DNA of 28,997 nt. It comes from an uncultured Christensenella sp. (lineage in GTDB: Bacteria; Bacillota; Clostridia; Christensenellales; UBA1242). A program made the translations under genes and the position numbers. This document shows, one piece after another, positions 1 to 28,997 of the stretch (positions are counted from its first letter, which is position 1; every line of letters begins with the position of its first letter). Below the pieces are notes generated by a model that ran no database searches, was not told the DNA's origin, and saw only the letters and a list, made by a program, of their open reading frames with translations. The stretch lies in assembly GCA_964368745.1 (NCBI GenBank), contig CAYJCT010000001.1, positions 1 to 28,997 of the forward strand. The letters run 5' to 3'.

Positions 1-89
1 ATTTAATATATTGTTTTTTTAAGTATTTTTTATCATTATCATTTTTTTTAGTTTTCCACTTGTTGTTTTATAATTTTTATTCATCGGCT

Positions 90-959
90 TTATTTTTTTT
101 TATTGTCCACATTACTAATGTGCAAATACTCTTTTGCCCTGTTTGCCTTTGCCTCTGCTCGCACGCGCCCAATCACAAAATCCCCAGCATTCACATCTTT
201 GGTCACGGTGGTGCCTGCCGCCACAAAACAATTGTCGGCAAGAACAAGCGGTGCCACAAGATTGCAGTTGGAGCCCACAAAACAATTGTTGCCTACAGCA
301 ATTTTTTGCTTTGTCTTGCCGTTATAGTTCACAAATATCACTCCGCAACCAATGTTGCAATTGTTGCCAATGCTTGCATCTCCCACATACGCATGATGAC
401 TGACCTTGCTGCCACAGCCAATTGTGCAGTTTTTAAGTTCCACAAAATTTCCAATTTTGCAATTTTCGCCCACATAACAATTGGGTCGCATACGCGAAAA
501 AGGTCCAATCTTGCACCCACTCTCCACAATGCCCGACTCCACTATTGAGTGCTCAATCTCCACAGAGTCGTGCGCAGTGAAATTGGTTATTTGATTGTTT
601 GCACCCACCACACAATTTTCTCCAAAACGAGTAGTGCCAAAAATCATGTTAAAATGTTGAACCACACAACTCGGCCCAATTTCCACTTCTCCATCTATCA
701 CACAGTGGGAAAAAACTTCCACCGATTCATGAAGCACAACATCGCCCTTGATGATGCAGTGCGCACCCAGCACAACATTTTTTTCCAGCACCACATTGCC
801 GTCAATCACACAACCCGCCCCAACAACAACTCCATCGTGCAGTTCCACGCGTCCTAAAAAGGTTGCGCTAGGATGAATGCAAATTTTGCCTTTCAGCCTT
901 AGTTTGCTTATCCCCCTAACACCCCTTAACTTTAAAATTAGCTCTCTTAACCATAACAT
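90..959 (-). CDS. glmU: GlmU-like glucosamine-1-phosphate N-acetyltransferase domain only (left-handed beta-helix), lacking the N-terminal uridyltransferase domain; 289 aa
   Basis: The C-terminal two thirds carry the GlmU acetyltransferase motifs in order: IGPFSRMRP, IGNFVELKN, SKVSHHAYVGDA (catalytic His motif), NIGCGVIFVNYNGKTK, FVGSNCNLVAP, VAAGTTVTKDV. Hexapeptide repeats run throughout. There is no nucleotidyltransferase domain. The start is uncertain because no SD lies before ATG 959. Confidence 0.85.
   Translation of the reverse strand: MLWLRELILKLRGVRGISKLRLKGKICIHPSATFLGRVELHDGVVVGAGCVIDGNVVLEKNVVLGAHCIIKGDVVLHESVEVFSHCVIDGEVEIGPSCVVQHFNMIFGTTRFGENCVVGANNQITNFTAHDSVEIEHSIVESGIVESGCKIGPFSRMRPNCYVGENCKIGNFVELKNCTIGCGSKVSHHAYVGDASIGNNCNIGCGVIFVNYNGKTKQKIAVGNNCFVGSNCNLVAPLVLADNCFVAAGTTVTKDVNAGDFVIGRVRAEAKANRAKEYLHISNVDNKKK
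693..854 (-). repeat. Three additional 18-aa left-handed beta-helix coils in the GlmU-like protein
   Basis: GRVELHDGVVVGAGCVID / GNVVLEKNVVLGAHCIIK / GDVVLHESVEVFSHCVID precede GEVEIGPSCVVQHFNMIF, the point where similarity to canonical GlmU (recalled B. subtilis sequence) begins. Confidence 0.7.
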
Positions 960-1096
960 ATTTTTATATATGTTGCGGTAACTTTTTTTGTGACAGAGTT
1001 TATTTATGAGATATGAGATTGTTTTATGATAATTAAATTAAATGTGCTCACCTTAATAAAAATTTTTCAACTATTACAGATTTTATGTCCCTATAT

Positions 1097-4000
1097 TTAA
1101 TAATGATTTAATGTGTATCTTACATAACCCTGAACAGGATTTCCAGGAAGAGGAGGAACTTCTATTATCAAATCTCCACCTTCATCATACCAATTATAAA
1201 CAATAGAATAACTTCCTGCTGAATATTTCAATACATTAACCTTTGCAATAGCGCCACGATTGAAAGGGAAATCGTTCATTTTCACTTCAATTCTCTCCGA
1301 CTGCCATTCTGAGTTCTTATTACAGAAAAATATTCTGTTTATTGAAAGGTCTAATAAGTTGCCCGAGGTTAACGATCTAGTATTTGAGACATTTTGATTA
1401 GAATTTATAAAAAGGTAAGAGAAATAATCTGCAGGAAAGGTTAAAAGTGTTGTATCGGAAGAATTTTTTAGATAACTCAAGTCACCTGATCTATGAACAT
1501 AGTATATACTTCCATCATTTAACTCAAACTCAACCCTGTCAGTAGTTTCTAGTTTAAAAGCAATGGAATAATATTTTAATTCCCAACGCGCATGAACAGT
1601 TCGATTAGATGTTTCATCCCAATTGTTTAAACTATTTCCACTTTCGTCTGTATATTTCTTACCCCCCGATGTAGTTTCATACCAGCCCTGGAATGCATAA
1701 TATTGCATCTCCGGAACTTCAATCTCATACGACTCACCATATATAACCGTTTTTGTAGTGTTTCCGCTTGGAATGGTTCCTCCATTTGGATTTAGGGTCA
1801 AGGTAAACTGATTCAAACTTGCCCGTGCCTGAAGTGTGCGGTTACTTGTGACGGTGAACAAATAACTGGTAGAAGTTGAAACTCTTGTGCCTCCCTCATA
1901 CCAACCATCAAATTCATATTCACTGCCCGCATATTTAACTGCAACAACCGTGTGCGACGCACCATGCTTAACTATTGCACTTATTGGAGAAACGCTTGTA
2001 ATGTAACTTCCTGCTTGTGCAGTAATCGTATAGGTTATTCTAGTGTAATACAATTTCAAAACCAACTCAACGCCGTCTTCGTTTACTGTACCACTGGTGT
2101 TGCTTATTTCTGAATTAAATGTAAATCCAGTTCTGGTCAACGGTGTAACACTCACAAGTTCACCAGGCTGCGCCCATATAGTTTCAGAAGACTTCTCCGT
2201 ATAATTAGAATTGTAAATATTTTCTTCATAAATAATTATTTTATAACTAGTGGTGGCTGTTTCTTTCAACTTCCAAACAGCATAAATTTGGATTGTTTCT
2301 CCGTCTGTGAAGTGTTGTCCTAGACTTTTATAATTAGGATAGTACCAATCCATAATCGTGTTAAAATTTACAGAGACATACAAGTTGGAAGTGTCCACTA
2401 CTCCACCTGCCATCTTAGCCCATCCCAAAAAGTCATACATATCATCATTATTGTGATCAACCAACCTAAACTCATTTGACTTTAGGGTTTGACCATCATC
2501 ATAAACAAAGTTTTGCTGAGACATGTTGCCCAACAACTTTGCATAATAATTTTCCGCATTAGAATTGAAATTGACAATGTAGGTGCGTGGCTCGAAATAT
2601 GCATATAGGTTTACTTCTGATATTGTGCTGAAAACGGTGTAGGTTCCGTCCGACACAAACACATTTGGATGACCGCTTAATGCTCCGTGCGGAATGGTGG
2701 TCCAGTACCCATAACTGGTGTAGCCAAACTTGTAGGTGGATGCAAACTGCTGGCTTTCCCCTTGAGAAATGTTTGAGATGGTTGCGCTGAACGCATCCGT
2801 TTCCTCTTTTTCTGCATTGTTAGACACAAATTTTATAGAAAAATTAGATGTGAAATCTATTTCGTAATATAGATGCGGCGAATAGATATGGTAGACCACG
2901 CCGTCCACTTGTACTTCTGCAAATGCCATCACCCACATGCTACTTTGGTCAAAAGTGAAGCCAGAGTAAGTGTCTTTATTTTGCATTTCTGACCTACTTT
3001 TTGCTCCCGATGAAGAAATGTAACCACCGCCTGCTATGTTTGAAACAGTGTTGTCCCAATAAATACTACTTGTTACAAGCATTCCTGTTGCCTTATGCCC
3101 AATCAGCCCACCTTTGTAATTATCTGCAATTAACTGACCGAAGTTATAAACCTTATTAATAGTAACATCTGTGCTATACCCAATTAATCCGCCCAAATAA
3201 CCTGAAGCATGGCTGCTTTCCACAACACCAATGTTATAACTATTTGTTGCAGTCATTGATGAAGATGAATAGCCCACCAATCCGCCCACATAGTTTTTGC
3301 CTTTTATGCTGGCCTTATTAAAGGACTCCTCAATGGAAACACTTGCATCACTCTGCCCCACAAGACCGCCAGCATAGGCTGAGTTATTTTCATTGGAGGC
3401 AACAATTTCTGCCGTGTTACTCACTTTATCTAAAATTAATTGTGCGCTTGTTTTTCCCACAACTCCGCCCGCAACAGCAGTTACGCCACCCGCTGAGGAA
3501 CTTGCCTCTACCTTGCCATTATTTGCAGAATAAATTGTGCCGTTATTATTTATGGTAAGTGCGCCACTTGTGTGGTTACCCACAATTCCGCCGCCAATCT
3601 GAGTTGCAACAACATCTGCGTTGTTGATAACTCCGCTAAGCGTTGAGCCTGCGCTAGATTCCAGCAATCCAATAAGTCCGCCAGCAACAACGCCTGCAAT
3701 TGTACCACCGTTTGTGCTAACATTTGTGGCAGTAACTTGAGCAAAACTTGTGCCCACAAAAGCGCCAGCACGCGCGGATGTGCAATCAATTTTAACATCC
3801 GTTAGCGTTATGTTTGAGGCGGTTATTATTCCACCATTTTCTGCTCTACCCACCAATGCTGACAGCGATGAAGTAGATGACGAACTGGTGTTTTTCATAC
3901 TGCCAAGAGAAGTGAACTCAACTTTTATATTTTCAACTGTTAAAGTTCCTTCAGATTTTGCAACAAGCGCTGCTATGTTTTGATAGTCTCTTTCAATAAG

Positions 4001-7000
4001 TTTATTTATTATCACAGTAACATTATTTATGTTTGCGTTTTCCGTTACTCCAAACAAACCTAAATTTTCGCCGTCTCTCGACGCGAAAGCGCTCACAGTA
4101 AACTCAATGCCGTTTCCATTAAACCTTCCCTTATATGAAAAGTTTTTGGAACCAAGCGCTATATTTGTGTTCATTTCAATGCTACTAATTTCACTATCGT
4201 CTACATTAACATTCACATTTGGATTTTCATCGTCCACAAAAGGTGATGCTCCCAGCCTCCTATTTTGCAAGAACACAATTTTGCTGTAGTCCGCCTCACT
4301 TGCAAGTGTGTAGTAGTTGCTGCCATTAAGACTAGGTTTTGCAATTGCGAAATAAACAACCTGCGGTCTGCCTGCCACAACTTCAAACACGCTACATTCT
4401 GTAAACTCAATAGGTGCGTCTCCACTGCCCACACTGGTGCCATCTAAAATGTAACTATCAGCATTTATTGCCATTACCACTTTTCCGATTTCATTATTGC
4501 CAATTAAAGCAATGCTGGTGTTGCTTGAAGTGTTTTGAATTTTTGATATTACCAACTCGCTAACCGACTGCACTCCCACAATTGCACCCACCTTTGTTGA
4601 TGTGCCTGCCATATCTGTTATGTCACCATTAAACGCTGACTCATAAATTGCGCCGTAGTTTTCGCCTGCAATTCCACCTACATATTTTGAAGAAGTGTTT
4701 AAAGTTATAGTGGAAGTGGATACTGCACCCTCAATTAGTCCGTTGTTGTAGCCTGCAATACCGCCCACATTATCTGCTCCATTTGAAGCAATTGCGCCTG
4801 TGGACTGAGCAAGGAAAATGCGATTTTTCGCGTAGTAATCAACACTGACTGAAGATGAAATATCTCCTATTCCGTTGTTTAAATAACCCACAACTCCGCC
4901 ACCAAACACACCCGCGACTTGCACATTTCCTGTGTTTCTAACCCAAACAAATATGAAATACAAATCTTTTCCGCCTACGCTTCCCGATGTTGTTTTAACT
5001 TCACCCATAATGCTGGATTCTTTTGCATCGCCCACAAGACCACCCACATAAGAATTTCCCGAAACATCGCCGATGTTATAATCTTGATAAACATGGTCAA
5101 TATAGTAATACTCATATGTCTGCCTGTTTTCAGTATTGGCTGTGTTGTTATTGTTTCTGATGTTTATTTTTTGCGCTTGCCCGAACAATCCGCCCAAATA
5201 ATCACCACCCGACACGCTTCCTTCATTTAGCACTGACTGCACTTCTGTTCTGATATTTGCGTCCGTGTATGTTCCGCCCACAATGCGACCTGCAAGACCC
5301 GCAATATAATTGCCACCACTTACATCTCCGTAATTTTTCCAATTTTCAATGCTTTCAAAACTTCCTGTAATGGTAACTTCGCCTGCAATTCCTGCAACGA
5401 AATTGCCACTGCTTGTGATGGTTGCATTGTTTATTAAATTTGCCGATAAATTTTTCGTGGCAGTGTTTTCTAGTTGCAATTTGCCAACAATTCCGCCCAC
5501 ATAATCGCCGCTTTGGTTTAAGATGTTGCCGTTGTTGGTAATAGTTCCAGAAAAGAAATTGCCACTAAAGTCACTCGAATACTCCGCGTAGCCAACAATT
5601 CCGCCTGCGTAGCCTTTGGAGGAAATCTCAAGGTTATTTGCTAAATTGCTAAACGCAACATTTTTAGCGTAGCCAACAATTGCTCCCACATACTCGTCTC
5701 CGCTCGACGCGTTGAAACCACTCGCTGCCACCGTGCCTAGTGTTAAGTTCGAAATTCTTGCCCCTTCTGCATGTCCGATTAATCCCACATAGTTGTATGC
5801 GATGTTTTCATTTTCCGTCGTTGGATATTTATTGGCATCGAACGCCGCGTAACTTATGGCTGAAAGCCCCGTTATAGAATGTCCGTAGCCTTCAATTGTT
5901 CCTTTAAAGGCATAATCTTCTGCTCCTATTGCCACCCATGCTCTGCCTGCAAAAGAAATGTTGTTCATTATTCTAATGGTTTTGCCCACAAAATCGTAAC
6001 CAAAATAGTTTACCATTCTTGCCACCCACGCCAGTTGAGATGCGTTATGAATTTCCATGATAGTCTCATTATAGTAACCAATTTCTTCAGATCCAAGAGC
6101 AACGGCTTTGGAATAAATTTTTGGATTTTCTTCAGGATTTCCACCTTGATAAGTTGGCAAAGATGAGTGGTCGATCCAATAGTCCATGTTTATCATAAGC
6201 ACGGGATATTCGTTATTGCTTGTGTCTCTACCCCAAACAGATTCCCATGCAAAGCCTGCCCAAGCCTGTTCTCTAAACTCATTTAGTGAGCCTTCTTCTT
6301 CCTTATCGTTCTTATAGTCTGTGGCAGTTATTTTTTCGTCATCAGCGCCGTAAGACACTCCGCCTTTTGAAATCGAATATAGAAAGTTTATATTCTTGTC
6401 AAAGTTTCCTCCACTGTAAACTCCCACAAATTTGTTAATCTGCGTGGAGTTATACGCATAGTTGATACCCAAACTTGTGCCACTCATTTCGCCAATAAAA
6501 CTGCCCACATTGGTGCCTGAAACATTGGCGCTATTTTTAATGTCGTCATTTTCTATTTCGCCATAAACTCCAAGATCCACATAATAGTCAGTGTCGCCGT
6601 TTGAGTTGTAAGAATTTTCTATCACTGTTACACCGCTTGCAATTCCCACAATTCCGCCTGCAACAGATGCTGAAACTCGCCCTTGATTTGCGCTCATCTC
6701 CACTTTTAGTAACGCATTTGCAAGTCCTACAATTCCTCCCGCGAAAGAAGTAATATCTGAATCAGTAGAGTATCCCAAAATGTCGCCATTGTTTTCGCTC
6801 ATGCTAACTGTTAGTGGCGCATTTGCAAGTCCCACAAGACCTGCGCGCGCACCCGCTATTTGAACAGAGTTATATGCGTACTGAGTGTTTAATCCGTCTT
6901 GGTCATTAATTACACTAAACCTTTCAGTTAGCACATTTTCCAACACATAAGTGTTGGTTTCCTGCGCTGTATTTAACACCACATGAGCCACCACACCTGC

Positions 7001-10000
7001 GCTACCAGTGCTGCTAGTGGAAATGATTTTAGCGTTCACCAGTGTCACATCTTTAATGTTCACATTCTCGCCATATCTGCCCTCAATATATTTAACCGCT
7101 TTCACATAGCCAAACAAGCCTGCCACATCTCCGCCAATGCATGCGATGTTTTTAATGGTGAATCCGTCACCGTCAAAAGCGCCTGCAAAAGGATGTGTTA
7201 CTGTACCTATTGGCGTCCATAGTTTGCCTCCAAGGTCGATGTCATTCATTAGTTTTATTACGCCGTTGGTGCTAAATCCGCCACTGTTCACAAGATTTGC
7301 AACATACGCAAGCCCTTCAGCCGTGCCAACTTCATAAACAAAATTTCCATCCACAATTCGTACATTAACCGATTGTGTAAAGTTGCTCCACAGATAGTCA
7401 GCGTGAACATCTTTATCATACCAATTTCCCGTGATTTCTGCCAGCTGCCATCTCAACATTGGCATACCGTGGTTCACTTTTTGTCGGTCGCTCTCGTCCA
7501 TATTTTTGTCTATTGCAAACACAATCCATCTGTTTTCAAAGTCGAGATTTGCCTTTGTGTTAGTACCGTCGAAATAGTTCGACAAGTCGCGCGCTGCGTC
7601 CACTCCCACAATTGCTCCGCTGCTTTTACCATTTGAATCAAAATACTCAAAAGTGTCGTCCGCGTTGTCGTCAAATAAAACATAAACATCTCTTAACGCT
7701 GAGTCGTCCAAACTAACAGGTAACAACTCTGATGTCGACACGATTTGACTCGTTATCAACCTGCCCGCTTTTATACCGCTAGCACTTCCCGTTAGCAACT
7801 TTGAATTTATAAGCAGCCCAGAATTTGTTTGAACTGAGAAATTATTTGCGCTAGCGTAATTTATTATTCCGTTGTTTGTGCCCACAATTTTTGCTATTGT
7901 GGTATTTGAAACGGTGGATATTATTCCGTTGTTTATACCAATCACATTGCCCGAATGCGTTGCTGCAATGATTTTTAGTCCATACACAAAAGACACTTTG
8001 TCCATCGACGAAATCAAGTTGTTGCCAATGCTTCCAAACGATATGCTTAAAGATTGTGCTTCATTGTAATAAATCGACTGACCCTTTAGTTGAATGTTCA
8101 ACTCGGCGCTAAGAGTGATGGACGACCCACCCTCATATATAACCGCTTTTATAACCGCTTCGTCTGCGGGATTGATAAATTCAGCCAACTGAGAATAACT
8201 TGTAGCAATGCTTGGTCGCTGATATGTGCCCTCACTTTGAATGGTTAAAAATAACTCTTCGTTTTCTTCTGTTACCACGCTGTTATCCAACCATATAAGC
8301 AGTGGAAAACTTTTTCCGTTTTCGCTTAGTTTCCAATAACCCGCATCAAATTCGCTTAAAGTATTTTCGTTTGCCAGCATTTCGTCCACGCCCAGCACAC
8401 GACCAAAATTGTTGGAATACGAGTTTGTTTCTGCCAAATATATGGCGTCATCAAACACATCTGCGCTGAAATTTGCACTGTCCACTGCTCCCACAACTCC
8501 GCCATAAAAACTGTCAGATGAGGTTTTAAACAAGTCGTAATAGTCACTATCAAACGCTTGAACTTTGCTTATGGAATAAACATTTTCTATTTTCAATATA
8601 CTGTTTAGTTTATCAGTGGATGTGTGAACAACCGCTCCTAACAGTCCGCCCACTTTGTTTTCGTTATATTCGCCCGTCTCGTTCACAAATCGCACTTTTA
8701 AATCGCCTGTGGAATAGGAATTGGAAATTTCCGATTGAGTGGATGTTGTGGATTCTTCATCCACCGTTAATATGCCCACAAGACCGCCCACAAGATTTTC
8801 TGAGTTGTTGTTATTTTTTACTTCAATGTCTGTGTTGGAAACGCTTGCATTCAGTTTTGGATTTAATGCGTGTCCCAGCACGCCACCCACATTGGAAGAT
8901 GCAAAATCGCCGTCAATAACAACGGCGCCCATCGCCGCAATTTGTGAGATATTTGCATTTTTGCTATATGCCACAACTCCGCCAATGTTTACATTTTCGC
9001 CCGTTCCAGCAAGAGAAATGTTTGCATTTGCATAAAACAACTTGCTTGCTTTCACATTTTCTGTGATGTTTGCCACAACTCCGCCAATGTTAAGCACCGC
9101 TGCATCATTGCTATCCACATTAATATTTCCTACAAATGTTAGTTGCAATATTTCCGAACTGGCTGCATCTATATGGTCGGCAATACCAATCACACCGCCC
9201 ACATTAATCTCACCGATGTTGTTGCTATCAATTGAAATGTCCGCTTCAATGTTTAGATTGGAAATAGCATGCGCTCTAAACTCTTTGTCTGCGTCTAGCG
9301 CGTCCCCAGCCAGTGTGGTTGCCACACTTCCGATTGCGCCGCCAATAAACACATTGTTTTGTTCCGCTTTGGTTTGAGTGTAGGTTATGTTTGCGTCTTG
9401 CACCATGCAATTGGTAACCACGGCAGCATCTTCTGTTGAAGCAAAATTCACATAGCCTGCAATACCACCCACCATTAGGATGTTTTTAATGGTGGAAATG
9501 CCTATGCTTTCACCACCGTTGTCCACGATGATGTCAGAAGAAATCAGTTTCGAGTTTTCTATCACACCTTCATTTTTTCCCACAAGTCCGCCAATCATCA
9601 CGGCGTTTTCGATTGTGGCGCCAGTAGCGACTGCACTAATCTTTGCCTCCACTGACCCATCCACAAACTCCACATTGTCAAAGGTTATTTTTTGTGTCCA
9701 GCCCACAACTCCGCCTGCTCCCACCTCTTTGGTGTGGAAGAGAGAATTGTTTGCGCGCACATGAACATTTGACAGTTTTGCGTTTGTCAACTCACCATGA
9801 ATCTGGTTTTCCATAACTCCCACAAGTCCGCCCACATACACTCCGTCGGAATATTCACCACCAGACTGAACTATTAAATCTTTAACTGCAAAGAGCGTTT
9901 CATCTAACTCTTCGGAATACACAAAATCGCAATTTTCAGCATAGCCTGCAATTGCGCCAACGGCTTTAGAGTTGGTACCACTGATGATAGACTGGTCATC

Positions 10001-13000
10001 TTTTCCATATATATAGATATTTTCAAACAGAGTATTTCTTGCCTCGCCTGCAAGCACACCCACATGCTGCACATTTGATGTGTTAATAGAAGAAACTTCA
10101 ATTTCAAATGATTTGAATGTTGCATTTTCTACATTTGCAAATAATCCAAATGAATTAACGCCATAAATTTCTGCTTCCATACCTGTAAATTTATAATTGT
10201 TTAATTCGCCTGTTTCATAATTCCTACTACTTTGCAAAGTTCCAGTGAAGGGATTGTCTTTTGAGTTTAGAGGAACCCAACTTTCGCTAACCATATCAAT
10301 GTCATTCATAATAATATATGTTGCATCTGGTCGCTCTTCCGTGTTGTCTATTAAATCGGAAATGGTATGTACATAAATAATTTCGGTGGTGGTTTGATAT
10401 TTTATTTTTGGGAAAGGATAGGTGGAAATAAGACTGCGACGAAGGGTGTCTTTCAAGTCTTGAGCGCCGTTCATCACAACTCCGTTCCAGAATTTTTCTC
10501 TCCAGTTGTTGTAAACAACAGAACGCCAATGAGTGGTTGACGAAAACACATTGCCCGAAACTCCCGCCACACTTTCCATTGCCACATCGCCGTTTCCTGC
10601 CACGCGCGCGCCTGTTACATGATTTGTGACGCGCGACGGCATAGTGTCTGCCGTTTCTGCCTGAATATAAACACCCTGCAAAAACTCTCTGATAGTTCTA
10701 AGCGAGCCAAAGTTTTGCATGCGCGAGAATCGATAGATTGTGTCAATCGCCGTTTTGCTGTGGTATATTAAATTGCCATTATCTAAATGGGTTTTTAAGT
10801 CGGTTGCATCAATAAATGTGGCGCCGTTTTCCATTGTTCCAAGATTGCGCAAGCCCGAATAAAATATGTCTCCCACCGAGTATGTGCCAAACGCTGTGGT
10901 CACTTGATAGTAAATATACATTTCTTTTTCGGTTATAAGGTCGCCCGAATAAGCGTAATTTTCGTTGTTAAAAGTATACTCTGTGGAGTTTATAATTTGA
11001 TATATAAATGTAACATCCTCGCTAGCAAACCCTAGCCCAAATTCTGCTAAACTAAGCACTTCCTGTTCAGTTAGAATTTTACCTGCATCATAGTAGGTGC
11101 CAGCAACAATATCAATGTCAATTCTTCTGTTTAGCATGTAATATTTTCCGCTTTCCGTATATCTTGCATTTTGCCCCGTCTTTTCTTCCCACCTAAACTT
11201 ATTGGTGTTGGCGTTTCCAATTTCATCCAGCGCTTGGTTAGTGGAGCCTGATTTGTAGGTGTACATAAAATAGATGTTTTCGTTTTTCACGCGTTGAGAA
11301 ATGTCGTTGCCCACTCCGCTAAACCATTCGTCAAAATTCTTTCCTAGCACGGTGGAGTTTCCAATGAACGACCCTATTTGTGCAATGCTTGCGTCGATGT
11401 TATAATTTTTTCGGTTTATCACTTTGTGAGGCGCTTTCCACATGTTTGCGCTAACTAATGAACGCACATTTACTTTATTGCTGCCCACCACTGCAGTCGA
11501 CATATCACTCATGTCTCCTTGATTTGCGATGTGGTAGATATATTGTGCCGTTGCATAATTTTTACTGTTACCCTCGCCACTTTCTAGCGCATCGCCATCA
11601 AACATGGTTTGCAAACCAACACTGCCGCCATACGCTACAAACGACCAAACGCTTGCGGTGGTGTAAACATTTTCTAAGTTCACGCCCACACTCAGCCCCA
11701 CAAGACCGCCAGCATATTTTGCGTTTATGTTTGCAACATCCACGCGGTTAAATGTGAATGTCAATTTTGAATTGTGAGAAATACCCACAACACCACCCAT
11801 ATAATGAGGGTTTCCGTCGTATAGAGATGTTGCCTCCGTTATGGTGGATGGCAAGTTTAAATAGAAATTTGCTGTGGTTTTGTTGGTTGGAGTAATGGCG
11901 TCGATCTGCCTAATAATCTCGTCATCAATGTCTTTTTGATTTTCGTTTTCCACATAACTTCGAGTAATGGTGCCCACGCTATGCCCCACAAGTCCACCTG
12001 CCACTGCAGACGCAATCAAACGCATATCTGGTGACACCAAAAGTTTTGAGTCGTTTAGTATGGCTTTGCTGCCCACAAACCCAAACAGTCCGCCCACCAC
12101 TTCGCCTTGAATGGAAATTGCACCGCGCACCACATTGCCACTGGTGTTAACATCCGCCTCGCTTCCCTCCACCGCGCTGGTGTTGAGAATGCCCGCAATT
12201 CCGCCCGCATAAGACACGGCTGAAACATTATCGCCCGTGAACAACATAAATTCGTGAACAATATATCTGCCCATGTCGGGGTTAAATTCTTTGTTTATTG
12301 GTCGAGAACTAGAGTAGGTGTTTGCGGTGTTGAACAGGTTGGCTTTCACTGAAACCGAACTGTCGATGTTTTGAATTAAACTGGTGCCTGTAACCAATCC
12401 TGCAAGACCGCCCACTGCGTTTAGCCCCGACACTACCACCTGCTCACCCGTGATTGTGATGTTGTAAATATAGGCGCTTTCAATTATACCTGCAAGTGCG
12501 CCCACATATTTCACGCCCGAACCTTTGATTTCTTCCACCTCGATGTTTAGGTTGCGCACATTGCCAATTTTACCTGAACTATCTTTATAAACACGAGAGA
12601 AAATTCCCAGCGTGTCAATTTTTTTGCCGTCAATTGAACCTAATTCCGCAATCAATTTCAATTCTTCAATGGTCATGCCGTTGCCTTCCAAATCGCCCGA
12701 AAAACTAATATTGTAGGTTTGTGGAGTGATGCCTTCTTCCTCAAATGAAATATCTTTTACCATACGCAAGTTACGGTTTTGGGTGTCGATTGTGGCCTTG
12801 CCCTCGCTATCTATTTGCGCCACAAATCCGTTGAAATCAAATGCAGAGTCAATGATATATGGGTTAAGCACGCTTGCGCCATATGCAATGGAAATGCCTT
12901 TCATGTTTTCCAGCACGCTACTATAACTATATGAACTGCTACTATTTGGGTCCACTTTGTTGCGGGAGTTTATTGCGGTTATTAGCACCGACAAAATAGT

Positions 13001-16000
13001 GGTTGAGGTGATAGTTTCATCTGCAATTGTGGTTTGCATGGTTGCCACAGATGTGCTAACACCACTTTCCGCAAAAGCCAACACCATGTCATCTGCCAAC
13101 CTAACGGAAGTAAACTCAGCAATCTTTGCCGCAGCATATCTAATTGGGTCGTTACCCTCATAAGTGCCGTCGCGAAGTTCCTCCAAAATTTTGTATGCAG
13201 CGTCCACTCCCATTTGCTTATAAAGCGTTTCAAGCACATTAAAAATACTGTCGCCCGTGTTAAGCGGCTGAATAAAGTTTGCATATTTCACCGACATATT
13301 TTTTAGGTTTGCACTAACTAATTGAGGCGCGCCCACTATATAGTCGGAATGTCTGAAATAACTGTTTGCCACCTGTTGTTGCAAAGGACTGGTTACGGAA
13401 GACATAAACCAAACACTTTGCGTTAAAAGTGTGGAATTTATTTCATAATCGGAATTAAACGCAAATGTGCCAAATGTGGAATACTGCCCAAATTGCACAG
13501 CGTTTACCGTTGATATTTCCTCGCCCGATTTGTCTGTTAAAAAGTCGAGATAGTCATTACTCACCACAAGTTCACGCTCTTCACCCTCTCCAATTCCTAG
13601 AAGTATTTTTCCAAATTCTTCTTCTAGTTCTTCATTGCTGTAGGAAGAAAATATAATTGTGTAGTCGTTTTCATCCACCTTTAAATAGAAACTGTTTTCA
13701 ATTGAACCCTCGCCTTGACTGCTGTTTGCCAAGAATGCAGATGAGTATTCCAATTCTTTTGGAATGGAACTCATGGTGTAGGTGTTGGAAATTTTGCCCG
13801 TGTTAAAATAAGCAAACCCTGCGTTGTAGTCGCCGTTTACCAAAATGTTGGTGTAGGAGTTTGCGATTGTGCCTTTGTTGTCATAAACAAAGCCGGTTGC
13901 CGACAAGTCGGAAGTAATAACCGAACCGAACCTGCGCGCGTTTATAATATCGGAGCCAATTGTGTAGTTGTAGCCAATAAAACCTTGTAAAATTTCATCA
14001 CTCAATCCCGTTGTCGATTCGCGAGTGTGTGCGTCGTCGAAGGTATGAACGCGACCCAACACATAACTCAAATTGATTTCGCCACCCAAATTGTTAAATG
14101 CAACCAGACCTGCCGTTGCAGTGGCTGCAAGAGACATCGACCTGAAATTTACCACATTGCCGTCTTTAAAATAACTGGAACTAATTTTGCCGTTATTTTC
14201 GCCCACAAAACCTGCCACATATGAGAGACCCTGCACGGTTATGTTTTCCACATTACTGTTAGTGATGTAGCCGTCGTTTAATCCCACCAGTCCTGCAATG
14301 CGCACATCAGTTATGTTTGCGTCAGCGCTGGAAACGGAAACTCCAAATGAGGTTAGCGTTCTGTTGGCGTCGGATAGGCGCGTGGAGTTTTTGATGTAGG
14401 TTTCATAGTACATTTCTTTTCGGTCTTCATACTCTGCCTGATTTATTTTACTTAAGTTATAGTAAAGCAAATCATCGCGCTCTGTTCGATATCTGTCAGC
14501 ATTATTTACCACAATTGCGTTTGTGATAACGCCACGATTTATGCCCGCTATCACGCCCGCACGCACGCCCTGCAAACTGCCAAGCACAACTTCCACATCG
14601 GCGCTTGTGCGCAATATTTCTCCATTTGCATCAAGCGCTTGTTCTCTTAACACATTTTCATGCGGAACCAATTCCACAATAATATTTTTTAATGTAGTCT
14701 GCTCAGCAACCTCGCCAAATAGCCCCACATTTTTTGTGGTAGAACTAGCGGAAAAATCGTCAAAACTTTTAATTCTAATCACATAGCCGTTGCCGTCAAA
14801 ACTTGCAATTGGTGTGTTTATTGGCGTGTGATATTCAAGTTCAATGTCGGCAAGCAAAATATAGTGCGTGTCAGCACTCATGCTCAAAAACTCTTCCTTT
14901 GTGTAGATGGGGCGCGGATTATGCTCGTCGGAATATTGATAGAAATTAAACCCAAACTCGGTGGTTTTTAAGTATGTGAAATCACTCTCGTGGTAAGAAG
15001 CCTCACTGGATATGTAAACTCCTGTTCCGCTATCACTTTCGCCATAAGAAATTATGGTTTGCGCCATAATGCGATCGGACGCATTTAGCAAATTATTTCT
15101 CAGCGTTAGCACTGCATAGTTGTGTCGAACAAGTTGATCATTTTCATTTTCTATAAAATAATTTTTGCCGTTCGCTATCACAAAACTGTTATAGGTTTTG
15201 TTTTTAGAAAGGTTGGAATAAAGGTTACCACTTTTTAAATACCATGTGCCTGTTTTGTAACTTTCCTCCCCTATTTCCACATCGCCAAAAATCATAGAAA
15301 TGTCGTGGTTTTGCCCGTACTCTCCATATAGCCCCAGCGACGAAATTTTTGCTTCCATCTGCCTTATTTCTTTTTGAATGCTCTCCACTTGAGCAGATGT
15401 CACATACATCAAGTCTGTGGAATAAGTTGCGTTAATTTTTATTAGCAGTGGATATTCCTGATTGAAATTTCCCACCATGTTTCCGTCCACCACATTTTCC
15501 ACCGCAATGCTGTCCACAATAAACATCGCCGGCCTAAACACAATGGACTTTGTGGTTTCGTATTTCCTGCCCAAAATGGTGCGGTAAACAGTGAGTGTTA
15601 TGCTAAAATCTTTACCTATTATATCCTCGTTATATTTCAATATAAAAGAATACTGTGAGTTTCGCCCGTCCACACCCACTCTTTTTATGTTGTTAAATAC
15701 ATTGTCTCCCGACTGCGTCGCCAAATAGTCGTTGCTGCCCGTTGCAATAACGCCGTTCACATCAGATAGCACAAAGTTTCCGTCAATAATGCCATCGGTT
15801 TCCACATCAAAAACTACTTCTGTTCCCATAGCAACAGGAGCATAAGTTAGCCCTTTGTACGACATGTTTAGTCTTGGAGTAAGAGCCGGCACAATTGTTA
15901 GGGTAGATGAATGCACCACTCCAAAAGATGACCACCTGATTATCAACACAAAGTTTTGTTGGTTTTCGTAAAAAGTTGGCAACAATGTTTTAATATAAAA

Positions 16001-19000
16001 ATTTCCGTTAAAGGCATGCTGTGTTTGCCCCGACATCTGATAATCTAAACTAATACGCGACAGCCTAATTCCTCTGCCGTTTGCAAGAGGTGTGGACAAC
16101 TGACTGATGCTGGTATAACTGCCTGCAAAAATCAAGTTGCTGTGCACACTGACATCGGAATATGTGAAATAGTTTGCCACCAGTTGTTCCAGCCCGATAG
16201 CAACACTTCCGTTTGGCACCGACTCCACTTCCAGCCAGTCAATCTGACCATACTCAGGATAAAGGTTTATGTTTAGCAACCCCGGGTATCCCACCACCAA
16301 TGTGTCGGAAATAAACGACTGACCCACGGTGTAGACAGTGTTCACTTTTCCCTCTCCCACATCGTAGGTTTGCATCATCACATCGGAGTAGTGTTTGGTG
16401 TAAATTCTCTCCAATCCCTGCGGCGTAATTTTTAGGTTAAAGGTGGCGCTCACAATTTTGTTTTCATTGCTAACCACATAAAAATCAAGCGCAATATTGT
16501 TGACCTCGTTCATGTCAAAAAGACTGTCTTCCTGCACATTGATTTTGAAATAATATTTTTTGAACTTAAGTGTGTGGCTTCCATTGTTATTTGCAGGATC
16601 AAACTCCACATCCTCATCGCTGAAATACAGCACGCGTTCTAATTTGATTTGATATTTTCCAAATGTATAATAGTTGTTGAAGTTAGCACTATCATCACTT
16701 ATTTCGTACATAAAAATCGGGTTGCCGTCCGCGTCTAACTTTTGTACCTCCACATTGTTTAAGCCAAGCAATTTATAACTGCCATCCCCTCCTTCAATTG
16801 CAAAATAGTTTCCGTCTTTAATGGTTAAATAAAGTTTTGCAGTTGCATCGTCCGTTAGCACCGTTGCCACCACTTCGCCGTCTATTAACGGTGTGGTTTC
16901 TTGATTTTCAAAATTGGTGGTCACATTGTAGGTGCCGTTTACCACGCGCACATTCATCACTTTTCCAAGACCAGTTATGTAGCCGTTTGCGGTTTCCAAT
17001 TTAATCATATAACCGTCATCACCGTCTGACACCACATTTTGAAACAACGCCTTTTGATTGATGTTGTTGCCATAAACAAACGGCACTGCCACCAACCTCG
17101 ACATTTCATCCTGAGCCTCGTTGCCCTGAACATAGATGTCGCTAATAGTCGCTATGTCCATAAAAATCAAATACTGTCCGTTTGGTTCCACAGAATATGT
17201 AAATGATTTGCTGTTTATCTGAAACTTGCTGTGAATGGCAGAGGTGTTATCGTGATAAATTCCGCCGCTATCGTTCATCAGATAGAAACGCACGCCTAAG
17301 TTAAAATTGGTGGATTTTGCAAGCGCAATGTTTGCATAAGTTCCTGCAATGGTGTTAATAGAAAAACTGCCAGAAACATCCAGCCTAATTTTTTCACTGC
17401 TACCTTTAACAACCTGAAGCACACTATCTTGTCCCAGTTCTGTCAACTCATCCTGCCCGTTCTGAATGAAACTTCTGTTAATGGAAAAATTGTTAAAATT
17501 ACTTCTCACATTAAAAGTGATTTCCACTTTTAAGTCGGGATTAAACAAAGATGAAATAGTCATAACCGCAGTTCCTGTGGACTTCACTAGCACATTCGTC
17601 TCGCCCCTGTCCGACACAAACTCTATGATACCAGAATTGGTGGAAATGTTTAGTTTGCTATTTTTCAGATAAGGCGGAATCACCACAAGATTTAAGATGT
17701 CGGAAAGTTTGTAGGTGTTTGCCGCGGCAATCTTTTGGTCCAGCACCGCAGAATATGTGCGCTCGGTGTTAGAAATTGCTTTGTTGTTGTCAAAGTCATA
17801 AAAAGCACCAATCTTATTCAACTTGCTATCTACTTGTGAATAAGAGAGCGACACTACATCGTCAAGATAAGTTATGGTGTTGTTTGCAAAAACTTGTTCC
17901 TGCCAAACCAACAAGTTGTCATAATTACCCGTAACCTGAACATCGGACGGAGGCAGATCCACAATCAATTCCAAACTATCTACACTCGGATTGTTGCCAA
18001 ATGCAATTGGCATACCGTCGTTCACTAATTCATTATAATATTGGTCGAAGTTTTTGATGTCGTAGTCTTCAACCGCCTCTATTGGCACAAACACAACTTC
18101 ACTTGTTGCAACATTGATTAATTTATAGTGAGTAAGCACACCCGTGATACCACCCAGTTCGTTGTAGCGATTATAATCGGTCAGCAAATAATCGCCCGCA
18201 ATCTCGCCCTCAAGCGTAATTATTCCTAAAAATCCGTTGTCCTGCATTTCCTCAACGGTGTACATATTAAATATGAAATTTCCACTCCACTCACTGGTTT
18301 TTTCGTAGTAGTTGTTAATGCTGTCGTAGTGAGAGGCGTTGGAGTTATAATAACTCACTTCCACAGGGCTAAGGGAATATCTTTGCAACTCATCATTAAG
18401 CAAATAGTTAAAATCCCTCTCGGTTATAAGCAACATTATATTGCCACCCACCACATAGCGATAGTATGGCACATTGCCCTCTAAAAAGTCTCCGCCCTCG
18501 AAGTTACATATTTCAAAATTCGAAAGATAAGGAGAAAGTATTGCATCATCAAAATACTGATACTGGGCATTTAGCAAGTTATATATTTTAATAAAGATTC
18601 CGTCTTCATTTTCTTCATAGTAAAAAGCCTGCGTAGTAAGTTTTTTTGCTCCTTCTTCTGTGAATGTATATTTTGTGGTTTTCACAAAGTTTCCGTTTAT
18701 CTTTGCCGAAAAATATGTTTGATAACCAATGTAGAAACTGTTTGCCGAAAGCAGCGTGCTAGTCTCAAACTCATAGCCACTCGAAACCACCGTTTCGTCT
18801 TCTAACAATATAAAACTAGCGCGACCGTTAATAAAGTCATATTCGGATTTTTCATAAAATTTACTTTCATCTTGCCACACAAATTTCGTAGGCACACCCT
18901 CGTGTGTGCCTCTATACGACACATCAATTTTAACCAACCTGTCTTCATCCAAGTTTTCGTGACTGCGTTGAAAATATTGAATAATATAATTAATTTTGTT

Positions 19001-22000
19001 GTACTCTTCAATCAAATTTCTAAGCAGTTCATATTCGTTAAAACCATCACCATCAATAGTGTAATTAACTTCTTCTTGCAATTCGTGGTTGTCATCGTAT
19101 TTTATGACTCCCGCAAAACTATTAATTTTTTCAATCATGTACTCAAGATAAGTCGTGGTCTCATCCACATACTGTCCGTATGAATAGTTTTGAATACCAC
19201 TTGCTTCGCCGTATGTAAGTTCATTAAAGCGGAGACGGATTTGGTTTGCCTGCGACACAAAATAGTTGGTGAATATATTGTTCACATAATTCACCCACTC
19301 CTTGTTGTTAATAAATTCTTTGTCGATTGTTTGACTGCCCGAAATTCTCACAAATTTTTCATAAGTAGCATCGTGAAACTGAGCAGGAGTGTAAATATTA
19401 AAAGGCAGCGCCATCAGCCAATCCACTAAAGCATCTGTATTGAAATCAGCAGAAAACTCAAAAACTTCCACCCTTCCAGTGTCTTGATCTGGCTCATCAA
19501 AATGTGTTTTAAACACATTCACATATTCCAGCAACTGCGAAATAGCATAGTTTTCATACACATTTTCCACCATGGCATCAGCAAGCAAATACATTTGGTT
19601 TTCAGTTAGATTATTTGTGCTTATTTTATCTGCAAAATCACTGTCCAGCAAATCGTGTTCGTTTACAATTGCTATGAATAGTTGCATGTCGATGCTGCCG
19701 TCATCCAAAATGGCCACAACTATATCTTCAATGTCTATGTGCTCAAAATCTTCTAAAAAGTAATCGTAATCGTTGTCGTCAATGGAATCCAACATTGATG
19801 CGTCGGTTAGCAAATTGTATGATTGCACCAACTTTGCAAGCAGATAATTTTTATATATAACGCTTGCCACTTCCACAAATGAAGAGGTATCATAATCATT
19901 ATTCTCAATTAAAATACTACTTGCGCTGTCGCCATAAAACGCTAACAAAAATGTATTGTTTTTGATAGCATTCAACAACTCCACACTCGTTGCTCCATTT
20001 AGCGATCCTTTTTCTTCTGACTGCAGCATGTTTGTCAACTTATCTTTTGCCGAGATAAACATTGCATTTATAAAATTGTTTTGCATACTCTCCAGCGTGA
20101 TAGAGGCATAATACAATCTTTGGTAATAAGAACCCACAACCTGTCCAGTGCTTCGCCATCCATACGCATTTGTGTTAATCCATAGCACCGTATCGGCAAA
20201 AGTCACGATTGATGTAGACTCACTTACAGCCAACACCTTGTCAAACTTTTTCGCGTTTTCCACGACTTTTGCTTCCACATCCGCAAAATATTCCACATAC
20301 AAATTGTTGATAATTCCAATTAGGGCTTCATAGTTATCATAGAACTCGTCGTCTTCTTCCACTTCAATTTTTTTACTAAAATTGTTGTTAATATCTGCTA
20401 CCACATCGCGATATTTTTGGTTGATAACTGAAATGTCGCTTTCTCTGACTTGCAATCTGTCTATTTTATTGTCATCTTCTAGCAACAAATTCACTTTGTC
20501 AATCAATACATTTAACTGTTGCGAAAGCATGATGTTGTAAATCACATTGTTGAAGGTGTCGGTCAACATTGCAATTGCCAACTCATCTCCAATGTACTCG
20601 TCCTCTTCCATTAAATTAAGTTCGTATCCGCTTTCCAAAAAAATGTATTGCGCAATCAATTGCGGAATGATACCTTCATAATCGGGCGCCACTGAGTAGG
20701 TTTTTCCTGAAAAAGCATTTAGATAATCAAGCATACTTAAGTATATTTCACTTTTATCCATATACTCAAAATTGCCAAAGTCTCTGTAGGTTTCAAGCAA
20801 ATCAAAAGCCACTAACTCGCTGTAAGACAAAAACTTACTCAACTGAATGTTGTTAATATAATTCCTGTCAATTATGGCTGCAAACAACTTTAGATTGTAA
20901 TCAGAAAAGTTAATCGACTGCAGCACGGTTTTTTCTAAGTATTCAACATGTTCGTAACTTCTCACCCCAAAAACATCTATGTAACCAAGGTTATTTAGCG
21001 CCGCCACCAAATCGCCCAACTCTACCAGTTTAGAGTTTTTGACTTCCAAAATTTCAACATACTCAATTTCGTTAGTGTAGATGTTAGAAACAATGTCGCT
21101 GCCAAAAACATAGAAGTTGTTCACATATTCGCTTGGGTCGTTGGTTTGCATATTTAGTTTTAGCAAAGTGTATGAAGTTTGCAAGTTATAAAAATCAAAC
21201 AGATTTCCGTCGCTGTCGATAAAGTTTACCAAATTTTTCTTTTCGATTTCCCACGAAAAGATGATGTCGGCAAGGCTCACATTTTCCGCGTCAGTCACGC
21301 CCACATACGACAGTTTATAGTCTATGTTTGTGATGTCGCCAAAGAAACCACCCACGCGCTGGTTGATAGAGTTAGATAAATAAACAATCGGCTCTTCCGT
21401 TTGGTAATAAACAACATTGCCAAACACCGCCGCGTTGTTAACTAAAATGGAACCCGAAAGCGTTCCCACTTCCAGTATGCCACCAAAAATTCCACCAATA
21501 AAAATCCCTTCTTCCTCAACTGTATCAAGAGTGCTGATTGCATTTTGATTTATGTTGATTTTAATGTACGCGTCTGATATAAGGGCGTTGTTGACTGCCC
21601 CGAAATAGCCGCCTGCAAACTGTTGGTTGGTTTGTTTTGCAATAAACACAATGTCTCCAAAATATTGATGAGAAGACGAAAAGTTGTGCGCCACTGTTTT
21701 ATTTTTATTGTCTTTGCTGATTTCGCGGTTGAAATAAGAATAAACCGAGTTTTTATAAAGTTTGGATGCAAATCTATTAGAGTTATTCTCACCGCCCGTT
21801 TCCACGGTATAGTCCGTAAAATTAACGCCCGCAATTCCACCCAAATAGTTTTCGCCTGCAATTGCTGTGTTTAGATAACTGGCAGTATACTTGCCGTCCA
21901 TCATCTGCACCTTATTGCCCTCCAGCACATTTAGTGGCGCAGAAGAAGGCATCTGCGACAAAGCAAATTGCGTCAAGTCAGAAAAATATCTACTCTCGAT

Positions 22001-25000
22001 GTTTGCGCCCGCAATTCCGCCCAAATAGTTTCTACCCACAATGGTGGGGTTAGAAATTGAGTTTGTGATGCGCGCCATATTTATGCCCGCAATTCCACCC
22101 GCAAAGTTGTTTGCAAAAATAACTGACTTTGCGGTTACATTATTAATGGAACCTAAGTTTATGCCCACCACGCCGCCGATAACATACTTGTCGCCAATAA
22201 CGCTCATGTCTTTGGTTTGCAAAAATGATGCATTAATTATTGCACTAACCGACATGTTTGACATACTGCTAGAAATTTGTGATGGCAAATTAGAGTACCA
22301 AATATTTGCAAAATTTTCGTATTTTTCTTTTAATGCTTCGGATGTAGACTGCTCTACAAGTAGCCCCACAAGTCCGCCCACAACTAGTTTAGTGTCGCTT
22401 AACTCGTCAATAGTGTCAATGGCAATGGATGCAAAACTGTCGGCAAGAATACCGTCTTTTTGATAACCCACAAGTCCGCCGATAAACCCGAAAATATTGG
22501 CTGAAGAATTCCCCGAAAAAATCAGCCCCCTGCTCTTTAATGCAATGTCATTAATTTTTGCGCCATCGTAGCCCGCGATGCTATTACCGTCGTCCACCGA
22601 GCAGTTTAGTATCTCACTATTTTCTGCCCTGCCTGCAAGTGCGCCCATAAACACGCCATACTGTGTGGACGCATTCACTGTTAGATAGGCATTAGCGCTG
22701 ACGGAGACATAAACATTTTTTAGTTTTATGTTATACAACTTTGCTCCCACAACATTTGCAAAAAGTCCGCCATAGTAATTAAAAGTATCCGTCTCCATAT
22801 TTGTGCGAGTGATTAAGTTATGAATACTATATTGCACAATGTCTCCATTTGGAAAAGTAAATCTGCCGTCGTATGTTCCCGTGAAGGCATTTTCCTCGCT
22901 TCCAATTGGCGCAAAGTTTTCCGGCAAATAAATATTTGCCGTTTGCACATAGTTGGAAGACAGTGCGTCGTTCACCCTAAGCAAATCTTGATAGGTGGCA
23001 ACCTCGTATTTCACACCGATGCCGTCCGCCACGCGCACTGTAATAACTTCCACAACCCTATAACTGTTTTGATTAACATGACTGCGACTATCCACAGAAT
23101 AAAGATAAATAGAATACTCCGGCAGTTCATAAGGTGCCACTATCAGTTCATTTATTCGCACGGTTACCGTTTTATTTATATTGTCTACAATCGCGCTCAC
23201 ATTTGCGGTGGCGCTAGGCACGGCAATGATGTTGTCGTTGTGCACTCCTGCAGGATTAATTGAAAACGCAAAAGTCTTTTCGTTTTCTGATTTGTCGGTA
23301 TCAAACACCAATTTTTCGTCCAGAACATTTTGATAAACCATGTCGCGAATATCAAAAGTCATGGTGTTGTATGCAAGGTCGGCGCTTATGCTCTCCACTC
23401 GCTTTGCATCCACCACCGAAAAACTCACGCGGTCGGAATAAGTGTTGCTAATTGATTGTCCAAAAAAGTTATTAAACTGCTGCACTGCAAACCCTTCCAC
23501 ATAAAAGTCAAAAGACATTTCTGCGTTAATGTCGTCTTTAATGCTGTTTGTTTCCGCCCAAACCAACAATCTTTTACTGTCGCCACTCATCTCCCAACAA
23601 ATTTTGTGACTCCAGTTATAATCCTCATCTTTCCATTCTCCTTTGGTAATGCTCTCGCCTTGGGCATTTTTCTGGGGTATAGTAATCGATCTGGAACCGT
23701 AGTAAATTTTCCAATAAATTGTAGACGCAGCAAAAGTCTGAGAAATAGTCGGCAATATTTCCATGGAAATTTCTGCTTTGCCGTTTAAATCAAAGTCCGA
23801 CGGATTCACTCCGTCGCTGTAAATGTTAAGTGTATTTTTTGAATATATGTTGTTTGTTTTTGGTGTCAGCCTAATGTGCGACACAGGCTCCACCACAATC
23901 ACCACAAACTCAAACTCCAGCGTGTGCTGCTCGGTGCTGCTCACTCTGCTGGTTAGTACCACTGAAATGATTACTCTCCCGTCCTGCCTTGTAGAAATGT
24001 TTTTAGCGCTAAGAGTGTTGGTTTGAGAATCAAACGAAACGCTATTGCTCTCACTTGACCTAATCGAGAGGCTTAGCCCATTTGGCAAAATTTCATATTT
24101 AGTTGGTGTAGCGTTGTCGCCAAACAACACATTTATTACAATGGTTTGATTATCGCCCCGTTGCGCAGTGAAAGGCTGTTCCACGCGGTCCACGCCCACG
24201 GCGTCTTTCGACACAATTTTACTGTCGCACACATGGTTTTTAAAAGTCAGCCAAACGCTCTCGCCCGTTATATTAATATAAACCTGCACATAAATCGTAA
24301 GCACATATCCGTTAGGCGCCACAACTTCAATGCGGCTTCTGCCCACTTGATCGAGACGCGTGGAAATATTGATCCCTGTAACCAATCCATTTTCATTACT
24401 AATTAAAGAGATGGTTTCATTGCTGATAACATCCGCGCCTTCCAGTGTTGTGACCCTAACCGTGAAACTCTCGTGTGTTAAATTACTATAGTCTCCCGAT
24501 TCGCCTAACCAACTCGCTGCAATTCCTTTTTCCTTAAAGTCATACACCAAAGTATCATTCACGGACATAAACACCTTGTCGTCAATGGCGTCGCCCGAAG
24601 AACTCCATTTAACTTCGCCCAGTACGCCAATCAAGTCCACCTCAGCCAAAACTTCATCGTTTATTGCCGATGTCACAACAAGTTTGGTGCCCTCGTTAAT
24701 TTCCACCTCATTATTTTGTTTTCGCAGCAAAAACCTATGCGGATTAAGCGTGTTGTCCACCACCATCATTGGCGATGTTATTACATTTCCCCAAGTGTCG
24801 GAAATTAGAATGTTGCTGAGTTTTTCGCCCTCGGCGTCCACCACAGCAAATTCCACCTTTTGGTTGTATAGCGTGCCGTGCGTTCCAAACACCTGCACAT
24901 AAAAAGGTGTGCCTAGTTGGTTGGTGCTATAGTTGGCAAACAACACCAAGTTCTCTGCCAACAACCCGCTGTTTTCCACATTATAGTAAGAGTTCTCATT

Positions 25001-26167
25001 TTCGTTTGCTAAATAGTCTTGCAGATTGTCATAGATGAAAAGTCGTTCAGGATACGCCTGCACTTTCACATTCAGCACAATTTTTTCGCCCTCGAAATAA
25101 TCTTCATAACCTCTGTATTTCACAAAGAACTCTAAACTCTCTTCCACCGCAACGCCCACAGACTGTACCAAAAACTTGTTGTTTGCCCGCGTGATTTTCA
25201 ACTGCGACGGAACAGTGTTTAACAGCACCTGATATTTTGTATTGTTAATCATGGAATTTTCTGATGTAATGTTTAAAGGCTCGCCAGAAATAAGATTATA
25301 GTCATAGTTAAAAGTTAGCGCGCCCTCCCTAAACTTATCAAAACTGGCAATAGTATTTGTGGCCAAATCAATGTCAAAATTATAAACTCCATTTATTTTT
25401 TGTTTGGTCAAAAATTCTTCCACTCTGTGATTGTAAATTTCCACCTTGGAAATGTCAATGGGAGAAAGCACGCGCACTTCCACTTCATCGGTCTTCACCA
25501 CATCTTTGTTGGTGTAGGAAGCAAACAACTTAAAAGTTTCGTTCGCAAAATTATTGCTAACCAAAATTGTGCCATTGTTAATTGTGATATGCTGCTCCAT
25601 ATTTTCATCAACCGAAAGCGTAATATTTCGCTGGTTAGTGTTAAAGGGATGAAAATTTATGTATGTAAATTTTGTTGAGCCCGTAATTTCGCTTGCTGTC
25701 AAATCGGTCCACACGCCTTTAACAACAGGAATTTCGTCTTGACTAAACTCAAACGACTGCAACGGCACCACCACAAAAAACTCTAAGCGTTTTGTAACTC
25801 CGCCCTCTTTTGTTTTAACATTCACCGTTGCGTGTCCGCCTCCGTTTACTTTCAATTCGGTTGCAGTTTCTTCTTTAGAAAAAGTGGATTTACTAAGCGA
25901 CAAACTGGCAGTGGATGATGTTACCACCACATTCACCTGCTTGCTAACCGCCAAACTCACACCTGAAACTTTAGAATCAATTGTAATAGTTTGACCGCTT
26001 CCGCTCAACTCCAACTCATATCTGTTGGTCTGCGCATTGAACGACGCCCCCTGCACTGTTATCTCCAACTCCATGTTTCTATACTGAGTTGCAGTACAGC
26101 CGAAAAAAAGAGTGAAACTGCTAATAAACAATAGAAGTAATAGTAATAATTTTTTTCCGTTTTTCAT
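1097..26167 (-). CDS. Giant (~8,356 aa) predicted surface lipoprotein / adhesin-like protein with Ig-like arrays, eight GLUG-type beta-helix modules and InlB-B-type repeats
   Basis: Single open frame of 25,071 nt. Preferred start is ATG 26167 (SD AAGGGA 6 nt upstream) rather than TTG 26206. The N-terminus MKNGKKLLLLLLLFISSFTLFFG-C is a signal peptide II. Dozens of GGLVG/GGIVG/GGIAG motifs and repeated PIG..F.G.FDG.G..I.NL...GLFG module heads are present. The function is not established. Confidence 0.9.
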   Translation of the reverse strand: MKNGKKLLLLLLLFISSFTLFFGCTATQYRNMELEITVQGASFNAQTNRYELELSGSGQTITIDSKVSGVSLAVSKQVNVVVTSSTASLSLSKSTFSKEETATELKVNGGGHATVNVKTKEGGVTKRLEFFVVVPLQSFEFSQDEIPVVKGVWTDLTASEITGSTKFTYINFHPFNTNQRNITLSVDENMEQHITINNGTILVSNNFANETFKLFASYTNKDVVKTDEVEVRVLSPIDISKVEIYNHRVEEFLTKQKINGVYNFDIDLATNTIASFDKFREGALTFNYDYNLISGEPLNITSENSMINNTKYQVLLNTVPSQLKITRANNKFLVQSVGVAVEESLEFFVKYRGYEDYFEGEKIVLNVKVQAYPERLFIYDNLQDYLANENENSYYNVENSGLLAENLVLFANYSTNQLGTPFYVQVFGTHGTLYNQKVEFAVVDAEGEKLSNILISDTWGNVITSPMMVVDNTLNPHRFLLRKQNNEVEINEGTKLVVTSAINDEVLAEVDLIGVLGEVKWSSSGDAIDDKVFMSVNDTLVYDFKEKGIAASWLGESGDYSNLTHESFTVRVTTLEGADVISNETISLISNENGLVTGINISTRLDQVGRSRIEVVAPNGYVLTIYVQVYINITGESVWLTFKNHVCDSKIVSKDAVGVDRVEQPFTAQRGDNQTIVINVLFGDNATPTKYEILPNGLSLSIRSSESNSVSFDSQTNTLSAKNISTRQDGRVIISVVLTSRVSSTEQHTLEFEFVVIVVEPVSHIRLTPKTNNIYSKNTLNIYSDGVNPSDFDLNGKAEISMEILPTISQTFAASTIYWKIYYGSRSITIPQKNAQGESITKGEWKDEDYNWSHKICWEMSGDSKRLLVWAETNSIKDDINAEMSFDFYVEGFAVQQFNNFFGQSISNTYSDRVSFSVVDAKRVESISADLAYNTMTFDIRDMVYQNVLDEKLVFDTDKSENEKTFAFSINPAGVHNDNIIAVPSATANVSAIVDNINKTVTVRINELIVAPYELPEYSIYLYSVDSRSHVNQNSYRVVEVITVRVADGIGVKYEVATYQDLLRVNDALSSNYVQTANIYLPENFAPIGSEENAFTGTYDGRFTFPNGDIVQYSIHNLITRTNMETDTFNYYGGLFANVVGAKLYNIKLKNVYVSVSANAYLTVNASTQYGVFMGALAGRAENSEILNCSVDDGNSIAGYDGAKINDIALKSRGLIFSGNSSANIFGFIGGLVGYQKDGILADSFASIAIDTIDELSDTKLVVGGLVGLLVEQSTSEALKEKYENFANIWYSNLPSQISSSMSNMSVSAIINASFLQTKDMSVIGDKYVIGGVVGINLGSINNVTAKSVIFANNFAGGIAGINMARITNSISNPTIVGRNYLGGIAGANIESRYFSDLTQFALSQMPSSAPLNVLEGNKVQMMDGKYTASYLNTAIAGENYLGGIAGVNFTDYTVETGGENNSNRFASKLYKNSVYSYFNREISKDNKNKTVAHNFSSSHQYFGDIVFIAKQTNQQFAGGYFGAVNNALISDAYIKININQNAISTLDTVEEEGIFIGGIFGGILEVGTLSGSILVNNAAVFGNVVYYQTEEPIVYLSNSINQRVGGFFGDITNIDYKLSYVGVTDAENVSLADIIFSWEIEKKNLVNFIDSDGNLFDFYNLQTSYTLLKLNMQTNDPSEYVNNFYVFGSDIVSNIYTNEIEYVEILEVKNSKLVELGDLVAALNNLGYIDVFGVRSYEHVEYLEKTVLQSINFSDYNLKLFAAIIDRNYINNIQLSKFLSYSELVAFDLLETYRDFGNFEYMDKSEIYLSMLDYLNAFSGKTYSVAPDYEGIIPQLIAQYIFLESGYELNLMEEDEYIGDELAIAMLTDTFNNVIYNIMLSQQLNVLIDKVNLLLEDDNKIDRLQVRESDISVINQKYRDVVADINNNFSKKIEVEEDDEFYDNYEALIGIINNLYVEYFADVEAKVVENAKKFDKVLAVSESTSIVTFADTVLWINTNAYGWRSTGQVVGSYYQRLYYASITLESMQNNFINAMFISAKDKLTNMLQSEEKGSLNGATSVELLNAIKNNTFLLAFYGDSASSILIENNDYDTSSFVEVASVIYKNYLLAKLVQSYNLLTDASMLDSIDDNDYDYFLEDFEHIDIEDIVVAILDDGSIDMQLFIAIVNEHDLLDSDFADKISTNNLTENQMYLLADAMVENVYENYAISQLLEYVNVFKTHFDEPDQDTGRVEVFEFSADFNTDALVDWLMALPFNIYTPAQFHDATYEKFVRISGSQTIDKEFINNKEWVNYVNNIFTNYFVSQANQIRLRFNELTYGEASGIQNYSYGQYVDETTTYLEYMIEKINSFAGVIKYDDNHELQEEVNYTIDGDGFNEYELLRNLIEEYNKINYIIQYFQRSHENLDEDRLVKIDVSYRGTHEGVPTKFVWQDESKFYEKSEYDFINGRASFILLEDETVVSSGYEFETSTLLSANSFYIGYQTYFSAKINGNFVKTTKYTFTEEGAKKLTTQAFYYEENEDGIFIKIYNLLNAQYQYFDDAILSPYLSNFEICNFEGGDFLEGNVPYYRYVVGGNIMLLITERDFNYLLNDELQRYSLSPVEVSYYNSNASHYDSINNYYEKTSEWSGNFIFNMYTVEEMQDNGFLGIITLEGEIAGDYLLTDYNRYNELGGITGVLTHYKLINVATSEVVFVPIEAVEDYDIKNFDQYYNELVNDGMPIAFGNNPSVDSLELIVDLPPSDVQVTGNYDNLLVWQEQVFANNTITYLDDVVSLSYSQVDSKLNKIGAFYDFDNNKAISNTERTYSAVLDQKIAAANTYKLSDILNLVVIPPYLKNSKLNISTNSGIIEFVSDRGETNVLVKSTGTAVMTISSLFNPDLKVEITFNVRSNFNNFSINRSFIQNGQDELTELGQDSVLQVVKGSSEKIRLDVSGSFSINTIAGTYANIALAKSTNFNLGVRFYLMNDSGGIYHDNTSAIHSKFQINSKSFTYSVEPNGQYLIFMDIATISDIYVQGNEAQDEMSRLVAVPFVYGNNINQKALFQNVVSDGDDGYMIKLETANGYITGLGKVMNVRVVNGTYNVTTNFENQETTPLIDGEVVATVLTDDATAKLYLTIKDGNYFAIEGGDGSYKLLGLNNVEVQKLDADGNPIFMYEISDDSANFNNYYTFGKYQIKLERVLYFSDEDVEFDPANNNGSHTLKFKKYYFKINVQEDSLFDMNEVNNIALDFYVVSNENKIVSATFNLKITPQGLERIYTKHYSDVMMQTYDVGEGKVNTVYTVGQSFISDTLVVGYPGLLNINLYPEYGQIDWLEVESVPNGSVAIGLEQLVANYFTYSDVSVHSNLIFAGSYTSISQLSTPLANGRGIRLSRISLDYQMSGQTQHAFNGNFYIKTLLPTFYENQQNFVLIIRWSSFGVVHSSTLTIVPALTPRLNMSYKGLTYAPVAMGTEVVFDVETDGIIDGNFVLSDVNGVIATGSNDYLATQSGDNVFNNIKRVGVDGRNSQYSFILKYNEDIIGKDFSITLTVYRTILGRKYETTKSIVFRPAMFIVDSIAVENVVDGNMVGNFNQEYPLLIKINATYSTDLMYVTSAQVESIQKEIRQMEAKISSLGLYGEYGQNHDISMIFGDVEIGEESYKTGTWYLKSGNLYSNLSKNKTYNSFVIANGKNYFIENENDQLVRHNYAVLTLRNNLLNASDRIMAQTIISYGESDSGTGVYISSEASYHESDFTYLKTTEFGFNFYQYSDEHNPRPIYTKEEFLSMSADTHYILLADIELEYHTPINTPIASFDGNGYVIRIKSFDDFSASSTTKNVGLFGEVAEQTTLKNIIVELVPHENVLREQALDANGEILRTSADVEVVLGSLQGVRAGVIAGINRGVITNAIVVNNADRYRTERDDLLYYNLSKINQAEYEDRKEMYYETYIKNSTRLSDANRTLTSFGVSVSSADANITDVRIAGLVGLNDGYITNSNVENITVQGLSYVAGFVGENNGKISSSYFKDGNVVNFRSMSLAATATAGLVAFNNLGGEINLSYVLGRVHTFDDAHTRESTTGLSDEILQGFIGYNYTIGSDIINARRFGSVITSDLSATGFVYDNKGTIANSYTNILVNGDYNAGFAYFNTGKISNTYTMSSIPKELEYSSAFLANSSQGEGSIENSFYLKVDENDYTIIFSSYSNEELEEEFGKILLGIGEGEERELVVSNDYLDFLTDKSGEEISTVNAVQFGQYSTFGTFAFNSDYEINSTLLTQSVWFMSSVTSPLQQQVANSYFRHSDYIVGAPQLVSANLKNMSVKYANFIQPLNTGDSIFNVLETLYKQMGVDAAYKILEELRDGTYEGNDPIRYAAAKIAEFTSVRLADDMVLAFAESGVSTSVATMQTTIADETITSTTILSVLITAINSRNKVDPNSSSSYSYSSVLENMKGISIAYGASVLNPYIIDSAFDFNGFVAQIDSEGKATIDTQNRNLRMVKDISFEEEGITPQTYNISFSGDLEGNGMTIEELKLIAELGSIDGKKIDTLGIFSRVYKDSSGKIGNVRNLNIEVEEIKGSGVKYVGALAGIIESAYIYNITITGEQVVVSGLNAVGGLAGLVTGTSLIQNIDSSVSVKANLFNTANTYSSSRPINKEFNPDMGRYIVHEFMLFTGDNVSAVSYAGGIAGILNTSAVEGSEADVNTSGNVVRGAISIQGEVVGGLFGFVGSKAILNDSKLLVSPDMRLIASAVAGGLVGHSVGTITRSYVENENQKDIDDEIIRQIDAITPTNKTTANFYLNLPSTITEATSLYDGNPHYMGGVVGISHNSKLTFTFNRVDVANINAKYAGGLVGLSVGVNLENVYTTASVWSFVAYGGSVGLQTMFDGDALESGEGNSKNYATAQYIYHIANQGDMSDMSTAVVGSNKVNVRSLVSANMWKAPHKVINRKNYNIDASIAQIGSFIGNSTVLGKNFDEWFSGVGNDISQRVKNENIYFMYTYKSGSTNQALDEIGNANTNKFRWEEKTGQNARYTESGKYYMLNRRIDIDIVAGTYYDAGKILTEQEVLSLAEFGLGFASEDVTFIYQIINSTEYTFNNENYAYSGDLITEKEMYIYYQVTTAFGTYSVGDIFYSGLRNLGTMENGATFIDATDLKTHLDNGNLIYHSKTAIDTIYRFSRMQNFGSLRTIREFLQGVYIQAETADTMPSRVTNHVTGARVAGNGDVAMESVAGVSGNVFSSTTHWRSVVYNNWREKFWNGVVMNGAQDLKDTLRRSLISTYPFPKIKYQTTTEIIYVHTISDLIDNTEERPDATYIIMNDIDMVSESWVPLNSKDNPFTGTLQSSRNYETGELNNYKFTGMEAEIYGVNSFGLFANVENATFKSFEIEVSSINTSNVQHVGVLAGEARNTLFENIYIYGKDDQSIISGTNSKAVGAIAGYAENCDFVYSEELDETLFAVKDLIVQSGGEYSDGVYVGGLVGVMENQIHGELTNAKLSNVHVRANNSLFHTKEVGAGGVVGWTQKITFDNVEFVDGSVEAKISAVATGATIENAVMIGGLVGKNEGVIENSKLISSDIIVDNGGESIGISTIKNILMVGGIAGYVNFASTEDAAVVTNCMVQDANITYTQTKAEQNNVFIGGAIGSVATTLAGDALDADKEFRAHAISNLNIEADISIDSNNIGEINVGGVIGIADHIDAASSEILQLTFVGNINVDSNDAAVLNIGGVVANITENVKASKLFYANANISLAGTGENVNIGGVVAYSKNANISQIAAMGAVVIDGDFASSNVGGVLGHALNPKLNASVSNTDIEVKNNNNSENLVGGLVGILTVDEESTTSTQSEISNSYSTGDLKVRFVNETGEYNENKVGGLLGAVVHTSTDKLNSILKIENVYSISKVQAFDSDYYDLFKTSSDSFYGGVVGAVDSANFSADVFDDAIYLAETNSYSNNFGRVLGVDEMLANENTLSEFDAGYWKLSENGKSFPLLIWLDNSVVTEENEELFLTIQSEGTYQRPSIATSYSQLAEFINPADEAVIKAVIYEGGSSITLSAELNIQLKGQSIYYNEAQSLSISFGSIGNNLISSMDKVSFVYGLKIIAATHSGNVIGINNGIISTVSNTTIAKIVGTNNGIINYASANNFSVQTNSGLLINSKLLTGSASGIKAGRLITSQIVSTSELLPVSLDDSALRDVYVLFDDNADDTFEYFDSNGKSSGAIVGVDAARDLSNYFDGTNTKANLDFENRWIVFAIDKNMDESDRQKVNHGMPMLRWQLAEITGNWYDKDVHADYLWSNFTQSVNVRIVDGNFVYEVGTAEGLAYVANLVNSGGFSTNGVIKLMNDIDLGGKLWTPIGTVTHPFAGAFDGDGFTIKNIACIGGDVAGLFGYVKAVKYIEGRYGENVNIKDVTLVNAKIISTSSTGSAGVVAHVVLNTAQETNTYVLENVLTERFSVINDQDGLNTQYAYNSVQIAGARAGLVGLANAPLTVSMSENNGDILGYSTDSDITSFAGGIVGLANALLKVEMSANQGRVSASVAGGIVGIASGVTVIENSYNSNGDTDYYVDLGVYGEIENDDIKNSANVSGTNVGSFIGEMSGTSLGINYAYNSTQINKFVGVYSGGNFDKNINFLYSISKGGVSYGADDEKITATDYKNDKEEEGSLNEFREQAWAGFAWESVWGRDTSNNEYPVLMINMDYWIDHSSLPTYQGGNPEENPKIYSKAVALGSEEIGYYNETIMEIHNASQLAWVARMVNYFGYDFVGKTIRIMNNISFAGRAWVAIGAEDYAFKGTIEGYGHSITGLSAISYAAFDANKYPTTENENIAYNYVGLIGHAEGARISNLTLGTVAASGFNASSGDEYVGAIVGYAKNVAFSNLANNLEISSKGYAGGIVGYAEYSSDFSGNFFSGTITNNGNILNQSGDYVGGIVGKLQLENTATKNLSANLINNATITSSGNFVAGIAGEVTITGSFESIENWKNYGDVSGGNYIAGLAGRIVGGTYTDANIRTEVQSVLNEGSVSGGDYLGGLFGQAQKINIRNNNNTANTENRQTYEYYYIDHVYQDYNIGDVSGNSYVGGLVGDAKESSIMGEVKTTSGSVGGKDLYFIFVWVRNTGNVQVAGVFGGGVVGYLNNGIGDISSSVSVDYYAKNRIFLAQSTGAIASNGADNVGGIAGYNNGLIEGAVSTSTITLNTSSKYVGGIAGENYGAIYESAFNGDITDMAGTSTKVGAIVGVQSVSELVISKIQNTSSNTSIALIGNNEIGKVVMAINADSYILDGTSVGSGDAPIEFTECSVFEVVAGRPQVVYFAIAKPSLNGSNYYTLASEADYSKIVFLQNRRLGASPFVDDENPNVNVNVDDSEISSIEMNTNIALGSKNFSYKGRFNGNGIEFTVSAFASRDGENLGLFGVTENANINNVTVIINKLIERDYQNIAALVAKSEGTLTVENIKVEFTSLGSMKNTSSSSTSSLSALVGRAENGGIITASNITLTDVKIDCTSARAGAFVGTSFAQVTATNVSTNGGTIAGVVAGGLIGLLESSAGSTLSGVINNADVVATQIGGGIVGNHTSGALTINNNGTIYSANNGKVEASSSAGGVTAVAGGVVGKTSAQLILDKVSNTAEIVASNENNSAYAGGLVGQSDASVSIEESFNKASIKGKNYVGGLVGYSSSSMTATNSYNIGVVESSHASGYLGGLIGYSTDVTINKVYNFGQLIADNYKGGLIGHKATGMLVTSSIYWDNTVSNIAGGGYISSSGAKSRSEMQNKDTYSGFTFDQSSMWVMAFAEVQVDGVVYHIYSPHLYYEIDFTSNFSIKFVSNNAEKEETDAFSATISNISQGESQQFASTYKFGYTSYGYWTTIPHGALSGHPNVFVSDGTYTVFSTISEVNLYAYFEPRTYIVNFNSNAENYYAKLLGNMSQQNFVYDDGQTLKSNEFRLVDHNNDDMYDFLGWAKMAGGVVDTSNLYVSVNFNTIMDWYYPNYKSLGQHFTDGETIQIYAVWKLKETATTSYKIIIYEENIYNSNYTEKSSETIWAQPGELVSVTPLTRTGFTFNSEISNTSGTVNEDGVELVLKLYYTRITYTITAQAGSYITSVSPISAIVKHGASHTVVAVKYAGSEYEFDGWYEGGTRVSTSTSYLFTVTSNRTLQARASLNQFTLTLNPNGGTIPSGNTTKTVIYGESYEIEVPEMQYYAFQGWYETTSGGKKYTDESGNSLNNWDETSNRTVHARWELKYYSIAFKLETTDRVEFELNDGSIYYVHRSGDLSYLKNSSDTTLLTFPADYFSYLFINSNQNVSNTRSLTSGNLLDLSINRIFFCNKNSEWQSERIEVKMNDFPFNRGAIAKVNVLKYSAGSYSIVYNWYDEGGDLIIEVPPLPGNPVQGYVRYTLNHY
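1580..2845 (-). repeat. About five small beta domains near the C-terminus, mostly InlB B-repeat (Listeria-Bacteroides repeat) type
   Basis: YIVNFNSN...YDFLGWA...IYAVWK; YTITAQ...YEFDGWYEGG...SYLFTVTSNRTLQAR (divergent type); FTLTLNPNGG...YAFQGWY...VHARWE; plus FSIKFVSN...LYAYFE and YKIIIYEEN...TRTGFTF...LKLYYTR. Confidence 0.7.
2870..23010 (-). repeat. Eight GLUG-type beta-helix modules with heads at about 23010, 14920, 12865, 10380, 8220, 7335, 6058 and 4315
   Basis: Heads: YEVATYQDL, PIYTKEEF, PYIIDSAFDF, YVHTISDL, PSIATSYSQL (degenerate), YEVGTAEGL, EIHNASQL, YTLASEADY. Most are followed by DI.L...W.PIG..F.G.FDG.G and GLFG, then GLUG repeats, and close with a (F)..W...P.L cap. Confidence 0.75.
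14940..17990 (-). repeat. Second probable Ig-like array (approximate limits)
   Basis: About 1,015 aa, beta-rich, with similar linkers (LELIVDLPPS, LNLVVIPPYL, ITFNVRSNF, NVRVVNGTY, NLKITPQGLERI, TLTIVPALTP, IVFRPAMFIVDSI). Confidence 0.4.
23030..26080 (-). repeat. N-terminal array of roughly 9-10 Ig-like beta-sandwich domains (approximate limits)
   Basis: About 1,020 aa with alternating-hydrophobic strands and recurring linker motifs resembling bacterial Ig-like group 2 domains (FFVVVPLQSFEF, VRVLSPIDISKV, VKVQAYPERLFI, VIVVEPVSHIRL, FSVVDAKRVESIS). No GLUG motifs. Confidence 0.5.
26096..26167 (-). other. Lipoprotein signal peptide (SPase II) with lipobox Cys24
   Basis: Basic n-region MKNGKK, 17-aa hydrophobic core, and LFFG-C with the Cys codon TGT at 26098-26096. 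The lipobox is slightly non-canonical (Phe at -2). Confidence 0.75.
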
Positions 26168-26173
26168 TCTCAT

Positions 26174-26179
26174 TCCCTT
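26174..26179 (-). promoter_or_regulatory. Shine-Dalgarno of the giant gene
   Basis: AAGGGA lies 6 nt before ATG 26167. Confidence 0.6.
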
Positions 26180-26241
26180 AACAGATATGTTTTGTAAAGC
26201 AATCAAAAATATTTATAGTTTTTAGATACTTTAATATATAT

Positions 26242-26271
26242 ATTATATATAGGGTTAAAAGGCGGTGTCAA
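26242..26271 (-). promoter_or_regulatory. Sigma-A/sigma-70 consensus promoter for the giant gene
   Basis: TTGACA (26271-26266), 18 nt spacer, TATAAT (26247-26242): both hexamers match perfectly. An AT-rich UP-like tract lies upstream. The predicted TSS near 26235 is about 68 nt before the ATG. Confidence 0.8.
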
Positions 26272-26327
26272 ACAAATTGATAATAATTTAAAATAAAACA
26301 TAAAATTACAAAAAAAATACATGGTAA

Positions 26328-26493
26328 AAAACAGATGAATTGTTGGTTTTTTCTGGTCGCGAAACACATAAATTATTTGATTTTTCGGTTGTAGAAAAAC
26401 ATATATTATTTGATTGTTTACTCACTAAAAAAAATAAACTGTTTGATTGTGTTGGTACAAAAATAACATAAATTATTTAATTTTTAGGGTATT
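26328..26493. repeat. Degenerate 33-bp tandem array, 5 units
   Basis: Units start at 26328, 26361, 26394, 26427 and 26461. The core is approximately ACATAAATTATTTGATTTTT; units 2 and 5 share a 20-bp core with one mismatch. Confidence 0.75.
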
Positions 26494-26523
26494 AAAAAAA
26501 ACACACACCGCAAAAAAATTCAC

Positions 26524-26727
26524 TTGCAAAAAGAGTGAAAGTTTCCTGCAAAGAGAGTGAAAGTTTATCTGCCAAAGAAGTGAATATTTGTCTACCATGA
26601 GAGCGAAAATTTACTTGTGTTTTGAGTGGGAATTTTACTATTAAAGTATGTAACAATTCAATTTGCATACGAGTAAACTTTACTGCAATGAGAGCGGAAA
26701 TTTACTTGTATTTTGAGTGAAAAATAC
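26524..26727. repeat. Degenerate 21-24 bp (mean ~23) tandem array, about 9 units
   Basis: GAG(T/C)G-like cores at 26533, 26555, 26578, 26601, 26624, (one degenerate unit), 26671, 26692 and 26715, each followed by AAA(A/G)TTTAC-like sequence. 26597-26628 and 26688-26719 match at 30/32 bp. Confidence 0.8.
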
Positions 26728-26760
26728 TAAAAACAATATTAAAATATCGCATTCATAAAT

Positions 26761-26801
26761 AGAAAAAACCACCTATCTAATTTTTTTAAGTTGACAGGTG
26801 G
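26761..26801 (-). terminator. Rho-independent terminator of the sleB-ypeB operon
   Basis: On the minus strand the stem CCACCTGTC / GATAGGTGG (9 bp including one G-U) has a ~15 nt loop and is followed by TTTTTTCT, about 40 nt after the ypeB stop. Confidence 0.75.
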
Positions 26802-26839
26802 ATTTTCTTCATGCTTTTGGTCGCAAAAAATCATTTCAA

Positions 26840-28177
26840 CTACAACATTAAAGTGTAGTTGTTGGTTTTAATTTCTCTCATTATGTTCACTTCCGCACCC
26901 GTTTCTGCGTCCAGATAAACATAATACACATAATCTTTCCACTCACACACAAATTCAAAAGCGCGCCTCTCTCCCACAAACTTGTTAGGAATCACACAAA
27001 AATTTCGCATTTTCACAGTGAGAGCACTGCTGAGCATGGCTTTAGCGTCAAGTATTCCTAAATTATAAGAAAAAGTTCCTCTATCACGGTTGTTGTAAGC
27101 ATAATTGGTTGCCTCAAAACCGATAACCATGCCCGTGGTGTTGTCTATTTTTATTTTTATCAAATCGGGATAATAAATAACCTTATCAACAATCGGAGCC
27201 ATGTTCACATAAGTTATATGCCCATGTGACGCCGTCCACACAGCATGCAGGTTTTCGAACTCGAAATCTTGTGTTATGTTTTGGGCTAGATTTTCACACT
27301 CGGCAATGGTAAGGTTCTTGTCACCGTCACCTCCGCCATAACTTGTAATGTTAATAAGCATTCCTCCCCGTTTTGTGAACTGTGCAAAAAAATCACCCTC
27401 CTCGTTTGATAATTTATAATTGTAGGTGGAAAATTTATTTTCTGTTTCTCCCAAAAATTCCACCTCACTGTTTTTGTAATAATTGTTTAACAGTACAACT
27501 CTTTCATCTGCCTGTTCTTTTGTAATTTCCACTTCTGGCAAACCCAGTACCTTGCGATTAAGCACACTATCAGAAAAAGGGCCGTCGTAAATTAAAGCCG
27601 GCACCTCCGACGATGCATTCTCACTGGCAATAATTCCCGCATTAAAATCGCTTTTGTCGCCATTACCAAAGTCTATGTTTTTTGAAATTTTAAAGTCGTA
27701 AGCCAACCTTGAAGCATAGGAATTTAGGTCGTAGAGTAGCACCGCACTTTTAGTGTGAAATTCCTCCACATTCTCAAAATCGGCTACTGAGAGTTTATCT
27801 CCTCCCGTTGTTTTTTCCACCAGCGAATAGACATAGCCTCCGCAAGTGTTTATAAAACTGTTCACATCTTGTATCTTATTATTTGAGATGGGCAAAGCAT
27901 TCAGATGCGCGTTTGCAAGCACACATGTAACATAAAGAGAACGCAAAATTTCGTTCTGAGAAGAGAGCGAATTAGTGGCAATTAATTTACTAAAATCCAC
28001 TTCCAAATCATCCACATTGCCCACCAATTCCAAGTAGGTTCTCTGATATAAATTTTCTAGTTGTTTGGTGTAATTTATGTTGGTAATCCAAAGCGAAATA
28101 ATCAGCGCCAAGGCAAGCACTCCACACACGCACGAAAGCGCAATCACCCACCCTTTATAAACTTTTCTTTTTGCCAC
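26840..28177 (-). CDS. ypeB: Spore germination protein YpeB (N-terminal TM anchor, C-terminal PepSY-like repeats); 445 aa
   Basis: Hydrophobic N-terminal helix, LENLYQR..ELV motif, conserved LIYDGPFSD, YYPDLIKIKI, and YVYLDAETGAEV PepSY-like end. It lies directly downstream of sleB. GTG start with SD AGGAGG (28189-28184) 6 nt upstream. Confidence 0.92.
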   Translation of the reverse strand: MAKRKVYKGWVIALSCVCGVLALALIISLWITNINYTKQLENLYQRTYLELVGNVDDLEVDFSKLIATNSLSSQNEILRSLYVTCVLANAHLNALPISNNKIQDVNSFINTCGGYVYSLVEKTTGGDKLSVADFENVEEFHTKSAVLLYDLNSYASRLAYDFKISKNIDFGNGDKSDFNAGIIASENASSEVPALIYDGPFSDSVLNRKVLGLPEVEITKEQADERVVLLNNYYKNSEVEFLGETENKFSTYNYKLSNEEGDFFAQFTKRGGMLINITSYGGGDGDKNLTIAECENLAQNITQDFEFENLHAVWTASHGHITYVNMAPIVDKVIYYPDLIKIKIDNTTGMVIGFEATNYAYNNRDRGTFSYNLGILDAKAMLSSALTVKMRNFCVIPNKFVGERRAFEFVCEWKDYVYYVYLDAETGAEVNIMREIKTNNYTLML

Positions 28178-28212
28178 AACTCCCCTCCTAAAACATTATG
28201 AGTCGCAATCAA

Positions 28213-28274
28213 AACCCACACTTATTGTCACAAACTATACTGTTATTGATTGTATAACCCACACAGTTGTCACA
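28213..28274. repeat. Imperfect 19-20 bp direct repeat in the sleB-ypeB spacer
   Basis: AACCCACACttaTTGTCACA (28213-28232) and AACCCACACagTTGTCACA (28256-28274). Confidence 0.65.
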
Positions 28275-28923
28275 CAGCAAACACATGCTTACCAATCACC
28301 ACCACAGTTCTACGCGAAAAAATCCAAGAACTTGTAGCCACTGCAGGGTTGTAATAATATATCGATCCATAACTGGGATCCCATCCATTCATAGCATCTT
28401 CCGCCGCCTGATATGCCTCCCCATTTGGCTCCAAATTTATCTGCCCGTCATGCACCGCAGTGAACGCCCAAGGCTGATAAACAACGCCATAAATTGTGTT
28501 AGGAAAATTAGGGTCTTTTACTCGATTCAGGATGACCGCACCCACCGCCACCTTGCCCTCATAAATCTCTCCTCGCGCCTCTGCATGTATGCATTTTGCC
28601 AACAAATATAAGTCGTTGTTTTGTTGCGTGCCCAAATAAATTCCCAGCGCATTTGCTGTTGCACCATCCACTTCTCCTGAAACTCGCAGGCCATTTGTTT
28701 TTTGAAATGAGCGGATTGCTTCTCGCGTTTCTGCCGTCATACTGCCCGTCACAGCACCACCATAATAACCCCAATCTTTTAATTTTTGTTGCACTTCTGT
28801 TACATTTACATCATCTGCAAAAATCTCTCTTGGCACCCAAAAATGATGCAAATATAACGCACAAATCAAAAGCACACAAAACACTGTTAGCACTGAAATA
28901 TATAGCCTTTCCCTCTTTGCCAT
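28270..28923 (-). CDS. sleB: Spore cortex-lytic enzyme SleB (PG-binding domain + Hydrolase_2 lytic transglycosylase); 217 aa
   Basis: N-terminal hydrophobic segment; PG-binding motif VQQKLKDWGYY...AIRSFQKTNGL; catalytic region LLAKCIHAEARGE (catalytic Glu), VAVGAVILNRV, YQPWAFTAV, GWDPSYGSIYYYNP, IGKHVF. Preferred start is ATG 28923 (SD GAGGAG 10 nt upstream) over TTG 28941. Canonical sleB-ypeB pairing. Confidence 0.93.
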   Translation of the reverse strand: MAKRERLYISVLTVFCVLLICALYLHHFWVPREIFADDVNVTEVQQKLKDWGYYGGAVTGSMTAETREAIRSFQKTNGLRVSGEVDGATANALGIYLGTQQNNDLYLLAKCIHAEARGEIYEGKVAVGAVILNRVKDPNFPNTIYGVVYQPWAFTAVHDGQINLEPNGEAYQAAEDAMNGWDPSYGSIYYYNPAVATSSWIFSRRTVVVIGKHVFAV

Positions 28924-28997
28924 TTTATCTTTTCTCCTCAAGTATTTTTGTTTTTTTCTTTAAGCATTTTATCATTTCACATTAAGCATTTTTATCT

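What the first reader, a model, noticed from the sequence alone, without database searches (positions are those of the whole stretch)
90..959. Stand-alone GlmU acetyltransferase half (split or repurposed GlmU)
Seen: a complete-looking ORF with only the C-terminal left-handed beta-helix domain of GlmU. The residues recalled as substrate/catalytic in E. coli GlmU appear kept (R in RMRP, K in ELKN, H and Y in SHHAY, N in NIG, NY..K, S in GSN), but NYDG is NYNG. The upstream 137 bp is AT-rich non-coding DNA followed by the giant gene, so no frameshifted uridyltransferase half is adjacent. Established: bacterial GlmU is normally a bifunctional fusion. Inference: the pathway is split across two genes, the organism kept only the acetyl-transfer step, or this is a paralog acetylating another amino-sugar phosphate.
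Basis: partly seen in the sequence, partly recalled or inferred. Interest (0 to 1): 0.6.

Follow-up and report, generated by a model that had tools for sequence, protein, structure and literature searches.

The report
Stand-alone GlmU acetyltransferase gene
This is a real, intact gene for only the acetyl-transfer half of GlmU, the enzyme that makes the cell-wall sugar UDP-GlcNAc; such half-enzymes are common in small-genome gut Clostridia and usually sit beside glmM and glmS, so it is an ordinary member of a kind that has been noticed but never assayed.

Summary
ORF 90-959 (-) encodes a 289-aa left-handed beta-helix protein. Residues 84-277 match only positions 255-449 of the GlmU model (E 1e-67). 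All acetyltransferase active-site residues are kept.

It is not a remnant. It belongs to a large family of ~205-215-aa stand-alone GlmU C-halves:
- 24 of 40 genomes of the same genus carry one.
- More than 1,300 50%-identity cluster representatives match at E<1e-30, in a mix of architectures.
- The active-site residues are invariant in 121 homologues.
- NYNG in place of NYDG is the family norm (112 of 121).

In relatives the gene lies directly upstream of glmM, often followed by glmS. Natural GlmU-C/GlmM fusions exist. Presence tracks glmM across the genus. So it most likely acetylates GlcN-1-P in a split UDP-GlcNAc pathway.

No genome of the genus searched has a full-length glmU. This genome has murA and glmM. 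No glmS, GlmU N-half, NagU or GlmR was found in the 90.5%-complete assembly. The uridyltransferase partner is unidentified; the best candidate is a GalU-like gene.

Peculiar to this copy are about 70 extra N-terminal residues, forming four more helix coils.

Truncated GlmU forms are mentioned in a 2015 paper and a 2026 preprint. This scan has flagged the same thing on many other genomes. Verdict: new member of a known kind, low to moderate interest.

The parts
90..959 (-). glmU-C: stand-alone GlcN-1-P N-acetyltransferase-type gene, 289 aa (P0001)
   Evidence: Open frame. GlmU models match E 1e-67. PDB GlmU match E 6e-44. AlphaFold model pLDDT 91.4. The top ~34 Foldseek hits are all GlmU.
129..710 (-). 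Catalytic core, aa 84-277, equivalent to GlmU model positions 255-449 (acetyl-CoA and GlcN-1-P sites)
   Evidence: All mapped active-site residues are kept and are invariant in 121 homologues.
747..959 (-). N-terminal extension, aa 1-~71: short low-confidence helix plus about four extra left-handed beta-helix coils, absent from relatives
   Evidence: Residues 1-86 alone hit Pfam Hexapep at E 3.9e-10. Homologues start at query residues 72-80. None of the best 120 database hits covers it. The model shows strands at 19-22, 33-40, 51-58 and 69-76 with an 18-residue period. It is not a recent internal duplication.
960..1096 (.). AT-rich spacer between the stop of the giant gene (1097) and the ATG at 959; no decayed uridyltransferase domain
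   Evidence: GC 0.23-0.28. No ORF. No Rfam match near any gathering score. No promoter or terminator above chance. No Shine-Dalgarno sequence before the ATG.
1..89 (.). Downstream flank cut by the contig end; the place where relatives carry glmM
   Evidence: The window is G000:C1:1-28997. In relatives glmM follows within about 20-30 nt. Here glmM lies on the separate 2.2-kb contig C170.

Best explanation
The gene encodes a monofunctional glucosamine-1-phosphate N-acetyltransferase: the C-terminal left-handed beta-helix domain of GlmU as a protein of its own. By analogy with solved GlmU it should form a trimer, with active sites between subunits. It would take GlcN-1-P from GlmM and acetyl-CoA and release GlcNAc-1-P. 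A separate enzyme then uridylates GlcNAc-1-P to UDP-GlcNAc for MurA.

Shown here: the domain identity, the retained catalytic residues, the family-wide conservation, the link to glmM/glmS in relatives, and the lack of any full-length glmU in the genus.

Inferred: the activity itself, the trimer, and the partner. The most likely partner is the GalU-like nucleotidyltransferase on contig C105. In sister genomes it or an analogous ~300-aa enzyme is the only sugar-1-phosphate nucleotidyltransferase present. The 252-aa nucleotidyltransferase on C211 is the second candidate.

The extra ~70 N-terminal residues probably just lengthen the helix by four coils.
For: 1. Domain identity. GlmU equivalog models match only their C-half (E 1e-67). 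Solved GlmU structures match at E 6e-44 to 1e-35. The model is a continuous beta-helix with pLDDT 91, and its best structural matches are all GlmU.

2. Active site. R333, E349, K351, H363, Y366, N377, N386, Y387, K392, S405, A423 and R440 are kept, and are invariant or nearly so in 121 stand-alone homologues.

3. Gene context in relatives. The order is glmUc-glmM-glmS in G015, G013 and G001; glmUc-glmS in G019; glmUc-glmM in G034. glmUc and glmM are adjacent in G046, G051, G053 and G055.

4. Fusions. Six natural fusions join this domain to a complete GlmM, in both orders.

5. Co-occurrence in 27 genomes at least 90% complete. GlmU-C and true GlmM are both present in 18 and both absent in 7; only 2 are discordant. 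murA is in 41 of 41 genomes.

6. This genome has murA and glmM but no other GlmU-like acetyltransferase.

7. Selection. pN is 0.21-0.38 against pS 0.70-0.89 between family members; the one unsaturated pair gives dN/dS 0.13.

8. Literature. Separate halves of E. coli GlmU are each active (PMC10087520). GlmM plus an acetyltransferase-only GlmU construct rescues a natural GlcNAc auxotroph (PMC4358021).

9. Partner. In the genus, the GalU-like type and a ~300-aa 3pnn-like type are mutually exclusive, and one of them is present in 36 of 41 genomes, including 23 of 24 GlmU-C carriers. Each is the sole PF00483 gene in five and four near-complete genomes respectively.
Against: - No enzyme assay exists for any natural member of this stand-alone family.
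- In this genome the link to glmM cannot be shown. The gene sits at a contig end. glmM is on another contig, preceded by 166 nt with a terminator-like hairpin, so the two are at best loosely linked here.
- glmS, nagA and nagB were not found, so the source of GlcN-6-P is unknown. The assembly is 90.5% complete in 220 contigs.
- No established GlcNAc-1-P uridyltransferase was found: no GlmU N-half, no NagU/UAP1 type (PF01704), no GlmR/YvcK (PF01933). The pathway as drawn needs an enzyme of unproven specificity.
- The co-occurrence counts come from related genomes and are not independent.
- The ATG at 959 has no Shine-Dalgarno sequence, and the extension is seen in this one assembly only.
Confidence: 0.82

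Rival explanations
1. It is a GlmU-derived paralog that acetylates a different amino sugar (another hexosamine phosphate or a nucleotide-linked amino sugar) for a surface glycan, not for UDP-GlcNAc.
For: Left-handed beta-helix acetyltransferases have diversified often; NeuD/PglB, LpxA/LpxD and WbbJ models give weaker hits. D388 is N in this family. Here the gene lies next to a giant surface-protein gene and is not demonstrably next to glmM.
Against: - GlmU models score 229 bits against 90 or less for other sugar acetyltransferases.
- Every GlcN-1-P- and CoA-contacting residue mapped is invariant.
- Relatives put the gene in glmM/glmS clusters and fuse it to GlmM.
- It is the only GlmU-like acetyltransferase in a genome that has murA.
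- The D-to-N change is shared by 112 of 121 members, including those in glm operons.
Confidence: 0.07
2. It is a decaying truncation remnant of an ancestral bifunctional glmU with no function.
For: The lineage does hold decayed GlmU relics. A 285-aa protein sits at the ancestral rlmH-pth-mfd locus of most genus members and keeps only model positions 207-355. One genus member (G046) has stops inside its GlmU-C.
Against: - The frame is intact over 289 codons in AT-rich DNA.
- All catalytic residues are kept.
- pN is far below pS across the family.
- The end branch in the tree is not unusually long: 0.54 against a median of 0.42.
- The gene is not at the ancestral glmU locus, which in this genome holds tadA.
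Confidence: 0.03
3. The enzyme is as described, but the true product is about 215 aa, starting at an internal GTG near residue 75-92 as in relatives. On this reading the N-terminal extension is not translated or is an assembly artefact.
For: No Shine-Dalgarno sequence precedes ATG 959. GTG 75 follows an AAGGG motif. Homologues start at query residues 72-80. No database protein closer than 64% identity exists to confirm the extension.
Against: - Residues 1-86 alone match the hexapeptide model at E 3.9e-10.
- The frame stays open in DNA where stops are frequent.
- GC (0.49) matches the gene, not the spacer.
- AlphaFold continues the helix without a break at pLDDT 88-97 from residue 21.
- A few other family members (P0123, P0138) also have longer helices.
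Confidence: 0.15

Closest known systems
Bifunctional bacterial GlmU (TIGR01173; e.g. H. influenzae 2v0h, E. coli 2oi6/1hv9, S. aureus 9dqf, S. pneumoniae 1hm8)
   Same: The C-terminal left-handed beta-helix acetyltransferase domain is the same: 31-36% identity, all mapped catalytic and substrate-binding residues kept, and the same fold.
   Different: It lacks the whole N-terminal uridyltransferase domain and the helical arm. It has about four extra coils at its N-terminus. D388 is N. It scores below the family's full-length cut-off.
Engineered acetyltransferase-only E. coli GlmU fragments (GlmU del78 in PMC4358021; C-domain crystals 4aa7 and 3twd)
   Same: These are the same domain on its own. 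The fragments fold, bind inhibitors, and with GlmM restore GlcNAc synthesis in Capnocytophaga (PMC4358021).
   Different: Those are laboratory truncations. This is a natural gene family with its own operon context.
Natural truncated C-terminal-only GlmU noted in the NagU preprint (bioRxiv 10.64898/2026.06.23.733835: PVC bacteria; split halves in Wujia chipingensis) and 'LbH_C only' genera in Fig. S4 of PMC4358021
   Same: The same architecture and the same proposed role: an acetyltransferase half working with a separate uridyltransferase.
   Different: Those cases were found because the genomes carry NagU (UAP1-like). No PF01704 gene is found here or in four genomes of the same family, although the search detects it in 11 of 150 Clostridia. 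GlmR/YvcK is not found either.
Archaeal bifunctional sugar-1-phosphate nucleotidylyltransferase/acetyltransferase (ST0452, 2ggo/5z09; TIGR03992)
   Same: A beta-helix acetyltransferase acting on an amino-sugar 1-phosphate.
   Different: It is much more distant (E 1e-11, short stretch only) and is fused to its nucleotidyltransferase.

Membership tests
GlmU acetyltransferase (C-terminal LbH) domain | Left-handed beta-helix built of hexapeptide repeats | tested here: met
   Pfam Hexapep E 6.5e-34 in six stretches. The AlphaFold model is a continuous helix with pLDDT 91.4. The top ~34 Foldseek PDB hits are all GlmU.
GlmU acetyltransferase (C-terminal LbH) domain | Specific sequence match to the GlmU C-half and not to other LbH acyltransferases | tested here: met
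   TIGR01173 and PRK14354 score 229 bits on model positions 255-449. The best non-GlmU family, NeuD, scores 90 bits.
GlmU acetyltransferase (C-terminal LbH) domain | Catalytic base H363 and the substrate/CoA residues R333, K351, Y366, N377, N386, K392, S405, A423, R440. Residue roles are recalled from E. coli GlmU structural work; the mapping comes from the alignment to 2v0h. | tested here: met
   All are present in P0001 and invariant or nearly so in 121 homologues; D388 is N in 112 of 121.
GlmU acetyltransferase (C-terminal LbH) domain | Works with GlmM and GlmS (pathway association) | tested here: inconclusive
   Met in relatives: operons, fusions and co-occurrence. In this genome the contig ends 89 nt after the stop, glmM lies on another contig, and glmS was not found.
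GlmU acetyltransferase (C-terminal LbH) domain | Acetyl-CoA-dependent N-acetylation of GlcN-1-P by a trimer | not testable with these tools
   Needs an enzyme assay and an oligomer measurement.
Bifunctional GlmU (TIGR01173 equivalog) | N-terminal GlcNAc-1-P uridyltransferase domain with the nucleotide-binding loop | tested here: not met
   No match to model positions 1-240 in the ORF or in the 137-bp upstream spacer.
Bifunctional GlmU (TIGR01173 equivalog) | Score above the curated full-length cut-off (366.85 bits) | tested here: not met
   229 bits. No locus in the genome exceeds the cut-off.

The most novel reading that the evidence does not exclude
This bacterium, and most of its genus, makes UDP-GlcNAc with none of the GlcNAc-1-P uridyltransferases described so far (GlmU N-domain, NagU/UAP1 type, GlmR/YvcK). 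The step would be done instead by a GalU-family enzyme (contig C105), or in sister species by a ~300-aa enzyme like PDB 3pnn. That would be a further, unrecognised solution for an essential cell-wall step, paired with the stand-alone acetyltransferase.
Probability: 0.4. Interest if true: 0.5.

Novelty: new member of a known kind. Interest (0 to 1): 0.27.

Why it matters
GlmU is treated as a universal, essential, bifunctional antibiotic target. This locus adds to the evidence that the two activities are often unbundled in reduced-genome anaerobes.

In this genus the pathway comes in three states:
- glmS + glmM + glmU-C;
- glmM + glmU-C only;
- none of the three.

That pattern predicts which species need host- or community-derived glucosamine or GlcNAc. 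This is useful for cultivating these uncultured gut Clostridia.

The open point with some value is the missing uridyltransferase. The gene in the window is itself a routine member of the family.

Tried and rejected
- Decayed N-terminal half upstream: rejected. The spacer is 137 bp, AT-rich and has no ORF.
- Gene cut by the contig edge: rejected for the 5' end; only the downstream flank is lost.
- Joining contig C170 (glmM) to the window start: no sequence overlap, so it cannot be shown.
- N-terminal extension as a recent internal duplication, or derived from the 285-aa GlmU relic of sister species: not supported. There is 31% identity over 54 aa to its own later coils, and no tblastn hit of the relic in this genome.
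- C211-type nucleotidyltransferase as the dedicated partner: weak. It is present in only 13 of 40 genus genomes and does not track GlmU-C.
- The 439-aa nucleotidyltransferase of relatives: it is an HddC-GmhB-like fusion next to heptose-pathway genes, so irrelevant.
- NagU (PF01704) and GlmR/YvcK (PF01933): not found in this genome.
- glmS, nagA, nagB: not found.
- Regulatory RNA or clear promoter/terminator around the gene: nothing above chance.
- dN/dS for this copy: not computable because synonymous sites are saturated against every relative.

Full report
**1. What is there**

ORF 90-959 on the minus strand starts with ATG and encodes 289 aa.
- Pfam finds six hexapeptide stretches (E 6.5e-34) and the GlmU C-terminal hexapeptide family.
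- NCBIfam GlmU equivalog models match residues 84-277 to model positions 255-449 only (E about 1e-67, 229 bits). This is below the full-length cut-off of 366.85. All other acyltransferase families score 90 bits or less.
- Solved GlmU structures match at E 6e-44 to 1e-35 over the same residues.
- An AlphaFold model built on a 51-sequence alignment has pLDDT 91.4 and is one continuous left-handed beta-helix from about residue 19 to 260.
- Its best ~34 Foldseek matches in the PDB are all GlmU.

The upstream 137 bp (960-1096) have 23-28% GC and no ORF. The 8,369-aa gene ends at 1097.

**2. Active site**

The alignment to H. influenzae GlmU gives E. coli-type numbering. The protein keeps R333, E349, K351, H363, Y366, N377, N386, Y387, G389, K392, S405, A423 and R440. 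The roles of these residues are from my knowledge of the E. coli GlmU structures, not from a tool.

In an alignment with the 120 best database homologues, these columns are invariant or nearly so. Position 388 is N in 112 of 121 and D in 9.

**3. Not a one-off**

The 5.8-billion-protein search gave 2,848 hits at E<1e-20. The best 120 are all 173-248 aa (median 214), 48-64% identical, from uncultured Clostridia. They cover only about residues 84-289 of the query.

The exhaustive representative search gave 1,354 cluster representatives at E<1e-30. By length, the 165 sequences placed in the tree (most of the best 150 representatives plus 18 proteins from relatives' genomes and the query) were:

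| Class | Count |
|---|---|
| Stand-alone (262 aa or less) | 24 |
| Intermediate (263-439 aa, shortened N-domain) | 106 |
| Full-length | 28 |
| Fused to a complete phosphoglucosamine mutase (PGM_PMM domains I-IV), in both orders | 6 |

Some intermediate metagenome proteins may be fragments. G035, G036, G038 and G040 are complete ORFs in genomes.

In a FastTree of the shared domain, the window's protein lies in a clade of 14, of which 12 are stand-alone forms of 262 aa or less and one is a 273-aa protein (support 92). The clade is nested among N-shortened forms. Its branch length is ordinary.

Between family members pN is 0.21-0.38 against pS 0.70-0.89. The one unsaturated pair gives dN/dS 0.13.

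**4. Context**

The window is the start of contig C1 of a 1.18-Mb assembly (220 contigs, 90.5% complete). Only 89 nt follow the stop codon.

In relatives the ~200-215-aa gene stands directly before glmM and glmS (G015, G013, G001), before glmS (G019), or before glmM (G034, from another family). In G046, G051, G053 and G055, glmM abuts it.

Here glmM lies on the 2.2-kb contig C170. There are 166 nt, including a terminator-like hairpin, between its start and the contig end. The two contig ends do not overlap, so linkage cannot be shown.

**5. Pathway in the genome and the genus**

- No locus in the genome reaches the GlmU cut-off.
- None of 40 genus genomes has a full-length glmU, while 8 genomes of other families in the order do.
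- murA is present in 41 of 41 genus genomes.
- Among the 27 genomes at least 90% complete, GlmU-C and a true GlmM (at least 370 bits) are both present in 18, both absent in 7, and discordant in 2 (G019, G003).
- glmS is present in a subset. It is missing from this genome and from G046, G051, G053 and G055, which still keep the glmM-glmUc pair.
- nagA and nagB were not found here.

These are related genomes, so the counts are descriptive and not a test.

The genus therefore shows three states: de novo (glmS + glmM + glmUc), glucosamine-dependent (glmM + glmUc), and neither. The third state presumably depends on GlcNAc, as described for Capnocytophaga (PMC4358021).

**6. The ancestral locus**

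In most genus members a 285-aa protein lies between rlmH and pth-mfd, the classical Firmicute glmU position.
- It matches GlmU model positions 207-355 only (E 2e-24).
- It has lost the nucleotide-binding loop.
- It ends before the acetyltransferase active site.

G036 and G038 carry, at that position, 348- and 400-aa forms with a decayed N-domain and an intact C-half. In this genome the slot holds tadA and no relic.

**7. The uridyltransferase**

This genome has two lone nucleotidyltransferase genes:
- a GalU-like one on C105 (TIGR01099 269 bits, below its cut-off of 327);
- a 252-aa one on C211 with no clear assignment.

NagU/UAP1-type (PF01704) is not found here or in four genomes of the same family, although the same search detects it in 11 of 150 Clostridia. 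GlmR/YvcK (PF01933) is not found either.

Across the genus:
- The GalU-like type is in 22 of 40 genomes and a ~300-aa type (PDB 3pnn-like, E 3e-69) is in 14 of 40.
- The two never co-occur. Together they cover 36 of 41 genomes, including 23 of 24 GlmU-C carriers.
- Each is the only PF00483 gene in the near-complete genomes tested.
- The C211 type is patchy (13 of 40) and does not track GlmU-C.

By elimination the GalU-like enzyme is the best candidate partner. This is inference only.

**8. The extension**

Homologues begin at query residues 72-80.
- Residues 1-86 alone match the hexapeptide model (E 3.9e-10).
- Their GC content matches the gene.
- They fold as four further coils.
- They are not a recent duplication of later coils.
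- A few other members have longer helices (P0123, P0138).
- No Shine-Dalgarno sequence precedes ATG 959, so the start is not certain.

**9. What is known**

- Separate halves of E. coli GlmU are each active (review PMC10087520).
- GlmM plus an acetyltransferase-only GlmU rescues Capnocytophaga, and Fig. S4 of that paper lists genera with only the LbH_C domain (PMC4358021).
- A 2026 preprint reports C-terminal-only and split GlmU in NagU-bearing bacteria (10.64898/2026.06.23.733835).
- GlmR is a reported accessory uridyltransferase (10.1101/2021.10.27.466214).
- This scan has already flagged the same architecture on many other genomes, including operon and GlmM-fusion cases.

**10. Verdict**

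This is a functional stand-alone GlcN-1-P acetyltransferase and a new member of a known kind. The local peculiarities are the longer helix and the absence of every known uridyltransferase type from the assembly.

Noticed in passing
L027:4111-4965 (-) (G018); also L028:3795-4652 (+) and L029:3945-4802 (-): A conserved 285-aa GlmU relic sits at the ancestral rlmH-[x]-pth-mfd locus in most genomes of the genus. It matches GlmU model positions 207-355 only, has lost the nucleotide-binding loop, and stops before the acetyltransferase active site. It may be a retained pseudoenzyme. This genome has tadA at that place instead (contig C35).
   Followed up: partly
G000:C105 (L007:1423-2289 -) and L040:1279-2175 (-) (G015): Two unrelated sugar-1-phosphate nucleotidyltransferase types never co-occur in the genus: a GalU-like type and a ~300-aa type 3e-69 to the uncharacterised PDB entry 3pnn. 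Together they cover 36 of 41 genomes, and each is often the only such gene. They look like analogues for an essential step, possibly UDP-GlcNAc synthesis.
   Followed up: partly
P0153, P0156, P0264, P0265, P0229 (LbH-GlmM) and P0197 (GlmM-LbH): Natural fusions of the GlmU acetyltransferase half to a complete phosphoglucosamine mutase exist in both domain orders, in metagenome proteins of 614-687 aa.
   Followed up: partly
G006:C8:7042-8082, G017:C7:10321-11361, G009:C133:3303-4361: Some genus members carry only the isomerase (SIS) half of GlmS (355-368-aa frames matching model positions 241-604) without the glutaminase domain. This may be a deaminase-type route to GlcN-6-P.
   Followed up: no
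G046:C7:96297-96887: One genus member's GlmU-C reading frame contains two in-frame stops (TGA, TAA) although glmM next to it is intact. This may be a recent loss.
   Followed up: no
G000:C170:2055-2221: glmM of this genome lies on a 2.2-kb contig. It is preceded by a terminator-like hairpin flanked by A and T runs and followed by a divergent 184-aa membrane-protein gene, so it has no glmS neighbour.
   Followed up: partly
L030:3266-4585 (-) (G018): A 439-aa nucleotidyltransferase fused to a GmhB-like phosphatase lies next to a GHMP kinase and a SIS isomerase. This looks like a compact nucleotide-heptose pathway in several genus members. No homologue of the fusion protein was found in this genome beyond weak hits to its two other nucleotidyltransferases.
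   Followed up: no

What the first reader, a model, noticed from the sequence alone, without database searches (positions are those of the whole stretch)
1097..26167. 25-kb single gene encoding a ~0.9 MDa predicted lipoprotein in a spore-forming Bacillota
Seen: 8,356 uninterrupted codons, a signal peptide II, no C-terminal wall anchor, no dedicated secretion or glycosylation genes in the window, and its own perfect sigma-A promoter. Established: giant monoderm adhesins (Ebh, Bap, serine-rich repeat proteins) are mostly wall- or TM-anchored and built from near-identical repeats. This one is a mosaic of highly diverged modules (Ig-like, GLUG beta-helix, helical inserts, InlB-B). Inference: a membrane-tethered filament, roughly 150-250 nm if extended (back-of-envelope estimate), that must cross the wall and could serve host, particle or cell-cell (epibiotic) attachment, or form a surface coat. 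This is the main candidate for an undescribed system.
Basis: partly seen in the sequence, partly recalled or inferred. Interest (0 to 1): 0.88.

Follow-up and report, generated by a model that had tools for sequence, protein, structure and literature searches.

The report
Giant lipid-anchored surface fibre gene
This is a real 25-kb gene for a 917-kDa lipid-anchored surface protein, one of a family of such giants kept by tiny-genome, nutritionally dependent gut Clostridia; it is probably a long attachment fibre, and the published literature searched does not describe it.

Summary
One minus-strand frame (1097-26167) is open for 8,356 codons. It has a consensus sigma-70-type promoter, a ribosome-binding site, a lipoprotein signal peptide and no other hydrophobic segment. 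No sortase, SLH or Omp85 gene was found in the genome; Lgt and LspA are present. It is not an assembly artefact: 30 of 41 species of the genus carry a co-linear relative, mostly as unbroken frames of 6,000-10,545 aa. In three loci examined it lies in the same place (sleB, ypeB, terminator, promoter, giant) and starts with a lipobox. A profile of its central part hits giant frames in 43 of 58 genera of the family. Structure prediction shows a chain of Ig-like domains (2750-3780) and a right-handed beta-helix (5340-5890). The beta-helix weakly resembles the GLUG domain of IgA1 proteases. Two parts are unique to this species: a 1,120-aa acidic insert and the far end (Flg_new repeats plus a 155-aa orphan tip). 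The genus lacks fatty-acid synthesis and almost always ATP synthase. Best reading: a lipid-anchored fibrillar adhesin with an exchangeable distal end. Its function and expression are untested. This scan found the same class earlier in other genomes. It is a new variant of a known kind.

The parts
26242..26271 (-). Sigma-70-type promoter, TTGACA-18-TATAAT
   Evidence: 12 of 12 hexamer matches. Three orthologous loci have an 11 of 12 promoter at the same relative place, after a terminator hairpin.
26174..26179 (-). Ribosome-binding site AAGGGA, 6 nt before the ATG at 26167
   Evidence: Read from the sequence.
1097..26167 (-). Giant lipoprotein gene: 8,356 codons plus the stop at 1097-1099
   Evidence: Co-linear orthologues in 30 of 41 genus genomes.
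26096..26167 (-). Type II signal peptide with lipobox LFFG-C (Cys is P0001 residue 37)
   Evidence: The only hydrophobic segment. Orthologues have lipoboxes. Lgt and LspA are present.
22997..26095 (-). Membrane-proximal N-terminal region (P0001 38-1070). It has no Pfam match and is presumed, not shown, to be Ig-like.
   Evidence: 18-30% identical to orthologues. Aligns with the N-terminus of the 7,865-aa paralogue on C2. Not folded.
21347..22996 (-). GLUG module 1 (P0001 1071-1620)
   Evidence: Pfam GLUG at 25.4 bits, over the cut-off. Nine GGxxG rungs between 1243 and 1619.
17987..21346 (-). Species-specific acidic insert of about 1,120 aa (P0001 1621-2740)
   Evidence: D+E 15-20%. Unaligned in three orthologues. 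No match in 40 other genus genomes or in the 5.8-billion-protein index.
14867..17959 (-). Stalk core: a chain of about 8-9 Ig-like beta-sandwich domains (P0001 2750-3780)
   Evidence: AlphaFold2 pLDDT 73. Foldseek gives 331 PDB hits at E<=1e-3, the 50 best listed all being multi-domain beta-sandwich (Ig-like) proteins. A profile of this part hits 100 of 151 family genomes.
10760..14866 (-). Best-conserved core with GLUG modules 2-3 (P0001 3781-5149)
   Evidence: 24-44% identity to three orthologues (34-44% up to about residue 5000), the highest in the protein. GLUG at E 0.008, below the cut-off. Rungs at 3971-3998 and 4599-4833.
8117..10759 (-). Conserved head (IYRFSRMQ.FGSLRT...) plus GLUG beta-helix module 4 (P0001 5150-6030)
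   Evidence: Alignments A1 and A3. GLUG at 39.4 bits. AlphaFold2 core 190-740 is all-beta and confident. Foldseek finds only right-handed beta-helices, none significant. The head (residues 1-187 of the model) was not predicted confidently.
2357..8116 (-). GLUG modules 5-7 and linkers (P0001 6031-7950)
   Evidence: Module heads of the F.G.F.G.G type at 6340, 6767 and 7358, and rung clusters at 6362-6517, 6868-7177 and 7509-7699. Weak GLUG matches.
1565..2356 (-). Flg_new (Listeria-Bacteroides) repeats, about P0001 7951-8214
   Evidence: Pfam Flg_new at 39.1 bits. 7,024 library proteins match this stretch. No BLAST match to the C-termini of orthologues G001, G010 and G018.
1100..1564 (-). Orphan 155-aa C-terminal tip
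   Evidence: Unique among 41 genus genomes, apart from one marginal hit at E 0.006. Rarely covered by library hits. GC3 is 0.29 against 0.42 for the gene.
26840..28177 (-). ypeB, the upstream neighbour
   Evidence: Pfam YPEB_N and YPEB_PepSY1-2.
28270..28941 (-). sleB, spore cortex-lytic enzyme
   Evidence: Pfam Hydrolase_2 and PG_binding_1.
90..959 (-). Hexapeptide-repeat (GlmU-C-like) acetyltransferase, downstream. It is not conserved at the orthologous loci.
   Evidence: Pfam Hexapep and Hexapep_GlmU. Other genes follow the giant in G001, G010 and G018.

Best explanation
The gene encodes a lipid-anchored fibrillar surface protein, most likely an adhesin. Inferred path: it is exported by Sec, lipidated on Cys24 by Lgt and cleaved by LspA, so the N-terminus sits in the outer leaflet of the cell membrane. 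The polypeptide then runs outward through the wall. It consists of an N-terminal region, seven GLUG beta-helix modules, a chain of Ig-like domains, and a distal end made of Flg_new repeats and a small orphan tip. The conserved middle acts as the shaft. The distal end is exchangeable and is the likely recognition part. The gene is transcribed on its own from a strong vegetative-type promoter. In a bacterium that cannot make fatty acids and lacks ATP synthase, the fibre probably holds the cell to a partner microbe, mucus or food particle. Shown here: the gene, the lipobox, the folds of two parts, conservation and synteny, the unique insert and tip, and the metabolic gaps. Inferred: surface display, orientation, length, adhesion and the target.
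For: A real and conserved gene: unbroken frames of 6,000-10,545 aa in most of the 30 of 41 genus genomes with a match. It is co-linear at 24-31% identity with three orthologues. Synteny sleB-ypeB-giant holds in the three loci examined. A terminator plus an 11-12 of 12 sigma-70 promoter precedes the giant in G000 and the three orthologous loci. Anchor: a lipobox here, in three orthologues and in the paralogue. Lgt and LspA are present. No sortase, SLH or Omp85 was found. There is no other hydrophobic segment. Fibre folds: an Ig-like chain and a beta-helix. Flg_new is counted as a stalk domain of fibrillar adhesins in PMC9210967. Exchangeable end: the C-terminal 670 aa have no match in orthologues, whose own Cys/His-rich ends are homologous to each other. 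The tip is unique in the genus. GC3 drops to 0.29. The Flg_new part resembles other large proteins of the same genome. Dependence: no ketoacyl synthase in 0 of 41 genus genomes, and ATP synthase over the cut-off in 2 of 41. This matches the description of UBA1242 (PMC12306168).
Against: There is no expression, proteomic or imaging evidence. Only one low-depth DNA run holds the sequence. No known adhesive domain or ligand site was found. The beta-helix match to solved structures is weak (best E 0.08, no hit at E<=1e-3). The N-terminal 1,030 aa, the insert and the tip were not folded. Eight of 27 high-quality genus genomes had no match. In the four of these that I examined, a different 3,000-4,800-aa protein lies at the locus, so the protein is dispensable or replaceable. 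The junctions of the species-specific insert rest on a single short-read assembly.
Confidence: 0.6

Rival explanations
1. It is a protective surface brush or coat. Many copies of the fibre form a thick, acidic layer that keeps phages, host immune factors or enzymes away from the wall, rather than binding a specific target.
For: The protein is very acidic (pI 4.5). An estimated 10% of the genome goes to large exported proteins (my sum). Foldseek hits include S-layer proteins Sap, EA1, SbsB and RsaA. Fast divergence and a replaced distal end would also fit evasion.
Against: The S-layer hits are generic Ig-chain or beta-helix matches at about 8-10% identity. No SLH or other lattice or anchoring module was found. 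A 917-kDa monomer is a costly way to build a coat. Flg_new ends are typical of adhesins.
Confidence: 0.15
2. It is a surface-tethered enzyme or substrate-capture scaffold. One or more beta-helix modules cut or modify polysaccharides or proteins near the cell to feed an organism with few transporters and pathways.
For: The lowest Foldseek E-values are to PL6 alginate lyase and a GH55 glucanase. AlgE epimerases and phage depolymerases also appear. GLUG domains occur in M26 IgA1 proteases.
Against: These hits have probabilities of 0.02-0.4 and E of at least 0.08. No catalytic family was found in Pfam or NCBIfam. There is no M26 protease domain. In IgA1 proteases the GLUG domain is not the catalytic part (my own knowledge).
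Confidence: 0.1
3. It is a contact-dependent toxin-delivery fibre of the WapA/CdiA type. The variable C-terminal tip would be a toxin delivered to neighbouring cells.
For: It is a long beta-helix fibre whose 155-aa C-terminal tip is unique in the genus and compositionally shifted, as in polymorphic toxins.
Against: There is no room for an immunity gene: only 137 bp separate the stop from the next gene, with no ORF of 60 aa or more. No toxin family was found. No pre-toxin motif was found. The tip follows adhesin-type Flg_new repeats. The only lead for the tip is a weak language-model resemblance to DUF6134/DUF3108 proteins.
Confidence: 0.05
4. It is a spore-surface component, such as an exosporium fibre or appendage, given that it lies next to sleB-ypeB in the three orthologous loci examined.
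For: It is adjacent to sleB and ypeB here and in three orthologous loci. The paralogue on C2 sits beside a gene that I read by eye as spoIIID-like.
Against: A terminator and an independent sigma-70 (sigma-A-type) consensus promoter separate it from ypeB in G000 and the three orthologous loci. In the four genus genomes examined that lack it, sleB-ypeB is kept. Synteny within one genus is weak evidence of a functional link.
Confidence: 0.05
5. It is an assembly chimera or a decaying pseudogene.
For: The window is a single short-read metagenome contig. The 1,120-aa insert and the C-terminal cassette occur in no other genome. Contig pieces of the one other run do not bridge the junctions.
Against: There are 8,356 codons without a stop. 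The protein is co-linear with orthologues on both sides of the insert. The gene has no repeats that could mislead an assembler. Similar intact giants occur in dozens of independent assemblies. GC3 is normal for the genome.
Confidence: 0.03

Closest known systems
Fibrillar adhesins of Gram-positive bacteria, as defined by Monzon et al. (PMC8286594, PMC9210967)
   Same: Very long, exported and surface-attached. It has a stalk of tandem Ig-like domains and Flg_new stalk domains. Beta-solenoid regions are also reported in that class. It evolves fast.
   Different: The anchor is an N-terminal lipid, not a C-terminal LPXTG or wall-binding domain, so the polarity is reversed and the distal end is the C-terminus. 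The stalk is not made of near-identical repeats. No known adhesive domain was found. The size, 917 kDa, is extreme.
N-terminal GLUG beta-helix domain of M26 IgA1 metalloproteases (S. pneumoniae 6xja, 6xjb, 7jgj; G. haemolysans 7uvk, 7uvl) and B. ovatus BACOVA_03286 (3n6z)
   Same: GLUG motifs pass the Pfam cut-off. The predicted right-handed beta-helix of module 4 gives its highest-probability Foldseek matches (0.8-0.87) to these chains.
   Different: E-values are only 0.15-0.5 and identity is 16-17% over about 300 columns. There is no M26 protease domain, no G5 domain and no LPXTG. Here seven such modules are strung in one chain.
Giant gut Clostridia proteins (10,000-30,000 aa) with Listeria-Bacteroides repeats, noted by West-Roberts et al. 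(bioRxiv 10.1101/2023.11.21.568195)
   Same: Very large predicted surface proteins of gut Clostridia that carry Flg_new repeats. They too were proposed to bind host or prey surfaces.
   Different: Those are only mentioned in a survey and are dominated by repeated propeller or repeat domains. This one is a lipoprotein with a conserved non-repetitive core, restricted to a reduced-genome family. Homology between the two was not tested.
Giant surface lipoproteins of small-genome gut Clostridia found earlier in this scan (e1-4021099, e1-4938906, e1-4762254, e1-5031952)
   Same: By their notes: 6,000-7,500-aa lipid-anchored fibres with Ig-like and GLUG beta-helix parts and variable ends, in tiny-genome gut Clostridia (UBA1242).
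   Different: Those lie at other loci, several next to rpoB, whereas this one follows sleB-ypeB. Sequence relatedness to them was not tested here, and their notes are unchecked AI notes.
Large surface lipoproteins and adhesins of Mollicutes (my own knowledge, not tested)
   Same: Reduced-genome, host-dependent Bacillota relatives that rely on lipid-anchored, variable surface proteins for attachment.
   Different: Mollicutes have no wall or spores, and their lipoproteins are far smaller. No homology was found or sought.

Membership tests
Bacterial lipoproteins (type II signal peptide) | An N-terminal positively charged region, a hydrophobic core and a lipobox [LVI..][ASTVI..][GAS]-C within about the first 35 residues | tested here: met
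   MKNGKK-LLLLLLLFISSFT-LFFG-C. This fits the PROSITE PS51257-type rule as I recall it. Orthologues have LVSC, ISAC and LSAC. No SignalP or LipoP run was available.
Bacterial lipoproteins (type II signal peptide) | The processing enzymes Lgt and LspA are encoded in the genome | tested here: met
   PF01790 at 205.8 bits on C160 and PF01252 at 107.1 bits on C78.
Bacterial lipoproteins (type II signal peptide) | Actual lipidation and cleavage of the protein | not testable with these tools
   This needs mass spectrometry or globomycin experiments.
Fibrillar adhesins (Monzon et al.) | A long protein with a stalk of tandem repeated domains | tested here: met
   8,356 aa. About 8-9 Ig-like domains in 2750-3780. 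Flg_new repeats. The repeats are highly diverged.
Fibrillar adhesins (Monzon et al.) | A cell-surface anchor | tested here: inconclusive
   No LPXTG, sortase, SLH or other anchor domain was found. A lipobox is present instead, which is not among the usual anchors of the class.
Fibrillar adhesins (Monzon et al.) | At least one adhesive domain | tested here: inconclusive
   No known adhesive domain in Pfam or NCBIfam. The beta-helix modules and the orphan tip are candidates only.
GLUG-motif proteins (Pfam PF07581) | GLUG motif matches above the Pfam gathering score | tested here: met
   25.4 and 39.4 bits against a cut-off of 20.5, in pieces 851-1750 and 5101-6000. Weaker matches occur in two further pieces.
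GLUG-motif proteins (Pfam PF07581) | A right-handed beta-helix fold like the solved GLUG domains | tested here: inconclusive
   The model core is confident and all-beta. The top 50 Foldseek hits are nearly all right-handed beta-helix or beta-solenoid proteins, and the IgA1-protease hits have probability 0.8-0.87. However, no hit reaches E<=1e-3.
M26 IgA1 metalloproteases | An M26 zinc-metalloprotease catalytic domain | tested here: not met
   No peptidase family was found in Pfam or NCBIfam over the whole length.
Sortase-anchored (LPXTG) wall proteins | A C-terminal LPXTG motif, hydrophobic stretch and charged tail, plus a sortase gene | tested here: not met
   There is no C-terminal hydrophobic segment, and no PF04203 match in the 90.6%-complete genome.
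Polymorphic toxin systems (WapA, CdiA, Rhs type) | A C-terminal toxin domain followed by a cognate immunity gene | tested here: not met
   No toxin family was found. Only 137 bp without an ORF of 60 aa or more lie downstream.

The most novel reading that the evidence does not exclude
The giant lipoproteins of this family could be the attachment, and perhaps feeding, apparatus of obligately partner-dependent, spore-forming Gram-positive bacteria. That would be a Bacillota counterpart of the host-attachment giants of Patescibacteria and Omnitrophota. The exchangeable C-terminal end would select the partner cell, from which lipids and other metabolites are taken.
Probability: 0.15. Interest if true: 0.85.

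Novelty: new variant of a known kind. Interest (0 to 1): 0.55.

Why it matters
Uncultured, genome-reduced gut Clostridia of this kind (the organism fits family UBA1242) are widespread in animal and human guts. How they obtain lipids, nucleotides and energy is unknown. Published work proposes a partner-dependent life but names no contact machinery (PMC12306168). This organism spends about 2% of its genome on this one gene. By my sum of exported-looking frames of 1,000 aa or more, about a tenth of the genome goes to large exported proteins. That marks the cell surface as the centre of its biology. The conserved shaft and the swapped distal end give concrete reagents for finding the partner or substrate: antibodies, binding probes, and peptides for metaproteomics. 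The protein would also be an unusually large substrate for the lipoprotein pathway, and an example of an adhesin with the polarity reversed relative to sortase-anchored ones.

Tried and rejected
- Pfam on two halves found only Flg_new. Ten overlapping pieces were needed to see GLUG.
- NCBIfam found nothing.
- Sequence searches of the PDB with modules 5-6 and with profile A1 found nothing.
- ESM Atlas on 2750-3780 gave only a weak Big_2 lead. On the insert its hits were at chance level, phage-tail labels at 0.8 with few shared features. On the tip it gave a weak DUF6134/DUF3108 lead. I use none of these as evidence.
- The word-indexed protein search found only two relatives of the stalk core and none of the insert.
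- The exhaustive search with the C-terminus returned 7,024 proteins, but almost all matched through the Flg_new repeats. It therefore says little about the tip.
- Sequencing runs: only one manure metagenome holds fragments, at 2x depth, and none bridges the junctions. No RNA run was found, so expression could not be checked.
- A whole-protein self-BLAST returned nothing off the diagonal; a windowed comparison was needed.
- Literature searches for 'GLUG' with 'giant' or 'IgA1 protease' found nothing relevant.
- Rejected: an assembly artefact, a sortase or SLH anchor, an outer-membrane location, membership of the M26 proteases, and co-transcription with sleB-ypeB.
- I could not name the genus. 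Assignment to UBA1242 is an inference from traits.
Full report
**1. The observation**

The window is a whole 28,997-bp contig, C1, of a metagenome-assembled genome. That genome has 1.18 Mb in 220 contigs, is 90.6% complete and has 36% GC.

One minus-strand frame is open from 26206 to the stop at 1097-1099. The likely start is the ATG at 26167, 6 nt after AAGGGA. This gives 8,356 residues, 917 kDa and pI 4.5, with 11 cysteines. My own arithmetic for 41% GC puts the chance of such a frame at about 1e-230.

The N-terminus, MKNGKK-L7-FISSFT-LFFG-C, is a type II signal peptide. It is the only hydrophobic segment in the protein.

A TTGACA-18-TATAAT promoter lies at 26271-26242.

Pfam finds only GLUG motifs and Flg_new repeats. 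NCBIfam finds nothing.

Internal repeats are only 25-35% identical, and the gene has no tandem DNA repeats. The 'mosaic of diverged modules' is therefore correct, and repeat-driven misassembly is unlikely.

The upstream genes are ypeB and sleB. The downstream gene is a GlmU-C-like hexapeptide acetyltransferase.

**2. It is a conserved gene, not an artefact**

- The stalk region 2750-3780 has a relative in 30 of the 41 species genomes of the genus (19 of 27 high-quality ones). Nearly all lie inside unbroken frames of 6,000-10,545 aa.
- Full-length orthologues from G001, G010 and G018 (9,309, 9,072 and 9,876 aa) are co-linear with this protein at 24-31% identity. For the same genome pairs YpeB is 39-41% identical and SleB 58-73%.
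- All three orthologues sit in the same context: a spoIIR-like gene, sleB, ypeB, then the giant. All three start with canonical lipoboxes.
- In each of those loci a terminator hairpin follows ypeB, and an 11 of 12 sigma-70 promoter precedes the giant. The gene is therefore its own vegetative-type transcription unit, not part of the germination operon.
- Four genus genomes without the orthologue keep sleB-ypeB. They have instead a rho-like gene and a convergent 3,075-4,838-aa membrane-anchored protein.
- A profile of the stalk core hits 100 of 151 sampled genomes of the family, in 43 of 58 genera. The hits lie inside frames of 3,000-8,400 aa, often several per genome. Of 16 genomes from other families of the order, only one gave a weak match.

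**3. Anatomy** (P0001 numbering; true residue = P0001 minus 13)

- **14-37:** signal peptide and lipobox.
- **38-1070:** a region with no family match. It is shared with the orthologues and with the N-terminus of a 7,865-aa paralogue on contig C2. It was not folded.
- **1071-1620:** GLUG module 1.
- **1621-2740:** an acidic insert with D+E of 15-20%. It is unaligned in the three orthologues. It has no match in 40 other genus genomes or in the 5.8-billion-protein index.
- **2750-3780:** AlphaFold2 with 24 sequences gives pLDDT 73 and an all-beta chain of about 8-9 sandwich domains. Foldseek finds 331 PDB matches at E<=1e-3. The 50 best listed are all multi-domain beta-sandwich (Ig-like) proteins: NUP210, protocadherins, titin, alpha-2-macroglobulin and complement proteins, an RTX-adhesin extender, antigen I/II and S-layer proteins.
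- **3781-5149:** the best-conserved part, 34-44% identical to the three orthologues up to about residue 5000. It holds GLUG modules 2-3.
- **5150-6030:** a strongly conserved head (IYRFSRMQ.FGSLRT...), which was not predicted confidently, followed by module 4. The module's core is a confident all-beta solenoid (overall pLDDT 60.5, pTM 0.66). Foldseek gives no significant hit. The top 50 are nearly all right-handed beta-helix or beta-solenoid proteins. The highest probabilities (0.8-0.87, 16-17% identity over about 300 columns) go to the GLUG domain of M26 IgA1 proteases, 6xja, 6xjb, 7uvk and 7uvl. 3n6z, PL6 and GH55 enzymes, AlgE, Ag43 and tailspikes follow.
- **6031-7950:** modules 5-7.
- **About 7951-8214:** Flg_new repeats.
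- **8215-8369:** an orphan tip.

**4. The distal end is exchanged**

The last 670 residues have no BLAST match in G001, G010 or G018. The C-terminal 1,500 residues of those three are homologous to each other (29-41% identity) and end in a Cys/His-rich tail.

The Flg_new part of this protein instead resembles other large proteins of the same genome, on contigs C10, C32, C41 and C116.

The 155-aa tip is unique in the genus, apart from one marginal hit at E 0.006.

GC3 falls to 0.29 over the last 356 codons. The gene as a whole is 0.42, and long ORFs of the genome average 0.40 +/- 0.05.

**5. The organism**

- NCBI titles of the relatives read 'uncultured Christensenella sp.' or 'Clostridia bacterium'. 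The sources include Hadza gut and goat caecum. The one run holding this sequence is a manure metagenome.
- The genome encodes Lgt and LspA. No sortase, SLH domain or Omp85 was found. A lipid anchor is therefore the only recognised way found here of holding a protein on this monoderm cell.
- Other large frames also carry lipoboxes: 7,865, 2,900, 1,586, 1,162 and 1,065 aa.
- By my sum, frames of 1,000 aa or more that look exported add up to about 10% of the assembly.
- No ketoacyl synthase was found in any of the 41 genus genomes. ATP synthase alpha/beta passes the cut-off in only 2, both lower-quality bins. All 14 control genomes have both.
- These traits match the family UBA1242 of Christensenellales, described as probable obligate symbionts or parasites (PMC12306168): small genome, sporulation genes kept, no lipid synthesis and no ATP synthase. 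That paper and a chicken-gut study (PMC13155120) mention no giant lipoproteins. I did not prove the family assignment.

**6. Mechanism**

Most likely (about 0.6): a lipid-anchored fibrillar adhesin. The N-terminus sits at the membrane. The shaft is built from Ig-like chains and beta-helix modules. The exchangeable C-terminal end carries the recognition part.

Taking about 4 nm per Ig-like domain and about 0.48 nm per beta-helix rung (general knowledge, not measured here), an extended length of 150-250 nm is plausible.

Rivals:
- a protective brush or coat (0.15);
- a tethered enzyme or capture scaffold (0.10);
- a contact-dependent toxin fibre (0.05);
- a spore-surface fibre (0.05);
- an assembly artefact (0.03).

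Nothing here shows expression, lipidation, display or binding.

**7. Comparison and novelty**

The protein works like a fibrillar adhesin (PMC8286594, PMC9210967). It differs in its anchor (an N-terminal lipid), its polarity (the distal end is the C-terminus), its lack of near-identical repeats, the lack of any known adhesive domain, and its size.

It carries GLUG motifs but is not an M26 protease.

A survey noted giant gut Clostridia proteins with Listeria-Bacteroides repeats only in passing (bioRxiv 10.1101/2023.11.21.568195).

This scan has already reported the same class in other small-genome gut Clostridia (e1-4021099, e1-4938906, e1-4762254, e1-5031952). I re-tested their structural leads, IgA1-protease GLUG and 3n6z. 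They came out as the highest-probability but statistically weak matches.

Verdict: a real feature and a new variant of a known kind, of moderate interest. The species-specific insert, the swapped end and the metabolic dependence of the host are the most useful handles.

Noticed in passing
G000 contig C2:3203-26797 (+), outside the window: A second giant gene of 7,865 aa with lipobox VFAAC. It is a distant paralogue (24-27% identity in patches, including the N-terminus) and sits beside a gene that I read by eye as spoIIID-like. Further frames of 3,511, 3,006, 2,900, 2,620, 2,255 and 2,021 aa exist, several with GLUG or Flg_new parts.
   Followed up: partly
window 26329-26486 and 26525-26584: Two repeat arrays lie between ypeB and the giant's promoter: period 33 (about 4-5 units) and period 22 (about 2.7 units). 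The intergenic region is 633 bp here but only about 110-320 bp in three orthologous loci, so the arrays are not conserved there.
   Followed up: partly
window 17987-21346 (-): A 1,120-aa acidic in-frame insert has no relative in the genus or in the large protein index. Its origin is unexplained. The contig pieces of run X1 end and start at 17995/17997, close to one junction, but at 2x depth this proves nothing.
   Followed up: partly
whole genus (41 genomes): No ketoacyl synthase (PF00109) in any genome, and ATP synthase alpha/beta (PF00006) over the cut-off in only 2 of 41. This implies lipid auxotrophy and no F- or V-type ATPase in spore-forming Clostridia.
   Followed up: partly
L013/L014 (G010) and L011 (G001), downstream of the giant orthologue: Two to three tandem paralogous genes of about 350 aa (MENNINRLTANEY..., MRDKILDAIISYKP..., MTTEQEAMMISLLKYKP...) follow the giant in G010 and G001. 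They are not in this window. Their function is unknown.
   Followed up: no
C-termini of the G001, G010 and G018 giants: The orthologues end in a Cys/His-rich tail of about 100 aa, with many C..C and H.H spacings. It may be a metal-binding or disulfide-rich terminal domain. It is absent from this protein, which has only 11 Cys in 8,356 residues.
   Followed up: no
L062-L065 (G021, G048, G008, G053): In genus genomes lacking the orthologue, the locus after ypeB holds a rho-like gene and a convergent 3,075-4,838-aa protein with an N-terminal membrane anchor. This is another large surface protein at the same place.
   Followed up: no
window 90-959 (-): A stand-alone 289-aa left-handed beta-helix acetyltransferase resembles only the C-terminal half of GlmU. 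I did not check whether a separate uridyltransferase half exists in the genome.
   Followed up: no

What the first reader, a model, noticed from the sequence alone, without database searches (positions are those of the whole stretch)
18002..21080. ~1,000-aa acidic, largely helical region inserted inside GLUG module 1, at a site reused for inserts in other modules
Seen: module 1 runs to its last strand (SNIYTN, ~21080) but its cap appears only at ~18050-18002 (NFDQYYNELVNDGMPIAF). That cap matches the module-5 cap (VNHGMPML), even at DNA level: 18006-18026 versus 7458-7478 is 20/21 identical. Between them lie ~690 aa of Asp/Glu-rich heptad-like helical sequence (~21030-18960) and ~300 aa of Tyr/Phe-rich sequence. 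The same position holds ~50 acidic residues in module 2 (~13680-13520), ~240 aa in module 3, and almost nothing in module 4. Inference: a conserved insertion hotspot lets side domains branch from the beta-helix stalk, and the 1,000-aa passenger may be a novel domain (helical bundle, spacer or cryptic effector).
Basis: partly seen in the sequence, partly recalled or inferred. Interest (0 to 1): 0.72.

Follow-up and report, generated by a model that had tools for sequence, protein, structure and literature searches.

The report
Orphan insert in giant surface protein
An 8,369-residue surface protein of an uncultured gut Clostridia bacterium carries about 750 acidic, probably helical residues, spliced in frame into a loop of its first beta-helix module, that match nothing in any database searched; this is a clear case of domain insertion, a known kind of event, and its function is unknown.

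Summary
The literal observation holds. SNIYTN lies at aa 1707-1712, the cap-like NFDQYYNELVNDGMPIAF at aa 2719-2736, and the DNA match to the module-5 cap is 20/21.

The "1,000-aa insert" is two things. The Tyr/Phe-rich ~260 aa plus the cap (aa ~2460-2736) are ancestral. 17 of 24 congeneric orthologs examined keep a homologous beta-rich domain and cap motif at this place.

Only aa ~1711-2459 (window ~18830-21076) is extra. The distance between two flanking anchor motifs is 815 aa here and 53-96 aa in orthologs. On a confident ortholog model the site maps to a beta-hairpin turn 8 residues after the last-rung motif.

The ~750 aa found no relative in 1.84 billion protein representatives, 300 genomes of the family, Pfam, NCBIfam, PDB sequences, the ESM Atlas or JGI metagenomes. 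Codon usage matches the host gene. There are no internal repeats and no heptad signal above shuffles.

The fold is unresolved (single-sequence AlphaFold2, pLDDT 33).

Split-chain folding gave weak support (0.46, best control 0.00) for the cap segment docking on module 1.

The analogous sites in modules 2 and 3 also vary in length among orthologs, so the hotspot idea is partly supported.

This is a new variant of a known kind. Earlier scan notes describe the same family of giant genes on other DNA, but not this insert.

The parts
1097..26206 (-). Giant ORF of 8,369 aa (P0001). It has a signal peptide with a lipobox-like FFGC at aa 34-37, Ig-like regions, eight GLUG-type beta-helix modules and C-terminal Listeria-Bacteroides repeats.
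21077..23089 (-). Module 1 beta-helix, aa ~1040-1710. It includes anchor motif A (FYNLQTSYT, aa 1672-1680) and the last-rung motif NNFYVFG (aa 1696-1702).
   Evidence: The GLUG Pfam hit is 25.4 bits against a cut-off of 20.5. It shows 25-33% identity to module 1 of 17 orthologs. The ortholog model matches the S. pneumoniae IgA1 protease beta-helix at Z 27.
18830..21076 (-). Species-specific orphan insertion, aa ~1711-2459, with boundaries good to about 10 aa. It is acidic (net charge -81) and poor in Gly and Pro.
   Evidence: The distance from anchor A to anchor B is 815 aa here and 53-96 aa in orthologs. No homolog was found. Codon usage is like the rest of the gene. The coding frame has 0 stops and the other five frames have 28-82.
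19502..21070 (-). Part of the insertion predicted helical, aa 1713-2235 (low confidence).
   Evidence: Secondary structure comes from a model with pLDDT 33. Pro is 0.4% and Gly 3.1%. There is no heptad signal above shuffles.
18830..19501 (-). Part of the insertion predicted mixed alpha/beta, aa 2236-2459 (low confidence).
   Evidence: The only Pfam match is DUF4286 at 21.7 bits, below its cut-off of 25.8.
18053..18829 (-). Ancestral Tyr/Phe-rich beta domain, aa 2460-2718, containing anchor motif B (NSFYIGY, aa 2489-2495).
   Evidence: It aligns with the same region of 17 orthologs. The ortholog model is beta-rich here with pLDDT about 70-90.
17999..18052 (-). Module-1 cap (closing) motif NFDQYYNELVNDGMPIAF, aa 2719-2736.
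   Evidence: The motif is conserved in the 18-sequence alignment. It matches the module-5 cap at 20/21 nt. Residues 2732-2737 lie in the predicted interface with module 1.
17948..17974 (-). Conserved strand LELIVDLPP, aa 2745-2753, leading into the Ig-like region.
   Evidence: Residues 2748-2752 lie in the predicted interface.
7454..7477 (-). Module-5 cap VNHGMPML, aa 6244-6251.
13514..13663 (-). Module-2 acidic stretch, aa 4182-4231, beginning 4 residues after the last-rung motif NSFYLKV. Its presence varies among orthologs.
   Evidence: It is aligned in G050, G001 and G012. In G015 and G045 it is replaced by 14-19 aa.
10769..11194 (-). Module-3 variable stretch, aa 5005-5146, beginning 22 residues after the last-rung motif NIYFMY.
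   Evidence: It is replaced by 16-51 aa in G050, G012 and G045, and is aligned throughout in G001.

Best explanation
What it is. A giant lipid-anchored surface fibre protein gained, in this species' lineage only, an in-frame block of about 750 residues (aa ~1711-2459). The gene family is conserved but evolves very fast in a genus of uncultured gut Clostridia with ~1.2-Mb genomes.

Where it sits. The block lies in the turn of a beta-hairpin 8 residues after the last-rung motif of beta-helix module 1. It is upstream of an older ~260-aa beta-rich domain and of the module's closing cap motif. The two ends of the block therefore meet at one point on the stalk.

How it most likely works. The block is most likely displayed as a folded accessory domain hanging from the side of the stalk. 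It is acidic, mostly helical and not a coiled coil. The older beta domain and the cap still close module 1.

What is shown and what is inferred.
- Shown: the insertion, its site, its uniqueness and the homology of the cap.
- Inferred: that it folds, that it projects sideways, and that it acts as a lineage-specific surface contact or spacer element.
For: - Orthologous giant ORFs of 6,000-10,500 aa occur in 29 of 40 congeneric genomes.
- In 17 orthologs the order is module 1, then a beta domain of 119-228 aa, then the cap, then the LIVDLP strand. The distance between anchors A and B is 53-96 aa in them and 815 aa here.
- An ortholog region folded with a 26-row alignment gives pLDDT 84.6 and pTM 0.90. 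The site maps between strands 693-697 and 704-708 of that model, where pLDDT is 77-81 (mapping).
- The ortholog beta-helix matches S. pneumoniae IgA1 protease at Z 27 and 3N6Z at Z 26.
- The insert has no stop in its own frame and 28-82 stops in the other five frames.
- Its synonymous codon usage is like the rest of the gene: chi-square 48 on 36 df, against 37-70 for control windows of the same size. GC3 is 0.405, within the gene's range.
- It has 12% aromatic residues, GRAVY -0.05, Pro 0.4% and Gly 3% in the helical part. This fits a folded helical protein and not a disordered linker.
- In the split-chain fold the cap docks on conserved rungs. The score is 0.46 against a best control of 0.00. 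In calibration 58 of 80 solved complexes and 2 of 110 mismatched pairs reached the mark, and a pass at 0.60 or under is weak.
- An independent manure metagenome holds identical short contigs, one of them inside the insert at 18845-19191.
- PMC7695701 notes that other beta-helix stalks, such as H. influenzae IgA1 protease, carry domains that leave and return to the helical core.
Against: - There is no confident structure of the insert (pLDDT 32.6).
- The protein language model barely recognises it. Recognition was 1161-1191, where 91% of known families reach 2300.
- With no second sequence, purifying selection on the insert cannot be tested.
- The open frame may be kept only because 5,900 downstream residues must be translated.
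- No read or contig bridges either junction in an independent sample.
- The docking support is weak. The partner chain had pLDDT about 41, and the three runs shared only 15-23% of contacts.
Confidence: 0.6

Rival explanations
1. Tolerated filler. The block is a neutral or nearly neutral passenger captured from some coding sequence. It has no function of its own and stays open only because a stop or frameshift would remove the 5,900 downstream residues.
For: No homolog was found anywhere. Language-model recognition is very low. Model confidence is low. No conserved motif, HExxH or Cys pattern is present. The whole gene family evolves very fast, at 25-34% identity within a genus.
Against: A 2.25-kb addition to a costly surface protein in a 1.2-Mb genome would probably be lost if useless. 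The composition is that of a folded protein and not of low-complexity filler. Codon usage is fully adapted to the host gene, so the block is not recent.
Confidence: 0.25
2. Ancestral domain. The block was present in the common ancestor of the genus's giant gene and was lost in every other sampled lineage.
For: Orthologs are so diverged that the order of events cannot be rooted. Length variation at the analogous sites of modules 2 and 3 includes apparent losses.
Against: All 24 orthologs examined, including the closest one (G050, 33% identity in module 1), have only 53-96 aa between the anchors. No trace was found in 300 genomes of 58 genera. This reading needs many independent clean deletions.
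Confidence: 0.08
3. Assembly artefact. The contig is a chimera, and the block belongs to another gene or organism in the metagenome.
For: The genome is a fragmented assembly of 220 contigs. No independent contig bridges either junction.
Against: Both junctions are in frame, and the two flanks are adjacent in orthologs. Codon usage is the same as in the rest of the gene. Identical fragments of the insert and of the downstream domain occur together at about 2x depth in another metagenome. No other source of the sequence exists in the genome or in the databases.
Confidence: 0.03
4. First reader's version. One ~1,000-aa heptad-rich helical passenger sits between the last strand and the cap of module 1, at a hotspot reused in other modules.
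For: The cap is displaced and homologous to other caps. Modules 2 and 3 show length variation at the analogous place.
Against: The C-terminal ~260 aa are an ancestral beta domain. There is no heptad signal. No ortholog has a large insert at the module-1 site.
Confidence: 0.04

Closest known systems
N-terminal beta-helix of M26 IgA1 metalloproteases (S. pneumoniae IgA1P, PDB 6XJA/6XJB/7UVL) and BACOVA_03286 (PDB 3N6Z)
   Same: Module 1 has the same beta-helix fold. The ortholog model gives Z 26-27 at rmsd 2.4-3.1 A over about 260-275 residues. GLUG motifs are present.
   Different: There is no HExxH and no protease domain anywhere in the protein. The S. pneumoniae helix is described as small and without protruding elements (PMC7695701). 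Here the helix is followed by a beta domain, and in this species by a 750-aa side block.
Side domains on autotransporter beta-helix stalks (H. influenzae serine IgA1 protease, as described in PMC7695701)
   Same: The topology is the same. A domain leaves the beta-helical stalk and returns to it at one point (the site is inferred).
   Different: The protein family, secretion route and helix type are unrelated. There is no sequence or tested structural similarity. The side block here is far larger and an orphan. This is a likeness in how it works, not membership.
Giant GLUG beta-helix lipoproteins of uncultured gut Clostridia noted earlier in this scan (e1-2132535, e1-2164348)
   Same: The host protein is of the same kind: about 8,000 aa, lipid-anchored, built of Ig-like and GLUG modules, fast-evolving, and often one of a pair of giant genes. 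Second giant ORFs were seen in G015, G045 and G001.
   Different: Those notes do not describe a species-specific orphan block inside a module.

Membership tests
GLUG-type beta-helix module (Pfam PF07581; fold of the M26 IgA1 protease NTD) | GLUG motif matches above Pfam's cut-off | tested here: met
   PF07581 scores 25.4 bits (cut-off 20.5) in aa 850-1750 and 26.1 bits in aa 5250-6150.
GLUG-type beta-helix module (Pfam PF07581; fold of the M26 IgA1 protease NTD) | Right-handed beta-helix fold superposable on solved GLUG helices | tested here: met
   Tested on the ortholog L018 model (pLDDT 84.6), not on this protein. Z is 27.2 to 6XJA and 26.0 to 3N6Z.
GLUG-type beta-helix module (Pfam PF07581; fold of the M26 IgA1 protease NTD) | The C-terminal closing motif belongs to the module, not to the next domain | tested here: inconclusive
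   The motif is conserved and homologous to the module-5 cap. The split-chain fold gives weak support, 0.46 against a control of 0.00. No coordinates were available to inspect the ortholog model.
M26 IgA1/Zmp metalloprotease | HExxH zinc site and protease domain | tested here: not met
   There is no HExxH in the 8,369 aa and no peptidase Pfam hit.
Coiled coil | Heptad periodicity of hydrophobic residues over 28 or more residues, above chance | tested here: not met
   The maximum score is 0.70 against a mean shuffle maximum of 0.67 (95th percentile 0.80). The share of high-scoring windows is 0.014, the same as in shuffles. This is a home-made score, not COILS or DeepCoil.
Intein | Hint domain, an N-terminal Cys/Ser nucleophile and a C-terminal His-Asn followed by Cys/Ser/Thr | tested here: not met
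   There is no Pfam hit and no HN[CST] in aa 1700-2480. The only Cys between aa 1203 and 5425 is at aa 2567, outside the insert.
Mobile element or recent horizontal acquisition | Deviant codon usage, flanking direct repeats, or transposase or integrase genes | tested here: not met
   Codon usage is like the host gene. The longest shared run at the junctions is 8 nt, against a shuffle 95th percentile of 9. There are no family hits.
Domain insertion into a beta-helix stalk (autotransporter-like side domain) | Both ends of the inserted block meet at one loop of the stalk, and the stalk fold is kept | tested here: inconclusive
   The site maps to a hairpin turn of the ortholog model. The protein itself could not be folded with the block in place, because module 1 through the cap is about 1,700 aa and the limit is 1,200.

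The most novel reading that the evidence does not exclude
The ~750-residue block is a new, independently folding domain, possibly a new fold, captured from an unsampled source. It gives this one species a private binding or effector activity displayed from the side of its giant surface fibre.
Probability: 0.2. Interest if true: 0.6.

Novelty: new variant of a known kind. Interest (0 to 1): 0.4.

Why it matters
The family of giant, enzyme-less surface fibres is probably how these tiny-genome gut Clostridia touch their surroundings, and it evolves very fast.

This case shows one way such fibres change. A very large orphan block can be spliced into a hairpin turn right after the last rung of a beta-helix module without removing the module's closing elements. 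The same kind of site flexes in length in other modules as well.

The case also gives a defined, expressible 750-residue sequence with no relative in about 1.8 billion protein families. That makes it a candidate for a new fold or for studying how orphan protein sequence arises. It does not open a long-standing question, and no function can yet be assigned.

Tried and rejected
Searches with the insert that found nothing:
- Word-index search among giant proteins.
- phmmer against 1.84 billion representatives.
- The window's own genome, where only the insert itself matched.
- 40 relatives.
- 300 genomes of the family. Three matches at E about 0.005-0.008 were found, about what chance gives over 300 genomes.
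- PDB sequences, NCBIfam and Pfam in pieces. The only Pfam match was DUF4286, below its cut-off.
- ESM Atlas, three tries.
- JGI metagenome contigs.

Other attempts that led nowhere:
- AlphaFold2 on the insert alone gave pLDDT 32.6. I did not use it for fold search.
- No internal repeats were found, and no similarity to the rest of the protein or to orthologs.
- Profile comparison of the ancestral beta domain with the insert and with the module-3 stretch gave probability 0.1%.
- The junctions carry no direct repeats above chance.
- Literature searches on GLUG found nothing relevant.
- Sequencing-run search gave one weak holder. Its contigs do not bridge the junctions.
- My first reading of an extra ~100-aa insert at the same site in L023/L025 was rejected. 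A better match to anchor motif A puts their anchor spacing at about 96 aa.
- Intein, coiled coil and mobile element were rejected (see the membership tests).
Full report
**The gene.** The window is one whole contig of a 1.18-Mb, 220-contig, 90.5%-complete genome. Window 1097-26206 on the minus strand is one open frame of 8,369 aa. It starts with a signal peptide and a lipobox-like FFGC (aa 34-37). Pfam sees only weak GLUG motifs and a C-terminal Listeria-Bacteroides repeat. There is no HExxH. The neighbouring genes are sleB and ypeB (spore germination) and a hexapeptide transferase. The nearest named relatives of the transferase are uncultured Clostridia, Eubacteriales and Christensenella gut MAGs.

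**Check of the observation.** All quoted strings and coordinates are correct. The 20/21-base identity between the module-1 and module-5 cap codons is one of only five such 21-mer pairs in the 25-kb gene. The other four are GLUG cores, and codon shuffles mostly give none. The stretch is acidic (D+E 17.6%, net charge -81) and poor in Gly and Pro. A heptad scan does not exceed shuffles, so 'heptad-like' is not supported.

**Orthologs split the 1,000 aa in two.**
- The Ig-like region after the cap finds giant ORFs of 6,000-10,500 aa in 29 of 40 congeneric genomes, at about 25-34% identity.
- I fetched 24 of them.
- In 17 the order is module 1, then a Tyr/Phe-rich beta domain, then a cap motif of the type YY.Y....G.P..F, then the LIVDLP strand.
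- Two anchors bracket the site. Anchor A is F.N..SSYS (aa 1672 here). Anchor B is NSFYIGY (aa 2489 here).
- The A-to-B distance is 66-78 aa in 13 orthologs, 53 in the closest one (L012), about 86-96 in three others, and 815 here.
- From anchor B to the LIVDLP strand is 119-228 aa in orthologs and 260 here.
- So aa ~2460-2736 is ancestral, and only aa ~1711-2459 (window ~18830-21076) is extra.
- Seven orthologs of a second clade carry a shorter, different region before a recognisable cap.

**The site.** An ortholog segment (L018: module 1 plus beta domain plus cap, 908 aa) folded with a 26-row alignment gives pLDDT 84.6 and pTM 0.90. Its helix matches S. pneumoniae IgA1 protease at Z 27 and 3N6Z at Z 26. 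Aligning our flanks to L018 places the extra block between strands 693-697 and 704-708 of the model. That is a hairpin turn with pLDDT 77-81, 8 residues after the last-rung motif NNFYVFG. The region after it has long paired strands, which suggests a beta-sheet domain and not more helix rungs. I could not inspect the coordinates.

**Does the cap belong to module 1?** I folded module 1 (aa 1021-1712) and the beta domain plus cap (aa 2456-2757) as two chains, each with an alignment.
- The result was 'weak support': score 0.46, best of three controls 0.00. In calibration the mark was reached by 58 of 80 solved complexes and 2 of 110 mismatched pairs, and passes at 0.60 or under are weak.
- The confident contacts on the partner chain are NSF (aa 2489-2491), the cap (aa 2721-2722, 2729, 2732-2737) and IVDLP (aa 2748-2752).
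- On module 1 the contacts fall on residues 410-414, 465-473, 525-527, 570-573 and 655-661 of the chain. These overlap its invariant non-GLUG columns.
- The partner's own fold was uncertain (pLDDT about 41), and the three runs agreed poorly.
- Together with the motif homology, this favours the cap being part of module 1, but it is not proven.

**The block itself.**
- No relative was found by any search.
- It has no internal repeats and no junction repeats.
- It is not an intein, transposase or protease.
- Its own frame has 0 stops, and the other five frames have 28-82.
- Synonymous codon usage is indistinguishable from the rest of the gene. The lower GC (0.363) comes from amino-acid composition: GC12 is 0.342 and GC3 is 0.405. 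The block is therefore not recent foreign DNA.
- Single-sequence AlphaFold2 failed (pLDDT 32.6). Its secondary structure is helical to about aa 2230 and mixed after that.
- The composition (12% aromatic, GRAVY -0.05) is that of a folded protein.
- A manure metagenome holds short contigs at about 2x depth that are identical or nearly so to window 17188-19191. One lies inside the block (18845-19191). None bridges a junction.

**The hotspot claim.**
- In module 2, the acidic stretch at aa 4182-4231 begins 4 residues after the last-rung motif. It is present in G050, G001 and G012 and is replaced by 14-19 aa in G015 and G045.
- In module 3, aa 5005-5146 is replaced by 16-51 aa in three orthologs and kept in one. 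A multiple alignment shows about 80-190 aa between the last rung and the conserved pre-cap motif.
- Within this protein, the distance from the last-rung motif to the cap, counted by hand, is about 30, 48, 62, 62, 78, 128, 285 and 1,035 aa in the eight modules.
- So this stretch is a recurrent place for length change. A very large insert at the module-1 site, however, is unique to this genome.

**Comparison with what is known.** Domains that leave and return to a beta-helix stalk are known, for example in H. influenzae IgA1 protease as noted in PMC7695701. The host protein family has been noted before in this scan on other DNA.

**Verdict.** This is a real and unusually large orphan domain insertion. 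It is a new variant of a known kind, and its function is unknown.

Noticed in passing
G015:C3:539769-542615, G045:C1:277596-285530 and G001:C10:9471-12770 (not fetched as loci): Orthologous genomes carry a second giant ORF (5,427, 5,471 and 9,109 aa) that also matches modules 2 and 3. In G015 and G045 it lies about 15 kb from the first on the same contig. The giants therefore come in pairs. In this window the contig ends before a partner could appear.
   Followed up: no
window 17188-19191: A 2025 manure metagenome (run X1) holds short contigs at about 2x depth that are identical or nearly so to this gene (one A>G at 18276). The species, or a very close strain, therefore lives in livestock waste.
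   Followed up: partly
L013-L016, L020, L024, L027 (second clade of orthologs): These orthologs lack the NSFYIGY domain. Between the last rung and a recognisable cap they carry a shorter, different region. In L020 it has a canonical 'SPTEEKINKLAGF' pre-cap motif and ends in YPIPF. The tail of module 1 has therefore been remodelled more than once in the genus.
   Followed up: partly
window 1097-26206: Only five 21-mer pairs with at most one mismatch exist in the 25-kb gene. All are in frame and lie in conserved motifs. The eight modules are therefore old duplicates with no recent gene conversion.
   Followed up: yes
aa 1430-1434, 1485-1493, 1590-1593 and 1675-1681 of P0001 (window ~21164-21919): The most conserved non-GLUG columns of module 1 (motifs of the type SNKVQF, YNSV.SY and SSYSL) coincide with the residues predicted to touch the cap and the NSF motif. 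This hints at a conserved docking face inside the molecule.
   Followed up: partly
window 18830-21076: The protein language model's recognition value for the insert (1161-1191) is far below the 2300 that 91 in 100 proteins of known families reach and only 9 in 100 shuffled or reversed sequences do. This is unusual for 750 residues kept inside a conserved gene.
   Followed up: no
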